DNA of 40,000 nt, taken from positions 1,211,019-1,251,018 of the forward strand of contig OW818649.1 in NCBI GenBank assembly GCA_942492945.1. Direction: 5' to 3'. A program made the translations under genes and the position numbers. Each line of letters opens with the position of its first letter. Positions within the stretch are counted from its first letter, which is position 1. The DNA comes from an uncultured Bacteroidales bacterium (GTDB taxonomy: Bacteria > Bacteroidota > Bacteroidia > Bacteroidales > UBA932). Of the stretch, positions 1 through 40,000 are shown in pieces. The notes beneath the pieces were generated by a model. That model did not search any database. It saw only the letters and a list, made by a program, of their open reading frames with translations, and had not been told where the DNA came from.

Positions 1-776
1 CCTTCGATTTTGGGCACTTTGTCTACCTCTATCACAACCTTGAAGCCACTGCCCTCTGCCATCTCAAGTGCATGGCCCAGCAACCCGAATCCGGTTACAT
101 CTGTTAGAGCTTTAACTCCTTCTATGTGGGCAATTTCTGCTCCGGGTTTGTTGAGAGTTGTCATCAGCTGTAGTGCTACCGCTCTGTCCTGCTCCTTGAC
201 CAGTCCGAACTTTTCGGCGGTACTTACCAGCCCAATGCCTATAGGTTTGGTTAGAAAAAGCACACACCCCTCTGTTGCTGTGTTGTTTTTCTTTATATGA
301 TCACTCTCTACCATACCTGTTACTGCAAGACCGAAAATGGGGTCTGCACTGTTTATGCTATGTCCCCCGGCTAATGGAATGTTTGCGAGGTCGCAGACAA
401 ACCGGGCTCCCGAGATAACCTCACCGGCAATCTCAGCCGGTAGCTTGTCAAGTGGCCATCCTAAAATGGCAATAGCCATAAGTGGCACACCACCCATTGC
501 GTATATATCAGAAATTGCATTTGTTGCAGAGATCCTTCCAAAATTGAAGGGGTCATCAACAATAGGGGTAAAGAAGTCTGTTGTTGAGACAATTGCCCTG
601 CCTCCTCCAATATCAAAGACAGCAGCATCGTCCTTGCTGTCGTTCCCTACCAGAAGGTTTTCAAAAACCTTACCTGAACGGCTGTTTTTCAAAATCTCCT
701 CAAGGTCCTTTGGAGCAATCTTACAGCCACACCCCGCTCCTGGGCTGAATTGTGTCAATCGAATAGTATCTGACAT
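1..776 (-). CDS. selD: selenophosphate synthetase (selenide, water dikinase); C-terminal end lies beyond the window start
   Basis: My own minus-strand translation from the ATG at 776-774 reads [29 protein letters not shown]...[29 protein letters not shown]... The GAGCGCK loop is typical of SelD (Cys form, no in-frame TGA). The frame stays open to position 1, so it is absent from the supplied ORF track. Confidence 0.85.
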
Positions 777-787
777 GAAAATATGGA

Positions 788-1144
788 TTACAGATTGATT
801 ATTTTCGTACTGTTATGTTGGATATCAATAATGTCGAGCATTGTGCCGATAGCACCAACCTTCACTTTGTCGAGCAGGTTGTTGAAGACCAGACATGTCT
901 TGCAGATAATGATTTTTGTGCCTTTTGCTTCCAGAGCCTTAAGTTCATCAATAATGTGGGAACCTTCGCAGGTGAGTTTAACCCCATCGCCATATAGACA
1001 GATATAGGCCGGATATCTCTCCTCCTGGTGAATTAGTGTAAGGTAATTCTTAACCAGAGTGTGGCTAAGTTCCAAAGGAGCATCACCCATACCGTTACGG
1101 TTTATGATGACTGCTATTTTACTGTTTATCTCTTTAATGCTCAT
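788..1144 (-). CDS. DsrE/DsrF-like sulfur/selenium relay family protein
   Basis: 118-aa ORF. The pattern [12 protein letters not shown]...CLYGDGV...KIIICKTC resembles DsrE/TusD-fold proteins. It sits between selD and selU. Confidence 0.5.
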
Positions 1145-1151
1145 AAAAATA

Positions 1152-2195
1152 TTATAGGTCTAAAGCTGATGATATTGATTTAAGTTCCGTTACTGCTGAG
1201 GCACCGTCAAGTGTGCTTACCTCTATATGAGGCAAGAGCGTCTGGTTTTCACCAAACCGGGTAACCAGCTGATTGCCGTAGGCATTATCATAATAGTTGA
1301 GGCAGATTCTGGCTGCTGCATCACGGTCACCGCTAAGGCATGCCTCTATGGCAAACTTACACTTGTCGAAACCGAGCCTCTTTTCAATTTTCTTTATTGA
1401 AGCAATCAGCCCATCTGTATCAAAACAAGAGTAGTCGCGCATCAACCGGGAGAGACGGATTTCGTAGGAAGTGTCTACCCTTATCAGCTTTGCCATCCTC
1501 ATCTGGTCCCATAAACCCTGTGGGATGGTTACTTTTCCCACATTCCTGCTCTCGTCCTCGATCCAGACAATCTTTCCTTTATCTAACCTTCTCAATTCTG
1601 CGCTAAGGGTATTTTCAAACTGTTCAGATGAGGGTTGATTCTCCTGTCCAAGTGCACCAAAGGCCGAACCCTTATGATTCGATAATCCCTCAAGGTCAAC
1701 AACTTGTTCTCCGGCCTCCCTTAGTGCATAAAGTATCTCAGTTTTGCCAGATCCTGTATATCCTCCTAAAAGTATAATCTTGAATGATAAATCGAATGTT
1801 TCGAGTACATGGTTCCTGTACGCTTTGTAGCCATCCTTTAGAAGAGTGCAGTTTATCCCTACAGTCTCCAGCAGCCAAGCCATTGCAGAGGAGCGCATTC
1901 CTCCTCTCCAGCAATGAATCAGCAACTCATCGCTATGGAGTTTAAGTGCGAATTTAGTAAAATCCTTAAGCCTGGGACCGACAAATTCAAGGCCCTTCTG
2001 TACAGCTTGTACCCTTCCCCTCTGTTTGTAGATAGTGCCTACCTCTGCCCGCTCTTCATTTGAAAAGAGGGGTAAAGAAAGAGCCCCGGGGATATGAGCA
2101 TGTTCATATTCACCCGGGGACCTGACATCTATAATTGGAAGAGAATTACCTCTTTCTAAAAATTCTGCTACTGAAATAATCTTTGGCATAGTCAA
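1152..2195 (-). CDS. selU: tRNA 2-selenouridine synthase (SelU/MnmH/YbbB)
   Basis: 347 aa. It has an N-terminal rhodanese domain with the active-site loop CWRGGMRS and a central P-loop GGYTGSGKTE. It is adjacent to selD. Confidence 0.85.
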   Translation of the reverse strand: MTMPKIISVAEFLERGNSLPIIDVRSPGEYEHAHIPGALSLPLFSNEERAEVGTIYKQRGRVQAVQKGLEFVGPRLKDFTKFALKLHSDELLIHCWRGGMRSSAMAWLLETVGINCTLLKDGYKAYRNHVLETFDLSFKIILLGGYTGSGKTEILYALREAGEQVVDLEGLSNHKGSAFGALGQENQPSSEQFENTLSAELRRLDKGKIVWIEDESRNVGKVTIPQGLWDQMRMAKLIRVDTSYEIRLSRLMRDYSCFDTDGLIASIKKIEKRLGFDKCKFAIEACLSGDRDAAARICLNYYDNAYGNQLVTRFGENQTLLPHIEVSTLDGASAVTELKSISSALDL

Positions 2196-2224
2196 TTTTC
2201 CCTATGCAAAAGTACTCTTTTTTT

Positions 2225-3595
2225 CTAGAAGTTGAATCTAAGACCTAAAGAAGGAAGGAACGCTGTAGTTTTGTAGTCGCCCTGAAAAGCAGTCATTGGA
2301 GCTGCCTGAGGAAGAGCGCCACGAGTCTTTTCGCCGTTGAGATACTGGAACCCTAAGTCAATCGCAAATTTCTTTACCGGTTGCAGGGTAAGACCTGCAG
2401 TAAGGCTGATTTTATTAGCTCCGGGGCCATCAGGACTGTAATATGCCTTGTCCACTGGAGTGGAATCGTAGATAAAGCCGAGTCTTACAGTCATCTTGTC
2501 ACAAGCTTTGTACTCACCGCCAACCCTGTAAATCATAGAGTTTTTGTAATTCTTAATTGATTTTGAAGTCATGGTTGTAAACTTAATGGCAAGTGTGTCA
2601 TAAGCTTTCCATCCTACATACTGCAACTCAGCAGAGAGAAGGAGTTTTTTGGTTGCCTTGTATGCAACGCCTACATTAAGGTTTGATGGTACAGGAAGAG
2701 AAGCGTCAAAAGCTTTTCCGTCAAGCGACACAGCACCTGCAATTGAAGGGTTGTATAATGGATTTGATGTTGCAGGAGGAGTGGCCAGGGTTGTTATAAG
2801 GGTTTTAAGCTCAGGAGTGGCATAACTCAAAGTTGTGGCACCTTCCTTTACATCGAGCATAACCTTAGACCTGTATGATATACCAAAGCTCCATTTTTCA
2901 TTTGGACTGTAAAGTATACCAACATTGAATCCAAATGCAGCACCGGCCTTACCTGTAAGGTTCGCAGAAATTGGAGTGATACCGTCTGCATTTCTGATGA
3001 TTGCTTTATATGCATTAGGGAAAACAGGGCTTGCTAAGTATCCGTTAAGTCCACCAACAGGCAGAAGACCTTTGTTCAATTCAAAACTTCCGAAATCGAC
3101 CATAAGGCCCGCTCCAATGCTGAACTTCTCGCTGAACTTATAGGAAACAGTCGGTTGTACAGAATATGCTTTAAGAGAAATGTTCTGAACCAGATGAGAT
3201 CCTCTCCAGTTATCGGGCCAGTCTAAGCTGTTCCCGGCAGGGTTGGTAATGCTCACACCGGCAAAGAATTTGTCAGACAATTTAAATCCAAAATAACCGA
3301 AAATTGGCGTTCCCATAGGGTTGTGAGTGTCTGTGGTCCAGCTGCCGGCAATGTCTGTATAAGATACTTTCGAAAAGATACCTGTCATACCAAGTGAGAC
3401 ATCTATCTTACTATTCATGAATGAAAGACCTGCAGGATTGAAGAGCATACTCTCCCCTCCGAGTTTGAGAGCCGTTCCCAAATGACCCATACCTACCTGG
3501 CGGGTACTTTGAGAATTGATTTGATAACCCTCTGCCATAAGGCTTAGACCAACAAGGTTGGCTAACAGAAATAGTGAAAATTTTCTTAGTTTCAT
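2225..3595 (-). CDS. outer-membrane transport protein, FadL/OmpP1/TodX family
   Basis: 456 aa with a signal peptide (MKLRKFSLFLLANLVGLSLMA). The N-terminal motif QSTRQVGMGHLGTA..FNPAGL, the beta-strand-rich sequence and the C-terminal aromatic (..LRFNF) fit this family. Confidence 0.7.
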   Translation of the reverse strand: MKLRKFSLFLLANLVGLSLMAEGYQINSQSTRQVGMGHLGTALKLGGESMLFNPAGLSFMNSKIDVSLGMTGIFSKVSYTDIAGSWTTDTHNPMGTPIFGYFGFKLSDKFFAGVSITNPAGNSLDWPDNWRGSHLVQNISLKAYSVQPTVSYKFSEKFSIGAGLMVDFGSFELNKGLLPVGGLNGYLASPVFPNAYKAIIRNADGITPISANLTGKAGAAFGFNVGILYSPNEKWSFGISYRSKVMLDVKEGATTLSYATPELKTLITTLATPPATSNPLYNPSIAGAVSLDGKAFDASLPVPSNLNVGVAYKATKKLLLSAELQYVGWKAYDTLAIKFTTMTSKSIKNYKNSMIYRVGGEYKACDKMTVRLGFIYDSTPVDKAYYSPDGPGANKISLTAGLTLQPVKKFAIDLGFQYLNGEKTRGALPQAAPMTAFQGDYKTTAFLPSLGLRFNF

Positions 3596-3691
3596 TTTTA
3601 TTCGTTTTATGAGTCAGCAAATCTAAAAAAAATTGATTATTCTATACCAAAATCAGGGTCAAATTTATAAAGAACAGACAAACAAGAAAAT

Positions 3692-3732
3692 ATAACTATA
3701 CTACACCGCCCTATGGAGTGTAGTATAGTTAT
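3692..3732 (-). terminator. hairpin immediately downstream of the S9 peptidase gene
   Basis: A perfect 15-bp inverted repeat (ataactatactacac at 3692-3706, gtgtagtatagttat at 3718-3732) has an 11-nt loop. A T-rich run follows on the minus strand. Confidence 0.5.
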
Positions 3733-3739
3733 TATGACC

Positions 3740-6178
3740 TTAGTTGTTATTGAGTTGAACTATGTCGGTCTCATCTCTGTAATCACCAATAAGATATTGA
3801 TTAAAGTAGTCCGCGGACCTCCAGAAGAAATATTCTGCCATGTCCCCGAAGCTGTGTCTCTGACCGGGAAGCAGGATCATGTCGAACCTTTTGTTTGCAC
3901 GGATGAGCGCATTTACCATCCTGAGTGTGTTGCCGGGATGAACATTATTGTCTATGTCGCCACTGGATAACAAAAGGTGCCCCTTAAGGTTTTTAGCTAT
4001 AGCAGAGTTCTTGTCTATGCTGTATTTGAAGGTAGTATCTCCTTTTTCTGAGATTGACTCAAGGATTCCATGGTGTTGCTCGCTCCACCATCTGTTGTAG
4101 ATGTTGTTCTCGTGATTTCCGGCAGATGATACGGCTACTTTGAAGAAATCGGGATAAACAAGCATTGCTGCGGTTGACATAAAACCTCCACCCGAATGGC
4201 CGTGAATTCCAACCTTATGAATATTAATGAACGGATGTTTTGCGGCCAGCTTTTCAATAACCATTTTCTTATCTTCCAAGCCATAGTCCCTCAGGTTGCC
4301 ATATCCGAAGTTATGGTACCACTTAGAACGTGACGGATGACCTCCTCGGTTTCCTACAGTTATTACAATATATCCGAACTGTGCAAGACGGTCCACCCTG
4401 TCCATTCCTTTAGCCCACGAAGCATTCACGGCCTCTGTCTGAGGGCCGGGATATACATACTCAATTATTGGATAGAGCTTTGTGGAATCGAAGTCGAAAG
4501 GTTTGTACATTACGCCATACAGGTCTGTAACACCATCTCCGGCCTTAACTTTAAAGAGCTCCGGAAATTTGTAGCCGGCTGCAAAAAGGAGACTAAGGTC
4601 GGTCTTTTCAAGATCAAGTATCTTGCGTCCGGTATTGTCATACAAAGCCGATTTTGGCTCTGTATTTACGCGGGAGAAGTTGTCTACAAAGTATTTCCCG
4701 TTGTCAGAACTGACAGTTTCGTGGTTGAAATCACCTGAGTTAAGTAGCTTCAGGTTGCTGCCGTCCATGTTTACTCTGTACAAGTGTGTGTAATAAGGAT
4801 TTTCGCCTGCCTCTTTTGCATTGGCAATAAAGTATACAACTTTTTGTGTCTGGTCCACTGCTAAAACATCTTCTACATGGTATTCACCCGATGTTATAGA
4901 ATTTTTCAGTTTCCCGTTCTCGTCGTAGAGATACAGATGAGACCAGCCGGTTCTTTCTGACCATTGTATGAACTCCTTTCCGTCGTTGACAAGTTTAAGG
5001 GGCCTTGATTCTACATATGTGTTCATGCGCTCCTCTACAAGAGTCTTCAAGGTGTCTGCAGTAATGTCTGCAATACAAACGTCAATTTTCTTGAGATCTC
5101 TGCTGACTCTCGAAACATAGAATTTTTGAGCGTTGCCGAGCCAGATATTATGGTTATAGTCGTTGCTCATATCCTTTTGCAAAACAGGGGTGGTGCTTAT
5201 CCTCAGGTCCTGATCCTTAAATCTTGCACTTTTAATCTCTTTGTATTTTTTGCTCTCCATATTGAATAAATAGAGATGTTCCACAGGAGATTCTTTTTCG
5301 CCCGGCATCTGATACTTGTAGGATTCCAGTTTAGGGCGTGGTTCTGCAAGGACATCAATAACCCATAAATCCTTTACCTTAGAGTTGTCGGTACGGATAA
5401 ATGCGAAGTTTTTTGAGTCGGGGGACCAAGTAATGTAGGCACCTGTTCGCTTCTTCTTATCCTTTTCGGTTGCATTCACGTCAGACTCACCCGAACCGAA
5501 GCCGAAATCTTTTGTGCCTTCTGTTGTAAGTTGTTGTTCCACAATAGTAGAATCTTCCTCATCTTTTCTGGCCTTCTCAAGGTTCTCCATGTCCATGGAA
5601 TAAAGGTTGAAGTTTCTGGAGAAAACAACATATTTCTTATCGGGGGAGATGCTTGCCCATCTTGGGTAAGGTTTATCTGCCTTATAGTCTTTAATTTCTG
5701 TAAGAGTGTTACTCTGTATATCGTATTCAAAACCATGAACTTTTTTCTCCTTTTTTGGCTTCTTGGTCTTTTCGTCTTTAACCTCTACCTCTACCGTGCT
5801 TTTTATTTCGAAGGTGAATTTTTTATCATCTACAAGTTTCAATTTGGAGATAGGGATGTTTTGCGCATCAAAAGGGTCCTTCACAATCTCAGTAAGCTGA
5901 GCAGCCAGTCTTGCATTGTCGAAGACTTGTCTTTTTGTACCGGAGGCAGGGTCGGCAATATAGTAGAATGTTCCTTCCGGAGTCTGATATGTATACCAGA
6001 ACTTATCAGAATTCTTAAACCACATAGGTTGTACCTTTGTAGAGAATACCATTTTAGCAACCTTTTTTGGGGAGAATCTTGCTGCCAGATCGTAATTGGC
6101 AGTAGTGACCGGTGTCTGCTGCGCCATGGCAATGACTCCGGAGAGGATTAACGAGAACAGTAATACGACTCTTTTCAT
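3740..6178 (-). CDS. S9-family serine peptidase, dipeptidyl-peptidase IV-like
   Basis: The C-terminal alpha/beta hydrolase carries the nucleophile motif HGHSGGGF, an Asp in SSGDIDNNVHP and a His in PGQRHSF, after a long beta-propeller-like N-terminal region. I placed the start at the internal Met (MKRVVLLFSLILSGVIAMAQQ, a signal peptide) rather than at the ORF-track start 6235. Confidence 0.8.
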   Translation of the reverse strand: MKRVVLLFSLILSGVIAMAQQTPVTTANYDLAARFSPKKVAKMVFSTKVQPMWFKNSDKFWYTYQTPEGTFYYIADPASGTKRQVFDNARLAAQLTEIVKDPFDAQNIPISKLKLVDDKKFTFEIKSTVEVEVKDEKTKKPKKEKKVHGFEYDIQSNTLTEIKDYKADKPYPRWASISPDKKYVVFSRNFNLYSMDMENLEKARKDEEDSTIVEQQLTTEGTKDFGFGSGESDVNATEKDKKKRTGAYITWSPDSKNFAFIRTDNSKVKDLWVIDVLAEPRPKLESYKYQMPGEKESPVEHLYLFNMESKKYKEIKSARFKDQDLRISTTPVLQKDMSNDYNHNIWLGNAQKFYVSRVSRDLKKIDVCIADITADTLKTLVEERMNTYVESRPLKLVNDGKEFIQWSERTGWSHLYLYDENGKLKNSITSGEYHVEDVLAVDQTQKVVYFIANAKEAGENPYYTHLYRVNMDGSNLKLLNSGDFNHETVSSDNGKYFVDNFSRVNTEPKSALYDNTGRKILDLEKTDLSLLFAAGYKFPELFKVKAGDGVTDLYGVMYKPFDFDSTKLYPIIEYVYPGPQTEAVNASWAKGMDRVDRLAQFGYIVITVGNRGGHPSRSKWYHNFGYGNLRDYGLEDKKMVIEKLAAKHPFINIHKVGIHGHSGGGFMSTAAMLVYPDFFKVAVSSAGNHENNIYNRWWSEQHHGILESISEKGDTTFKYSIDKNSAIAKNLKGHLLLSSGDIDNNVHPGNTLRMVNALIRANKRFDMILLPGQRHSFGDMAEYFFWRSADYFNQYLIGDYRDETDIVQLNNN

Positions 6179-6216
6179 TATTGATGATTTTAAAATTGTT
6201 GATATATTCGAATTTG

Positions 6217-6714
6217 TTATAATCTTTTTGCCCACTCACCAACCTCCAGATCGTGCAGGGCACCACCTTCTACCTTGAACCTGATTGCCGTTCTTACAAC
6301 ATGAAACCCCTCTATGCCTGCGGCACCGGGATTTATACAGATAAGATTGTTTTGCCTGTCGTTTATTACCTTGAGAATGTGCGAGTGCCCGCATATAAAA
6401 ACGTCGGGCTTGTGGGCGGCTATCAGTTGAAGTGCCTTATAATCATACCTGCCCGGGTATCCTCCAATATGCATCATCAGAAACCTCATACCCCCCAGTT
6501 CAAAGTTCTGGATATATGGATGTATGAGCCTGATATCATAGCCGTCGCAGTTCCCGTAAACACCCCTCAGGGGTTTGAAAGAGGATATTTTGTCGGACAC
6601 CTCAAGGTTGCCGAAATCACCTGCGTGCCAGACTTCGTCGGTATCCTTCAAGAATTCCTTAAGGTTGTTATCAAAGAGGGTATGAGTATCAGACAGAAGT
6701 CCTATGTATGCCAT
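6217..6714 (-). CDS. metallophosphoesterase, YfcE/MJ0936 family
   Basis: 165 aa with the motifs LSDTH, HAGDFGN, GNCD and CGHSH in the usual calcineurin-like order. Confidence 0.75.
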   Translation of the reverse strand: MAYIGLLSDTHTLFDNNLKEFLKDTDEVWHAGDFGNLEVSDKISSFKPLRGVYGNCDGYDIRLIHPYIQNFELGGMRFLMMHIGGYPGRYDYKALQLIAAHKPDVFICGHSHILKVINDRQNNLICINPGAAGIEGFHVVRTAIRFKVEGGALHDLEVGEWAKRL

Positions 6715-6729
6715 TATTAAGACTTTAAG

Positions 6730-7920
6730 TTATAGCTTTATGACTATTTTTTTCTTGTAAAGGAAAATTGCCATAGCTGTAAATATTGCCACATAGCATA
6801 TTGCATACATAAGAGAACCCCATTCATTATGCCCAAGCAGAGGGACACACAGATGCTGATATGCCCAGGATGCTGCAGATGTTGTAACCTCTTTTGTAGA
6901 TCCGTCGTCCTGTACTATAACCGTTGTCCATTTTATTATCCTGCCCAGTGTTTTAGCAAAGATACCGGCCATTACAAATGCGAAAAGAGGATTCAGGCCA
7001 AGGGCCTTGAACGGGAAGAAGAACTTCTCTTTGCCCTTTATATCTATCAGGTAGATAAAAAATGCAAGCATCAGTATTGACCATCCACCCGCATAAAATA
7101 CATACGAAGGAGTCCACAATGGTTTGTTTATTGGGATGAAGGTGTTCAGAACCAGGGCAACTGCCAGCGAAACAAGACCTATTGTGTATAATGCCCCCAC
7201 TGCATCTATCTTTTGTTCGCTCTTGCGTATTATACTCCCGATAAGGTACCCCAGAAGAACAGTAGCAGAGCCCGACAATACACCTAGAAGACCCTCCGGT
7301 TCGAAAGGAACTCCAAAACCGTGATATATATGGTTGTCGCCAATAAGAGAAACATCAATTGGTCCGGAAATATTTCCCATTATTGAGAATGGACTCTCTG
7401 TGCCGAATGTGACAAGTATGAGCCAGTGCAGGAATATGAGCACTCCCATGCCAACCATCATTTTTGCCGGTTTATGCAACCAAAGGGCCAAAATGCCACC
7501 CACAAGATAACACAGAGCAATTCTCTGGAGTACTCCGAAAATCCTTATATGATTCAGGTAATCCATATAATTAGCACCCCAGCTAAGAGCAGGGTCGGTC
7601 GATATTGGATAAAATGGAAATGCATTAAGGGCAAGACCGGTAAGAAAGATAAAAAATGCTCTTTTAACGATCTTTTTGAGGGAGCTGGCATTAAGAGAGT
7701 CGTTGTATTTTGCAAAAGCGAATGAAAGAGCTGCTCCTACAATGAACAGAAAAAACGGGAATACAAGATCTGTAGGAGTACATCCACTCCAGGCGGCATG
7801 TTTCAAAGGAGGGAAGATTTTCCCCCAGGAGCCGGGATTGTTAACCAGTATCATACCGGCAATAGTCATTCCCCTAAGCACGTCAAGTGCTGTGTACCTG
7901 TTTGTGATGGCGGTTTTCAT
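6730..7920 (-). CDS. polytopic membrane acyltransferase-like protein (HGSNAT / DUF1624-DUF5009-like)
   Basis: The N-terminal motif RYTALDVLRGMTIAGMILVNNPGSW is followed by about 10 hydrophobic helices. I placed the start at the internal Met (MKTAITNRY, cat at 7918-7920), which avoids overlap with the divergent rsmE. Confidence 0.7.
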   Translation of the reverse strand: MKTAITNRYTALDVLRGMTIAGMILVNNPGSWGKIFPPLKHAAWSGCTPTDLVFPFFLFIVGAALSFAFAKYNDSLNASSLKKIVKRAFFIFLTGLALNAFPFYPISTDPALSWGANYMDYLNHIRIFGVLQRIALCYLVGGILALWLHKPAKMMVGMGVLIFLHWLILVTFGTESPFSIMGNISGPIDVSLIGDNHIYHGFGVPFEPEGLLGVLSGSATVLLGYLIGSIIRKSEQKIDAVGALYTIGLVSLAVALVLNTFIPINKPLWTPSYVFYAGGWSILMLAFFIYLIDIKGKEKFFFPFKALGLNPLFAFVMAGIFAKTLGRIIKWTTVIVQDDGSTKEVTTSAASWAYQHLCVPLLGHNEWGSLMYAICYVAIFTAMAIFLYKKKIVIKL

Positions 7921-7978
7921 AACTAAGTTTAAGTGATTGCAGACAAAAATAACCTTTTTATATATATTTGTATTATAT

Positions 7979-8722
7979 ATGGAACTCTTTTTTTCAAATA
8001 ATATTTCGGGCTCAGAAGCCATACTCGATCCGGAGGAATCGAAGCACTGTGTTAAGGTGCTTAGACACAAGAGGGGAGACGAGATAAGTTTTATCGACGG
8101 CAAAGGCGGCATCTACAAGGGAGAGATAACGGATAGTGCCGGCAATACATGCAAAATAACAATAAAAGAGAGTATTCTGAACTATATGACAAGGAACTAT
8201 TTCCTTCATATGGCAGTTGCACCAACCAAGAATCTGGAGAGGTACGAGTGGTTCATGGAGAAGGCAACAGAGCTGGGAATGGATGAGCTTACCCCAATAA
8301 TAGGAGATCATTCGGAGAGAAAGGTATTCAAGCCGGAAAGAGGGGAGAGGATCCTTCTCTCTGCAACAAAGCAGTCGTTAAAGGCACAGATTCCCGTGCT
8401 TAACCCTATAACCACAGCAAAGAAGTTCATAATGGACTCGGACGGGTTTAAAGGACTAAAGCTGATTGCCCACTGTAACGAAGGGAGCAGAACGGACCTT
8501 GTAAGATTACTGGAATCCAACCTTAAGGAAGAAAAGGACGAGAAGAAAGATTATAGATTCCTTATCCTTATAGGGCCTGAGGGTGACTTCTCGACGGATG
8601 AAGTGGATCTTGCAGTATCTCACGGATTTTTGCCAATAACATTGGGAGAATCACGTTTGAGAACAGAAACAGCCGCTCTCACCACCGTTGCTGCAATATA
8701 TTTTTGGGGAAGTCCAAGATAA
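7979..8722 (+). CDS. rsmE: 16S rRNA (uracil1498-N3)-methyltransferase
   Basis: The sequence MELFFS...EESKHCVKVLRHKRGDEI...LIIGPEGDFS..E........LGESRLRTETAAL is typical of RsmE (SPOUT fold). I placed the start at ATG 7979 instead of the track start 7937. Confidence 0.8.
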   Translation: MELFFSNNISGSEAILDPEESKHCVKVLRHKRGDEISFIDGKGGIYKGEITDSAGNTCKITIKESILNYMTRNYFLHMAVAPTKNLERYEWFMEKATELGMDELTPIIGDHSERKVFKPERGERILLSATKQSLKAQIPVLNPITTAKKFIMDSDGFKGLKLIAHCNEGSRTDLVRLLESNLKEEKDEKKDYRFLILIGPEGDFSTDEVDLAVSHGFLPITLGESRLRTETAALTTVAAIYFWGSPR

Positions 8723-8728
8723 TATTGG

Positions 8729-9298
8729 TCAGTTTCTTATTATCTTAATCTGACCACCAAGTCCAAGCTTTATTATTGATGATGGCTTTCCTGTTGACCC
8801 CTCTTCAAGCATAGGATCTGCTATCCAATCAACAGAATTTACAATCTCATCGTCTATATCATGATAACCGGTAGGAGCATTCTCGCCCGAGATGTTTGCA
8901 GATGTTGATACTATTGGCCTTCTGAACCTCGATATCAATTGCTGGCAAAAAGGGTGTTCTGGTATTCTTATTCCTGCCGATCCGTCTTCTGCCACAATGT
9001 TTGGGGCAAGACCTATGGCTCCGGGGTAGATAATTGTCATAGGGCTGTCACTCACTTCGATAAGCTGACATGCAATTTCCGGAACCTCCTTAATGTAACG
9101 GTATAGCATGTCGAGTCCGTCTACAAGAGTTATGAGGCTTTTACTGTCGGCCCTTTTTTTAATATTATAAATCTTTTCTACTGCTGCAGGATTTGTGGCG
9201 TCGCAACCCAGACCCCATATAGTGTCTGTAGGATACAAGATTACGCCACCTGCCTTGAGGACCTTTATTGCCTCGTTTATTGCCTGGTTTAGTTCCAT
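8729..9298 (-). CDS. tsaC: L-threonylcarbamoyladenylate synthase (YrdC/TsaC family)
   Basis: 189 aa. The sequence ...GGVILYPTDTIWGLGCDA...RPIVSTSANISGE... is typical of the YrdC/Sua5 domain. There is no Sua5 C-terminal extension. Confidence 0.8.
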   Translation of the reverse strand: MELNQAINEAIKVLKAGGVILYPTDTIWGLGCDATNPAAVEKIYNIKKRADSKSLITLVDGLDMLYRYIKEVPEIACQLIEVSDSPMTIIYPGAIGLAPNIVAEDGSAGIRIPEHPFCQQLISRFRRPIVSTSANISGENAPTGYHDIDDEIVNSVDWIADPMLEEGSTGKPSSIIKLGLGGQIKIIRN

Positions 9299-9300
9299 GT

Positions 9301-10383
9301 TTAAGGTATGATAATTACAGAAATGACTGGATAATGATCTGAATAGGATATTCTCCGGGTAGTATGGCTCATGCTCCAGAAGTAGCGGGGGTATAGAATG
9401 TAATCAATTCTGAGCAGGGGCCACAAGTAGGAATAAGTTGCGCTGAACCCTTTGCCCGACTCCCTGAAGCTGTCTTGTTTGTCAATTGTAAGGTTGTGGT
9501 AGGTATATGACATTGGCGTGTCATTGAAGTCTCCGCATATAATTGCCGGATACTCACTATTGGAGGCATGTGATGCAATAGAATCTACCTGAAGCGCTCT
9601 TTTTTTGAATGTGCTTGCCATTTTGTCGTGCATGTCAAAGATATCCTCAGAAACCTTATCGCTCTTGCTCATCTTCTTGATGAGGGCAGTGAATGAGATA
9701 GAATGAGATTCCAGATGGGTGTTATAGAGACGTATTATTTTGCCAAAGTGCTCTATATCTGTATATATACAAAGGTTTGTGCTCCCTTTGAATGTGATTT
9801 TCCCGCTCGAAGTAATTGGGAACTTACTCAATGTAAGGTTACCGAACTTTCCTCCGACCCTCGGACTGAAAAAGTGGTAGAAGATATACGGATAGTCTGT
9901 GAATGCCTTACGGATGTCGGCAGTGTCATTTATATAGAACTCCTGAAAGCATACGACCTCGGGCTGCTCCTTTGCTATAAAACCGGCCACGCTGGCAAGA
10001 AGCTCTTGTCTGCCATGCTTTTTGTCTTGGGCAAAGAGACCTACATTGTATGTGCAAACCTTTAATGCTATACCTTTCTCTCCTTCATCGGGTTTCCCCC
10101 ACCTTACAAAAAGGTCTGCAAAGAGGATCGATGGAAGGAGAATTACAAATGTGATCCAAGTTGCACCTGAGCGGCGGATGAGACCGACTATCAGAAGGAA
10201 CACATTTAGCATGACAAGGGGGATGAAGTAAAGCCCGAAAAACAGAGGAACCGACGTAAGAGAAGGATTGATGTAAATTGAGATGTATGAAATTAGAAGA
10301 GCAAGTGCCGATACTATCAGTACTAATCTGAAAACCAAGGCAATCGGCCATGGCGACCTTGCTCCCTTTTTTCTTTTCTTCAT
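9301..10383 (-). CDS. endonuclease/exonuclease/phosphatase (EEP) family membrane protein
   Basis: Three or four N-terminal TM helices are followed by an EEP-like domain (VCTYNV...CFQEF...GDFNDTP...SDHYPV). Confidence 0.7.
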   Translation of the reverse strand: MKKRKKGARSPWPIALVFRLVLIVSALALLISYISIYINPSLTSVPLFFGLYFIPLVMLNVFLLIVGLIRRSGATWITFVILLPSILFADLFVRWGKPDEGEKGIALKVCTYNVGLFAQDKKHGRQELLASVAGFIAKEQPEVVCFQEFYINDTADIRKAFTDYPYIFYHFFSPRVGGKFGNLTLSKFPITSSGKITFKGSTNLCIYTDIEHFGKIIRLYNTHLESHSISFTALIKKMSKSDKVSEDIFDMHDKMASTFKKRALQVDSIASHASNSEYPAIICGDFNDTPMSYTYHNLTIDKQDSFRESGKGFSATYSYLWPLLRIDYILYPRYFWSMSHTTRRISYSDHYPVISVIIIP

Positions 10384-11066
10384 CAGAAGTACATTCTGTT
10401 ATTCTTTTTCCAGTAAATAATAAGGAAATATCCGAAAATCATACCACCAAGGTGGGCAAAATGTGCCACATTGCCTCCTGTGTTTGAGATACCTAACGCA
10501 AGTTCTATTGCACCAAAAATAAGGACGAACCATTTTGCCTTAAGAGCAACCGGCGGGAAAATCAACTGAAGTACATTGTTAGGGAAGAGCATTCCGTAGG
10601 CAAGCAAAACTCCGTAAACAGCGCCTGATGCACCTACAGTTGGGGTGGACATAAGTGTCTGAAGACTTTGAGCAGCCTCCATGTTCCCTGCTTGCGCAGC
10701 GGACATCAGAGAAGATGCATCTATGTACATTACAAGTGAATGCAGGGCTGCTGCACCTAATCCGGTGACCATATAGTAAAGGAAAAATTTCTTGCTGCCC
10801 CATACATGTTCAAGTGCAACGCCGAATATCACCAACGAGTACATGTTAAAGAAAAGGTGGACAAAACCTCCGTGCATGAACATGTGGGTGATAAGCTGAT
10901 AAGGTTTGAACAATGGAGATTCAAAGTAAAAAAGAGAAAACTTTTCATACATGAATTCCCCTGTGAGATATGTAATTAAAAGCATCAGTGAATTAATTAT
11001 CAGCAAGTTTTTAATTACAGGGGGCATGCTGGTGAAAAATCCGGAGCCTCGGTTATCGTACATCAT
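10383..11066 (-). CDS. rhomboid-family intramembrane serine protease
   Basis: Polytopic membrane protein with HMFMHGGFVHLFFNM, the catalytic GASGAVYG and a downstream AHLGG histidine. Confidence 0.8.
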   Translation of the reverse strand: MMYDNRGSGFFTSMPPVIKNLLIINSLMLLITYLTGEFMYEKFSLFYFESPLFKPYQLITHMFMHGGFVHLFFNMYSLVIFGVALEHVWGSKKFFLYYMVTGLGAAALHSLVMYIDASSLMSAAQAGNMEAAQSLQTLMSTPTVGASGAVYGVLLAYGMLFPNNVLQLIFPPVALKAKWFVLIFGAIELALGISNTGGNVAHFAHLGGMIFGYFLIIYWKKNNRMYF

Positions 11067-11095
11067 GGTTATATTTTTATCAATTATAAAGTAAT

Positions 11096-12862
11096 CTAGT
11101 TAAAGCGTTTCTCAAGCTCCTCCAGTGTTATCATTGCTGTGCATGGTTTACCGCCGGGTGTGACAGCAGGTTCCCTGCATGCAAAAAGAGAGTCTATAAG
11201 AATTTGAGCTTCGAGGTTGTTAAGCGTCTCTTGTCTGCCGGATGCTGCTGCATGTGAAAGCGAAGCTGCGAACCTCTCACGTGATGCTTCACCAAAATCC
11301 CTGCCAAGCTCTGTAAGGTCAAATACAAGCTTGTCTATTAGTTCATTAATGACTTCGGGCTCATCTGACACACCGTCAGGAATTCCGGAGATCTCAACAC
11401 AATTCTTTCTGCTGTTATCTGCCCCGGCACGTATATCAAAGCCTAGATTCCCTAAAATGCCAATGTTCTCTATAATTACAGAGTAGGAGTAGTCGTCAAG
11501 TTCAATTGTTTTTGGGAACAGGGTGTGATTTACGATTTCTGAATGAGACGAGAGCGTGTCGAGGTATTTTTCGTATAAAATCCGCTCAGTGGCCCGTCTT
11601 ATATTTATTAAGATAAGGCCCGACTTTATTGTGGTTATTATATATTTCCCGGCTACCTGCAAGACAGGCTTCTGGGGAATTGCGGGATCCATTATGAGTG
11701 GTGAATATGGTTCGCGCCCATACGATTTGTTGTCATCGGGGAAACGTCTCTCCGTAAACTCTTCGTTGAATGGGTTAAAGAGTGGGTCGTAGTCGATTTT
11801 TGGAGAGGGAACATAATAACTTGTGTTCACCTTAGGTATCTCGGGTGCACCCTCCTGGTCGAAGTCTATGCTTGGCATGAATGAATTCTTACCTAGAGAT
11901 TCTCTTACAACAGAGCGCAAAATATCAAAAATTGCAAATTCGTCTTCGAATTTAATTTCAGTTTTTGAGGGGTGTATATTCACATCAATCTTATCTGTGT
12001 CGGCCTCAAAGAAAATGAAGAAAGATGGGAGGGTGCCCTCCTGTATGAGGTTTTCATAGGCCTTTAGAACGGCCTTCTGAAAGTATGAGCTTCTGAAGTA
12101 TCTGTTGTTGACAAAGAAATACTGATTTCCGGGTGTTTTTCTTGAATCTTCCGGCTTGCCAATATAGCCGCGTATTTTTATTAGAGATGTATCTACATGC
12201 AAATCTACAAGTTCTCTGCCCAGTTCCCGTCCTGCAACATCTTGTATCCGGCGTCTCTGATTGGATGGGGGCAGGTTGAATATTTCAGAGCCGTTGTGGG
12301 TGAGTTTGAATGAGATATCGGGGCGAGTTATTGCAACCCTTGTGAATTCCGATACAATCTGACGGTATTCGGTTGAGTCCGATTTAAGGAATTTTCTTCT
12401 TGCAGGTACGTTGTAAAATATATTCCTGACTATAAAATTACTGCCCTTGGGTGTGGATACCTCCGATTCGTATATAAGCTTAGACTCGGCAAACCTCACT
12501 TCGTAACCCATCTGGTCACCCTCTCTGCGTGTCTTTAAAGATACCTCCGAAACGGCTGCCACAGAAGCAAGTGCCTCTCCGCGGAACCCGAATGTGCTAA
12601 GATGGTCGAGATCTTCAATCTCTGTCAGTTTGGAGGTTGCATGTCTGAGAAAAGCAGTTTTTGCATCCTGAGGCGTCATGCCCTCGCCGTCGTCGATTAT
12701 TTGTATGAGCGTCCTGCCCGAATCCTTTACAACAACCTGTATTTGTGTTGCAGAGGCATCCACGGCATTTTCCATAAGCTCTTTTACAACTGAAGCCGGT
12801 CTCTGGACCACTTCACCTGCGGCTATGAGATTGGAAATATGGCTGGGAAGGACTTTTAGCAT
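11096..12862 (-). CDS. mutL: DNA mismatch repair protein MutL
   Basis: The N-terminal GHKL ATPase motifs are present: IAAGEVVQRPASVVKELMENAVDA, DDGEGM and FGFRGEALAS. 588 aa. Confidence 0.9.
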   Translation of the reverse strand: MLKVLPSHISNLIAAGEVVQRPASVVKELMENAVDASATQIQVVVKDSGRTLIQIIDDGEGMTPQDAKTAFLRHATSKLTEIEDLDHLSTFGFRGEALASVAAVSEVSLKTRREGDQMGYEVRFAESKLIYESEVSTPKGSNFIVRNIFYNVPARRKFLKSDSTEYRQIVSEFTRVAITRPDISFKLTHNGSEIFNLPPSNQRRRIQDVAGRELGRELVDLHVDTSLIKIRGYIGKPEDSRKTPGNQYFFVNNRYFRSSYFQKAVLKAYENLIQEGTLPSFFIFFEADTDKIDVNIHPSKTEIKFEDEFAIFDILRSVVRESLGKNSFMPSIDFDQEGAPEIPKVNTSYYVPSPKIDYDPLFNPFNEEFTERRFPDDNKSYGREPYSPLIMDPAIPQKPVLQVAGKYIITTIKSGLILINIRRATERILYEKYLDTLSSHSEIVNHTLFPKTIELDDYSYSVIIENIGILGNLGFDIRAGADNSRKNCVEISGIPDGVSDEPEVINELIDKLVFDLTELGRDFGEASRERFAASLSHAAASGRQETLNNLEAQILIDSLFACREPAVTPGGKPCTAMITLEELEKRFN

Positions 12863-13179
12863 TAGCCGATTGTAGCGAAAAACAGTCCTAAAGACTTGGA
12901 CAGATAATATCCTGCAACAAGCAGTACAACTAAGAAAACAATGATTATAATTCTGTTAAGCATAACAGAACCGGGTGAACGTCGGTTTTGATAAACAGTT
13001 TTTCTTAATTTGCTTCGAAGCAGCCTTCCGGGAATATATCCGGGGTCCTTTCCTTTTTCCTCTTCGTGAAGACGGGAAAAACGCTCTTCCATTGCCTCTT
13101 TCTTCTCATCGAAATAAAGTGGCTGATAGTTAAATGCCCTGTGTTTGGGCAGACTGAACAAACTAAAATTAAATCCCAT
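12862..13179 (-). CDS. hypothetical small membrane protein
   Basis: The ORF abuts the mutL start and has one C-terminal TM helix (IIIIVFLVVLLVAGYYL). No family was recognised. Start set at ATG 13179. Confidence 0.35.
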   Translation of the reverse strand: MGFNFSLFSLPKHRAFNYQPLYFDEKKEAMEERFSRLHEEEKGKDPGYIPGRLLRSKLRKTVYQNRRSPGSVMLNRIIIIVFLVVLLVAGYYLSKSLGLFFATIG

Positions 13180-13274
13180 TTTTATCAAGCATTCCTTTAT
13201 GGAATTCCTTTGTACAAAGATAACAATTTATGTAGGAATTTTGTTATAACTTTACCTGACAATAAAAAACTGAT

Positions 13275-13754
13275 ATGGATTTAAGGATAGGAAACGGCTA
13301 CGATGTACATGCTCTGGCAGAGGGTCGCCCATTATGGGTTTGTGGTATAAAGATCAATCATTCAAAAGGTTGCGTGGCCCATTCGGACGGGGACACTCCT
13401 ATACACGCTTTATGCGACGCACTTCTGGGGGCGTTGGCACTGGGCGATATCGGAACCCATTTCCCTGATACTTCAAAAGCGTTCAAAGGTATAGACAGCA
13501 AGATATTATTAACGAGGGTCTACTCTATGATTAGGGAGTATGGTTTCTCTCTTATAAATGCCGATATCACTGTCGCGCTGCAATCACCAAAAATAGCACG
13601 GTACATACCGGAAATGCGCACAATGCTTGCCGTATTGCTTGGTGTGGCCATGGATCAGATTTCTATCAAGGCAACCACAACCGAGAAACTTGGCTTTGTT
13701 GGCAGAGAAGAGGGAATCGCAGCATATGTTACTGTTTTGCTGGGGCGCCAATAG
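13275..13754 (+). CDS. ispF: 2-C-methyl-D-erythritol 2,4-cyclodiphosphate synthase
   Basis: 159 aa. The sequence IGNGYDVHAL...HSDGD..IHALCDALLGA..LGDIG..FPDT is the canonical IspF signature. Confidence 0.9.
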   Translation: MDLRIGNGYDVHALAEGRPLWVCGIKINHSKGCVAHSDGDTPIHALCDALLGALALGDIGTHFPDTSKAFKGIDSKILLTRVYSMIREYGFSLINADITVALQSPKIARYIPEMRTMLAVLLGVAMDQISIKATTTEKLGFVGREEGIAAYVTVLLGRQ

Positions 13755-14610
13755 GTGAGGAAGTCAAAAAAACTCCCTTGCAGCACGGAGCGTTGCAGTA
13801 GTTTTAGCAAATTTCTTTCAATAAGACACTTACAGGATATTCGTATGTTTGAATTATCAAAATCATTTCGATAGTACTTGCATTTCCATGTAAATCGCTG
13901 TGTTGCTAAAAACTACCTCAACGATAAAAACTTCCTTGAAGTTTTTAGTATCTATTTGACATCCTACTAATTACAAAAAAAATATCTCCGCATATTTTTT
14001 GTGAAAAAAATTATTAAGGTCTATATATCAGAAGTTTGCAAAAAACTTCAAGGGAGTTGTCCCACATGGTTAAGTGCAACATTATCTGTTGTTAAACTGA
14101 GATTTTCAATTATATTTTTTTGAATTATTTTTATTTTATGGTTTTTCGTTTTGACACTTTGGTGCAGTTTGAGGTCTCATGCAGGGATAAGCGGTATTTG
14201 TAGCAATTTTGTCGACTAATTCCGATTTCTGCAGAACTTAATTGTACTAACACTTTAATAATCCATCTAATGCATTGATACTTTGCATATTGTGTATTTA
14301 ATTGATTTCCAGACCATTTTTCAAGTACCTGTATATCATGCATATACTACTCACTCTGGCAGAGCCATTAGTAAACGCCTAATCTGCAGCTGATTATAAA
14401 ACCATGTGGAGGCAAATCTTGCCGACACATACCATCTTGAGCTCTTTGAATCCTCCTCAATACAAATTTTCAACGTAGGTTTTATCTGCCAGTTGTTTTA
14501 GCATGTTGTTCATTATAAGGTACATGTAAAATATGATCGATCAAAATTCCGAGAAAATAATTTTATAAACAGCTGATAAACAGCAATGTCTTATTTTAAC
14601 TGGCAGATCG

Positions 14611-15402
14611 CTAAAGTACGTGGGAAACTTCAAGGTAGTTTTTCCTGCGAATCAATCTGTAATGCGGTTTGTACCTGTCAGCATAATCCTTGCTGTGGTG
14701 TACTACATATTTCCCTTGTGACAACAGAGTTTCCAATGCCTTTGAGTCTTCTTTAATAAATGGGATATCAGGAAACAACTGCCTTATAACAGACTCAATC
14801 TCTTGCCACTCCCGCTTCCAGTCATCTGCAGAAGGAGTTTTGGCAAGAGAGGCGCTTTTGATGAAGGCATCAAAAAACTGGTCATAACTAATTATGTTGT
14901 CCTTAATGACAGCCAGATCTACCCTCACAAAATTACCCTCCCAACCCGTTACCTCAACATATTCATGCTGCGACTTACCATTCACCTCGGCCAGTTCACG
15001 ACGGAGATATGCACCGGCAGAAGCAGTATCGGCAATAATGTGACCCGGCCCGAACTTATCCTGAAAGAAGTTCTTATACAGATCTATAAGCCTCGACTCC
15101 GGATAGTTTTTCATCTGCCACCGCACACTCTCCGCGACCCTCTCACGAAAATCTTCCCGTTGAAAGAGACTATCTGTATTTGCTGAATCTGTAAATGTGG
15201 AGAAATTGTTTTTAGTAGACCGTTTCACACAATTATACTCCTCACAGTCTACTCCCATCTTTACGTTTACGCACTCCTGTTCTACCGTCCCCATAACTAT
15301 ACCGGCCCCGGAAAACAGAGTGATCAGAACCATCGCAATAACCACGTATCGGCTTATATATAATATCTTATGCTTAATCATAATGTAAAACACTCTACTC
15401 AA
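14611..15402 (-). CDS. hypothetical protein with N-terminal membrane anchor or signal
   Basis: 263-aa ORF with an N-terminal hydrophobic segment (VVIAMVLITLFSGAGIVMG). No family was recognised. Confidence 0.5.
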   Translation of the reverse strand: MSRVFYIMIKHKILYISRYVVIAMVLITLFSGAGIVMGTVEQECVNVKMGVDCEEYNCVKRSTKNNFSTFTDSANTDSLFQREDFRERVAESVRWQMKNYPESRLIDLYKNFFQDKFGPGHIIADTASAGAYLRRELAEVNGKSQHEYVEVTGWEGNFVRVDLAVIKDNIISYDQFFDAFIKSASLAKTPSADDWKREWQEIESVIRQLFPDIPFIKEDSKALETLLSQGKYVVHHSKDYADRYKPHYRLIRRKNYLEVSHVL

Positions 15403-15469
15403 AGTTAAATAAAACCGCCAAAGAACTTGCCACTTTCCAAAAATGTATTACTTTTACACCTCAATTCGC

Positions 15470-15543
15470 GGCGCGATAGCTCAGCTGGTTAGAGCGCATG
15501 ATTCATAATCATGAGGTCCCCAGTTCAATCCTGGGTCGCGCTA
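15470..15543 (+). tRNA. tRNA with CAU anticodon (elongator Met; a lysidine-modified Ile2 cannot be excluded)
   Basis: Hand-folded cloverleaf. The acceptor stem is GGCGCGA/TCGCGCT, the D arm is TAGCTCAGCTGGTTAGAGC, the anticodon stem-loop is CATGA-TTCATAA-TCATG and the T arm is CCCAG-TTCAATC-CTGGG. It lacks the initiator-type GGG/CCC anticodon stem. CCA is not encoded. Confidence 0.85.
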
Positions 15544-15544
15544 C

Positions 15545-15840
15545 AAGAATGAAGAACCCCACTTGCCAAAAGCAAGGGGGGTTTGTTATTTTGCTCCGGC
15601 CCGAGCTTGCTTGGGGGAGGAAGCAAAATAATAAACCATCAAGGCAAAGCCTTGGGGGTTCTTCATTTTTGGGCTGTTTTCTGCGACCTTTTCAGGATCA
15701 CGGCGCGCAGCGACGTAATCCTGGGAGCAGCAAAAATAAACCCCTAAGGGCATAGCCCGGAGGGGTTCTTCATTCTTGGGCTGTTTTCCGCGACCTTTTC
15801 AGGATCACCGACCAATGGGAGGTAATCCTGAAAAGGTCGC
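15545..15840. repeat. cluster of nested inverted and direct repeats 3' of the tRNA
   Basis: aagaatgaagaacccc (15545-15560) recurs as its reverse complement at 15655-15670 (1 mismatch) and at 15762-15777 (exact). A 47-bp direct repeat occupies 15655-15701 and 15762-15808. A perfect 16-bp inverted repeat is gcgaccttttcaggat (15790-15805) and atcctgaaaaggtcgc (15825-15840). Confidence 0.7.
15557..15581 (+). terminator. hairpin plus T-run directly after the tRNA
   Basis: ccccacttgc-caaaa-gcaagggggg is followed by tttgttatttt. Confidence 0.5.
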
Positions 15841-16060
15841 AGCGTTGTTAAATGTTCTTTTTTTGCAATAATGTTATTATCAATATATTGCACGACTATA
15901 TCAGATTGTGTAAATAAAACACGCACAGATAAAACAAAAAGCAGAGTACTATAGAAAAAGTGTAATTATATTTACTCGGAATGTTGATATTTATTTGCAT
16001 AATAAAACTTTGTTTTTTAAATTTACTGGGGTTAACAGATAAATTATAAACTATTTGCAC

Positions 16061-16768
16061 ATGAAATGTAATTTGAAAGTATTTGGTGTTTTATTTCTAC
16101 TTACAACGCTTGCCGTAGCCTGCAACAAAGAAGTAAGAGATCTTGTCAAACAGAAAGAGGAAGTAATGACTAGCGCAGACGGTATTACAGCGAAAGATTA
16201 TTATTGGTGCGAAGGACAAAAAATTTCATTAACAAGATTAGATAAAAAATCTTTTCTGATGTATCGCTCTTCGGACAGCTTGACTCTAATGTCATCACTC
16301 AATAAAATGGGGATTGAAGTAAATGCTTCTAACATTATGAAATATGGATATGGTGGCACAGATCTTTCTGGTGATGCTGCAAAATCATTATTAGACTGTC
16401 AATGGGCAAAAGTTGATATCAACCATATATCAGCCACTGCCATTCCGGAAGTCATTTACGCAGCTCCATATTATAAGTATTTGAGTGGATTTGAGTTTCC
16501 CTTGACAAATTTAGTATATGTTTACCTTAGAAAAGCCGAAGACATAACACTTTTGGAAAAGATTTCAAAAGAATATAATGTTGGTATAATAGGTAAAGTT
16601 CCCAATATACCACTTTGGTATGTTGTTGCTTGTACAAAGAAATCGAATGGTAACGCTTTAGCAGTAGCAAACTCATTTTATAAAAGCGGACTGTTTGATG
16701 GAGCTGAACCTGCGTTTATTTCAGCGACAGCTGCTTGTGCTTCTTTACTATCTGGATATAGTGATTAG
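16061..16768 (+). CDS. hypothetical lipoprotein
   Basis: The signal peptide has a lipobox (FLLTTLAVAC). No family was recognised. Start moved to ATG 16061. Confidence 0.55.
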   Translation: MKCNLKVFGVLFLLTTLAVACNKEVRDLVKQKEEVMTSADGITAKDYYWCEGQKISLTRLDKKSFLMYRSSDSLTLMSSLNKMGIEVNASNIMKYGYGGTDLSGDAAKSLLDCQWAKVDINHISATAIPEVIYAAPYYKYLSGFEFPLTNLVYVYLRKAEDITLLEKISKEYNVGIIGKVPNIPLWYVVACTKKSNGNALAVANSFYKSGLFDGAEPAFISATAACASLLSGYSD

Positions 16769-16884
16769 AGGCACAGAAACAACAAAACTAAAAAAAACAT
16801 ATAAAAAAAACAGAATTAAGAAAATCATCAGACCCCGTAAAATATCTCCAAAACTCTCATGTTCCAAAGGATTTGTTTATTTCA

Positions 16885-17552
16885 TTACGTCGTGGCATAA
16901 TGATTATTTCTTTTCTCAAATTCATCAATCCACTCTCTTAATTTCTGTTTTAACAACTGCTTCTCCGGCAAATAGAGCTTGTATTCTGAAGCATAAATTC
17001 TGACCACTGTTGATTATTGGCTTCAATCTCATAAAACTTCGTTCATCCGGATTGTTGATTCGCATCAATATTAAATAATGAGACCAACTTAGACTAAAAT
17101 TATTAAATTTTGAGAAGGCACATCTTGAATTTGAAACTCGCCAGACGGTAACTGACTAATTTCAATATCTTTATTTTCTGCGGTTTGTAATTTGGCAGAC
17201 ACCGTCTGCCAAATTACTCTTTCTTGATACATAAGAAAGAATTGACGCATATTTCTAAGATTTCGCTCTGAATACCCTTTGCCAAATTTTCCGGATAATT
17301 TTCCGGAAATTACTTTTAATGTATTATTTCCATAATCGGCACGGAGCATTCCTTGTTGTTCATCTTCAAAAATGTATTGCCCTATTCCAAAGTAAGTGTG
17401 TACCATTGTGAGGTTCACTGAAGAAACAACTCTTTGATGAGTTAGAACAATTAATTTTTCAATTGAAAGATTGTGAATCCCCTTTTCAATCTTATTTCTC
17501 TGTTTTGGCCCGGGTTTTTTATTCCCATTGCATATTGGCTCAGCAAACTCTC
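16885..17552 (-). pseudogene. decayed DUF1016 / YhcG-like PDDEXK nuclease gene
   Basis: The minus strand reads ...KIEKGIHNLSIEKLIVLTHQRVVSSVNLTMVHTYFGIGQYIFEDEQ...GKGYSERNLRNMRQFFLMY...IWQTVSAKL, which is DUF1016 N-terminal-like. It has no ATG and an upstream stop, and it ends prematurely at 17089. A separate C-terminal remnant (..IYASEYKLYLPEKQLLKQKLREWIDEFEK*) ends at 16885. The nuclease core between them is missing. Confidence 0.6.
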
Positions 17553-17772
17553 ATTAACACCAGTCAGAAATCCACGATCTGCCAGTTAAAATTATAGGTC
17601 GTTATTAATCAGTAATATATATAAGGTTCTCCACTTAATTTTTAGGGCAAAAAAATTTGTATGCGTCAGAAATTGAGCAATATGCAAAAACAACTGGCAG
17701 TTCAATCAAATAATTTTACACAAAACAGCACTCAAAGTGAAAAATTAATTCTAAATTTGGAAAAACAACATT

Positions 17773-19290
17773 ATGAATCGTGTAGTTATCATCTTCTTAT
17801 GGGCAGCAGCCTTACTTCTATCCTGTGGTGCAAAAGCGAATAATCAGACAAAACCTTCTCCCGATGGGCGCTCATTTCCGGAGATTGAGCAGCGGACAGT
17901 TATAATTGGAACGATTGATAACATAAAGGAGATTCCGGGTGCACCCATGACAATTAAACTATCGGTAAATGATATTTCTGTAGGTACCCAGAATTCCTTT
18001 GAGGCAGCTATTGACGAAGATGGCAGATTTATGTTCGACATCCCGCTTTATCACTCTACAGACACCTATCTCAAATATGGCGACGCCTTAATCACCCCCT
18101 TCCTGTTTGTGAATGATACTTTGAAGATAAATTGCAAAATTGGCAAAAGAGGATATCAGATTGGAATAGTATCGGCAGCATTTGATAAAAGACACGACAA
18201 ATTTCAAAACCAATTTAACGTGAATAACAGGTGGCTCCATTATTATATGATTGATGGATTCAGAGATAAACTGCCAAAAGATGAGCCAGTGAATGAATTG
18301 AAGGAGAGATATCTGAACTTCCAAAAAGAGTTACTTGCCGAGATAGACCAGCGTGTAATAAAGGATTCGTTAGACAGCACAATAAGTAATTATCTGACAA
18401 TTAGTGCGAAGTATGCTATTTATGGTGATATAATCCGGTTAGGAAGCAGGTTCGCGGATATTGAAGAAAGGGTGCAATTCTATTCTTTCCTGAATGATTC
18501 CATCGTTTTCAATGAAAACGCAATGCTCTCATCGGATTATTGCACATTCATGTCATCCTTCAATATAAGTGTAGATCGGATAAGGGGGCCGCAAATCAGC
18601 GCAAAATCAATATACGACCTTATTAAAACCTCTGTAGAAATGGCGTTTGCAAAGAGAGAGGGAATTTGGGGCGAATACCTGGCTGCCTCTGCGCTATTCG
18701 GATTTGCTACTCGAGATGAAGAGATTCCGCAAGTCCAGGTCGACTCACTGTCCGATTTGATAGGCCGTTCATTCAATGATAAATATATTCGTCAGTATTT
18801 GCTTGCAGTATACAGTAAATTAGATCAGAAAGCAGAGGAGAGTAAAAATTTTAAGTTACCAGCGGGTGCGATTCTCAATATATACGACTCTCTCTCAGGT
18901 GAGCAGTTGTTCAACAAGATAATTGCAGACAATTCAGGGAGAGTGATTTTCATAGATATCTGGGGAACATGGTGCTCTGCATGCATAGAGCAGATGCCTT
19001 ATTCACAAAAAGTACACGAGCAGCTCAAAGGGGAGACCGTAACATTTATCTTCTTATGTGAGGGATCTAGTGCAAAATCATGGGAAAGGGCAATAAAGAA
19101 GCACCAAATTGAGGGTAGTCATATCAATCTAAATGCCAGTCAATACGGCTATTTAAAGAGCCGATTTTCAATAGACGGAGTCCCAAGATATCTGCTGATA
19201 GACAAGCATGGAAAGGTAGTGAATGCCGATGCCCCGCAGCCTCAAAATGATGCGTTGGTTGCAGAGATAAAGATATTGCTGAAGAAGTAA
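17773..19290 (+). CDS. TlpA/thioredoxin-fold thiol-disulfide oxidoreductase lipoprotein with a long N-terminal domain
   Basis: Lipoprotein signal (LLLSCGAK). The C-terminal thioredoxin fold has a CxxC motif in FIDIWGTWCSACIEQMP and ends ..GVPRYLLIDKHGKVV. Confidence 0.7.
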   Translation: MNRVVIIFLWAAALLLSCGAKANNQTKPSPDGRSFPEIEQRTVIIGTIDNIKEIPGAPMTIKLSVNDISVGTQNSFEAAIDEDGRFMFDIPLYHSTDTYLKYGDALITPFLFVNDTLKINCKIGKRGYQIGIVSAAFDKRHDKFQNQFNVNNRWLHYYMIDGFRDKLPKDEPVNELKERYLNFQKELLAEIDQRVIKDSLDSTISNYLTISAKYAIYGDIIRLGSRFADIEERVQFYSFLNDSIVFNENAMLSSDYCTFMSSFNISVDRIRGPQISAKSIYDLIKTSVEMAFAKREGIWGEYLAASALFGFATRDEEIPQVQVDSLSDLIGRSFNDKYIRQYLLAVYSKLDQKAEESKNFKLPAGAILNIYDSLSGEQLFNKIIADNSGRVIFIDIWGTWCSACIEQMPYSQKVHEQLKGETVTFIFLCEGSSAKSWERAIKKHQIEGSHINLNASQYGYLKSRFSIDGVPRYLLIDKHGKVVNADAPQPQNDALVAEIKILLKK

Positions 19291-19380
19291 TATCAAAAAT
19301 AATTCTACTTAACATTATCTAATCCTGAAATGCTTGTTTCTTAAATATTATTATATTGTAGCGTTTTAATATTAAGTGAC

Positions 19381-20232
19381 ATGAGGGGAGAGATTAGGAA
19401 AGATATAGCCTTTTTTGAGGCATGGCTTACCGGGCATAGATACAGTGGCCGCACCATAGAAGTATATTTAAATGCAATAAATGTATTCCTAAATTATTTT
19501 GCAGATAAAGATCCGAACGAAATTACAAATTCTGACTTAGTTTTATTTAACAGAGATTATATCATTAAAAAAGGGTATTCGGTTTCTTACCAAAATCAGG
19601 TAATAAATGCCGTAAAACTCTATTTTCTCAAAATTGAGAAAAAGCAACTATTAGTAGAAGAAATTGAAAGGCCCAAAAAATACCGCCCACTCCCTAAAGT
19701 AATTTCCAAACAGATTGTTGAAAAAATGCTAGTTTCTATACCAAATTTTAAACATAAAACTGCTCTTACTCTCGTCTATGCCTGTGGATTAAGAAGAAGT
19801 GAAATTTTAAATTTGAAGCTCAAAGATTTGGATTCAAAACGAAAAACGCTTACAGTAATTAATGGAAAAGGGCAGAAAGACAGGGTGTTACCGCTGAGCG
19901 ATAAGCTGATGGATATGATAATCAGATATTATAAGATGTACAAACCCAAAGTTTATTTAATAGAAGGTCAGTTTGCCGGAGAGCAATACAGCGAAACAAG
20001 CATTGAGAATATTTTTCACAAATATTTGGGTAAAATATATAAAAATCATAGCTTTACACTGCATTGTCTGCGACACAGTTATGCCACACATCTTTTAGAG
20101 GCAGGAGTTAGTTTGAGGTACATTCAGGAGTTGTTGGGACACAAAAGTAGCAAGACAACGGAAATTTACACACACGTAAGCATGACAGGACTTCAAAATA
20201 TTAAAAACCCAGCCGATGATTTCGATTTATAG
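19381..20232 (+). CDS. tyrosine recombinase, Xer/IntI-like, without an IntI-type insertion
   Basis: 283 aa with a SAM-like N-terminal domain. The catalytic residues are in the usual order: ACGLRRSE (Arg), GKGQKDR (Lys), HCLRHSYATHLLEAG (His-x-x-Arg), LLGH and EIYTHV (Tyr). Only about 59 aa separate KDR from HCLRH, which is the Xer-type spacing. The tail reads G..NIKNPADD. Confidence 0.85.
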   Translation: MRGEIRKDIAFFEAWLTGHRYSGRTIEVYLNAINVFLNYFADKDPNEITNSDLVLFNRDYIIKKGYSVSYQNQVINAVKLYFLKIEKKQLLVEEIERPKKYRPLPKVISKQIVEKMLVSIPNFKHKTALTLVYACGLRRSEILNLKLKDLDSKRKTLTVINGKGQKDRVLPLSDKLMDMIIRYYKMYKPKVYLIEGQFAGEQYSETSIENIFHKYLGKIYKNHSFTLHCLRHSYATHLLEAGVSLRYIQELLGHKSSKTTEIYTHVSMTGLQNIKNPADDFDL

Positions 20233-20367
20233 AGATTGAACCTAACTCATACATTAATATTGAACTTAAAAGTACCTCAAAAATGAAATTTTATATTATT
20301 CAACAAACCTGTTCCAAGCCCCCCGCCGTTCTCCCCACTGGATTCACTTTGCTGAATACATAAACAA

Positions 20368-20374
20368 GTTATGC
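20368..20374 (+). other. first crossover core (attI-like junction), GTTATGC
   Basis: GTTATGCAA here is the exact reverse complement of TTGCATAAC at the end of cassette 1 (21639-21647). It lies 136 bp after the recombinase stop codon. Confidence 0.6.
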
Positions 20375-20416
20375 AAAAGCCAAAAAAAGGACACACTACC
20401 TATAAACTAAAAATAT

Positions 20417-21646
20417 ATGAAAAGGACATTTAATCTTATAGTGGGAGCATTAATCCTTGGGATTCTTGGACTGATAGCCTTCATCTTACTTTCAGATTTG
20501 AATGCTAAAGAATCTGGATTAGTGAGTTTGTTATTAACAGTATTATCCGTAATCGTTTCGTTTTTGATTTCTAATTACTATTCTCAAATTACACATAAGA
20601 AAGCGATCGAAGAAGTAAGAGAACAACATTTAGCCAATTTGAAAACCTATGCATTAAATGCTGCCGAGAAAGTTAGCAACCTTTCAAATGAATTAACCAG
20701 ACTTGCATACTATCTTCAAAATGACTTAGACGAAGAAACTGAAGAAAATAGAGAAATGCTCAATCATTCATTGACAGAAAGAATTGAAAGTGCAATACAT
20801 ATAATTAATACTTTAAAATCAGTAAATGACACATCATTAAGTGACTGGCGCGGCGTGATTGGAGAAGAATTGAACGAACAATTAGAAGAGAAAATTGAAA
20901 GAGAAAATGAATTAAAGTCATTAATTGAAAGAGTAGAGGCTTTAGTTATAGAGAATAAAAACACAATACCAAATCAGAAATTCTATGGTGGAGGATATCC
21001 TGAGGAATTAAAAACCATCAGAAAAGAATTGTCTTATGTGGCAAGTTCATTAGGAGGTAAAATAATTAGACCGAAATCATCAAAACCTGTTAAAGAAGAT
21101 ATAGAAAGTAAATGTCCAGAATGTGGAGAAGTAATCACTTACAAACAAAGACCTTTAATTAAGAGTTTTAAACCAGTAAAATGCACGAAATGTGGTAAAA
21201 GAGCTGCATCAAGATATTATAGTGATAAAGGATTTGTTCTTGAACCTGAGATTATTAAAGAGGAAGATATTGAATGTCCTTGGTGTGGTGATGATATTGA
21301 GTTTAATATAAGCTCTGTTCCATATACAACCACCACAGGGGAATGCCCTTCATGTTCTGGTCAAATTAAAGTTATAAGAAATATTGATGGTTTTAAAGTC
21401 AATAAATTTGGTCAAAATCCAGAGAAGATAAAAGAGACGCTTTCAGATGAACTTATTGATAAGATTGATGCATTATTGCCTGAACAACCTTGGCCAACAG
21501 GACAACATAAAGTTATTGCACAAGAATTAGGTGTCAGTGTTCATTTAGTTTCAAAAGCAATTACTAAATTAATAGAACAAGGGAAATATTATCCTCAAGT
21601 TGGAGGAATTGTTTATACAGAAAAAAGGGATAAGACCATTGCATAA
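20417..21646 (+). CDS. cassette 1 ORF: membrane-anchored coiled-coil protein with two zinc-ribbon-like CxxC pairs and a C-terminal HTH-like segment
   Basis: 409 aa with two N-terminal TM helices and an acidic coiled-coil region. The CxxC pairs are CPECG...CTKCG and CPWCG...CPSCS. The C-terminal segment VIAQELGVSVHLVSKAITKLIEQG is HTH-like. Confidence 0.65.
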   Translation: MKRTFNLIVGALILGILGLIAFILLSDLNAKESGLVSLLLTVLSVIVSFLISNYYSQITHKKAIEEVREQHLANLKTYALNAAEKVSNLSNELTRLAYYLQNDLDEETEENREMLNHSLTERIESAIHIINTLKSVNDTSLSDWRGVIGEELNEQLEEKIERENELKSLIERVEALVIENKNTIPNQKFYGGGYPEELKTIRKELSYVASSLGGKIIRPKSSKPVKEDIESKCPECGEVITYKQRPLIKSFKPVKCTKCGKRAASRYYSDKGFVLEPEIIKEEDIECPWCGDDIEFNISSVPYTTTTGECPSCSGQIKVIRNIDGFKVNKFGQNPEKIKETLSDELIDKIDALLPEQPWPTGQHKVIAQELGVSVHLVSKAITKLIEQGKYYPQVGGIVYTEKRDKTIA

Positions 21647-21770
21647 CACGCAATTTACGTAAGCCGGGCGATGTGGGTAATTTAAACATTTGTACATTTA
21701 CTCAAATTGGTAACGGTTAGACAGGTGCAAGCTTCGAAATCCCGGCCTCCGCATATTGCAATCGTTATGG
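21641..21770 (+). repeat. attC-like site of cassette 1 (130 bp)
   Basis: The left core GCATAAC overlaps the stop codon and the right core is GTTATGG. The arms cataacacgcaat..aagccggg and cccggcc..attgcaatcgttatg pair imperfectly. Confidence 0.75.
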
Positions 21771-22052
21771 GTCAGTTGCGAAGGAATTAGTTGTTTAAGA
21801 TGCAATTGTTCAATTGTTTGCAGAAAGTGCTGATGATAAACAATTCAGAGAATAACGGCTAAGAAGAAAGGAGCAGAAGGAGGGAAGAAGTATATATTAT
21901 TAAAGAGACATTAAATTGTAGCTTACAGGAAAAGAGATAATAGACGAAACATACCATTATGAAAGCAACCGCACCCATAACACAAGGTACAGTTCAGCCA
22001 CCCGGCTGCATAAGGTTTATAGGAATAGGGTGGCCGCCCCGTACCCACGTCC
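21764..22052 (+). repeat. ORF-less 289-bp cassette, copy A
   Basis: It starts GTTATGGGT and ends at the next G|TT. It contains no ORF of 60 aa or more. It carries a 30-nt polypurine tract (21861-21890) and its own 85-bp attC. Confidence 0.8.
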
Positions 22053-22059
22053 GTTATGG
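21975..22059 (+). repeat. attC-like site of ORF-less cassette copy A (85 bp)
   Basis: ACCCATAAC is the reverse complement of the cassette start GTTATGGGT. The inner stem is gccaccc/gggtggc. The right core is GTTATGG. Confidence 0.75.
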
Positions 22060-22341
22060 GTCAGTTGCGAAGGAATTAGTTGTTTAAGATGCAATTGTTC
22101 AATTGTTTGCAGAAAGTGCTAATGATAAACAATTCAGAGAATAACGGCTAAGAAGAAAGGAGCAGAAGGAGGGAAGAAGTATATATTATTAAAGAGACAT
22201 TAAATTGTAGCTTACAGGAAAAGAGATAATAGACAAAACATACCATTATGAAAGCAACCGCACCCATAACACAAGGTACAGTTCAGCCACCCGGCTGCAT
22301 AAGGTTTATAGGAATAGGGTGGCCGCCCCGTACCCACGTCC
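22053..22341 (+). repeat. ORF-less 289-bp cassette, copy B (tandem duplicate)
   Basis: Near-identical to copy A by eye (2 substitutions noted) and the same 289-bp length. Confidence 0.8.
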
Positions 22342-22348
22342 GTTATAG
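22264..22348 (+). repeat. attC-like site of ORF-less cassette copy B (85 bp)
   Basis: Same as the copy A site, but the right core is GTTATAG, supplied by the next cassette. Confidence 0.75.
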
Positions 22349-22401
22349 GCAACCATGTTGAAAATCCAGCGAGACTTACAAACTCGAAAACTTTTTAGAA
22401 T

Positions 22402-22836
22402 ATGGAAGAATTCGAAAAGATATTATTGAAAAGCGATTGTCAAAGAAGACTTGAAAAACCAAAGAAAACAATTGAAGAAATTGAAACTCTTATCAGATTT
22501 CAGCTTCCGTTAGACTACAAGAAATTTCTAGAAAATTATGTATGCTTTGAAGGTTCAATAGGTAAAGAATATTTACAACTTTGGAGACTTGAAGACCTTA
22601 CTAATTTGAATGAAAACTATGGAATTTTTGATAACCTAGAAAATACAATTGCAATTGGAGGAAACGGCAGTAGTGAATTCATTGCTATTGAAATAATAGA
22701 TAAAACCAATTATAGAATTGTACTTTCATCATTTATAGACTTAGACAAACAATATCACCTTGAAATAGGAACATCATTTTCAGATTTTCTAACTCGACTT
22801 GACAACGGGAAAGATTGGTTTGGAAATGATGATTGA
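22402..22836 (+). CDS. cassette ORF: SMI1/KNR4 (SUKH-1) family immunity-type protein
   Basis: 144 aa. IEEIETLIRFQLPLDYKKFLENY...IGGNGSSEFIAIE... matches the SUKH/SMI1_KNR4 pattern (LP.DY..FL, then IG.dGgG). No adjacent toxin gene. Confidence 0.7.
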   Translation: MEEFEKILLKSDCQRRLEKPKKTIEEIETLIRFQLPLDYKKFLENYVCFEGSIGKEYLQLWRLEDLTNLNENYGIFDNLENTIAIGGNGSSEFIAIEIIDKTNYRIVLSSFIDLDKQYHLEIGTSFSDFLTRLDNGKDWFGNDD

Positions 22837-22880
22837 TAACATGAAACGGAATATTTTTTGACGACATATAAAACGGCAGC

Positions 22881-23013
22881 CTATAACACGTGGTTAAAAA
22901 TATTGGGGCTGATGCGCAGATAAGCAGGTTTTTAGTACTTTAGTAAAAGTTTAACGTGGAACAGATGTTCGGTTCTTAACGCCCCAACATTTCCAACCAC
23001 GGAAACGTTATGT
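22881..23013 (+). repeat. attC-like site (133 bp)
   Basis: GCCTATAAC is the reverse complement of the cassette start GTTATAGGC (22342). The arms are acgtggttaaaaatattgggg and ccccaacatttccaaccacg. The right core is GTTATGT. Confidence 0.8.
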
Positions 23014-23065
23014 GAAATAAGAAAAAACAACATATATTCAATTTTATTTTCTATCAGTAAAAATT

Positions 23066-23491
23066 ATGGAAACAATTACTCAAATAATTTTATCTTTTCT
23101 TGGTATAATTGGAATTGGTGGTATAGTAACTGCTATTTTCAATAAATCCAAAGAAATTGAATTTCAAAAGCTTGAACAAAAACAACGTCGTTATAAATCA
23201 ATGCTTCTATATATGGATGTTTATTTTGTACCAGAAAACATCAAATATCTATCAAGTCGACAGCCTGATATTCATTCAGCTAAAGATGTCATTGAATACT
23301 TGAAAGCAGAGTATCATGAAATGCTTCTGTATGCCTCAAAAAAAGTAATTCTTTCAGCAAAGAGATTTATTGAAAATCCAAGTAGAGATCTTTTTTTGGA
23401 AGTAATATTGGCTATGAGAGGAGATTTATGGATTAAGAAGTCTGACTTAGACTTAAAAGAACTTGTACTAACTGAAAATAAACAAGAATAA
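23066..23491 (+). CDS. cassette ORF: hypothetical protein with one N-terminal TM helix
   Basis: 141 aa. TM segment IILSFLGIIGIGGIVTAIF. No family recognised. Confidence 0.6.
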   Translation: METITQIILSFLGIIGIGGIVTAIFNKSKEIEFQKLEQKQRRYKSMLLYMDVYFVPENIKYLSSRQPDIHSAKDVIEYLKAEYHEMLLYASKKVILSAKRFIENPSRDLFLEVILAMRGDLWIKKSDLDLKELVLTENKQE

Positions 23492-23510
23492 ATATGAGTT
23501 TTCTTACATC

Positions 23511-23569
23511 ACATAACAGCAGATATGCGGATATGCTTCGCACATCGCATAATCCGCAAATCGTTATAA
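23511..23569 (+). repeat. attC-like site (59 bp)
   Basis: TCACATAAC is the reverse complement of the cassette start GTTATGTGA (23007). The stem is gcggat/atccgc. The right core is GTTATAA. Confidence 0.8.
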
Positions 23570-23591
23570 ACCATTAATTTTGATATACATA

Positions 23592-24221
23592 ATGCGACAA
23601 GCAGTTATTATTTTATTATTATTTATTATTACAATTGATTGTAAAGCTCAGCCTATAGAAATTTTAGAAGAGACAATTTATGAATTGAAATCACCTGATT
23701 TGAATAATTGCCTCGAAAGATATAACCTCATTGCAAATGAAGTGGAATTAATTTACAATCAGGACACTACAAAAATTGAGTTATACCTTCAAATTGAAGA
23801 AAATGGATTAATAAGTAGAGTTAAAAATTTTGATAATGTTCCTGAAGATTTTTATGCATCATATAATGTAATCCGAAGTAAAATAGGTAAAATCATATAT
23901 ATAAGCGAGTATCCACATAGTGGTTCAGGTGATTGGGATCTTGGTTATGAAAACTATTTTGACGAAAAAGGAAATTTAATTGCATTTATTAGAAAATGTG
24001 GCTTTTTCAATGGGGTCTGTGCAGAAGTTATACACGAAAAATCAGAATATTTCTATAATCTGAAACATGTTTTGGTTAAAAAGACTTATGAGATAACTGA
24101 TGAGAATAAAAAACCTTTGAATTATAAAAATTGTATTTTTAATTATCGATACGATTATAAGCAATACCTGACTATAGAAGATTATTTAGAAAAATATAAA
24201 TTTACTAATAACGGTTTATAA
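23592..24221 (+). CDS. cassette ORF: hypothetical secreted protein
   Basis: Signal peptide MRQAVIILLLFIITIDCKAQP. Start moved from TTG 23580 to ATG 23592. The stop codon lies inside the attC left core. Confidence 0.6.
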   Translation: MRQAVIILLLFIITIDCKAQPIEILEETIYELKSPDLNNCLERYNLIANEVELIYNQDTTKIELYLQIEENGLISRVKNFDNVPEDFYASYNVIRSKIGKIIYISEYPHSGSGDWDLGYENYFDEKGNLIAFIRKCGFFNGVCAEVIHEKSEYFYNLKHVLVKKTYEITDENKKPLNYKNCIFNYRYDYKQYLTIEDYLEKYKFTNNGL

Positions 24222-24274
24222 CAGCAGCTTGCCTTCATGCTAGCGCACGAACTGCAAGCCGCAAAACGTTATGG
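24216..24274 (+). repeat. attC-like site (59 bp)
   Basis: GGTTTATAAC is the reverse complement of the cassette start GTTATAAACC (23563). The stem is gcagcttgc/gcaagccgc. The right core is GTTATGG. Confidence 0.8.
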
Positions 24275-24556
24275 GTCAGTTGCGAAGGAATTAGTTGTTT
24301 AAGATGCAATTGTTCAATTGTTTGCAGAAAGTGCTAATGATAAACAATTCAGAGAATAACGGCTAAGAAGAAAGGGGAAGAAGGAGGAAAGAAGTATATA
24401 TTATTAAAGAGACATTAAATTGTAGCTTACAGGAAAAGAGATAATAGACAAAACATACCATTATGAAAGCAACCGCACCCATAACACAAGGTACAGTTCA
24501 GCCACCCGGCTGCATAAGGTTTATAGGAATAGGGTGGCCGCCCCGTACCCACGTCC
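24268..24556 (+). repeat. ORF-less 289-bp cassette, copy C
   Basis: This third copy has the same length and boundaries, with a few substitutions in the polypurine tract. Confidence 0.8.
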
Positions 24557-24563
24557 GTTAGCG
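24479..24563 (+). repeat. attC-like site of ORF-less cassette copy C (85 bp)
   Basis: The left core is CCATAAC and the right core is GTTAGCG, supplied by the next cassette. Confidence 0.75.
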
Positions 24564-24603
24564 GTAATTAGAGATCACGACATAAAACAAAATAAATTAA
24601 TAA

Positions 24604-24864
24604 ATGGAACTACCTAGAGACAGGGTAATAATAGCAGGTGACGTGAGCGATAGAGACGGAATTGGAGTTGAAATTTATCGTGACAACAAGTTAGTAATCG
24701 AAATATTTCGTGATGACACAAAACGGACAAGAACTGTAACACTTTTTCAAAAAGACTTATCATTAGACTTACTCGAAGAAAGTATTGAGATTTTCAAAAA
24801 AGAAGTTCCTTGGGACTTTATTGAATATGATAATAATAATTTAGACAAGAATTTGAGAAAATAA
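24604..24864 (+). CDS. cassette ORF: hypothetical 86-aa acidic protein (copy 1 of 2)
   Basis: The protein is identical to the ORF at 39606-39866. No family recognised. Confidence 0.6.
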   Translation: MELPRDRVIIAGDVSDRDGIGVEIYRDNKLVIEIFRDDTKRTRTVTLFQKDLSLDLLEESIEIFKKEVPWDFIEYDNNNLDKNLRK

Positions 24865-24872
24865 TTAACTAC

Positions 24873-24930
24873 CGCTAACAGCAACTTGCATTCACGCTAA
24901 CGCGCAAACTGCAAGCCGCAACCGTTAGCA
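24873..24930 (+). repeat. attC-like site (58 bp)
   Basis: ACCGCTAAC is the reverse complement of the cassette start GTTAGCGGT (24557). The stem is gcaacttgca/tgcaagccgc. The right core is GTTAGCA. Confidence 0.8.
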
Positions 24931-24954
24931 CCCATACAAAAAAGACAACAAGAA

Positions 24955-25860
24955 ATGAGAGTATTAATAATTCTAATAACAACGCTTTGGATTTTTGGCT
25001 GTTCTAATACTGACAACTCTAAAGGTTCAAAAAATGACAGGTTGAAAACAATCTATAAAAACACTTTACAGATTAATACAGACGTAGTGAATGAAAACGT
25101 ACAATACATTGGCTTTATTGATAAATTTTATTTTTCCAATGAAAATGAAGCATACATTGAACTTTACTTCATTAAAAACGAGATAAATTCTGACGAGTAC
25201 AACAAAATTGTAAAACTTACTGACTCTTTAATTTATGAGGACGATGAAAATAGTAGACACAGATTTCCAGAAAGTTTAGCACCAAAATATTTTGACCTAA
25301 GAGGACTTTCAAAACTTAAAATCTATGACAACAACAATAAATTTGTTTCTAATGCTGACTTTCTTCGTGTAGAGTATTTAAATCAGAATATATCACCTGT
25401 TTTTATAGCTGTGTACAAGACAGAAAAAAAAATCAAAGCTGATAGTTACTATGGGATAAGTAATTTTAGTGGAACATTTGAGACAATGAAATATTTAATT
25501 ACAAAAGATACCATTTTGACACAAAATCTTCTGACAAAACTTAACGAAAAAAGACCTTACTACGGACTTGAAAACAATGGGACTCACTTGCATTTTTCCA
25601 ACAGCGATACAGTTTTATCTGTTATAAATTCTGAGAATTTTGCCTACATAGTCTTGACAACAAGCAATGATTTTAAGGTTCTATATAAAAGTCTTGACTT
25701 TGAAAACGTTTCAGACGTAAAGATTATTCCCCTATCTAATAATAAGTTTCCATACATATTAACGCGGAATGTTAAACCCGAAACTGATGTAATGTGGGAT
25801 AACTTACTGTATTACGATGGGAAAAAATATACAACTACGAACAGACAACGAATTGAATAG
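24955..25860 (+). CDS. cassette ORF: hypothetical lipoprotein
   Basis: 301 aa with a lipobox (LWIFGCSN). No family recognised. Confidence 0.6.
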   Translation: MRVLIILITTLWIFGCSNTDNSKGSKNDRLKTIYKNTLQINTDVVNENVQYIGFIDKFYFSNENEAYIELYFIKNEINSDEYNKIVKLTDSLIYEDDENSRHRFPESLAPKYFDLRGLSKLKIYDNNNKFVSNADFLRVEYLNQNISPVFIAVYKTEKKIKADSYYGISNFSGTFETMKYLITKDTILTQNLLTKLNEKRPYYGLENNGTHLHFSNSDTVLSVINSENFAYIVLTTSNDFKVLYKSLDFENVSDVKIIPLSNNKFPYILTRNVKPETDVMWDNLLYYDGKKYTTTNRQRIE

Positions 25861-25866
25861 TACGGG

Positions 25867-25918
25867 TGCTAACAAAGGCTATATGCCATAAACGGCACAT
25901 AGCCCCAAATCGTTATGG
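25867..25918 (+). repeat. attC-like site (52 bp)
   Basis: GGGTGCTAAC is the reverse complement of the cassette start GTTAGCACCC (24924). The stem is ggctatatgcc/ggcacatagcc. The right core is GTTATGG. Confidence 0.8.
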
Positions 25919-25963
25919 GCAATGGCAAATTCCGCAAATAATCTAAAATACATATAACGAAAT

Positions 25964-26275
25964 ATGAAAAAATATGCAATTTTAACTTTTACTGCCGAAG
26001 ATATGACTTACGGATCAGCTCCAAGTAAATCTGGTCCAGCAAGATTAAATCAAGGAGAATTTAATTCTTCACATAGACGGTCTGATAAAACCGTTGAAGA
26101 TTTAATACGAAATGAAGATGGGAGCATTAGACAATTCACTTCTCAAGTGAGCGCTTTGAATTACTGTGTCGATAATGGTTGGAATCTCGAGCAAACTTTA
26201 TTTGAACCTCATGATGGTTATAATGCAAGAGAACCTCTCAGTAACTATATATTTATATTGTCGAGAGAAAAATAA
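25964..26275 (+). CDS. cassette ORF: hypothetical 103-aa protein
   Basis: It is the only ORF in its cassette and is co-oriented with the array. No family recognised. Confidence 0.55.
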   Translation: MKKYAILTFTAEDMTYGSAPSKSGPARLNQGEFNSSHRRSDKTVEDLIRNEDGSIRQFTSQVSALNYCVDNGWNLEQTLFEPHDGYNAREPLSNYIFILSREK

Positions 26276-26300
26276 ATGCAATTCGTTCAATTACTAAAGC

Positions 26301-26355
26301 CCATAACACGCGTTAAATCCCATTGAAACGGGATTTAGCCGCTGAACCGTTGGCG
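26301..26355 (+). repeat. attC-like site (55 bp)
   Basis: GCCCATAAC is the reverse complement of the cassette start GTTATGGGC (25912). The stem is taaatccc/gggattta. The right core is GTTGGCG. Confidence 0.8.
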
Positions 26356-26406
26356 GCAAGGCTGAGAGACAGTGCAAACTTGAACCAATAGACATAAAAA
26401 CTATAT

Positions 26407-27258
26407 ATGGAAATGCTAGTTGAGACAGCAGTAATAAATGGGATAAAGTATATAAAGGACGAAAACGAACATGTCTTTCTTGTACCTGTTACAAAGTTAG
26501 GTGACTTTCGTGCCATTGACTTACCAAGTCAATCAAGTTTACATGTAACGGGAATAGACCTTAATGACTTATCTCTTTATTTTTCAGTTGTTCACGGTGG
26601 CAATGGCTATGCATCAATATTTATCCTGTTTTCAATTCAATGTAACGATTATTCGGAAGGTAGTAGGCGAATTCACGAGACAGTTAATGCCATTGCAACA
26701 ATTGCATCCCCAAATTACCTTGACACTCCACGAATTGGGGCTGACCAGAACGACGATAACATGTGGAAACATTACGTTACTTACAGTTTTGATGAAGAAT
26801 TGTCCTGCAAAATAATTGTAAGAGAACTGGCAGAACAGATAATTTATGCATTGACAAATGCTAAACCAAGTATTCAAGCATTCCTTTGTCATTCTTCTGA
26901 AGATAAGCATATTGTAGAGCAATTTGCTTATAGACTTCGTTCAACAAAAAGCTATGTATGGTTTGACAAATGGGAAATTAAAGTTGGAGATAGTATTGTT
27001 GAAAAAATAAATGAAGGATTAGAGAAAATGACTCACTTGATTATTTTTTTATCAAAATCATCTGTTAATAAGCCTTGGGTGAAAAAAGAATTATCATCAG
27101 CATTAATGAGAAAACTAGAAGACAACTCTGTTAGGGTAATGCCGATAAAAATTAATGAATGTGATATTCCTGTAATAATAAAAGACATTAAATATGCTGA
27201 TTGCACGGAAGATTTTGAGAGTGGATTTAGTCAACTAATTGCTGACATCACAAACTAA
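26407..27258 (+). CDS. cassette ORF: TIR-domain protein with an unknown N-terminal domain
   Basis: The C-terminal roughly 125 aa read AFLCHSSEDKHIVEQFAYRLRS...VWFDKWEIKVGDSI...IIFLSKSSVNKPWVKKELSSAL, a bacterial TIR pattern that includes the conserved Glu (codon 27088-27090). The N-terminal roughly 155 aa were not recognised. Confidence 0.75.
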   Translation: MEMLVETAVINGIKYIKDENEHVFLVPVTKLGDFRAIDLPSQSSLHVTGIDLNDLSLYFSVVHGGNGYASIFILFSIQCNDYSEGSRRIHETVNAIATIASPNYLDTPRIGADQNDDNMWKHYVTYSFDEELSCKIIVRELAEQIIYALTNAKPSIQAFLCHSSEDKHIVEQFAYRLRSTKSYVWFDKWEIKVGDSIVEKINEGLEKMTHLIIFLSKSSVNKPWVKKELSSALMRKLEDNSVRVMPIKINECDIPVIIKDIKYADCTEDFESGFSQLIADITN

Positions 27259-27307
27259 ACATTATAGAACACGAATGACTATTAAACATCAGACTAACAA
27301 TAGCCCA

Positions 27308-27423
27308 GCCGCCAACACACAATATAAAACAGTTGGGGTTCACTGGTTTGCGAGGGTTTGGTTCTCGCGCCAGCATTCTTGTCGGTGGACAAGAACGCAG
27401 CCCGAAAACCCAACCGTTTCATA
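27308..27423 (+). repeat. attC-like site of the TIR cassette, 5' part (interrupted by a group II intron)
   Basis: GCCGCCAAC (27308-27316) is the reverse complement of the cassette start GTTGGCGGC (26349). The left arm tataaaacagttggggtt matches the reverse complement of aaacccaaccgtttcata (27406-27423). Confidence 0.6.
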
Positions 27424-29372
27424 GTGTGCCGAGAAGCAGAACAACGGCAAAAGAACGTTCTGCATGCTGTAATTGAGATGGTGGAAACAGTTTAAGTTGG
27501 CCCACCGATGCCGTCTTACAGGAGGGGGCATCAAACCACCTGAAGGTGCTTTGGTAAAGAGCCATGGTGCTGAGCGTTCAGGTTAAAAGTTGCACTATTA
27601 GTGTGGCTTGGTATGAATAAAGGAGTTGAACGAAAGTGAATCGCTGATGAGGTGTCGAGAAGTTGCCACACCCTGTCAAAAGCTACAGGGCTGAGCGTAA
27701 AAAACAGTCCAGGGAACTGTTTTTGCGAAGAGCCAAGCCGGTGGGCTGCGAACGGAGTTATAAGTTTAGCGGATACCTGATTTACTGGCTAAGCGGCAGG
27801 CGTCATACAGGCGACAAGACCTTTATTCAGGCTTAATTACGGAACTCGGGAACCTGCACGACAATGCCAAGGGAGGAACACAATGGGATCACCCCAGAGG
27901 TTTAAAACCGAAGAGCCGTGCAGGGACGGACTAACCCGTATTAGTGATGAAGTTCCTGTAATGGGAATGGAGCGAAGGGGTTAGGTTATACAGTATCATA
28001 ACATTTAACAACTCGCAAGAGGATGACTTTATGGAATGAGACAAGATCAGTACCGGTAAGCAAGGAACAAGTATGGCTTGCTTACAAGAAAGTGCGTTCC
28101 AACCAAGGGAGTGCCGGAGTCGACCAGATCAGCATGGAAGAATATGATGCAGAACGGTCTAAGCACTTGTACAAACTATGGAACAGGATGGCATCGGGGA
28201 GTTATTTTCCCCCACCTGTCAAAGAAGTTGAGATACCTAAGAAAGACGGTAAAGTCCGCAAACTTGGAATCCCAACCATCAGCGACCGTGTTGCACAAAT
28301 GGTCATCAAGGAATACCTTGAACCAAGGTTCGAACAAATATTCAGCCCGCACTCATACGGTTACCGTCCTGGCAAGAATGCCCATCAGGCGTTGTCTGCG
28401 GTCCGGGCAAACGTGCGAATGCTGGATTGGGCAATAGACCTTGACATTAAAGGTTTCTTCGACAATATTGACCACGAGAAGCTGATGCTTGCGTTGAAGA
28501 AACATGTAAACGAGAAGTGGTGCCTTATGTACATTAAGCGGTGGTTACAGACACCCGTGCAAACGATAACCGGAGAGCTAGTAGCGAAGCATGGGAAAGG
28601 TACACCACAGGGAGGAGTGATAAGCCCATTACTGGCCAACCTGTTTCTTCATTACGCCATGGACAAATGGTTGGAGAAAACCCACTCTGCGGTGAGGTAC
28701 GTGCGTTATGCCGATGATGCGATACTGCACTGCAAGAGCAAAGAACAGGCTGACTATGTGTTGCGCAACCTGAACAAACGGATGAGACAGTGCGGACTTG
28801 AACTGCACCCTGAAAAGACAAAGCTTGTTTACTGTAGGGACTACAGACGACAAGGTGAGTACTCGAATGTTAAGTTCGATTTTCTTGGGTACTCGTTTCA
28901 GCCTCGCACAGCAAAGTCGAAGAGGGACGGGGCACTGTACCTCGGCTACGACTGCGCCATCAGTATTAGTTCAAAGAAGCGTATTGCAGAAAAGATGAGA
29001 GAACAGGACATTGACCACCTGACGCACAAAAGCATAGTAGGGGTTGCCCAATTTCTGGAGCCGTATATCAGGGGATGGATCAATTACTACGGAAAGTTCA
29101 GGTTATGGGAGATGAATACGGTCTTTCAGCTTTTACGAAGACGGCTTGTAATGTGGGCACGGAAACGGTACAAGCGTTACAAGACGAGTATTAACCGGGC
29201 CTATAGTTGGCTTGAAAGAGTTAAAGAACAATATCCGACATTGTTTTACCAATGGAGGGTAGGTTTCTCGTAATGAATTGCTTAGATTTGTATAACAAGA
29301 GCCGTGTGATGGGAGACTATCAAGCACGGTTCTGTGAGAGGCTGGAGGGGAAGTTCCTCCGGCCTACTCGAC
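27424..29372 (+). mobile_element. group II intron (bacterial class C-like, no endonuclease domain) inserted in an attC
   Basis: The 5' end GTGTG lies about 600 nt upstream of the RT ORF in GC-rich structured sequence. Domain V is gagccgtgtgatgggagactatcaagcacggttc (29299-29332). The domain VI hairpin has a bulged A 7 nt from the proposed 3' end (..cctActcgac). The boundaries were set by hand and are accurate to within a few nt. Confidence 0.75.
28023..29273 (+). CDS. group II intron reverse transcriptase/maturase
   Basis: 416 aa with RT motifs (GVDQIS, IPKKDGKVRKLGIPTISDRV, GYRPGKNAHQA, TPQGGVISPLLANL, the YADD box in RYADDAILHC) followed by a maturase X domain (GWINYYG). There is no HNH/En domain. 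Confidence 0.9.
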   Translation: MTLWNETRSVPVSKEQVWLAYKKVRSNQGSAGVDQISMEEYDAERSKHLYKLWNRMASGSYFPPPVKEVEIPKKDGKVRKLGIPTISDRVAQMVIKEYLEPRFEQIFSPHSYGYRPGKNAHQALSAVRANVRMLDWAIDLDIKGFFDNIDHEKLMLALKKHVNEKWCLMYIKRWLQTPVQTITGELVAKHGKGTPQGGVISPLLANLFLHYAMDKWLEKTHSAVRYVRYADDAILHCKSKEQADYVLRNLNKRMRQCGLELHPEKTKLVYCRDYRRQGEYSNVKFDFLGYSFQPRTAKSKRDGALYLGYDCAISISSKKRIAEKMREQDIDHLTHKSIVGVAQFLEPYIRGWINYYGKFRLWEMNTVFQLLRRRLVMWARKRYKRYKTSINRAYSWLERVKEQYPTLFYQWRVGFS

Positions 29373-29388
29373 CCGCAAAACGTTATGT
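29373..29388 (+). repeat. attC-like site of the TIR cassette, 3' part with right core GTTATGT
   Basis: ccgcaaaacGTTATGT resembles the 3' arms of the attCs at 24259-24274 and 24916-24930. GTTATGTGCC starts the next cassette. Confidence 0.6.
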
Positions 29389-29408
29389 GCCATGTTAAAA
29401 CAAACCCC

Positions 29409-29978
29409 ATGAAATTGATACTGACAATTTTTATAAGCTTATGCTCTCTGACAATTTATTCGCAGACAAATGATTTCTTTCCAACAAAAATTAATTGTAG
29501 CAAGGAGATATCTGGAGTTTCAAAGGATTATTGTATTTATGATTTAGGCGATCATATTCTTCTCGTTGGATTTAATACTAATAATTTAATAGCAATGATT
29601 AAATCCAAAAAGTCAAAGGATCTTGGATTTGTGTATGATGAGACAACTTCTGACGCTATGATTATTAAGCCAAAATTCTTTGAAAGCACTGACAAGAAAA
29701 TTATTGTCATAATGCTTGAACTTGCAGCTGAATATAGCTGGGGACAAAAGATTGTTATGATTAAGAATGACAAGGTTTATGATTGTGGCTTCCTGGATTA
29801 TATGACAAATGAGAATAATGGAGAATCGATTGCAAAATATGCGATACTAAAACAAGTAAATGGACAAATCGTTCTAACTTTTCAGCCACAAGACTTCGCA
29901 GACAAGGATGAAAGAATTGTTAAATCGCAAACTTTGAAATATTTACTAACGGATAAAGGATTAAAACAGATAAAATAA
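29409..29978 (+). CDS. cassette ORF: hypothetical secreted protein
   Basis: Signal peptide MKLILTIFISLCSLTIYSQ. Start moved from 29334, because the upstream part of the track ORF runs through intron domain VI and the attC. Confidence 0.6.
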   Translation: MKLILTIFISLCSLTIYSQTNDFFPTKINCSKEISGVSKDYCIYDLGDHILLVGFNTNNLIAMIKSKKSKDLGFVYDETTSDAMIIKPKFFESTDKKIIVIMLELAAEYSWGQKIVMIKNDKVYDCGFLDYMTNENNGESIAKYAILKQVNGQIVLTFQPQDFADKDERIVKSQTLKYLLTDKGLKQIK

Positions 29979-29986
29979 AACACGGC

Positions 29987-30116
29987 ACATAACATCATAT
30001 AAATTTTATTGGGGCGGAATTGCTGATTTTAAAGAGCTTGCTTCTAATTTAGCTCTTAACGTACCGACAAGAAATCGCTTCGTAATCCCCAACAAATTTT
30101 ATATGTAACGTTAGGC
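29987..30116 (+). repeat. attC-like site (130 bp)
   Basis: GGCACATAAC is the reverse complement of the cassette start GTTATGTGCC (29382). The arms are catcatataaattttattgggg and ccccaacaaattttatatg. The right core is GTTAGGC. Confidence 0.8.
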
Positions 30117-30129
30117 GGCATATTAACGA

Positions 30130-31522
30130 ATGAAGAAAGGACCAACAACATATACGACAATAAGAGAAATTGATATCAATTTGGATATTGATGTTTTCTT
30201 ATTGAATTCGCGAATTTTTACCACGACAGATTTAAGTATAGTTGATAAACATCACAAATCAGAAAAAGGGAAAAAGTATTTATGCATTAGTATTCAAATT
30301 CAACTTGACGATTTTGAATCCGTGTCTGACGGTGCCGCGTATGCAAGGCCACGATTTTTAATAATTTTAGGCATATTGACTTTCTTAACTCAAGAACTAT
30401 TTACACCATTCGAGTTTTTTAGTAATTCAACAGTCGTTGGAAATCTAAAAAGAGGTAAACGAAATAAATTCAAATTTAATAAGTCAAACTACTTGTCTGA
30501 CTTCAATAAAATTGTGGCCCTTACAGAATCTCAAAATGAAAATGAAAAAAAGGCTCTTCTATTCTCTGATAGATCGATACCGAAAAGCCCTATACTTGGA
30601 AAAGGAAAGTGCAGAAAACATGATACATGATGATGAGGTTCTTCTTTCACACTTTCACATTCTAGAACTACTCTCAACCAAATACTATGCTAGACAAAAG
30701 GAATTAGCAACTCAATCGATTAAGCAATTCTCAGAGAATATACTCAAAGACATTTACCTATTAGAAGGCAATCAGCTTCAATCAGAACAGAGTTCCAAAA
30801 GCAAACTCATTGAAAGTATTCTCATCTCTGAACTGCCGGTTGCAAGCAAAATAATGTTCATGTTTCAAGAACAAGGCATTTTAACGCATCGTCTCAAAGC
30901 CTTCATTTCAGACTTGGTAAAAGATCGCAACTCAGTTGCACATGGTAGACATGTTTATCAGGAAAGGGTCATTTTCCCAGTACCTCCTTTCTTTCCGCTA
31001 ATTAGAAACAGAGAATATTCTTTTGAAATGCTTAGAATTTTATCAGGTAGGTCAATCGCTTCGTTCTTGAATCTGGATTATTTAGACGAAGAATGGGCCG
31101 AATTGGGCTTACCTCCTTCCATTGATGAGCTGAATAAATTTATTAGTGAAAAGCGATTTGAAAAAATTAAAATTGACGATTTTTATGCTGGCAATGACAA
31201 CGATATTACACCCTATACATTTGCGTACTACTTGCTAAATAAAAAACTGAAAATAGAAAACGCCATAATTGCTCTATCTGACACTATTTTGAAATACAGG
31301 AAAATTGAAGATGAGATAACACAGATTGTCTTGGCTGTGGTCTTAATCGTTGACAAAGCAAAAGGTGAATTAAAAAATAAATGTATTGAAATCATAAAAC
31401 TTTCCTCTGAAAATCGCTGGTTACCTGACTTTAAAATGAGAGATGTCTTGTATTATCTTGAATATTTAGGACACGAGCCAAAGACACTTCGAGAAATGAT
31501 AACAAAACGAGAGATTAGATGA
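30130..31522 (+). pseudogene. cassette gene for a HEPN-motif (RNxxAH) protein, split by a frameshift in an A7 run (alternatively two separate ORFs, 30130-30630 and 30512-31522)
   Basis: Two overlapping ORFs lie in adjacent frames. The frames switch at aaaaaaa (30545-30551), and removing one A would fuse them into one ORF of about 464 aa. The downstream part carries LVKDRNSVAHGRH (Rx4H at 30926-30943). Confidence 0.5.
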
Positions 31523-31531
31523 AATACGACC

Positions 31532-31662
31532 GCCTAACATGGGTTTTGCGTTAGTGGGCGGACAGTGCGACTAGTAACATTTGAGCAATTAATAAACGTT
31601 GGTGCTGCCAGACAGTTTTCGGTTTCAAAAGCCCACCAACGCAAAGCCCGAAACCGTTAGCG
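31532..31662 (+). repeat. attC-like site (131 bp)
   Basis: CCGCCTAAC is the reverse complement of the cassette start GTTAGGCGG (30110). The arms are atgggttttgcgttagtgggc and gcccaccaacgcaaagccc. The right core is GTTAGCG. Confidence 0.8.
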
Positions 31663-31704
31663 GTTATGCTAAAAAAACGACACACAGTCAAACAACTATG
31701 ATAA

Positions 31705-32103
31705 ATGAAAATTGAATTTGACATACCTGATGAAAAAGTTCAAGACCTTAACATAAATGGCAGGTCTGAACTGACTCGACATTGTAAACAGTGGACCGAG
31801 GACATCATTGATGAAGCAACAAGGATTGAAGCTAGCAGAAATGATGGAACAAGTATTGAGATTACTGCTGCAATAATAAGTGAAGCAGCAACTTATTCTA
31901 AAAGATTTCCATTAAAAAAGAAAATAAAATGGTGGTTAAAAGCAATCCAAGTAACAGCTTTTATTTCTTCTTTATTAGCAGGAAGTCTACTTGATATAGA
32001 AAAATTCAAAGAGACAAGCCATGTTATTTGGTTTATCGCAACTTTATTTGTAGCAGTTGCAACCACTGTTTATTTAACTTTTAACTCTGAGAAAAATGGA
32101 TAA
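31705..32103 (+). CDS. cassette ORF (gene 1 of a two-gene cassette): small protein with two C-terminal TM helices
   Basis: 132 aa with TM segments AIQVTAFISSLLAGSLL and VIWFIATLFVAVATTVYLTF. Its stop overlaps the start of the next ORF by 8 nt. Confidence 0.6.
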   Translation: MKIEFDIPDEKVQDLNINGRSELTRHCKQWTEDIIDEATRIEASRNDGTSIEITAAIISEAATYSKRFPLKKKIKWWLKAIQVTAFISSLLAGSLLDIEKFKETSHVIWFIATLFVAVATTVYLTFNSEKNG

Positions 32104-32824
32104 GAACTATATATATGAAAAGCTGACTCCATCAGCAAAAGAAGCATTGAATGAAACAATACAGGAGCTTCATGACTTGTTGATTTCGAGAGCGAATTCA
32201 ATAGCTCAAAAGGGACAAACTGCTGACAAAGAAATCTCATTAAGGGACATAATTGAAGCAAAAGAATCATTATTCAAAGCCAAATTGGATAAGGAAAAAT
32301 CTGACTATAGACGTAAAAGAATGATGACCCTCATTTCCTTAACTGGTGCCTTATATTCTATAATTGGAATATTTGTTTATATATATCAAAATCAAGATTT
32401 TGTATTAGAGAAAAATCTTGGACTTATAATCATACTAACTGGCATTATGACAATATTTGTGGGATTTGTTTATTTTCAATTATCTAGAAAATCAGATGAA
32501 AAGTCTAAAGATTTAGATATGGATTATAGCAGTTCTGACAGTGATTTCGATATAATAAAACGTTGGCAAATAATTGAAAAATTGGGAAGCAATTTAATGA
32601 GACAACGTGGATTTTCAAATAATGAATCAAAATCAATAAATGATATTTTAAAGTTTCTTTCATTTGAGCTAAAAGATGAAATGTTATACATTGAAATGAG
32701 AGAGCTTTTATCGATACGAAATAGAATTTTACATGAAGGTTATGAATTGACTCGAAATGAGAAACAATTATATTTAAATAAAGCCGAAAAGATAATTGAA
32801 TTACTCGAAAAACTAGAAAGATAA
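32096..32824 (+). CDS. cassette ORF (gene 2): membrane protein with a C-terminal HEPN-like RNxxxH motif
   Basis: 242 aa with two central TM helices. The C-terminal region reads ELLSIRNRILHEG (Rx4H at 32717-32734). Confidence 0.6.
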   Translation: MDKNYIYEKLTPSAKEALNETIQELHDLLISRANSIAQKGQTADKEISLRDIIEAKESLFKAKLDKEKSDYRRKRMMTLISLTGALYSIIGIFVYIYQNQDFVLEKNLGLIIILTGIMTIFVGFVYFQLSRKSDEKSKDLDMDYSSSDSDFDIIKRWQIIEKLGSNLMRQRGFSNNESKSINDILKFLSFELKDEMLYIEMRELLSIRNRILHEGYELTRNEKQLYLNKAEKIIELLEKLER

Positions 32825-32833
32825 AGCACAAAC

Positions 32834-32962
32834 CGCTAACACGCGGTATAGCCAATAAGGGTTTCAGAGGTATGCGAAGGGTTGTAGCCCACCTCAAAGT
32901 TCGTTGTAACTTGACAGGAAATCGCCCGCAATCCCTTACTGGCCATACCGCCACCGTTGAAG
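32834..32962 (+). repeat. attC-like site (129 bp)
   Basis: AACCGCTAAC is the reverse complement of the cassette start GTTAGCGGTT (31656). The arms are cgcggtatagccaataaggg and cccttactggccataccgcc. The right core is GTTGAAG. Confidence 0.8.
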
Positions 32963-33006
32963 GGCATTAAAACAAATATCATCTTATAAAACAACGTAAT
33001 AAAAGA

Positions 33007-33561
33007 ATGGAACAATCAAATAGATCTTTGGAAGAACTAAGAAAGAAGAAATGGTCCTATGTTTTTTTGCATGGCTCTGTTTATTGGGGATTACCTGTTG
33101 CAATTATTGCGTTTGTATTTAATAGCGACTTTGAAATTGAGAACATGCATATTTCAAGATTCATACTATTTGTAATAGTATTTATGATTACGGGAATATT
33201 CACAGGAATTATGCAATTTAAGCAAATAGAGAAGGTTCGTTTAAGGCAAAATGACAATGAGGAAATTACACAAGGAATTCAGATAATAAAATCCGGGAAC
33301 TTATGGAGTTATGAGAGTTTGAATATTTACATGGAGAATATTGAAACCCTACTCGTTCAAAATGAAAAATTCTGGTTTGAAGGGAATACATCTCCTGAAA
33401 GAATTAATGAATGTTTTAATGTAGTTTTGGAAGATTTTCAACAATTACAAAAAAACACTAGTTTTAATGAATTCACAAGAACCCTTGAAGTGAAAGTCCA
33501 GATATTTGATAATTCTGGGAGTAAGTTTCTTTTGTTTGAAAAAGTAATTAGTAAAAATTAA
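33007..33561 (+). CDS. cassette ORF: hypothetical protein with two TM helices
   Basis: 184 aa with TM segments VYWGLPVAIIAFVF and FILFVIVFMITGIFTGIMQF. No family recognised. Confidence 0.6.
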   Translation: MEQSNRSLEELRKKKWSYVFLHGSVYWGLPVAIIAFVFNSDFEIENMHISRFILFVIVFMITGIFTGIMQFKQIEKVRLRQNDNEEITQGIQIIKSGNLWSYESLNIYMENIETLLVQNEKFWFEGNTSPERINECFNVVLEDFQQLQKNTSFNEFTRTLEVKVQIFDNSGSKFLLFEKVISKN

Positions 33562-33565
33562 CGCC

Positions 33566-33627
33566 CTTCAACACAGGCTAAAAGTCAAGCGGGAAAACAC
33601 GCCAGCTTTTAGCCTGAAACGTTGTGT
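33566..33627 (+). repeat. attC-like site (62 bp)
   Basis: GCCCTTCAAC is the reverse complement of the cassette start GTTGAAGGGC (32956). The stem caggctaaaag/cttttagcctg is perfect. The right core is GTTGTGT. Confidence 0.85.
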
Positions 33628-33774
33628 TTCATGCTAAGAGAGACCGTGCAACAAATGCCAACGCACATTTGGCACATTTGCAAGCCCAAACCCACAAGCC
33701 GATGCTTCAGCTTGCAAAAGAGCCAAATTTTTGCCGACGCACTTCGCTGAGTTATAAAGAATAGAGTTTAAAAT

Positions 33775-36700
33775 ATGATAAAACTTAATTGGAATATATT
33801 TAAAGCAAAATTTGATGGACAAGAGACATCTATGTTCGAATTGTTAGCCTACCATCTATTTTGCGATGAATATAATATTCCAACTGGTATTTTTAGATTC
33901 AAAAACCAGACAGGAATAGAAACAGAACCAATTGAAAGAGATGGAGAATTGATTGGTTTTCAAGCGAAATTTTATGAATCAAAAGTTTCAGATAACAAGG
34001 ACGATATTATTGATTCCTTAAAAAAAGCAAAATCAAAAAATAAAGACTTAGATAAGATTCTTTTTTATCTAAATCAAGAGTTTTCAGAAAGTTCGAGTAA
34101 AGAAAAGAAAGACCCTAAAAACAAAATTGAAATTGAGGAAGAAGCTGAAAAATTAAATATTAAGTTAATATGGAAAGTCCAAAGTAATTTTGAGATTCAA
34201 CTTGCAAAACCCTCTATTTCATATTTAAGTGAGTACTTTTTTAGTAATGAAAAATCAAAAGTTGATTCACTAAAAGAGTTAGGTTTCCACGCCAAAAGTA
34301 TTTTAACTCCAATTCACTGTGATATAAAGTTTAAAGATGATAGAATTAAAATTGACAGGAACGAATTATTAATAGAAATAGAGTCTCAATTAAATACATC
34401 CAAATCAATTATAATTAGTGGAAATGGCGGGACTGGTAAAACAGCTTTAATAAAAGAACTTTATGATAGAAACAATGATAAGCCCTTTTATATTTTTAAA
34501 GCTAATGAATTTTTGGTAAAGCATATTAATGACTTATTTAAACCTTACTCTTTTACATTTGGGGACTTCTTGGATTGCCATGAAAATGAAACATCAAAGA
34601 TAGTTATAATTGATTCTGCCGAAAGATTATCTGAGATTGATAATAATGAACCGTTTAAAGAGTTTGTTGCTTCTTTAATTGAAAAAGATTGGTGCATTAT
34701 TTTCACAACAAGAAACATTTATCTTGATGATTTACGGTTTCAACTCATCCATGTATACAGATTGTCACCTAGGAATTTAAATTTAGAAAATTTGACGGAA
34801 GAAGAGCTAGATAAATTAGCTATAGATTATGGTTTTGTAATTCCTCCTGAAATAAGATTACGGCGGCTGATACGAAATCCCTTCTACCTAAATCAGTATT
34901 TGAATTTTTATTCTGTAGATAGTCAAAAGGCAAGCTATTCTGATTTCAAAACTAATCTGTGGAAAATTAAGATTCAAAATTCAACATACACAAAGAACAA
35001 TTTGCATATTGAAAGGGAAGAATGTTTTTTGTCTCTAGCAAATGACAGAAGCAAGAGTGGTAACTTCTATTCAAAAGGTGAAAGTTGTTCTCAGGAAGCC
35101 TTGTCTTTACTTCAACTTGAAGAAATTATTGAATATAGTTCATCAAATTCAGGATATTTCATTACTCATGACATATATGAGGAATGGGCTCTTGATTTAA
35201 TAATTGAAAAAAACTATCAAGAACATAAAGGAAATGTAGACCTGTTTTTTAAAGAACTTGGTACTTCGCTTTCAATTCGAAGAGCTTTTAGATTGTGGAT
35301 TACAAATACAATAATTATTAACCCGAATGATGTAGAAGAAATAATTGAAGAAGTAATCTATTCAAGTATTATTGATGCTTCATGGAAAGACGAAGTTTTA
35401 ATATCCATATTACTTTCAGAAATGTCTAATACTTTCTTTGAAGAAAGGAAAGTATTACTGTTCAAAGATGATTTCAAGCTTTTAAAAAGAATCATTTTCT
35501 TGTTAAGAACAGCTTGTAAGGAAGTTAATGAATCATTGATGAGGGTTTTAAAAGGTAATGATGAAGATATAAGTCCAGAATATATTTTTACAATACCCAA
35601 AGGTTCTGGGTGGTGTGCTATAATTAATTTGGTCTACAGTGAACTTGAATCTTTTAAAATTGAAGATGTGTCATTCTTAATTCCGTTGCTTAAAGAATGG
35701 AATGATGAATTTAAAACAGGTATTGTTACAAGAAGTTCAACTAAAATAGCTTTAAAGTTTTATGAGGATATTACTTCCGAAAAGGAAGCATATAGATATT
35801 CCGATTTATCAACAGACTTGGTGAAAATTATAATTCAAGGAGCTAATGAAGTCACAAAAGAATTACGCATAATATTTGAACAAGTAATTAAAAACAAGTG
35901 GTATAAGCATAGTTCACCCTATAACAAACTTTGTAAAGATATACTTACAAAGACTAATGAAAACATCCCAGTCATTAAAGCGTTGCCAATTGAAGTCATG
36001 AAACTAGCTGATTTATTCTGGTTTAATCATGATACTGAAGATGATAGGTTTGGCTACGGAGGGATTGATATGGAACAATATTATTCGTTGAATAAAAATG
36101 GCTTAGATTACTATCCTACAAGTGCTTTACAAACTCCTATTTACTGGTTACTTCGTTTCTCTCCAAAGGATACTTTTGATTTCATCATAAGTTTTACAAA
36201 TAAAGCTGTAGAAGCTTTTTCTAAATCAAAATATGGTGATACTGTTGAATTAATTGATATTCATCTTGATAATGGTAAAATACAAAAACAATTTGTAAGT
36301 GATGCAATATGGTCAATGTATAGAGGAACAGGTTCACCAGTGACCCCAAAAGTATTACAGTGTATTCATATGGCACTAGAAAAATACTTATTAGAAACTG
36401 CTAAATTTGATGATAATGGCAATCTTTCAGGTTGGTTTAAATATTTAATACGGAACTCCAAATCTGCTTCAATAACAGCTGTTGTTGCCAGTGTTGTAAT
36501 TGCGAATCATGATAAGTATTATGATACAGCCGAAATACTTTTTAAAACACTTCAATTATTCTCGTATGATATGCAACGTGTATTATCAGAGCATATCGCC
36601 AAGTTTATGTATGGTATGGGCTATGGCTTAAATCAGAGGCACAAAACTTTCGCTGATGAAAGAGTTAAAACTTTAGAAGACCCTCAGAGGAAAGTATCAT

Positions 36701-38484
36701 TAGAAAATATTGCTTTAAACTACCAATTTTTTAAGACAGAGGGAATCGAAGACGAAGAAGTCGAAAGAAGGCAAAATTCGATATGGACAATCATCGATGA
36801 ACATAATAAGCAGAAATTAAATAATACTCAAAAACTTCTAATTGCTAGGATTGATAGGCGAAAGATGAAGCCTAAAATTGAACAAAAAGATGATAAATTA
36901 TTGATTGATTTTAATCCAGAAATTGAACCAGAGTTAAAGAAGTATAGTGAAGAAAGTCAAGCAGAGTATTCTGATTATTTTAAGTTCTCAGCATTAAGTG
37001 CATGGAGTAGAAATAAGTTCGACCAGAAACAGGATATTTCACAGTATACCCAATATGAAAATAATCCAAAATTGGTTTTTAAAGAAATTAATGAGTTATT
37101 GAATCCTGAAATTGCTAAAAACAATCATTTTGATTTTTCAACAGCAGCTTTTGCAAGCTATGTACTTCTTAAAGAACATTCCAACGTTTTAGATGCAAAA
37201 GAACTTGAATTGTGTCGGGATATAATTCATGATTTTGCAATTGCTCCGTTAAAAGAAGGTTATGGATATCAAATATCAGATGGTGTTGAAGTAGCAATAA
37301 ATTCTATTCCTTTGTTATATAGTATATTCCCTAATGCTAAATTGGAGTATAACACACTTTTACTTTTCATTTTATTTGATGAGTATCCAATAGGTGAGTA
37401 TAAGCGTGTTTGTGATTATTCAATAGAAGCAATTGTTAATTCCCTTTGGGATAAGTCAGAGGAAGATGCATTAAAAATTATTATTGCTTTTCTGAAAACT
37501 AAGCCCTTACTAAATGAATTTATCGAAACAATGGAAGGTGATGATAATAATCCTTACATTCATAGAAAACCGCAAGCCTATATAATTGAAAAGTTTTCTG
37601 AAAAATATGAAAAAGAATTAGAAAGCATATTCAAAGTTGATTTTGCAAAGTTAAACTTAGCTGATTTTGATATAAATTCCTTTAAGCTAATTGATTTAGA
37701 TACAATAATCCAATTAGTTCCGAATGACTCAAAGAACAAGTTTATCAATGAATTAATTTTAAAGGTACTACCTACTCTTTGTGAGCAATTATTAAAGGAA
37801 GAAAGGGAAAGTAACTTAATTAGGCTAAGATTTAGTTTCTTCAAGAAAATATGCTCCTTCATTTTAAATTTAGATTCTAAAAATATACCTCTCTACATTT
37901 CACCTTTCGCTGATAATCTTGCTTCAAGTGAAGAAACTAAATACTTATTAGAGGAATTTATTTCAACAGAATGTAGAATAAAAAGCTATGAGCAGTTTTG
38001 GTTAGTTTGGGATGAGTTTTATAATTCAATATTTAAAACCGTAAAAACAGGTGGTTATCACACAAAAGAAATAGTTCATAGCTATTTGCTTGCTTGGCCT
38101 TGGTGGGGGAAAGAAGATAAGCAATGGTATTCACTTAAATCTAGAGACAAGAGATTCTATAAGAAAATTGTGTCAGAATTAGGTGATAATGTTTTTGTTT
38201 TAGATTCAATATCTCAAATTCTTAATCAGATTGGAAGTGAGTTTATAAATGATGGTATTATTTGGATAAGTGATATGCTAGGAAAACATAAAAATCTATG
38301 GAGTGATAAATTGGGAATAAATACTATTTATTATTTGGAGATACTAATTCGCAGGTTTTTATATATCAATAGGGCAAAAGTTAGAAGAGAAAAAGACCTA
38401 AAAGAACGTGTTCTAACAATTCTTCATTTCTTAATTGAGAAAAGTTCTGTTAATGCATATCTTCTTCGAGAAGAAATCTTATAA
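33775..38484 (+). CDS. cassette ORF: 1569-aa P-loop NTPase with an N-terminal putative effector domain and a very long helical C-terminal region
   Basis: Walker A is ISGNGGTGKTALIKEL (GNGGTGKT at 34420-34443). Walker B is KIVIIDSAE (34597-34623). The roughly 200 aa before the P-loop include ..ETEPIERDGELIGFQAKFY.., a possible but weak PD-(D/E)xK-like motif. More than 1200 aa of unrecognised, helix-prone sequence follow. Confidence 0.75.
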   Translation: MIKLNWNIFKAKFDGQETSMFELLAYHLFCDEYNIPTGIFRFKNQTGIETEPIERDGELIGFQAKFYESKVSDNKDDIIDSLKKAKSKNKDLDKILFYLNQEFSESSSKEKKDPKNKIEIEEEAEKLNIKLIWKVQSNFEIQLAKPSISYLSEYFFSNEKSKVDSLKELGFHAKSILTPIHCDIKFKDDRIKIDRNELLIEIESQLNTSKSIIISGNGGTGKTALIKELYDRNNDKPFYIFKANEFLVKHINDLFKPYSFTFGDFLDCHENETSKIVIIDSAERLSEIDNNEPFKEFVASLIEKDWCIIFTTRNIYLDDLRFQLIHVYRLSPRNLNLENLTEEELDKLAIDYGFVIPPEIRLRRLIRNPFYLNQYLNFYSVDSQKASYSDFKTNLWKIKIQNSTYTKNNLHIEREECFLSLANDRSKSGNFYSKGESCSQEALSLLQLEEIIEYSSSNSGYFITHDIYEEWALDLIIEKNYQEHKGNVDLFFKELGTSLSIRRAFRLWITNTIIINPNDVEEIIEEVIYSSIIDASWKDEVLISILLSEMSNTFFEERKVLLFKDDFKLLKRIIFLLRTACKEVNESLMRVLKGNDEDISPEYIFTIPKGSGWCAIINLVYSELESFKIEDVSFLIPLLKEWNDEFKTGIVTRSSTKIALKFYEDITSEKEAYRYSDLSTDLVKIIIQGANEVTKELRIIFEQVIKNKWYKHSSPYNKLCKDILTKTNENIPVIKALPIEVMKLADLFWFNHDTEDDRFGYGGIDMEQYYSLNKNGLDYYPTSALQTPIYWLLRFSPKDTFDFIISFTNKAVEAFSKSKYGDTVELIDIHLDNGKIQKQFVSDAIWSMYRGTGSPVTPKVLQCIHMALEKYLLETAKFDDNGNLSGWFKYLIRNSKSASITAVVASVVIANHDKYYDTAEILFKTLQLFSYDMQRVLSEHIAKFMYGMGYGLNQRHKTFADERVKTLEDPQRKVSLENIALNYQFFKTEGIEDEEVERRQNSIWTIIDEHNKQKLNNTQKLLIARIDRRKMKPKIEQKDDKLLIDFNPEIEPELKKYSEESQAEYSDYFKFSALSAWSRNKFDQKQDISQYTQYENNPKLVFKEINELLNPEIAKNNHFDFSTAAFASYVLLKEHSNVLDAKELELCRDIIHDFAIAPLKEGYGYQISDGVEVAINSIPLLYSIFPNAKLEYNTLLLFILFDEYPIGEYKRVCDYSIEAIVNSLWDKSEEDALKIIIAFLKTKPLLNEFIETMEGDDNNPYIHRKPQAYIIEKFSEKYEKELESIFKVDFAKLNLADFDINSFKLIDLDTIIQLVPNDSKNKFINELILKVLPTLCEQLLKEERESNLIRLRFSFFKKICSFILNLDSKNIPLYISPFADNLASSEETKYLLEEFISTECRIKSYEQFWLVWDEFYNSIFKTVKTGGYHTKEIVHSYLLAWPWWGKEDKQWYSLKSRDKRFYKKIVSELGDNVFVLDSISQILNQIGSEFINDGIIWISDMLGKHKNLWSDKLGINTIYYLEILIRRFLYINRAKVRREKDLKERVLTILHFLIEKSSVNAYLLREEIL

Positions 38485-38641
38485 AAACTAAATGGAGTAC
38501 GAATTATGAATATAAAACAGCCACCCCTTCGCACCCATACACATTGCCAAGTCGCTCAAAAGAGCCAACACACAGACCTAAACTTGTCAAAGAGTATGGT
38601 TGCCCGAACGCACGAACTGACGGAGGAAATAAAGCACGAAA

Positions 38642-38773
38642 ACACAACATCGTGTATAGTTCATTTGGCGGATGGTGTTAATTTTAAGGGTGTTGCATTT
38701 AATAAACGGTGTTGCGGTTTGATAGGTTGGTGCTTCGATTCGCCAAACGACACCATACACATAACCGTTATGC
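38642..38773 (+). repeat. attC-like site (132 bp)
   Basis: AAACACAAC is the reverse complement of the cassette start GTTGTGTTT (33621). The arms are atcgtgtatag..tttggcg and cgccaaacg..catacacat. The right core is GTTATGC. Confidence 0.7.
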
Positions 38774-38801
38774 ACCATATTATTTAACGAAACGAGAAAC
38801 A

Positions 38802-39419
38802 ATGAAAAAACTATTCTTTCTTTTCTTTATCCTTTACTCAAGCATAGTGAATGCACAAGGATTATTAGGAACTCCTAAAAGTTTGATATTAGTTTATAAT
38901 TATCCGAAAAATAACTTTTATATTGAGATTTACGGTGTCGATAAAAGAACAACTGAAAGAAAAAATGTTTTCAATATCGATAATAAAACAGTTCAAATTT
39001 TAGTACTTAATAAAGCGAAATTTCTTACTGATACGCTCATCGAATTCTCGAACATTGACTTGATGAAAATTTATATTAATTGGGAAATAAATTATATAGA
39101 AAATAATTTATATAAAAACACGAACAATAAATATGAATTTCTTAAATCAAAAAAAGGGAGAGACATTGCATTCTGGACGTATGAAATGCCAACAGGTGAT
39201 CCAGAAATTGTGACTGGTTCCACTCGTACAACACCAACTTTGAAACAAATGTTTGTTATAACAAGGTCAAAAGATTATATAATAGGAATAAACTCGCCTT
39301 TGTTTGAAAAAGAAAGGTATAATGAAATTAAAGGCTACTTGATTACTAACATTGACGGTCTGGTTGAATCAGAGAAAGAAATTGATGTCGATGAATTAAA
39401 CAAAAAATTGAATAAATAA
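38802..39419 (+). CDS. cassette ORF: hypothetical secreted protein
   Basis: Signal peptide MKKLFFLFFILYSSIVNAQG. Start moved from 38709, because the upstream part of the track ORF lies inside the preceding attC. Confidence 0.6.
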   Translation: MKKLFFLFFILYSSIVNAQGLLGTPKSLILVYNYPKNNFYIEIYGVDKRTTERKNVFNIDNKTVQILVLNKAKFLTDTLIEFSNIDLMKIYINWEINYIENNLYKNTNNKYEFLKSKKGRDIAFWTYEMPTGDPEIVTGSTRTTPTLKQMFVITRSKDYIIGINSPLFEKERYNEIKGYLITNIDGLVESEKEIDVDELNKKLNK

Positions 39420-39429
39420 AAAATACGGT

Positions 39430-39565
39430 GTATAACACGTGGCAAAAAATACTGGGGTTAGACCTTACAGATGCGGGGGTTTTATTACTTTTAACTAAGT
39501 TTCTAACGGCGGATAAATGTTCTGTTTCTAACTCCCCAACATTTCTTGCCACGGAAACGTTAGCG
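39430..39565 (+). repeat. attC-like site (136 bp)
   Basis: GGTGTATAAC differs by 1 mismatch from the reverse complement of the cassette start GTTATGCACC (38767). The arms are acgtggcaaaaaatactgggg and ccccaacatttcttgccacg. This site is homologous to the attC at 22881-23013. The right core is GTTAGCG. Confidence 0.8.
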
Positions 39566-39605
39566 GTAATTAGAGATCACGACATAAAACAAAATAAATT
39601 AATAA

Positions 39606-39866
39606 ATGGAACTACCTAGAGACAGGGTAATAATAGCAGGTGACGTGAGCGATAGAGACGGAATTGGAGTTGAAATTTATCGTGACAACAAGTTAGTAAT
39701 CGAAATATTTCGTGATGACACAAAACGGACAAGAACTGTAACACTTTTTCAAAAAGACTTATCATTAGACTTACTCGAAGAAAGTATTGAGATTTTCAAA
39801 AAAGAAGTTCCTTGGGACTTTATTGAATATGATAATAATAATTTAGACAAGAATTTGAGAAAATAA
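39606..39866 (+). CDS. cassette ORF: hypothetical 86-aa acidic protein (copy 2 of 2)
   Basis: The protein is identical to 24604-24864. The whole 367-bp cassette (39559-39925) appears to repeat 24557-24923. Confidence 0.6.
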   Translation: MELPRDRVIIAGDVSDRDGIGVEIYRDNKLVIEIFRDDTKRTRTVTLFQKDLSLDLLEESIEIFKKEVPWDFIEYDNNNLDKNLRK

Positions 39867-39874
39867 TTAACTAC

Positions 39875-39932
39875 CGCTAACAGCAACTTGCATTCACGCT
39901 AACGCGCAAACTGCAAGCCGCAACCGTTACCA
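39875..39932 (+). repeat. attC-like site (58 bp)
   Basis: Same as 24873-24930, except the right core is GTTACCA, supplied by a different downstream cassette that runs off the window. Confidence 0.8.
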
Positions 39933-40000
39933 ACAAGCCTGAAAAACTGCATAATGCACTATTTTGCCGCAGAATGACAAAAAATAAAAGATTTTATGAT

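What the first reader, a model, noticed from the sequence alone, without database searches (positions are those of the whole stretch)
19381..20232. Short Xer/IntI-like tyrosine recombinase heading the cassette array, co-oriented with it and lacking the IntI insertion
The full tyrosine-recombinase catalytic set (R, K, HxxR, H, Y) is visible. The layout parallels integron integrases as I remember them, for example ERPKKYRPLPKVIS.., LKDLD...TLTVINGKGQKDR and a C-terminal THV....G.....NPADD tail resembling the ..SP(L/A)D tail of IntI1 and VchIntIA. However, the segment between KDR and HxLRH is only about 59 aa, which is the Xer length. Canonical IntI proteins carry a roughly 35-40-aa extra domain there that contacts the flipped-out bases of folded attC. 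The gene also points the same way as the cassettes, whereas classical integrons have a divergent intI; the same-direction layout is known only for the 'inverted' Treponema-type integrons. If this protein moves the cassettes, it recognises attC-like hairpins without the hallmark IntI domain, which would make it a distinct cassette recombinase lineage.
Basis: partly seen in the sequence, partly recalled or inferred. Interest (0 to 1): 0.75.

Follow-up and report, generated by a model that had tools for sequence, protein, structure and literature searches.

The report
Bacteroidota integron with a short integrase
A short Xer-sized tyrosine recombinase sits beside a genuine integron-style array of at least 18 gene cassettes, so Bacteroidota appear to have their own integron lineage that works without the protein domain thought essential for integron integrases.

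Summary
ORF 19381-20232 (+) encodes a 283-aa tyrosine recombinase with the full catalytic set. The spacing from GKGxKxR to HxLRH is 59 aa, against 100 aa in every canonical IntI fetched.

The array downstream behaves like an integron. An attI crossover (CATAAACAAG|TT) lies 136 nt after the stop codon. Eighteen cassettes follow, each ending in an imperfect hairpin site (..YTAAC...GTTR..). In 17 of 18 cassettes, the six variable bases of a site's left box match the right box of the preceding site. That is the footprint of cassette circles recombined at G|TT.

Homologues at 52-91% identity all carry the same attI half-site, followed by unrelated sequence, wherever the flank could be read. One subclade has the array in divergent orientation. 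Flavobacteriia homologues (44-46%) and a Chryseobacterium plasmid (50%) have the same layout.

The hairpins differ from canonical attC. They have a one-sided 2-4-nt bulge next to the R box and an invariant G·T pair, and they lack the single flipped-out bases that the IntI insert contacts.

The protein falls outside the IntI clade. The closest described system is Bacteroidales rAID-1, whose mechanism of assembly is unpublished. Catalysis by this protein is inferred, not shown.

The parts
19381..20232 (+). 283-aa tyrosine recombinase, the putative integrase of the array. It has an N-terminal SAM-like core-binding domain and a catalytic domain, and no IntI insert.
20287..20376 (+). attI region. 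A conserved block (AATTTTATATTATTCAACAAACC...GAATACATAAACAAG) ends at the crossover G(20368)|TT(20369). Sequence to the right is cassette-derived and varies between genomes.
20369..39926 (+). Array of 18 cassettes, all ORFs co-directional, GC 0.32 without the intron. It runs on past the window end.
21639..21772 (+). attC C1 (134 nt). Its R'' TTGCATAAC is complementary to the attI right half GTTATGCAA.
21973..22061 (+). attC C2, of the 289-nt ORF-less cassette, copy 1
22262..22350 (+). attC C3, ORF-less cassette copy 2
22879..23015 (+). attC C4, of the SUKH/SMI1_KNR4 cassette (ORF 22402-22836)
23509..23571 (+). attC C5 (63 nt)
24214..24276 (+). attC C6 (63 nt)
24477..24565 (+). attC C7, ORF-less cassette copy 3
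24871..24932 (+). attC C8. This cassette is duplicated as C18.
25865..25920 (+). attC C9 (56 nt)
26299..26357 (+). attC C10 (59 nt)
27308..29390 (+). attC C11, of the TIR-domain cassette (ORF 26407-27258). It is split by a group II intron.
27424..29372 (+). Group II intron inserted between the stem and R' of attC C11. RT/maturase ORF 28023-29273.
29985..30118 (+). attC C12
31530..31664 (+). attC C13
32832..32964 (+). attC C14
33564..33629 (+). attC C15
38640..38775 (+). attC C16, closing the 5.1-kb cassette that holds the 1569-aa STAND NTPase ORF (33775-38484)
39428..39567 (+). attC C17. This is the only link with 5 of 6 complementarity.
39873..39934 (+). attC C18, the duplicate of C8

Best explanation
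The ORF encodes the dedicated site-specific recombinase (integrase) of a Bacteroidota-type integron.

Shown by sequence:
- An attI site whose conserved left half ends at G|TT lies 136 nt after the gene.
- Eighteen cassettes follow, each closed by an imperfect hairpin site (R''..YTAAC - stem - GTTR..R').
- Cassette boundaries fall at G|TT of R', as in classical integrons.

Inferred:
- The recombinase binds double-stranded attI and the folded bottom strand of the hairpin sites.
- It inserts circular cassettes at attI and excises them by site x site recombination.
- It chooses the strand by an invariant G.T pair that closes the R box and a 2-4-nt T-rich bulge on the same arm as the cleavage site. 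Classical integrons instead use single flipped-out bases, which their integrase reads with the extra domain that this protein lacks.

The cargo is conflict and defence genes (SUKH immunity, TIR, a STAND NTPase) plus many unknowns. Functionally the platform therefore resembles rAID-1 arrays and the defence 'biobanks' of sedentary chromosomal integrons.
For: 1. Cassette-circle signature. The six variable bases of each R'' equal the reverse complement of the preceding R' in 17 of 18 links (6/6), with one link at 5/6. Against a site's own R' the match averages about 2.7 of 6. The first link joins attI to C1 with 9 of 9 bases.
2. Duplicated cassettes share identity that stops exactly at C|GTTA on the left and GTTA| on the right. 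This places the crossover at R' and assigns each hairpin to the ORF upstream of it.
3. attI. 'ATAAACAAG|TT' with 2 or fewer mismatches occurs 27-160 nt after the stop in 27 family loci at 52-91% identity, against 5% of shuffled segments. The mean top-base frequency is 0.83 to the left of the crossover and 0.49 to the right. The attI left half changes with the recombinase clade: TATTCAATAG|TT in Flavobacteriia.
4. The four apparent exceptions (L013-15, L022) are a subclade with a divergent layout. L022 has the same attI core and chained cassettes upstream on the opposite strand.
5. A covariance model built on the window's sites gives 21 of 22 hits at E<0.05 downstream of family recombinases, on the expected strand. 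It gives none in canonical IntI loci.
6. Hairpin under selection. All 9 stem pairs show compensatory changes. The covariation score is 0.46 against 0.17 in shuffles (0 of 500 reach it). The G.U closing pair is present in 34 of 34 sites. The bottom strand folds better than the top in 16 of 17 sites.
7. Structural correlate of the missing domain. Canonical sites have a two-sided central loop plus 1-2-nt bulges on the 3' arm in 32 of 36 cases. Family sites have a one-sided 5'-arm bulge, and 3'-arm bulges in only 2 of 39.
8. No other recombinase lies in the window. Canonical integrons are reported as nearly absent from Bacteroidetes (PMC9024848).
Against: - There is no experimental evidence, and the host genome outside the 40-kb window was not examined for another integrase.
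- Use of a single-stranded substrate and the choice of the bottom strand are inferred from folding energies and the G.T pair, not shown.
- Bulge calls come from minimum-free-energy folds, and the covariation alignment was fitted to the model.
- Many homologous contigs end within 0.1-1.4 kb of the gene, so for them only attI could be checked, not the array.
- No promoter for the cassettes was identified.
Confidence: 0.8

Rival explanations
1. The cassettes are moved by a different enzyme, either a canonical IntI encoded elsewhere in the genome or the host XerC/D. The adjacent short recombinase would then be a bystander or have another job.
For: Only 40 kb of the genome was seen. The protein fails every curated IntI cutoff. 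Clusters of attC sites without an integrase (CALINs) are known in other phyla (PMC4889954, listed).
Against: Gene and attI are adjacent in about 30 loci across 44-91% identity and in two orientations. The attI left half co-varies with the recombinase clade. The hairpins lack the canonical extrahelical bases that a true IntI reads. The model of these sites finds nothing in canonical IntI loci. Canonical integrons are nearly absent from Bacteroidetes.
Confidence: 0.1
2. The recombinase is the integrase of a larger mobile element. It moves the whole low-GC island as one unit, for example into a tRNA gene, rather than single cassettes.
For: A tRNA gene lies directly after the gene in the L013/L014/L015/L022 subclade, and in L014/L015 that tRNA appears truncated. 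rAID systems are reported to be shared between co-resident strains (PMC12247911). A member sits on a Chryseobacterium plasmid.
Against: The recombination footprints are at cassette level: 18 chained junctions and duplicated single cassettes with exact boundaries. Close relatives share the attI left half but carry different first cassettes. In L022 the array with the same attI lies on the other side of the gene.
Confidence: 0.06
3. It is a housekeeping Xer-type recombinase that resolves chromosome dimers, and the neighbouring site is a dif-like site exploited by integrating elements.
For: The best curated profile hit is the XerA model NF040815 (197 bits). The PDB sequence best hit is archaeal XerA. 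The protein has Xer length.
Against: It is below the cutoff for XerA (220), XerC (335) and XerD (330). Members occur on plasmids and in more than one copy per genome (L033 and L037 are from the same Tenacibaculum assembly). The gene is always linked to a cassette array. The sites are 56-140-nt hairpins, not 28-bp dif sites. XerD is a far weaker fold match (9e-8) than IntI (1.6e-15).
Confidence: 0.03

Closest known systems
Classical integrons (IntI1, VchIntIA; attI, attC, cassette arrays)
   Same: A tyrosine recombinase lies next to attI and is followed by an array of promoter-less cassettes. Each cassette ends in an imperfect hairpin site with RYYYAAC / GTTRRRY boxes. The crossover is at G|TT. 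The cassette-circle complementarity rule holds. The bottom strand folds better. The attI core resembles attI1 (..AAACAAAG|TTA, from my memory of attI1). A group II intron sits in a site. The cargo is defence-type genes.
   Different: The integrase lacks the roughly 40-aa insert (59 vs 100 aa spacing) and lies outside the IntI clade. The sites have a one-sided 2-4-nt bulge beside the R box and an invariant G.T pair, in place of a two-sided central spacer plus single extrahelical bases on the other arm. The gene is usually co-directional with the cassettes and attI lies at its 3' end.
rAID-1, recombinase-associated acquired interbacterial defence systems of gut Bacteroidales (Ross et al. 2019, bioRxiv 10.1101/471110; PMC12247911)
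   Same: [quoted passage not shown] SUKH immunity genes are among the cargo. The host order is Bacteroidales.
   Different: Identity to the defining B. fragilis recombinase could not be measured. Only one of about 15 cassette ORFs here is a recognisable immunity gene. The relatives found here are environmental Bacteroidales, Flavobacteriia and Cytophagia rather than gut species. The papers give no recombination mechanism, and the 2025 preprint calls rAID biogenesis an open question.
Archaeal XerA / bacterial XerC-XerD dif recombinases
   Same: Same length and two-domain architecture. These give the best profile hit (NF040815) and the best PDB sequence hit (4a8e). No insert in the catalytic domain.
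   Different: Scores are below all curated cutoffs. There is no dif context. The gene is linked to hairpin-bounded cassettes and occurs on plasmids.
'Inverted' integrons (Treponema denticola type), in which intI points the same way as the cassettes
   Same: The integrase gene is co-directional with the cassettes. L062 (Roseisolibacter) is an in-session example.
   Different: Those integrases keep the IntI insert (100-aa spacing in L062) and their sites keep canonical 3'-arm bulges.

Membership tests
Integron integrase (IntI) | Tyrosine-recombinase catalytic residues R-K-H-R-H-Y | tested here: met
   R138, K166, H228, R231, H254 and Y263 are conserved. PF00589 E=1.5e-35.
Integron integrase (IntI) | IntI-specific additional domain (insert of about 35-40 aa between the beta-hairpin and HxxR) | tested here: not met
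   Spacing is 59 aa against 100 aa in canonical IntIs. The alignment to 2a3v is split. TIGR02249 scores 168.8 against a cutoff of 265, and NF011946 scores 107.8 against 435.
Integron integrase (IntI) | Placement inside the IntI clade | tested here: not met
   In the NJ tree the IntI clade has 99% bootstrap support and excludes the family. Sister grouping has only 46-53% support.
Integron (system) | attI adjacent to the integrase gene, with the crossover at G|TT | tested here: met
   A conserved left half is followed by a variable right half in about 29 loci. The attI-to-C1 link matches 9 of 9 bases.
Integron (system) | Cassettes bounded by attC sites, with R'' complementary to the preceding R' | tested here: met
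   17 of 18 links match 6/6. Duplicate boundaries are exact.
Integron (system) | attC bottom strand with extrahelical bases on the R''-L'' arm and an unpaired central spacer | tested here: not met
   3'-arm bulges occur in 2 of 39 family sites against 32 of 36 canonical sites. The family has a one-sided 5'-arm bulge instead.
rAID-1 | Recombinase more than 44% identical to B. fragilis BF9343_RS08045 | not testable with these tools
   The reference sequence could not be obtained. Indirect evidence: a homologue labelled 'uncultured Bacteroides sp.' is 61% identical (L025).
rAID-1 | Two or more co-directional downstream genes | tested here: met
   About 18 co-directional cassette ORFs.
rAID-1 | Downstream genes with GC of 41% or lower | tested here: met
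   Array GC is 0.339, or 0.324 without the intron, against 0.415 upstream.
rAID-1 | Cargo dominated by orphan immunity genes | tested here: inconclusive
   One SUKH/SMI1_KNR4 cassette, plus TIR and a STAND NTPase. Most ORFs have no Pfam match.
XerC / XerD / XerA | Score above the curated equivalog cutoff | tested here: not met
   XerA 197.2 against 220, XerC 163.9 against 335, XerD 160.5 against 330.

The most novel reading that the evidence does not exclude
Bacteroidota (Bacteroidia, Flavobacteriia, Cytophagia, and at least one plasmid) carry a second, phylum-wide lineage of integrons. Its integrase never had, or has lost, the IntI insert. Its recombination sites mark the reactive strand with a bulge and a G.T pair instead of flipped-out bases. 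Standard integron finders miss this lineage, and it is the unexplained assembly mechanism of gut rAID immunity arrays.
Probability: 0.6. Interest if true: 0.85.

Novelty: new variant of a known kind. Interest (0 to 1): 0.78.

Why it matters
The IntI insert and the extrahelical bases of attC are taught as the defining solution for recombining folded single-stranded cassettes. A working platform that has neither would show a second structural solution.

It would also mean integron surveys undercount. IntegronFinder reports almost nothing in Bacteroidetes.

It would give a concrete, testable mechanism for how rAID immunity arrays grow. These arrays are abundant in the human gut, and a 2025 preprint still calls their biogenesis open.

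Finally, it points to a large unexplored cassette pool of defence and conflict genes in a dominant gut and environmental phylum, including a plasmid-borne, potentially mobile version.

Tried and rejected
- A simple arm-complementarity scan for hairpins found the long sites but missed the short ones and gave false positives. I replaced it with manual annotation plus the chain rule.
- The exact-match chain search is symmetric under reverse complement and breaks at single mutations, so it undercounts arrays.
- Covariance model R1 finds the 56-66-nt sites well but scores the 130-nt sites poorly.
- I could not identify the B. fragilis rAID-1 recombinase. Two protein searches, a cluster look-up, a plasmid tblastn and a contig look-up gave no labelled gut Bacteroides sequence.
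- The Bacteroidetes promoter consensus TTTG..TAnnTTTG is not enriched and does not occur in the attI region.
- The first attI regex picked wrong sites and was redone with a mismatch-scored motif.
- I first read L013-15 and L022 as 'homologues without arrays'. I rejected that reading once L022 showed a divergent array.

Full report
**Observation.** The ORF at 19381-20232 (+) is real and encodes 283 aa. It matches Pfam Phage_integrase (E=1.5e-35) and the N-terminal SAM-like domain PF13495. The catalytic R138, K166, H228, R231, H254 and Y263 are conserved across 13- and 48-member family alignments.

No curated NCBIfam model is passed. XerA scores 197 bits against a cutoff of 220. Integron integrase TIGR02249 scores 169 against 265 and matches in two stretches. 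XerC scores 164 against 335 and XerD 160 against 330. Against solved structures the best sequence hits are archaeal XerA (1e-35), then VchIntIA. The VchIntIA alignment splits into query 18-178 and 222-277, leaving about 42 IntI residues unmatched.

Measured on all proteins fetched, the distance from GKGxKxR to HxLRH is 58-59 aa in this family and 100 aa in every canonical IntI. An AlphaFold model (pLDDT 85.8) is most similar by Foldseek to VchIntIA (1.6e-15) and XerA (3.3e-14). XerD is much weaker at 9e-8.

**What lies downstream.** From 20.4 kb to the window end, all sizeable ORFs point the same way as the recombinase. GC falls from 0.415 upstream to 0.32-0.34 in the array. Every gap between ORFs holds an imperfect inverted repeat that starts ..YTAAC just after the stop codon and ends GTTR... 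I annotated 18 such sites of two size classes, 56-66 nt and 89-140 nt.

The decisive test is the cassette-circle rule of integrons. If cassettes move as circles recombined at G|TT of the right box, the left box of each site should pair with the right box of the preceding site, not with its own. That holds in 17 of 18 links (6 of 6 variable bases), with one link at 5 of 6. Against a site's own right box the match averages about 2.7 of 6.

The chain starts at GTTATGCAA at 20368, which is 136 nt after the recombinase stop codon. Its 9-mer is the exact complement of the left box of the first site.

Two cassettes are present in more than one copy: a 289-nt ORF-less cassette (three copies) and an 86-aa ORF cassette (two copies). 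Identity between copies stops exactly at C|GTTA on the left and GTTA| on the right. So the crossover is at the right box, and each hairpin travels with the ORF upstream of it, as in classical integrons.

**Is the recombinase tied to the array?** The protein belongs to a large family (7,981 database proteins at E<=1e-20). I fetched 80 genomic loci.

In 27 loci at 52-91% identity with at least 120 nt of downstream sequence, the motif ATAAACAAG|TT (2 or fewer mismatches) lies 27-160 nt after the stop codon. Only 5% of shuffled segments contain it. Sequence is conserved up to the G (mean top-base frequency 0.83) and unrelated after the TT (0.49). This is what an attI site joined to different first cassettes should look like.

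Flavobacteriia homologues at 44-46% identity have a different conserved left half (TATTCAATAG|TT) and chained arrays downstream. A Chryseobacterium plasmid homologue (50%) has ACATATAAACAAG|TT followed by cassettes, an IS110 element and a group II intron.

Four loci at 70% identity seemed to lack attI because a tRNA gene follows the gene directly. In the one with enough flank (L022), the same attI core and chained cassettes lie upstream on the opposite strand. That is the classical divergent layout. So the family neighbours an array wherever this could be checked, in either orientation.

Many contigs break within 0.1-1.4 kb after the gene, as expected for repeat-rich arrays.

A covariance model built from the window's sites hits only the array in the window, always on the minus strand. 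Across about 1 Mb of loci, 21 of 22 hits at E<0.05 lie downstream of family recombinases on the expected strand. None lies in canonical IntI loci.

**The sites differ from canonical attC.** The bottom strand folds better than the top in 16 of 17 sites. Its consensus is 5'-YTAAC-G-(2-5 nt, T-rich)-long stem-(0-1 nt)-T-GTTR.

On an alignment of 34 model hits from 12 sources, all 9 stem pairs show compensatory changes. The covariation score is 0.46 against 0.17 in shuffles, and 0 of 500 shuffles reach it. The pair that closes the R box is G.U in 34 of 34 sites. That pair would be an A.C mismatch on the top strand. The alignment was fitted to the model, which favours the structure. The slid-register controls (29-46% of cells paired, against 86% in register) argue that the signal is real.

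I applied the same fold-and-parse procedure to canonical arrays in four IntI loci (L050, L058, L062, L069), identified independently by the chain rule. Canonical sites have a two-sided central loop ([5/4], [7/5] or [2/2]) and 1-2-nt bulges on the 3' arm in 32 of 36 cases. Family sites (window, L004, L006, L033, L034, L037) have a one-sided 2-4-nt bulge on the 5' arm next to the R box, and 3'-arm bulges in only 2 of 39.

In the VchIntIA-VCR structure the IntI-specific insert contacts the flipped-out bases (established knowledge, MacDonald et al. 2006; Smyshlyaev et al. call the insert 'essential for integron function'). Protein and site have therefore changed together: no insert, and no extrahelical bases.

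**Phylogeny.** The tree is neighbour-joining on 273 columns with 200 bootstraps. Canonical IntIs form a clade with 99% support. The Bacteroidia-plus-Chryseobacterium core of the family has 100% support. The family is not inside the IntI clade. Its grouping with IntI rather than with XerA or XerC/D has only 46-53% support. Identity of the window protein is 28-33% to IntIs, 35% to P. abyssi XerA and 26-28% to E. coli XerD and XerC. This is a distance tree, so deep branching is unresolved.

**Cargo.** Recognisable cargo comprises one SUKH/SMI1_KNR4 immunity protein, a TIR-domain protein and a 1569-aa STAND NTPase. Most other ORFs have no Pfam match. A group II intron (Rfam RF01999 and RF00029; RT/maturase ORF) sits inside site C11, between the stem and the right box.

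**Mechanism proposed.** Shown by sequence:
- attI lies beside the gene.
- Cassettes are bounded by hairpin sites.
- The crossover is at G|TT of the right box.
- The hairpin is under selection.
- Gene and array are linked across the phylum.

Inferred:
- This protein catalyses attI x site insertion and site x site excision.
- The folded bottom strand is the substrate.
- The G.T pair and the adjacent bulge, which lie 1-2 nt 3' of the predicted AA|C cleavage point on the same arm, replace extrahelical bases as the strand and orientation marker.
- The strictly conserved C-terminal tail (IKNPxDDFDL) may act in synapsis.

How the cassettes are transcribed is unknown.

**Comparison with what is known.** The system works like an integron, but the protein fails two defining IntI features, the insert and clade membership. 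The sites fail the extrahelical-base feature.

The closest described system is rAID-1 of gut Bacteroidales. It is defined by a 5' XerD-like recombinase, co-directional genes at 41% GC or lower, and intergenic repeats 'reminiscent of integrons'. The layout and GC criteria are met here. The identity criterion could not be tested because the reference protein was not obtainable. [quoted passage not shown]

IntegronFinder 2.0 reports only one complete integron in Bacteroidetes. NCBI's annotation pipeline already names family members 'site-specific tyrosine recombinase/integron integrase'. Smyshlyaev et al. noted that the insert is 'not fully conserved' in their integron-like subgroup. I found no paper that describes the site architecture, attI or the cassette-circle signature for this lineage.

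**Verdict.** This is a real integron-like platform with a distinct integrase lineage and a distinct site architecture. It is best classed as a new variant of a known kind. The main gaps are the absence of experimental proof of catalysis and the untested identity to the rAID-1 reference.

Noticed in passing
window 27424-29372: A group II intron (RT/maturase ORF 28023-29273) is inserted inside recombination site C11, between its stem and right box, in the same orientation as the cassettes. The Chryseobacterium plasmid array (L081) also carries a group II intron and an IS110 element next to its sites.
   Followed up: partly
window 21765-22053, 22054-22342, 24269-24557: A 289-nt cassette without an ORF is present three times, twice in tandem. 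It starts TTATGGGTCAGTTGCG. ORF-less cassettes with the same 5' motif are the first cassette after attI in L004, L006 and L008, and one occurs in L001. Their function is unknown; a promoter or small RNA is possible.
   Followed up: partly
window 24556-24927 and 39558-39929: Exact duplication of one cassette (86-aa ORF) at two distant array positions. The boundaries fall precisely at the recombination crossover.
   Followed up: yes
L025 9434-10840; L081 8803-9846; proteins P0090-P0248: Many homologues (347-490 aa) carry an extra 60-190-aa N-terminal extension that the window protein lacks. Thousands of such long forms exist in metagenomes.
   Followed up: no
plasmid hits H7-H40: N-terminally truncated homologues at 44-48% identity, one annotated TnpF, sit on many Acinetobacter, Klebsiella and Aeromonas plasmids. 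They may be remnants of Bacteroidota-derived DNA.
   Followed up: no
L013, L014, L015, L022 just after the recombinase stop: In the divergent-layout subclade a tRNA gene directly follows the recombinase gene. In L014 and L015 the tRNA sequence is interrupted after ..GGATCT, which suggests an insertion there.
   Followed up: no
L042, L044, L046, L047, L061, L071: Short recombinases (59-aa spacing) from Acidobacteriota and others sit near the IntI clade in the tree, with weak support. The exact-match chain search found no array beside them.
   Followed up: no
window 33775-38484 and 26407-27258: A single 5.1-kb cassette encodes a 1569-aa STAND-type NTPase, and another encodes a TIR-domain protein. 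Both are candidate anti-phage defence genes carried as cassettes.
   Followed up: partly
window 15470-15543: A tRNA gene lies about 4 kb upstream of the recombinase (Rfam, 68 bits).
   Followed up: no

Follow-up and report, generated by a model that had tools for sequence, protein, structure and literature searches.

Does the row of palindromes downstream of a tyrosine recombinase gene in this window (the whole 40,000-nt stretch analysed here) mark the units of an integron-like cassette array, and which enzyme would move them? The array spans positions 20368-39932 and consists of 18 co-oriented cassettes, all on the + strand, each with one site at its 3' end. Every site is an imperfect palindrome of 52-136 nt running from ...AAC to GTT... 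(18/18; site coordinates start with the R'' 7-mer and close with the R' 7-mer), and all 18 were where a first-pass annotation had placed them. That annotation counted 17 distinct cassettes; we found 15 distinct sequences among the 18. Its statement that each palindrome follows one or more co-oriented ORFs held for most cassettes and failed for three, a 289-bp type that carries no ORF. The array contains ~20 co-oriented ORFs, most without a family match. The AT-rich cassettes and GC-richer sites that had been described were confirmed by GC contents of 46.7% in the sites, 30.8% in the cassette bodies and 43.2% in the upstream chromosome.

All features lie on the + strand. The gene for a 283-aa Xer-type tyrosine recombinase (19381..20232; Pfam Phage_integrase, 1.5e-35, plus Phage_int_SAM_4) is followed by an attI-like region (20233..20370) with an imperfect palindrome at ~20297-20358 and an insertion point at 20368. 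Cassette 1 (20368..21763, site 21641-21770) carries an ORF at 20417-21646 for a 409-aa protein with coiled-coil/TM segments and zinc ribbons. Cassettes 2 and 3 (21764..22341, sites 21975-22059 and 22264-22348) are tandem copies of the ORF-less 289-bp type, and cassette 7 (from 24268, site 24479-24563) is a third copy. Between them are cassette 4 (22342..23006, site 22881-23013), with a SUKH/SMI1_KNR4 immunity-type protein at 22402-22836 (Pfam SMI1_KNR4, 4.6e-8), and cassettes 5 and 6 (23007..24267), with ORFs at 23066-23491 and 23580-24221 and short sites at 23511-23569 and 24216-24274. Cassette 8 (24557 to 24923, 367 bp, ORF 24604-24864, site 24873-24930) precedes cassettes 9 and 10 (24924..26348), which have ORFs at 24955-25860 (lipoprotein-like) and 25964-26275 and sites at 25867-25918 and 26301-26355. 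Cassette 11 (26349..29381) encodes a TIR-domain protein (26407-27258), and its site (27310-27423 plus 29373-29388) is split by a group II intron (27424..29372) with an RT/maturase ORF at 28023-29273. Cassettes 12-14 (29382..32955; sites 29987-30116, 31532-31662 and 32834-32962) carry ORFs at 29411-29978, at 30130-30630 and 30512-31522, and at 31705-32103 and 32096-32824. Cassette 15 (32956..33620, site 33566-33627) encodes a membrane protein (33007-33561), and cassette 16 (33621..38766, site 38642-38773) the 1569-aa Avs4 (33775-38484). Cassettes 17 and 18 (38767..39925) have sites at 39430-39565 and 39875-39932; cassette 17 holds an ORF at ~38803-39419 and cassette 18 is the second 367-bp copy. 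A 19th cassette begins at 39926 and continues past the window end.

Two recurring cassette types had been reported with boundaries exactly at the cores, and this was accurate. The three 289-bp copies (21764, 22053 and 24268) are identical at 284-287 of 289 positions and the two 367-bp copies (24557 and 39559) at 367/367; for both types, identity ends inside CGTTA on the left and on the right. Slippage could be an alternative origin for the tandem copies in cassettes 2 and 3. The 289-bp cassette had no Rfam match, and a promoter search restricted to the sigma-70 consensus identified none.

Core complementarity was scored by setting the opening 10 nt of a cassette against the reverse complement of the 10 nt that close with AAC in its own site. 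The match was 10/10 in 8 of 18 cassettes and 9/10 in 10 of 18; the lone mismatch was the outermost base in nine of these ten and internal in cassette 17 only. Cassette start and own 3' site shared an exact reverse complement of at least 9 nt in 17/18 cases, and the three examples quoted in the first-pass annotation were exact. Over the 7 nt past the conserved GTT/AAC, own ends agreed at 6.4/7 positions, compared with 2.9/7, no more than chance, for the left and right ends of a single array site, and 0/100000 permutations attained the observed total. For other genomes, 90 independent cassette pairs gave 5.64/7 for own ends (perfect in 38/90), 2.73/7 for same-site ends and 2.63/7 for random ends. 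Here and in other genomes alike, cassette-specific complementarity of the cores greatly exceeds chance. The crossover is placed within (C)GTTA, and no finer.

The attI-like sequence ends in ...ACATAAACAA|GTT, 3' of the stop codon of the recombinase gene. It is kept in loci L081-L091, L101 and L106 up to AACAA|GTT and diverges beyond. The fold of its palindrome is maintained across three sequence types, with the bottom strand more stable. Seven loci share one common attI sequence and have seven different first cassettes, each starting from |GTT, and two of the loci examined (L082 and L083) combine different first cassettes with identical recombinase proteins. The locus thus has an attI beside the integrase gene with entry at G|TT, as in a strict integron.

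Cassettes were also exchanged between genomes. A copy of cassette 15 (665 bp) with 99.2% identity lies in L097, a metagenome contig that encodes a recombinase of 71% identity; the homology ends at both GTT cores, where the first-pass annotation had predicted that a comparison of strains and metagenomes would find breakpoints. One shared cassette showed a 1-base difference at the right junction. Cassettes that move independently and have the cores as their bounds, a second mark of strict integrons, are therefore present, and the earlier description of an integron-like array holds for first-cassette turnover, cassette exchange and breakpoints. Static intergenic palindromes of a terminator or REP-like kind in a variable island, with complementarity as a by-product of a repeat family, would likewise sit after ORFs and be GC-richer than their surroundings. 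We consider this extremely improbable: the complementarity is specific to each cassette and is not seen between the left and right ends of a single site, identical copies of cassettes turn up in other surroundings and other genomes with the cores as breakpoints, different first cassettes stand behind one attI, and a terminator scan matched none of the 18 palindromes.

The recombinase gene is linked to such sites across the phylum. Among 38 Bacteroidota loci that encode a recombinase homologue, 104 sites were downstream on the same strand and 14 on the opposite strand, with 13 and 11 upstream, and at least one site was present in 32 of the 38 loci, from several classes and from chromosomes and plasmids; since the site scan and the model R1 were built from this window, these counts lean to its architecture. 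Model R1 assigned the bottom strand in 19 of 20 matches, downstream of the recombinase where coordinates were compared by eye, and within the array it matched the short sites of cassettes 5 and 6 at E=3e-4 and 2e-7. Flavobacterium psychrophilum (L009) carries such sites. The homologue genome scan gave no Bacteroides among the matches listed, and a second protein search gave no named Bacteroides.

The sites share the form nnnYAAC-A-stem...stem-(4-6 nt)-C-GTT, with spacers of 1-3 nt and 4-6(8) nt, and their first 12-14 stem positions pair without gaps. Folding of both strands, proposed earlier together with a search for extrahelical bases, gave folds in which the bottom strand was more stable at 17/18 sites; no bulged base was seen in the first 12-14 stem pairs. 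A structural alignment, with the register chosen by hand, had 92.6% of cells paired and both-side changes at all 11 stem pairs, values attained by 0/500 shuffles. Own arms formed 15.6/20 Watson-Crick pairs and swapped arms 9.2. G·T pairs favoured the bottom strand by 151:41 and 126:33, and pairs that are G·T on the bottom strand only were in 3.7-fold excess. On this pairing analysis, recombination probably acts on the bottom strand in its folded form, as it does in integrons.

This asymmetry bears on whether housekeeping Xer/dif recombination could move these units through double-stranded sites, in the manner of pdif modules on Acinetobacter plasmids, with no folded strands. The recombinase is nearest to XerA, XerC and XerD, with equal length and domain layout, and the R''/R' duplex looks like a short Xer-like half-site. 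Xer enzymes, however, use one 28-bp dif site per replicon, while the enzyme here goes with an attI and with whole arrays of long hairpins. A double-stranded site would explain neither the bottom-strand-only G·T excess nor the compensatory changes along the ~20 bp stem, and we regard the Xer/dif explanation as very improbable. Assignment to pdif/Xer modules (28-bp XerC-spacer-XerD, alternating) was rejected, the sites being hairpins of 52-136 nt in one orientation.

The best NCBIfam match of the recombinase was XerA_Arch, 'site-specific tyrosine recombinase/integron integrase' (197 bits, cut-off 220), and PGAP gives its homologues the same label. The IntI model TIGR02249 matched in two pieces at 169 bits (cut-off 265), and PDB matches were 4A8E (1.2e-35) and 5HXY (1.1e-31). 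The catalytic set is complete: the family alignment shows no variation at the R, K, H, R, H and Y positions. Compared with VchIntIA and IntI1, the protein is ~42 residues short, at the IntI-specific domain around patch III: query 179-221 (43 aa) stands opposite VchIntIA 176-260 (85 aa), and 29- and 14-residue gaps fall around IntI1 positions ~206-250. IntI requires this domain for attC recombination. Lacking it, the neighbouring recombinase is no IntI, so either the hairpins are recognised differently or another enzyme acts. The 283-aa Xer-type protein is the probable cassette recombinase.

If the array were a CALIN, a classical IntI located elsewhere or since lost would have built it, and the Xer-type gene would be a bystander. 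The AAC/GTT cores, palindromic body, cassette-private complementarity and bottom-strand bias are all attC-like, and an IntI gene could lie outside the 40-kb window. We nevertheless judge a CALIN very improbable. The adjacency of recombinase, attI and array is conserved over the 32/38 loci, and turnover occurs in attI-like sequence directly 3' of the recombinase gene. Site geometry is also unlike class 1 attC: model R1 matched none of the R46 attC sites, which have AATTC/ATTTC spacers and an additional C in L''. IntegronFinder surveys found almost no IntI in Bacteroidetes, and a 2016 survey found only In0 there (PMC9024848).

The locus is, in our assessment, likely a sedentary chromosomal cassette platform, integron-like in its working and with a recombinase of a different lineage. 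Cassettes without promoters would pile up downstream of the attI-like site in a single orientation. Recombination at the AAC/GTT cores of the sites flanking a cassette, presumably by the Xer-type recombinase on single-stranded DNA, would release a circle as intermediate. The opening bases of the cassette itself would complete the site in the circle, which would account for the 9-10 nt of cassette-private complementarity, and recombination of this site with attI would insert the cassette at the first position.

'Integron-like' fits this locus and strict 'integron' does not, because the recombinase is not an IntI and the site geometry is non-canonical. Like integrons, it has a one-way array of mostly promoterless cassettes with one 3' palindrome each, RYYYAAC and GTTRRRY-like cores with crossover at GTT and an R'' that pairs with the start of its own cassette, an attI adjoining the recombinase gene, a bottom-strand folding bias, ORF-less cassettes and a group II intron within a site. 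In contrast to integrons, the recombinase lacks the IntI-specific domain and falls under the IntI model cut-offs, and its gene reads in the same direction as the array and is followed by attI past the stop codon, where a strict integron has a divergent integrase gene and a Pc into the cassettes. Canonical attC sites have spacers of ~5 and 6 nt separating R from L boxes and extrahelical L-box bases, unlike the spacers and unbulged stems here, and the core complementarity here reaches 9-10 nt.

Recombinase-associated acquired interbacterial defence clusters (rAID-1) of Bacteroidales are defined by a XerD-like recombinase, located 5', with at least 44% identity to B. fragilis BF9343_RS08045 and by at least two co-directional downstream genes with GC <=41%, and carry mainly orphan immunity genes (Ross et al. 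2019, bioRxiv 10.1101/471110). The ~20 co-directional ORFs in cassette bodies of 30.8% GC agree with two of the three published criteria, those other than recombinase identity. The SUKH gene is a further likeness, but it is the only recognisable immunity gene among the ~20 ORFs, and Avs4 and TIR suggest phage defence. A rAID-1 link is plausible for this array. Polyimmunity loci adjoin XerC/D (Zhang et al. 2012, PMC3482391). Accessible published descriptions of rAID-1 and polyimmunity loci give no site structure or crossover point, and a 2025 preprint describes rAID biogenesis as still unresolved (PMC12247911). The steps set out above would offer a concrete mechanism for such "recombinase-associated" defence and immunity gene arrays of Bacteroidota. 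We lean slightly towards a second, IntI-independent integron lineage widespread in Bacteroidota chromosomes and plasmids, with a XerA/XerD-like recombinase lacking the IntI domain and its own hairpin geometry, which would explain rAID and polyimmunity biogenesis and form an anti-phage reservoir. The tet(X)-type genes that later entered Acinetobacter and Enterobacterales, accompanied by a truncated copy of this recombinase's gene, may have originated in such arrays.

The cargo of the array is accessory and defence-related (Avs4, TIR and the one SUKH immunity protein). The Avs4 STAND nuclease of cassette 16 scored 1985 bits against NCBIfam Avs4 (cut-off 1500) and was matched over its full length by PADLOC Avs4, and the TIR protein of cassette 11 matched Pfam TIR_2 (4.5e-27) and, in PADLOC, PDC-S66 and ThsB-like. 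By these matches both would point to phage defence; anti-phage cargo is likewise reported for Vibrio arrays (bioRxiv 10.1101/2024.07.02.601686).

Site 11 is in place and interrupted by the group II intron, which starts with GTGTG and sits in the top strand, with the 3' stem arm on one side and the spacer on the other. Like Group IIC-attC introns, it is small, has no endonuclease domain (none was found in its ORF by domain search) and lies in a cassette site just past the stem-loop. Group IIC-attC introns, however, occupy the bottom strand, opposite to cassette transcription, near the attC 5' end (PMC3001079), whereas this intron is top-strand, cassette-oriented and near the 3' end of the site. 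Group IIC-attC identity was rejected, as + strand insertion fails the bottom-strand rule. The intron matched Rfam RF01999 (92 bits) and RF00029 (65 bits) on the + strand, and its ORF matched RVT_1 and GIIM, with TIGR04416 at 413 bits.

Over 1-13000 the window was an ordinary chromosomal stretch with a GC content of ~43%, while from about 16000 onwards it was AT-rich and nearly all long ORFs lay on the + strand. Between 20368 and 39932 we located 18 imperfect palindromes of 52-136 nt, each starting with nnnYAAC and finishing with GTTRnnn, in agreement with the number, sizes, AAC/GTT boundaries and location given in the first-pass annotation, as was the contrast it had described between AT-rich cassette bodies (30.8% GC) and GC-richer sites (46.7%). 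The annotation had also proposed a core complementarity private to each cassette. For each cassette, the opening 10 nt (GTT and the 7 nt after it) were checked against the reverse complement of the 10-nt stretch that finishes in AAC at the cassette's own site. The match was 10/10 in 8 of the 18 cassettes and 9/10 in the other 10, with the outermost base as the sole mismatch in nine of those ten. Without the invariant GTT/AAC, the two ends of a cassette agreed at 6.4 of 7 positions, versus 2.9 of 7 for the two ends of a single in-array site. None of 100000 permutations of the partners reached the complementarity total observed for the window cassettes, which confirmed that the complementarity is cassette-specific.

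Of the two recurring cassette types, both said to be bounded at the cores, one measured 289 bp, contained no ORF and occurred three times; the other measured 367 bp and occurred twice. For both, identity broke off within CGTTA at either end, as expected. The copies of the 289-bp cassette lie at 21764-22341 (in tandem) and 24268-24556. A search of Rfam up to E = 1 gave no match for this cassette, which may contain a promoter or encode a small RNA. The scan for sigma-70 promoters and terminators was uninformative; Bacteroidetes promoters fall outside its coverage. First cassettes of relatives open with the same motif, GTTnATGGGTCAGTTGCGAA (L082 10960-11222; L103 10463 onwards).

The tyrosine recombinase gene (19381-20232, + strand) is separated by 135 bp from the first cassette, which lies downstream of it, and is co-oriented with the array. 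Recombinase genes of relatives whose proteins were 85-90% identical to that of the window lay in the same chromosomal setting, downstream of mutL, a rhomboid gene and ispF. In these close relatives the sequence following the recombinase stop codon was conserved as far as ...ACATAAACAA|GTT and divergent beyond. Compared at the predicted G|TT point, seven loci showed essentially one attI-like sequence and seven first cassettes, all different beyond |GTT. The recombinase proteins of two loci, L082 and L083, were identical. More distant relatives (70-75% identical) retained ...ATAAACAA|GTT and an imperfect palindrome upstream of it, which had another sequence and the same fold, the bottom strand being the stabler. 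This palindrome of the attI-like region, at 20297-20358 in the window, 10890-10950 in L082 and 10395-10450 in L103, may serve as a binding structure for the recombinase or as the terminator of its gene. Cassette 15 (32956-33621) was found at 99.2% identity in L097, a locus with a 71% identical recombinase, and the homology ran from GTT to just short of the next GTT, so that the breakpoints fell at GTT cores at both ends. The duplicated cassettes, the exchange with L097 and the turnover at attI support the original reading of an integron-like array of independently mobile cassettes.

Two further observations concerned the surroundings of the recombinase gene. Three attI-like sequences ending in ...ATAAACAA|GTT, each with an upstream palindrome, were located inside 4 kb of one contig in L113 (6765, 8264, and 10193) and L114 (902, 2401, and 4330), which suggests several recombinase/attI modules in tandem. 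At 13755-19380 the window was ~4.5 kb longer than its close relatives, whose ispF is within ~1 kb of the recombinase gene; this extra segment contained a tRNA gene (15470-15543), three ORFs of no known function and a 505-aa thioredoxin-fold protein, and its GC content was lower from about 14000.

The best curated family for the recombinase was archaeal XerA, 'site-specific tyrosine recombinase/integron integrase' (197 bits, cut-off 220), and the IntI model gave a two-piece match under its cut-off. Among solved structures, XerA (4A8E, 5HXY) ranked ahead of VchIntIA (2A3V). Alignment with VchIntIA and IntI1 showed that ~42 residues were absent exactly at the IntI-specific domain, while the catalytic residues were kept throughout the recombinase family. 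By sequence, therefore, the recombinase is not an IntI according to the defining feature of that group. Its role as catalyst and the use of single-stranded DNA as substrate are putative, and the main uncertainty is biochemical.

All array sites followed one top-strand plan, R''(nnnYAAC)-A(+0-2 nt)-stem...stem-(4-6, rarely 8 nt)-C-GTT(Rnnn), in which AACA and CGTT were invariant. Folding of both strands, as the annotation had proposed, showed the bottom strand to be the more stable in 17 of 18 sites, because most non-Watson-Crick positions are A·C on the top strand and G·T on the bottom. The folded bottom strand consisted of an R box of 6-8 bp with a conserved closing G·T pair, a one-sided loop of ~3-4 nt on the 5' arm (TTT, GTT, TTTC) and a long stem without interruption. 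A first scan with AAC...GTT and a 12-nt stem only gave 25 matches in the array versus ~10 in shuffles and was dropped as too noisy; with the invariant AACA and CGTT added, matches in shuffles fell to 0.5-1.4.

MAFFT alignments of whole or trimmed sites placed the stems out of register and were discarded, and an in-register alignment was obtained solely with mini-sites having a fixed 3' arm. In the seed alignment, which was registered by hand and is therefore tilted towards the proposed structure, 92.6% of cells were paired and 11 of 11 stem pairs varied on both sides; neither shuffles nor slid registers approached these values. The covariance model R1, seeded with twelve trimmed sites, matched all seven short sites of the window on the bottom strand (two of them outside the seed) with E values of 2e-7 to 0.04 and had no significant match elsewhere in the 40 kb. 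It was unable to span the sites of 85-136 nt, where half-sites alone were matched. The ~130-nt sites form conserved families common to several classes, similar to the Vibrio cholerae repeats; site 13 (31534-31659) shared 95% identity with one from a Sphingobacteriales MAG (L038 11790-11915), the cassettes being unrelated.

We scanned 38 loci among the matches listed, with recombinases 42-63% identical to that of the window, from Bacteroidota genomes (Flavobacteriia, Cytophagia, Sphingobacteriia, Chitinophagia and Bacteroidales), with a single locus from Ignavibacteriota in addition. Downstream of the recombinase (248 kb scanned) there were 104 sites on the same strand and 14 on the opposite strand, compared with 13 and 11, respectively, upstream (328 kb scanned). 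At least one downstream same-strand site was present in 32 of these 38 listed loci, and the majority of sites in the other loci belonged to a class of about 130 nt. For 90 consecutive site pairs from these loci and the metagenome loci, with the window left out, own-cassette complementarity was 5.64/7 (38 of 90 perfect), versus 2.73/7 for same-site ends and 2.63/7 for random pairs. Wobbles found on the bottom strand only outnumbered those on the top strand only by 151:41 in the stem part used for selection and by 126:33 outside it, and own arms formed 15.6 Watson-Crick pairs per 20 versus 9.2 for swapped arms. Over 1.02 Mb, R1 gave 20 matches, 19 of them bottom-strand and, as judged by eye from coordinates without a tabulated check, downstream of a recombinase match. 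Named Bacteroides were not found among the matches listed, either in the protein search from an animal-gut Bacteroidales homologue or in the genome scan; the plasmid search yielded other taxa, and looking up the exact window protein gave no match. L076 ('Bacteroidaceae'), whose 576-aa protein has two domains and lies where the contig ends, was set aside. Many contigs with a homologous recombinase ended a few hundred bases past the gene (L002, L007, L008, L011, L016, L018, L024, L030, L046, L048, L081, L089, and others). Repeated sites that break short-read assemblies would give such ends, and arrays are therefore probably under-represented in MAGs.

Cassette 16 (33621-38766) encodes a full-length Avs4 (AVAST type 4) anti-phage nuclease (1985 bits, cut-off 1500), so that a complete Avs4 gene forms one 5.1-kb cassette, with long non-coding leaders on either side of the ORF (33621-33774 and 38485-38641) inside it. 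Cassette 11 encodes a TIR-domain protein matching defence candidates and cassette 4 a SUKH immunity-type protein; family searches of the array ORFs gave no match for most other cassette proteins. Site 11 is interrupted, at the junction of its 3' stem arm with the spacer, by a group II intron (27424-29372, + strand) that starts with GTGTG and encodes an RT/maturase lacking an endonuclease domain. The intron is on the top strand, co-oriented with the cassettes, whereas the published insertion rule for introns of the group IIC-attC type is the opposite (PMC3001079).

Integrons are generally considered almost absent from Bacteroidota, and their IntI-specific domain is considered indispensable for recombining attC hairpins. 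The array resembles an integron in having an attI beside the recombinase, a single attC-like site in every cassette, GTT as the crossover position, bottom-strand bias, cassettes without an ORF and an intron within a site. In the strict sense it is not an integron, for three reasons: the IntI domain is missing, the recombinase gene is co-oriented with the array whereas an integrase gene is divergent, and the site geometry differs from that of the class 1 sites in R46, which have spacers of 5 and 6 nt and an extra base in L''. R1 matched none of the class 1 attC sites on R46. Surveys with the IntegronFinder attC model found almost nothing in Bacteroidetes (PMC9024848), while Flavobacterium psychrophilum (L009) carries such sites; we therefore infer that the standard model misses them.

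'Polyimmunity loci' adjoin XerC/D (PMC3482391), and in rAID-1 clusters an XerD-like recombinase precedes co-oriented genes of low GC content, with 'repetitive intergenic sequences reminiscent of integrons' (bioRxiv 10.1101/471110). In gene orientation and GC content the window agrees with the definition of rAID-1, which further asks for an identity of 44% or more with the recombinase of B. fragilis; gut rAID-1 clusters may share exactly this machinery. A 2025 preprint still lists the assembly of rAID arrays as open (PMC12247911), and we found no attC-level account of rAID or Bacteroidota arrays in the literature searched, which lay outside subscription journals. Relative to that literature, the new elements are the site architecture, the private core complementarity with its crossover point, the attI, and, across a phylum regarded as nearly integron-free, the link to an Xer-type recombinase that lacks the IntI domain. 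In the window locus and its relatives, such a recombinase is accompanied by the complete genomic signature of integron-type cassette capture. If confirmed, this would broaden both what counts as an integron and what detection tools can reach, explain the assembly of the abundant rAID and polyimmunity arrays in gut Bacteroidales, identify a large reservoir of mobile defence genes that is as yet unexplored (e.g., the complete Avs4 as one cassette) and provide a simple test bed for a minimal Xer-type enzyme using folded single-stranded DNA.

The same arrangement was present on plasmids of Chryseobacterium and other Bacteroidota. On a Chryseobacterium sp. plasmid (L117, NZ_CP041688, 8803-18800), the recombinase was followed by ATATAAACAA|GTT and co-oriented small genes with sites, and inside the array lay a group II intron and an element of the IS110 family, a parallel to what classical integrons show with their IIC-attC introns and IS1111-attC elements. 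On the Acinetobacter indicus plasmid p80-1-2-tetX3 (L116, 4019-6190), tet(X3) was located directly downstream of a truncated recombinase homologue (47.8% identity) and co-oriented with it. Tet(X) may have originated as a cassette of such an array. Past tet(X3) there was an apparent 5' half-site of the ~130-nt class, CTACTAAC-A-AGCAGTTTTGC..., truncated by the next element.

Follow-up and report, generated by a model that had tools for sequence, protein, structure and literature searches.

A class C (IIC) group II intron splits an integron attC site, in the same orientation as the cassette genes, in the 40,000-nt stretch of Bacteroidales DNA analysed here (the window). We hold with good confidence that this endonuclease-less intron was reverse-spliced into the top (cassette-sense) strand of the attC. 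attC sites are single-strand hairpin recombination sites. The attC introns known so far lie antisense to the cassettes, in competition with the integrase for the bottom strand. If top-strand insertion is correct, the non-recombinogenic attC hairpin would be a biologically used structure, and the intron would provide a natural test of how replication orientation controls access to single-stranded hairpins. It would also represent a route to fused or locked cassettes in environmental (Bacteroidota) integrons carrying defence genes such as the TIR cassette described below.

A complete-looking class C intron

A first-pass annotation, made from the sequence alone, had placed an intron of ~1.95 kb between the two halves of the attC of a TIR cassette. 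All of its coordinates hold, as do the GTGTG 5' end, the RT/maturase without an En domain, domain V and a domain VI with a bulged A. The features of the element are as follows.

27424..29372, + strand: group II intron, class C (IIC), 1949 nt; Rfam matches and end-to-end homology with relatives elsewhere
27480..27611, + strand: domain I motif, Rfam RF01999 (group-II-D1D4-2), 91.8 bits, E = 1.5e-17
27688..27752, + strand: structured ~65-nt insert in place of the EBS1 loop, from alignments with relatives
28023..29273, + strand: RT/maturase ORF, 416 aa, YADD motif; RVT_1 and GIIM; TIGR04416
29299..29332, + strand: domain V, from the RF00029 alignment
29334..29372, + strand: domain VI, in which the A at 29366 is the bulged branch point; from the RF00029 alignment and the sequence read directly

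The intron opens with GTGTGCC at 27424 and closes with ...CTACTCGAC at 29372. Both ends carry the conserved group II termini (5' GUGYG, 3' AY), here GTGTG and ...GAC. About 35 homologous introns align with it exactly from first base to last, while their flanks are without homology. In the Rfam search RF00029 (domains V/VI) matched 29297-29372 with 65.2 bits. With these boundaries the flanks reconstitute a palindromic attC.

A domain search of the 416-aa RT/maturase returned only the Pfam domains RVT_1 and GIIM, with no endonuclease domain found, and the protein scored 413 bits against TIGR04416. Its best solved relatives are the IIC RTs 6ar1, 7uim, 5hhl and 5hhj (E ~1e-46 to 1e-48), whereas the IIA and IIB RTs (LtrA, T.el4h) match at only ~1e-35. 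Because IIC RTs outscore those of the other classes, and because the protein combines RT and maturase without an endonuclease, we assign it to class C. Collectively, the element is a complete-looking IIC intron. It is single-copy in the source genome, no further copies being found in the complete 3.53-Mb contig.

The intron sits behind an attC top-strand hairpin

The flanks of the intron carry the parts of one attC, and these parts, with those of the neighbouring cassettes to which they pair, are listed here.

26349..26356, + strand: R' core GTTGGCGG, which belongs to the preceding attC and marks where the TIR cassette begins; exact reverse complement of the R'' at 27309-27316
26407..27258, + strand: cassette ORF, 283 aa, with a C-terminal TIR domain (Pfam TIR_2, E = 4.5e-27)
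27309..27316, + strand: R'' core CCGCCAAC in the attC of the TIR cassette; its complement is the core at 26349-26356
27323..27423, + strand: attC top-strand hairpin, seen when the 5' flank was folded as DNA by itself and when the two flanks were joined
29373..29381, + strand: unpaired attC spacer CCGCAAAAC, 9 nt, which opens the 3' exon; 7-10 nt in relatives
29382..29388, + strand: R' core GTTATGT; GTTATGTGC recurs as its reverse complement at 29985
29984..29993, + strand: R'' (GGCACATAAC) of the next cassette; reverse complement of GTTATGTGCC in the right half

Joining the left flank to the right attC half (29373-29388, the spacer CCGCAAAAC plus R' GTTATGT) gives an imperfect palindrome of 130 nt, in line with the ~130-bp site that the first-pass annotation had reconstituted and with the neighbouring attCs of 52-136 nt. 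The array shows the hallmarks of attC sites, namely RYYYAAC...GTTRRRY cores, cassette-specific complementarity, a palindrome and G|TT boundaries, and the complementary cores form chains along it. The target is thus an integron attC site, which would be recombined by the array's 283-aa recombinase. This recombinase, of 283 aa and below the cut-offs for IntI, is atypical, so recombination of the bottom strand is assumed by analogy.

The polarity of the site was read from a duplicated cassette of 372 nt, present at 24556-24927 and again at 39558-39929 and bounded on both sides by CGTTA. Its attC lies at the 3' end and it breaks at the 3' GTT; therefore the + strand is the attC top strand. The R''/R' consensus was rejected as a polarity marker, the pattern being symmetric under reverse complement. 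The intron and the cassette ORFs are both on the + strand. Together with the Rfam and RT matches, this polarity bears out the earlier reading of a class C intron that lies in an attC and is sense to the cassettes. With the crossover position taken from the duplicated cassette, the cassette boundary falls at G29382|T29383. The insertion point, between the 3' arm of the hairpin and the spacer, is 10 nt before this G|TT crossover, as had been estimated from the sequence.

The hairpin consists of a 5' arm (27323-27340), a branched variable region and a 3' arm (27407-27423). The last four bases of the 5' exon, CATA (27420-27423), are IBS1, and C29373 is IBS3. When the 5' flank was folded alone, the full hairpin formed and left CATA unpaired; in the DNA folds the distance from the end of the hairpin to the insertion site was 0-4 nt. 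The pattern by which IIC introns choose their sites, a stem-loop directly 5' followed by a short EBS1-IBS1 pairing and IBS3, is found throughout the lineage, with the window copy lacking a normal EBS1 loop. The + strand from the TIR ORF to the intron contained no terminator-like site.

The joined site may not be an original one. Recombination between two intron copies in different attCs, with deletion of the intervening cassettes, has been reported around Kl.pn.I3 (PMC5027574), and by the same route the right half, CCGCAAAACGTTATGT, would not be the original partner of the left hairpin. Multi-copy and tandem introns do occur among the relatives, and the 16-nt right half carries nothing that ties it to the left. 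However, the genome now holds only one intron copy, the joined site is normal in architecture and length, and no observation requires a deletion. We regard such a chimeric attC as improbable.

Relatives share the target position

To find out whether copies elsewhere also prefer such sites had been proposed in the first-pass annotation. The source genome holds none, and those in other genomes and metagenomes strongly prefer attC sites. Relatives at 71-98% RT identity come mostly from Prolixibacteraceae and other Bacteroidota, and ~50 related copies sit at the equivalent attC position, after the hairpin and 7-10 nt before GTTRRRY. Among the sites of relatives, 22 of 25 have a GTT 7-10 nt past the intron (~6% expected), and the 9-mer complement of the R' core is found again downstream, as the R'' of the next cassette, in 10 of 23 (~0.3 expected). 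The GTT spacing also holds in five of seven extra sites, an even sample of the order, and among the 95-98% identical copies in all seven sites with a readable 3' exon (six of them different). In the relatives 92% of the flanking ORF length runs in the direction of the intron. The target consensus of the lineage is NTR|Y; the window site reads ...TCATA|C, 9 nt before R'. In minimum free energy (MFE) folds of the 5' exons the last paired base was 0-12 nt from the insertion site (mode 4), a noisy measure that lends weak support.

The copies in attC top strands form one clade (support 95/96), with the IIC introns that follow terminator-like sites outside it, among few IIC outgroups. The clade includes dozens of sites, EBS1 retargeting, ORF-less derivatives and tandem copies. 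One identical 416-aa RT, 98% identical to that of the window, was found on 16 contigs, and its intron occupies at least four different attCs, all ending in ...CATA|. On this sequence evidence the window copy belongs to a recently active sub-lineage. The window array itself contains a vacant site of the same kind.

32829..32965, + strand: unoccupied attC homologous to attCs that this lineage occupies in other genomes, from a colinear alignment and a motif scan

This site aligns colinearly with the joined flanks of three occupied loci (L064, L010b and L034), and the motif scan places its empty cognate sequence, CATA|CCGCCACC GTTG, from 32944. Among the attC ends of the window array, at least two carry a cognate CATA|Y site that is empty (21752 and 32944).

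These data bear on whether an ordinary IIC intron simply landed by chance behind a terminator-like hairpin, with the attC context a coincidence. IIC introns generally insert after stem-loops (PMC4424553); in the outgroup, the 3' exon of a Neochlamydia IIC intron opens with a T-run and one Persicobacter copy lies within a palindrome. Against this, more than 30 independent sites of the clade share the equivalent attC position, with cassette-specific core complementarity and co-oriented cassettes. Chance insertion is effectively refuted, and we consider it extremely unlikely.

Comparison with known integron introns

Canonical IIC-attC introns lie on the bottom strand, opposite to cassette transcription (PMC3001079), at the target consensus TTGT|T in R'' (PMC7923331). 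The statement in the first-pass annotation that described attC introns are antisense to the cassettes is therefore correct, with sporadic sense precedents. The kinship it had suggested with these introns stands in part: the window intron does lie within an attC, but it is on the + strand like the cassette ORFs, and its site is TCATA|C, 9 nt before R', rather than TTGT|T at R''. It belongs to a consistently top-strand clade that is probably separate. Like S.ma.I2, Ge.s.I1 and Kl.pn.I3 (Quiroga 2008; Leon & Roy 2009-2010; PMC3001079), the window lineage combines a class C ribozyme with an endonuclease-less RT/maturase, uses a folded attC hairpin as the 5'-exon stem-loop with short IBS1 and IBS3, splits an integron recombination site, and is found in integrons and in integrase-less attC clusters. 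In contrast to these introns, which are antisense on the bottom strand and need their own promoters, it is sense on the top strand. Its sites are NTR|Y at the junction of hairpin 3' arm and spacer, 7-10 nt before R', instead of TTGT|T inside R'', and its hosts are mainly Bacteroidota with an atypical short integrase. Since canonical introns are antisense to the cassettes, they would not be able to splice from array read-through, whereas the window intron could.

The window lineage might nevertheless be a strand-switched branch of the canonical clade (S.ma.I2 type) and not a lineage adapted independently to attC. The two have their class, an endonuclease-less RT and the association with attC in common, and the literature notes occasional sense-oriented attC introns (PMC9229058; PMC7923331, citing Rodriguez-Martinez 2012). 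However, the target of the window lineage, NTR|Y at the L'/spacer junction, differs from TTGT|T inside R'', the IIC-attC introns being compared here by description only. The RT has no more than 53% identity with the plasmid-borne RTs that were found. The best plasmid matches (Serratia, Salmonella, Enterobacter) were not located in integrons. We rate a strand switch as less likely than not, though more likely than a chimeric attC.

Among the sense precedents, an IIC intron in an E. cloacae class 1 integron (Rodriguez-Martinez, Nordmann & Poirel 2012, via PMC7923331) and a class C intron in Shewanella algae KC-Na-R1 (PMC9229058) are single reported cases in Proteobacteria, unlike the window clade with its dozens of sites. 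The third, UHB.I2 (PMC7923331), is a group IIB intron (IIB1/CL1). It and the class E introns in arrays (PMC9229058) are also sense and at or next to an attC; they differ from the IIC window element in ribozyme and IEP class and are described as homing by longer base pairing. The window intron further resembles the terminator-targeting IIC introns (B.h.I1; Robart 2007; Toor 2006, via PMC4424553), which in that account use a stem-loop in single-stranded DNA, an IBS1 of 3-5 nt directly after it and IBS3, and which are endonuclease-less and rely on replication for priming. Unlike their target, a terminator hairpin with a T-run that shields the intron from read-through, the attC hairpin in the window has no T-run, so that read-through into the intron is expected. 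Taken together, the sequences suggest a IIC lineage dedicated to the attC top strand. Such a lineage is little described, the published sense cases being isolated. What appears new is the consistently top-strand clade; antisense IIC-attC introns and isolated sense cases were already known.

EBS1-IBS1 pairing and the insert in the window copy

Across the lineage there is covariation between a 4-nt EBS1 loop and the four bases that end the 5' exon. The pairs are UAUG/CAUA, UACA/UGUA, UAAG/CUUA or CUUG, CAAG/YUUG and UGCC/GGUA. Pairing is seen in 28 of 34 cells for the two variable positions, compared to a shuffle mean of 20.1, and the observed value was reached in 2 of 10,000 shuffles. The lineage provides a natural set of EBS1/IBS1 variants for studying IIC target choice. 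IBS3 is C or U almost everywhere, and because it is nearly invariant EBS3 was not located by covariation. The EBS1 and EBS3 pairings with the flanks, which the first-pass annotation had proposed to identify, were in this way recovered for EBS1 in the lineage and not for EBS3; the window copy has other sequence in place of the EBS1 loop.

The replacement is the structured ~65-nt insert at 27688-27752. Relatives at 95-98% RT identity that are without the insert read GGAGUAUG here, with the loop GAGUAUGAA, and more distant relatives have GAGUAUGUGA at this position. The stem that flanks the insert (GCUACA / CGGAGU) is retained. The insert is unique in the source genome and otherwise shared only with the metagenome locus L047, whose intron sits in a different attC that also ends in CATA|; all other members have a normal EBS1 loop.

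Two candidates for a replacement EBS1 were considered. The first, the conserved GGUAUGAAU (27610-27618), with the complementary UAUGA at 27612-27616, was unconvincing because it does not vary among relatives whose exon ends differ. The second, (G/U)GUGG, lies within the insert in a 4-nt loop whose stem shows an apparently compensatory change, and was no more convincing.

Because the insert replaces the EBS1 loop, the present ability of the window copy to splice or move is uncertain. The copy may be a dead or crippled fossil, inserted with a UAUGA EBS1 cognate to TCATA, which then lost the loop to the ~65-nt insertion, no longer splices or moves and is merely carried in the array. The insert is without UAUG. 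In the nearest relatives that lack the insert, 1-4% divergent, the loop is UAUGA and the intron follows (T)CATA. The copy is single in its genome, the empty cognate sites in the window array fit an immobile copy, and the host does not need splicing because the intron is intergenic. On the other side, L047 has the same insert at another attC, and the ORF, domain V and domain VI are intact. Between the window and L047 copies dN/dS is 0.06, and the ribozyme parts differ by 3.7% versus a dS of 0.30, which suggests ongoing selection on both RT and RNA. The L047 argument is weakened by the finding that in every segment the window copy is nearer to the insert-less copies than to L047, so that the insert may have spread by recombination. 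We rate a fossil as a serious possibility that falls a little short of an even chance.

Proposed mechanism and replication context

Top-strand insertion, our preferred reading, would proceed as follows. The lineage would recognise the attC top-strand hairpin as its 5'-exon stem-loop, and the EBS1 loop (4-5 nt) would pair with 4-5 exon bases at or just past the end of the hairpin, (T)CATA in the window. Insertion would then occur at the junction of the hairpin 3' arm and the unpaired spacer. The layout of attC sites puts this junction 7-10 nt before the R' GTT in every case. Being co-oriented, the intron would be part of the array transcript and could be spliced from read-through RNA. In DNA it puts 1.95 kb between L' and R', and the integrase should then be unable to use the attC; the TIR cassette would be fused with the intron and the following cassette into one excisable unit.

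More broadly, it is more probable than not that Bacteroidota-type integrons host their own dedicated IIC clade. Such a clade would home to the top-strand attC hairpin (the lagging template in sedentary integrons), ride cassette transcription in sense, retarget via the 4-nt EBS1 loop and spawn ORF-less mini-introns and tandem copies. It would freeze or fuse cassettes and hitch-hike in a composite cassette, and the ~65-nt module could replace the EBS1 loop and persist at more than one site.

Cumulative GC skew of the source genome is lowest at 0.75 Mb and highest at 2.6 Mb, and the window (1.21-1.25 Mb) is on the rising arm. The + (top) strand is therefore the lagging-strand template in this one genome. 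A lagging-strand template would offer the single-stranded hairpins and the Okazaki primers that an endonuclease-less intron needs. Chromosomal integrons are known to have an orientation bias (PMC8946536), and the replication orientation of the window agrees with it.

Boundaries and class of the intron

Read directly from the sequence, the intron starts at 27424 with GTGTGCCGAG, and its last base is 29372, the end reading ...GGCCTACTCGAC. An Rfam search at gathering thresholds placed the group II domain I motif RF01999 at 27480-27611 (91.8 bits) and the domain V/VI model RF00029 at 29297-29372 (65.2 bits), the latter alignment ending exactly at 29372. Together with domains V and VI, these results define an intron of 1949 nt, in agreement with the ~1.95 kb of the first-pass annotation, which had also reported domain V and the bulged A of domain VI.

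Features of the ribozyme
27424-29372, + strand, group II intron
29299-29332, + strand, domain V
29334-29372, + strand, domain VI, with A29366 bulged

The sole long ORF within the intron (28023-29273, 416 aa) contains RVT_1 (E = 2.7e-42) and the group II maturase domain GIIM. No domain was found past these two, indicating a reverse transcriptase (RT) without an endonuclease domain, as first described. The RT scored 413 bits against NCBIfam TIGR04416 (cut-off 300). Its top structural homologues were all class C, namely 6ar1 (the GsI-IIC RT), 7uim (the E. rectale IIC holoenzyme), 5hhl and 5hhj, at ~1e-46 to 1e-48, whereas LtrA (IIA) and the T.el4h RT (IIB) matched at only ~1e-35.

The intron splits an attC on its top strand

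The cassette array fills the window from ~20.4 kb to its end. Each of its intergenic palindromes has a core ending AAC first and a core beginning GTT last, and within a cassette the AAC core is always the reverse complement of the opening GTT core. For the TIR cassette, GTTGGCGG (26349-26356) matches CCGCCAAC (27309-27316); the core 3' of the intron, GTTATGTGCC (from 29382), matches GGCACATAAC (29984-29993). When 27309-27423 is joined to 29373-29388, the result is a site of 130 nt in which R'' is followed by a 6-nt spacer, a long imperfect hairpin (branched at its tip), a 9-nt spacer and R'. Removal of the intron thus restores an attC-type site, as had been proposed, and its cores match the neighbouring cassettes. 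When the 5' flank was folded alone it formed the entire hairpin, with CATA alone unpaired ahead of the intron. The empty attC at 32829-32965 of the window has homologues that are occupied in other genomes, and it is colinear with their joined flanks (...ggccata↓ccgccaccGTTGAAGG compared to ...tttcata↓CCGCAAAACCGTTGG; arrow, insertion point), showing that insertion adds the intron and nothing else.

The core pattern is symmetric under reverse complement and was rejected as a marker of polarity; a duplicated cassette was therefore used. Positions 24556-24927 are identical to 39558-39929. The identity opens at CGTTAGCGG, the upstream hairpins differing between the two copies, and continues across the ORF and the hairpin behind it as far as ...CCGTTA, beyond which the copies diverge. 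This assigns the hairpin to the cassette's 3' end and the exchange to the 3' GTT. It follows that the attC top strand is the + strand, which carries the ORFs and the intron alike, confirming the sense orientation claimed initially.

The attCs at 20400-40000 are asymmetric, with 1-6 unpaired nt from R'' to the hairpin and 5-9 nt from the hairpin to R', which puts the extra bases on the L'-R' arm. In classical attCs the extrahelical bases are on the R''-L'' arm. This asymmetry may be tied to an atypical short recombinase. A 283-aa tyrosine recombinase (19381-20232) is located at the array head, co-oriented with the array. Its match to the integron-integrase model covers positions 9-177 and 240-313 only, the gap indicating that the IntI-specific segment is missing; the top-scoring model for this recombinase was XerA/integron-integrase, below cut-off.

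Related introns form a lineage that occupies attCs

No second copy was found in the window's genome (one contig, 3.53 Mb). Sampling one genome per species yielded 37 loci whose RTs share 54-89% identity with the window RT, mostly from Prolixibacteraceae and other Marinilabiliales/Bacteroidales, with a few from MAGs labelled Smithella, Cloacimonadota, Thermoclostridium or Ilyobacter. Nucleotide homology of the relatives to the window intron begins at base 1 and ends at the final base. A preference for attCs extends to these copies: GTTRRRY was present 7-10 nt 3' of the intron at 22 of the 25 sites whose 3' exon could be read (the exceptions being one degenerate GTC and two with a second intron directly following), and the 9-mer complement of the 3' core reappeared downstream as the R'' of the next cassette at 10 of 23 sites (~0.3 by chance). 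In the 5' flanks, ...TAAC cores lie 100-200 nt upstream and lead into long imperfect palindromes, and the flanking ORFs amount to 19,470 aa on the intron strand compared to 1,610 aa opposite. An even sample of the order contained the lineage in 17 of 200 genomes, with GTT at 8-9 nt in five of seven additional readable 3' exons. RTs up to 98% identical were found in a large protein database, one of them on 16 contigs. On the contigs fetched for three RTs 95-98% identical, the introns occupy at least six different attCs, all ending ...TT(C/T)ATA↓, then 8-10 nt, then GTT.

The RT tree groups the attC-top copies in a single clade (support 95/96), with a long-branched Persicobacter intron as its sister. 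Outside it fall IIC introns from Neochlamydia and from Serratia, Salmonella and Enterobacter plasmids, none of which is located in an attC; the 3' exon of the Neochlamydia intron opens with a T-run.

By definition, group IIC-attC introns are a monophyletic part of class C; they enter the attC bottom strand, against the direction of cassette transcription and for the most part at TTGT↓T in R'' (PMC3001079, PMC7923331). They are antisense and depend on their own promoters (PMC3001079). The window element shares their class and attC association but differs from their published descriptions in strand and motif. Sense-oriented attC introns in the literature are isolated cases: from E. cloacae, a IIC intron described as unusual (Rodriguez-Martinez 2012, cited in PMC7923331); from S. 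algae, a single class C intron (PMC9229058); and IIB and class E introns (PMC7923331, PMC9229058). We found no description of a Bacteroidota clade of top-strand attC IIC introns in a literature search that had most subscription journals outside its reach. Collectively, the boundaries, cores, polarity and relatives' sites support the first-pass interpretation of a sense-oriented group II intron in an attC, and the element is a member of a top-strand, sense-oriented lineage of attC-targeting IIC introns.

ORF-less mini-introns of the lineage, of 371 nt and 621 nt, were also observed (L010:6711-7081; L038:4849-5469; L037:4851-5456, which reaches the locus end). One occupies a second attC, with a full-length copy 1.9 kb upstream of it. 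The other is head to tail, directly behind a full-length intron, and the attC spacer and GTT core (cataaacc GTTACAT) appear only after the second intron. On Persicobacter sp. JZB09 plasmid 8, the sister intron (L048:1507-3843) abuts the 3' end of another group II intron, of D1D4-3 type, and has tagcaagc GTTATTC on its own 3' side, possibly a further tandem pair at an attC-like site. Stops or frameshifts interrupt the RT genes at L007, L016, L026, L034, L038, L039, L041 and L049, indicating that the lineage includes many decaying copies.

Target choice by EBS1 and the attC hairpin

In an alignment of domain I from 18 relatives, a 6-bp stem (GCUACG/CGGAGU or GCUGUA/UGCAGU) closes a 10-nt loop, G-A-G-NNNN-U-G-A, whose NNNN pairs with the final four exon bases.

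EBS1 loops and the exon ends (IBS1) they face
UAUG: CAUA or UAUA
UACA: UGUA
UAAG: CUUA or CUUG
CAAG: YUUG
UGCC: GGUA

All four positions pair in 12 of the 18 copies and three in the remainder. With 17 of the 18 copies entered, 28 of 34 cells pair at the two variable EBS1 positions, compared to a shuffle mean of 20.1; 2 of 10,000 shuffles reach 28, in a type of test that relatedness inflates. The pairings with the flanks raised in the first-pass annotation were thus borne out in part: covariation with the exon end in the relatives identifies the loop as EBS1, and EBS3 could not be located in this way since the first 3'-exon base is C or U almost everywhere.

The constant distance from intron to GTT is best explained by the build of the attCs, in which R'' is followed by a short spacer and R' preceded by one of 5-9 nt, rather than by a length measured by the intron. 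The intron takes the hairpin/spacer junction, which is the site-choice logic of ordinary IIC introns (PMC4424553), here applied to the attC top-strand hairpin. An unusually long attC family (~190-200 nt; conserved ...caacaccgccaatycgtctttgacgat...cccgcactccactt(a/g)↓) was seen ~200 nt upstream of introns at L007, L020, L021, L023, L024 and L038. Its repeated occupants have EBS1 UAUG, mismatching the exon end CUUA/G at one position.

The replication strand was examined in one genome, that of the window. Cumulative GC skew has its minimum at ~0.75 Mb and maximum at ~2.6 Mb, placing the window (1.21-1.25 Mb) on the rising arm, where the + strand has leading-strand composition. The parental + strand is therefore the lagging-strand template, and the attC bottom strands are on the leading-strand template, an arrangement reported in PMC8946536 (citing Loot 2017) as predominant in sedentary chromosomal integrons. 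Top-strand hairpins would then sit where single-stranded DNA and Okazaki primers are available, conditions that suit endonuclease-less introns (PMC4424553).

The window copy has an atypical EBS1 region

The window copy carries ~65 nt (27688-27752) where its closest relatives read GGAGUAUG. One long and one short hairpin are predicted in this insert, and the flanking stem is retained. The insert had no other occurrence in the window's genome, and a metagenome scan with 21 nt of it returned one contig, L047, whose intron is 94% identical to the window copy (RT 96%) and has the same insert. The L047 site is a different attC, also ending ...CCATA↓, then tacctgtcc GTTATGA. In every segment the window copy diverges less from insert-less copies (0.4-4.2%) than from L047 (2-7%), so the distribution of the insert is at odds with the rest of the intron; these divergences suggest that it likely moved by recombination between intron copies. 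Between the window copy and L047, dN/dS is 0.06 (dS 0.30) and the ribozyme parts differ by just 3.7%, which argues for continued selection. No convincing substitute EBS1 was found in the window copy. Elsewhere in the array, two attC ends (21752-21759 and 32944-32951) carry the cognate CATA↓Y, in each case with 7 more nt before GTT, and both are empty. The function of the window copy is uncertain, with roughly even chances that it still splices or moves. The L047 cassette array also contains a DUF805 RNA motif (Rfam, 73.6 bits; L047:5176-5241).

Predicted expression and effect on the integron

No terminator-like site was found on the + strand from the TIR ORF to the intron or within the intron, so array transcripts should, judging from sequence, run into the intron. 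The attC hairpin would then be the 5'-exon stem-loop in RNA. In DNA the intron places L' and R' 1.95 kb apart; the bottom-strand hairpin would thus be unable to form its R box, and the integrase can probably no longer use the split attC. Excision would have to take the TIR cassette, the intron and the next cassette in one piece. In another metagenome, a cassette for a TIR_2-domain protein follows a 95% identical intron (L071:2682-3779); defence-type TIR cassettes are recurrent beside this intron lineage.

Follow-up and report, generated by a model that had tools for sequence, protein, structure and literature searches.

An avs4 antiphage gene in a probable integron-type cassette of a Bacteroidales bacterium, flanked by predicted paralogous hairpins that recur around other large defence cargos

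The window, i.e. the whole stretch of 40,000 nucleotides that was analysed, belongs to the chromosome of a Bacteroidales bacterium and carries an array of about 18 attC-bounded cassettes, one of which encodes a 1569-aa copy of the antiphage sensor Avs4. Eighteen units, all in the same orientation, were delimited by chain-rule analysis. The Avs4 cassette is the 16th of them, about 13 kb from an attI-like site (...ACATAAACAAG|TT) located, together with a tyrosine recombinase gene, at the array head. The features are as follows.

19381-20232: tyrosine recombinase, 283 aa, at the array head, in the same orientation as the array
33563-33627, + strand: attC of the preceding cassette, with R'' GCCCTTCAAC at 33563-33572 and R' GTTGTGT at 33621-33627
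33622-38767, + strand: probable Avs4 cassette, 5146 bp, comprising a leader, a single ORF, a trailer and an attC
33622-33656, + strand: leader module A, TTGTGTTTCATGCTAAGAGAGACCGTGCAACAAAT, directly after the crossover point
33657-33741, + strand: predicted leader hairpin element, delimited from a covariance model, covariation, folding and identity with Pustulibacterium marinum
33742-33774, + strand: AT-rich untranslated 5' segment that is specific to the cargo, with 69% identity to P. marinum
33775-38484, + strand: avs4 gene, intact, 1569 aa, assigned from curated profiles and alignment with PDB 8DGF
33940-33969, + strand: predicted nuclease motif DGELIGFQAK (D56, E58, Q63, K65), aligned without gap with KDNEIIGWQSK of EcAvs4
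34420-34443, + strand: Walker A GNGGTGKT, aa 216-223 including K222, aligned with GEGGVGKT of EcAvs4
34603-34623, + strand: Walker B VIIDSAE, aa 277-283, aligned with VVVDSAE of EcAvs4
38525-38612, + strand: predicted trailer hairpin element, supported by a match to the leader model R1, covariation and the bottom-strand DNA fold
38613-38639, + strand: conserved trailer tail up to R'', with the consensus ...GGAGAATAAAGCACGAA in related cassettes (21-cassette trailer alignment)
38640-38773, + strand: attC of the Avs4 cassette, with R'' AAACACAAC at 38640-38648 and R' GTTATGC at 38767-38773

The cassette borders rest on the chain rule, according to which the stretch of 10 nt that begins with the G of the upstream R' is the reverse complement of the R'' of the cassette's own attC, and on comparison with related loci. 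A search for attC sites by folding energy alone (AAC...GTT pairs, constrained fold) was abandoned, as it failed to tell the array apart from housekeeping DNA. The chain rule is satisfied at 9-10 of the 10 positions in 17 of the 18 units, as G|TT recombination predicts, and the matching cores are therefore not a product of chance; the Avs4 unit itself scores 9/10 (GTTGTGTTTC / AAAACACAAC). A sequence-only reading of this DNA had proposed an integron cassette bounded by such cores and holding a single 1569-aa ORF. The cores, the ORF and the protein motifs were all found in the sequence: GTTGTGTTT and AAACACAAC occur once each, at 33621 and 38640, and the end coordinate given by that reading, 38773, is the last base of the R' core GTTATGC. 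The remaining units of the array measure 289-1546 bp, except one that carries a group II intron; setting the latter aside, the Avs4 cassette is more than three times larger than the next largest unit, in keeping with the unusual size already remarked upon. It thus differs from the compact, promoterless, small-ORF cassettes of about 0.5-1 kb both by its 5146 bp and by its structured flanks of 153 nt (33622-33774) and 155 nt (38485-38639).

The two attC sites that delimit this unit differ in quality. On its bottom strand, the preceding attC, whose crossover after G33621 forms the 5' border of the Avs4 cassette, folds cleanly into a hairpin (-15.5 kcal/mol; z -3.5 without constraint, z -5.7 when the R box is constrained), and its chain rule is 10/10. 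The attC of the Avs4 cassette has boxes ACACAAC ... GTTATGC and L arms GTGTAT..TTTGGCG and CGCCAAA..ATACAC, and its constrained bottom-strand fold is attC-like, with an imperfect stem of about 20 bp. This fold (-11.0 kcal/mol, z -1.9; -14.9 in the circular form) is the weakest among the seven array attC sites tested, and the unconstrained minimum-energy structure is not attC-like and no better than that of shuffled sequences (z -0.02), so that the recombination competence of this site is uncertain. In other cassettes, the trailer is likewise followed by homologous attC sites, with 72-89% identity; the inner attC helix CGTTACA/TGTAACG, present in relatives, is lost here.

A related locus of P. 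marinum is homologous to the window from 33621 to 38726, homology beginning at the G of GTTGTGT. This copy has equal borders, unrelated flanks and an attI-like site upstream, and the DNA upstream of the Avs4 cassette is unrelated in three contexts. Such equal borders in a second context point to the mobility of the cassette, which would move by G|TT recombination between folded attC sites. Identity between the window and P. marinum amounts to 92.8% in the leader, 83.2% in the trailer and only 76.9% in the coding sequence. Another locus (L001) carries a 97% identical avs4 gene and the same leader but a different attC. In a scan of a genome collection that did not include the window's own genome, the cassette form was found only in P. 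marinum. Taken as a whole, the interval 33622-38767 is very probably an integron-type gene cassette that holds a complete avs4 and a conserved hairpin chassis in its flanks.

The encoded protein is a full-length Avs4 (AVAST type 4), a further member of a known family. The sequence-only reading had described an NTPase of STAND/Avs type with a long sensor region that could not be assigned to any named system. The architecture was correctly recognized, and a name can now be given: the protein matches the Avs4 equivalog NF041815 of NCBIfam with 1984.8 bits (cutoff 1500; residues 5-1569 against profile positions 1-1579), and PADLOC, which had been suggested as a check, returns Avs4 end to end with 1899.6 bits (residues 1-1569 against 1-1570 of 1570). 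It also aligns along its whole length with PDB 8DGF_A, the structure of EcAvs4 in complex with a phage portal (1075 bits, 1-1569 against 1-1587), with conserved Walker motifs. More than 1300 homologues were found, several of which carry the NCBI name Avs4; these named homologues are 43-54% identical. Pfam alone yields only sub-threshold P-loop matches, including a weak nSTAND3 (E 4e-5, below the gathering score), which explains why the protein could not be named at first reading. Likewise, no Pfam nuclease domain reaches threshold; the proposal of a PD-(D/E)xK-like N-terminal effector nevertheless holds, since the D..E..GFQAK pattern then judged weak (GFQAK at aa 61) coincides with the D56-x-E58-x4-Q63-x-K65 arrangement of EcAvs4, within a predicted Mrr-like nuclease domain of about aa 1-200.

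The two proteins belong to the same length class (1569 and 1587 aa), are co-linear throughout and share the N-terminal Mrr-like D-x-E-x4-Q-x-K nuclease, the STAND Walker A and B motifs and the long helical sensor region; they differ by sequence divergence and by the host, here a Bacteroidales bacterium. The present gene is also carried in an attC-bounded cassette with structured flanks, whereas its more distant homologues occupy ordinary chromosomal or defence-island contexts. In EcAvs4, sensing of the portal leads to tetramerisation and to activation of the Mrr nuclease (bioRxiv 10.64898/2026.04.30.721860; 10.64898/2026.08.25.746987). By homology, including for portal recognition and nuclease activity, the following mechanism can be drawn for the present protein, which would act as a single-protein antiphage sensor. 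The long helical C-terminal region, all of which aligns with the solved EcAvs4-portal complex and is a predicted portal sensor, would bind the portal protein of a tailed phage. This binding would lead the STAND ATPase at the centre of the protein (K222 in Walker A, D280 in Walker B) to drive tetramerisation, which would bring together the N-terminal Mrr-like PD-(D/E)xK domains (D56, E58, Q63, K65). The joined nuclease domains would then cleave DNA without discrimination, and the infection would be aborted.

The flanks of avs4 have a GC content of 43-45%, versus 29% in the gene. Their unusual length had been noticed from the letters alone, and comparison indicates that they are conserved, structured and common to other defence cassettes: leader and trailer are predicted to form paralogous two-helix hairpins of about 85 nt, in direct orientation and supported by covariation. 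In the leader, the order is GCCAACGCAC, P1 (33667-33673 / 33722-33728), an internal loop ACA/AGA, P2 (33677-33685 / 33710-33718) with a 24-nt loop, then TTTTTGCCGACGCA. This element scores 116 bits against the covariance model R1; 97.6% of the cells are paired, versus 27-54% when the partners are slid, and five pairs are changed on both sides, a result reached by 0 of 500 shuffles. As RNA, it folds with z -3.1 on the + strand and z -3.8 on the - strand. The trailer hairpin likewise comprises P1 (38535-38540 / 38594-38599), an ACA/AGA internal loop and P2 (38544-38552 / 38582-38590), and is recognised from end to end, in the same strand, by model R1 of the leader (24.3 bits, E 6e-5). In this second element, 91.4% of the cells are paired, versus 26-40% after sliding, and seven pairs are changed on both sides; it folds well as bottom-strand DNA (z -3.0) and poorly from the top strand (RNA z -1.7, DNA z -0.7). 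In both hairpins, the internal loop and the flanking GCC..ACGCA motifs are conserved while the stems covary. Neither leader nor trailer matches an Rfam family at the gathering threshold, and only chance-level matches appear up to E 10.

Two smaller candidates did not hold. The 12-mer CAAAAGAGCCAA that the sequence-only reading had found in both flanks is real, but lies at 33715 and 38557-38568 instead of 33713 and 38556. A shared word of at least 12 nt appears in 11 of 5000 mononucleotide shuffles of both flanks. The 12-mer does not mark homologous positions, as its leader copy spans the 3' arm of P2 whereas its trailer copy lies in the loop, and the actual repeat between the flanks is the whole hairpin element. 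An inner hairpin of the leader loop (AAGCTGA/TCAGCTT) was rejected because its left arm varies without compensation and because it competes with P2.

The leader recurs well beyond avs4. A 22-mer from it was found on 54 metagenome contigs, where different ORFs follow the leader and the trailer reappears 1.5-4 kb downstream; as copies were picked by this exact 22-mer, the sample is biased, with few unascertained copies (L039_3281, L046_6748). Leader, trailer and a related attC surround at least 26 different cargos, found in metagenomes, in P. marinum and on one plasmid of Fulvitalea. Of 26 cargo sets, 20 are recognised by defence models of PADLOC, among them Gabija, Hachiman, Lamassu, SIR2-HerA, Tmn, Upx, Ppl and R-M systems, and three more encode STAND, KAP or HD-CE+GHKL domains. 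A STAND protein of 1250-1260 aa, present at three loci, is one of the uncharacterised cargos. Module A is kept at the start of most leader-bearing cassettes, some having shortened or replaced versions. Conservation across cassettes of differing cargo ends at ...GCCGACRC, and the junctions (...GCCGACRC | cargo | GCCANCCCTTCGCA...) are constant in more than 25 cargos, the conserved leader stopping about 20-100 nt before the start codons and the trailer beginning about 10-40 nt past the stop codons. These comparisons indicate that the flanks are not spacer but a conserved non-coding chassis that brackets many large defence cargos in Bacteroidota. Full-text literature searches found no description of a non-coding chassis shared by large defence cassettes.

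Like the defence cassettes of the sedentary chromosomal integrons of Vibrio and the BRiCs of mobile integrons, the Avs4 unit is an attC-bounded gene in a co-oriented array with a tyrosine recombinase, and it shares with integron defence cassettes the G|TT recombination and the occurrence of one cassette in different genomes. Its phylum and its conserved leader and trailer set it apart from known integron defence cassettes. Integron-borne defence systems were reported to be streamlined, to have at most two components and to be smaller than equivalents located outside integrons (Darracq et al. preprint), whereas the chassis carries full-size systems of 2-5 kb (the 1569-aa Avs4, a Hachiman of 275+1118 aa, Gabija) and also a SIR2-HerA with a third gene. 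Complete integrons were, in addition, reported to be rare in Bacteroidota (IntegronFinder 2.0 preprint). The chassis resembles the VCR and VXR attC families of Vibrio in being a conserved non-coding repeat common to cassettes of unrelated cargo. However, the conserved part of VCR-type arrays is the attC itself, while here the attC arms beyond R'' belong to several subtypes and the strong conservation lies in two hairpins outside the attC that flank the cargo. Two similar imperfect direct hairpins near the ends of a short block may also recall the ends of IS200/IS605 elements, PATEs and REP/BIME sequences, as do the absence of terminal inverted repeats and the conserved unpaired nucleotides and flanking motifs combined with covarying stems. 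Unlike elements of the IS200/IS605 type, the block contains an attC, is seen only inside attC arrays and has its hairpins outside the variable cargo and not inside; no HUH transposase was found near it.

The recombinase encoded at the array head departs from known integrons. It scores below the cutoffs for integron integrases (TIGR02249, 168.8 versus 265, in two stretches; NF040815, 197 versus 220) and shows gaps of 29 and 14 residues opposite the IntI1-specific insertion. Its homologues are annotated as XerD or tyrosine recombinase, and homologous recombinases lie directly upstream of leader-bearing cassettes at five other loci and on the Fulvitalea plasmid. It is predicted to be an Xer-like enzyme devoid of the IntI-specific insertion. 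Unlike in known integrons, it has the same orientation as the array. Given its 283 aa, its sub-cutoff scores and the gaps at the IntI1 insertion, the platform is not a canonical integron.

The most likely roles of the chassis hairpins are the expression, stabilisation or insulation of a cargo transcript far from the array promoter and help in folding exceptionally long cassettes as single strands and in mobilising them. Action at the RNA level is a possible, still tentative reading: together, the hairpins would make up a module of untranslated sequence, 5' and 3', that travels with the cargo as a stabiliser, insulator or regulator and would allow correct expression of large and potentially toxic defence genes anywhere in the array. 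The AAATTTTTG box may provide a promoter for it, in which case the transcript would start just after ...AAATTTTTGCCGACGCAC. The hairpins exactly bracket the transcribed cargo at the distances from start and stop codons given above, the top strand of the leader folds significantly as RNA, and a cassette so distant from the array head would need its own expression signals. The leader contains three -7-like boxes that fit five of the six specified positions of TAnnTTTG, but a -33 element at the right spacing is absent; the full Bacteroidota consensus TTG-N18-22-TAnnTTTG has three matches in the window, none of them in the leader (a sigma-70 promoter scan was set aside because the host belongs to the Bacteroidales). 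Moreover, no U-tract directly follows either hairpin, and they are therefore not standard terminators. The poor top-strand and good bottom-strand folds of the trailer and the lack of an Rfam match also count against this role, as do the one-sided changes, which give G.T pairs on the bottom strand in five sequences and on the top strand in two, although these numbers are small.

It is less probable that the hairpins act as single-stranded DNA together with the attC and thereby aid the recombination of long cassettes or their formation. In a circular cassette, trailer, attC and leader would be joined into one contiguous block of about 440 nt that has hairpins close to both of its ends and may be, or derive from, an attC-carrying module. 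In a variant of this scheme, any gene lying between two copies of the block would, once excised by attC x attC recombination, become a leader-cargo-trailer-attC unit with precise, invariant junctions. The constancy of the junctions in more than 25 cargos fits such a process, and so do the direct paralogous hairpins, as conserved loops and flanks combined with covarying stems are typical of folded DNA ends recognized by proteins. Both elements fold better as bottom-strand DNA, and the bottom strand is the recombinogenic strand of attC sites; this evidence on strand is weak. Published work reports that attC x attC recombination drops as cassette length grows (Darracq et al. preprint); cassettes with the chassis measure 2-5 kb. 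Against this scheme, the roughly 0.6 Mb of loci examined yielded neither a solo nor an empty block, no transposase or dedicated enzyme was identified, and homologous recombination between conserved flanks could also spread an existing chassis. It is doubtful that the trailer-attC-leader block is a module, perhaps itself mobile, dedicated to making large cassettes and setting them in motion.

A further and rather unlikely reading regards the Avs4 unit as silent, stored or in decay, fixed in a sedentary array with a weakened attC and retained as a mere reservoir. Its place as the 16th of 18 units fits published work in which distal integron cassettes are mostly silent, and its attC has lost the inner helix and folds worst of the seven tested. 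This reading is at odds with the intact 4.7-kb ORF and its full set of catalytic motifs, with the copies at 97% and 74% identity, which are intact too, and with a constraint on the leader that is stronger than that on the coding sequence. Finally, the notion that this is no cassette but an ordinary defence-island gene lying by chance between two attC-like sequences could draw on the atypical size and on the distant Avs4 homologues (37-65% identity) of 11 other genomes, which lack the attC signature, leader and trailer, but it is highly improbable, being already contradicted by the chain rule and by the P. marinum borders at an attI-like site, with more than 25 other cargos in the same arrangement besides.

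The protein itself is thus ordinary, one more Avs4, and the wider interest lies in its context. The current picture of integron-borne defence as necessarily small and streamlined is contradicted by attC arrays of Bacteroidota whose cassettes, 2-5 kb long, hold STAND sensors of full size and systems of several genes. How genes become integron cassettes is an old question, and the constancy of the chassis-cargo junctions makes it directly testable. If the block were a cassette-making module, it would offer a concrete and testable route for the genesis of integron cassettes and would explain why one non-coding chassis surrounds more than 25 full-size defence systems of Bacteroidota. The pair of hairpins is also a purely non-coding signature that, in this sample, almost always accompanies a defence system, and it could therefore be used for the discovery of new defence genes by guilt by association, in a phylum whose integrons are poorly charted. 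Its value as a non-coding marker of defence cargo is supported, and extends to the uncharacterised proteins of 529, 1079 and 134+1287 aa found within the chassis.

The ORF at 33775-38484 encodes a 1569-aa protein that carries the Walker A (GNGGTGKT, residue 216), Walker B (VIIDSAE, residue 277) and GFQAK (residue 61) motifs described in the sequence-only reading. That reading had assigned the protein to no named system, which does not stand: two curated libraries name it Avs4 outright, as it matches the PADLOC Avs4 profile (1899.6 bits, residues 1-1569 on profile positions 1-1570 of 1570) and the NCBIfam equivalog NF041815 ("AVAST type 4 anti-phage nuclease Avs4"; 1984.8 bits for a cutoff of 1500). 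The P-loop and nSTAND3 matches found with Pfam are all sub-threshold. The sole solved relative, 8DGF chain A ("ATP-binding protein Avs4"), aligns end to end (1-1569 with 1-1587, 1075 bits), with GNGGTGKT opposite GEGGVGKT, VIIDSAE opposite VVVDSAE and, for the nuclease motif, RDGELIGFQAKFY opposite KDNEIIGWQSKFY. Therefore, the PD-(D/E)xK-like N-terminal pattern that had been called weak is a conserved motif, D56/E58/Q63/K65, and the STAND/Avs-type architecture initially proposed is borne out by the full-length profile matches and this alignment. More than 1300 relatives were retrieved, the closest sharing 97% (a 5-kb Logan contig), 74% (Pustulibacterium marinum) and 65% identity; several of those below about 55% carry the NCBI name Avs4. 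By these matches, the protein is classified as a further member of the already known Avs4 family; the initial finding is real and its interpretation essentially right. In EcAvs4, the portal protein is sensed, the ATP-bound STAND domains tetramerise, and the Mrr nuclease at the N terminus is thereby assembled and switched on (bioRxiv 10.64898/2026.04.30.721860, 10.64898/2026.08.25.746987). By analogy, the window Avs4 would sense a portal protein, tetramerise through its STAND domains and activate its Mrr nuclease.

MutL, IspF and the other housekeeping proteins encoded in the first 14 kb cluster with proteins from Bacteroidales/Bacteroidetes MAGs. The Avs4 unit is an unusually large predicted defence cassette, located in an attC array that belongs to a Bacteroidota genome and has a Xer-like recombinase.

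Recombinase, attachment sites, intron and flank hairpins of the window
19381-20232, plus strand: tyrosine recombinase of 283 aa, same direction as the cassettes
20350-20375: attI-like site, ...ACATAAACAAG followed by TTATGC (G at 20368), after the recombinase and before the cassettes
27417-29383, strand of the cassette genes: group II intron, at the R' end of the attC of the TIR-domain cassette
33657-33741: leader core, with in that order GCCAACGCAC, P1 (ATTTGGC/GCCAAAT), 3x3 internal loop (ACA/AGA), P2 (TTTGCAAGC/GCTTGCAAA), 24-nt loop and TTTTTGCCGACGCA
in the 3' flank of avs4: trailer hairpin, in leader-like order CGCAC, CCATAC/GTATGG, ACA/AGA, TTGCCAAGT/ACTTGTCAA, GCC..ACGCA
38640-38773: attC of the Avs4 cassette, R'' ACACAAC, R' GTTATGC, arms GTGTAT..TTTGGCG and CGCCAAA..ATACAC

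Downstream of the attI-like site lie 18 co-oriented units, each ending with an attC-like inverted repeat. In 17 of them, the ten bases starting from the G of the upstream R' are the reverse complement (9-10/10) of the R'' of the unit's own attC, as predicted for recombination between G and TT; the sole exception is the unit split by the group II intron. The Avs4 unit (33622-38767) was rightly noticed for its size: it reaches 5146 bp, compared to 289-1546 bp for the others, the intron-bearing unit aside. The matching cores reported at its ends occur once each (GTTGTGTTT at 33621 and its reverse complement AAACACAAC at 38640). Its 5' border is the R' of the preceding 62-nt attC, which folds well. 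With the R box constrained, the bottom strand of its own attC folds as attCs do, into a hairpin whose open loop measures 70 nt; its z of -1.9 is the weakest among the seven array attCs tested (-2.8 to -5.7 for the others, constrained), and its unconstrained fold is not significant. Comparison of loci argues more strongly for a cassette than does this folding. The P. marinum locus is homologous to window 33621-38726 (76% overall), and homology begins precisely at the G of GTTGTGT; the unrelated DNA on its 5' side ends with ...ATATAAACGAG followed by TT, an attI-like sequence that recurs 5' of the first cassettes at other loci. The more distant Avs4 genes of eleven other genomes lack both the flanks and the border signature; one Avs4 lineage was therefore recruited into a cassette. 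One of these distant genes adjoins a PLD nuclease and a further STAND NTPase.

The recombinase matches integron-integrase profiles in two stretches and below their curated cutoffs. These matches, together with its 283-aa length and its apparent gaps opposite the IntI1-specific insertion, lead to the conclusion that it would be devoid of the IntI insertion. Its relatives at 59-88% identity, annotated as XerD or tyrosine recombinases, abound in Bacteroidales metagenomes and are mostly 283 aa long, some more distant ones reaching 300-470 aa. In five metagenome loci, homologues (40-54% identity) are encoded immediately 5' of leader-bearing cassettes, on the same strand. Complete integrons are described as rare in Bacteroidetes (IntegronFinder 2.0 preprint). 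The array and its recombinase may be an integron-like platform overlooked by standard IntI-based tools.

The flanks of avs4 are, as first described, long and untranslated (153 and 155 nt; 43-45% GC vs 29% in the gene). Between the window and P. marinum, the leader (92.8% identity) and the trailer (83.2%) compare with 76.9% for the coding sequence and 69.4% for the attC. Over 41 distinct copies of the leader hairpin, 97.6% of cells are paired vs 27-54% with partners slid, and five pairs are altered on both sides (0/500 shuffles as high as the observed values). A diverged copy (6748-6834 of metagenome locus L046), found without the 22-mer used for sampling, has wholly different yet complementary arms (TTTGGTTTTGC/GCAAAACCAAA and AAATGGC/GCCATTT). 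The trailer shows covariation of its own, with 91.4% of cells paired and both sides altered in seven pairs, mostly through two related sequences. A covariance model built from leaders only matches the window trailer over its full length on the same strand (24.3 bits, E 6e-5), as it does the trailers of over a dozen loci. The cargo is therefore bracketed by two paralogous hairpins in direct orientation. The 12-mer CAAAAGAGCCAA that had been seen in both flanks is indeed common to them, at 33715 and 38557, i.e. 2 and 1 bases from where it had been placed, and a common word of this length arises in 11/5000 shuffles of the flanks. It is a trace of the kinship of leader and trailer, though its two copies occupy non-homologous positions. 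No Rfam family matched either element.

The leader sample, drawn by exact match to a 22-mer, comprises 54 matches in metagenome contigs, which are without taxonomy. The hairpin is found in all these contigs except one (L069), truncated in a few, and in most the leader follows an R' or an attI-like core, with various ORFs on its 3' side. In at least 16 of the 54, the trailer recurs 1.5-4 kb 3' of the leader, followed by related attCs with identical R'' (...AAAGCACGAAAACACAAC). Plasmid pFA5 of Fulvitalea axinellae also carries the leader, 5' of a gene for a 1092-aa KAP NTPase and 3' of one annotated "site-specific tyrosine recombinase/integron integrase". The contig encoding the 97% identical Avs4 (L001, region 4880-5053) keeps the window leader and, of the trailer, the initial ~115 nt; past this point its attC is of another type (R'' ...GGTAACAAAGAACTGAG), similar to that found second at the P. 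marinum locus, which suggests that the attC would be exchangeable behind the trailer hairpin. In three loci (L028 1744-2583, L055 and L058), the leader precedes a degenerate remnant of the start of the HEC-05 (DUF262) cargo, followed in L058 by RND efflux genes; they resemble decayed cassettes located where an array ends. Full-text literature searches found no account of a common leader and trailer, or of an integron cassette carrying Avs4.

PADLOC defence models are matched (profile matches) by 20 of the 26 distinct cargo sets examined that carry these flanks: one set each for Avs4, Upx, HEC-05 (DUF262), Tmn, SIR2 and Hachiman, two each for Ppl, SIR2-HerA, Gabija and type II R-M, three for Lamassu, a UvrD helicase with a DarT-like protein, an MBL protein with E1-E2/JAB, and one weak "cll" match. 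Three further sets have domains typical of defence proteins, namely HD-CE with a GHKL ATPase, a KAP NTPase, and a 1260-aa nSTAND3/NB-ARC STAND protein, bracketed by leader and trailer, that is present in six loci (including L033 772-4554) and matches no PADLOC model. No domain was detected in three of the 26 sets. Proteins of 1079 aa (L031 4777-8016), 529 aa (L053 1163-2752) and 134+1287 aa (L045 287-4556) also lie between leader and trailer, with no PADLOC match. By association, these and the L033 cargo are candidates for defence systems not yet characterised. Leader and trailer form a conserved hairpin chassis, without Rfam match, that the Avs4 cassette has in common with many other systems assigned to defence by profile match. 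Published surveys describe the defence systems borne by integrons as small: their components number two at most, and their genes are compacted (Darracq et al. preprint).

A single-stranded DNA role of the flanks beside attC fits the better DNA folds of the bottom strand (z -3.1 vs -2.5 for the leader, -3.0 vs -0.7 for the trailer) and its slight excess of G.T pairs. An RNA-level module for expression, stability or insulation also fits, as the hairpins sit around transcribed cargo and a cassette far from the array head needs expression; however, neither a complete Bacteroidota promoter consensus nor a terminator-like U-tract was found. Lastly, a circular cassette would join trailer, attC and leader in a block of ~440 nt that has a hairpin close to either end, which, with the invariant chassis-cargo junctions, suggests a module whose two copies around a gene could make it a cassette, but no solo or empty block occurs in the ~0.6 Mb of loci examined.

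Elsewhere in the array, cassette 26407-27258 is likely a second defence cassette; its 283-aa product has a TIR domain at the C terminus (PADLOC PDC-S66, 6.5e-22; retron-TIR-like NF042941, 7.5e-24). The leader of this cassette is short (GTTGGCGGCAAGGCTGAGAGACAGTGCAAACTTGA) and similar to leader module A and to the 5' part of the leaders in three metagenome loci (L036, L037 and L061). The group II intron comprises Rfam matches RF01999 (27480-27611) and RF00029 (29297-29372) and an RT/maturase ORF (28023-29273); the true border of the next cassette, ...GCAAAACG followed by TTATGTGCC, lies at ~29383. Group II introns associated with attC have been described in the opposite orientation. A 289-bp ORF-less cassette with an 85-nt attC (CACCCATAAC...GTTATGG) is present in three copies (21765-22053, 22054-22342 and 24269-24557), two of them nearly identical in tandem, and a 367-bp cassette (86-aa ORF, 58-nt attC) occurs twice, 15 kb apart (24558-24924 and 39560-39926). 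Between ispF and a thioredoxin-like gene, an AT-rich region (13800-17770, 27-36% GC) contains a tRNA-Met (15470-15544), a 263-aa ORF matching no family and, on the minus strand, a DUF1016 (PDDEXK-type) gene fragment (17092-17418); it may be left over from an element that had inserted at this tRNA.
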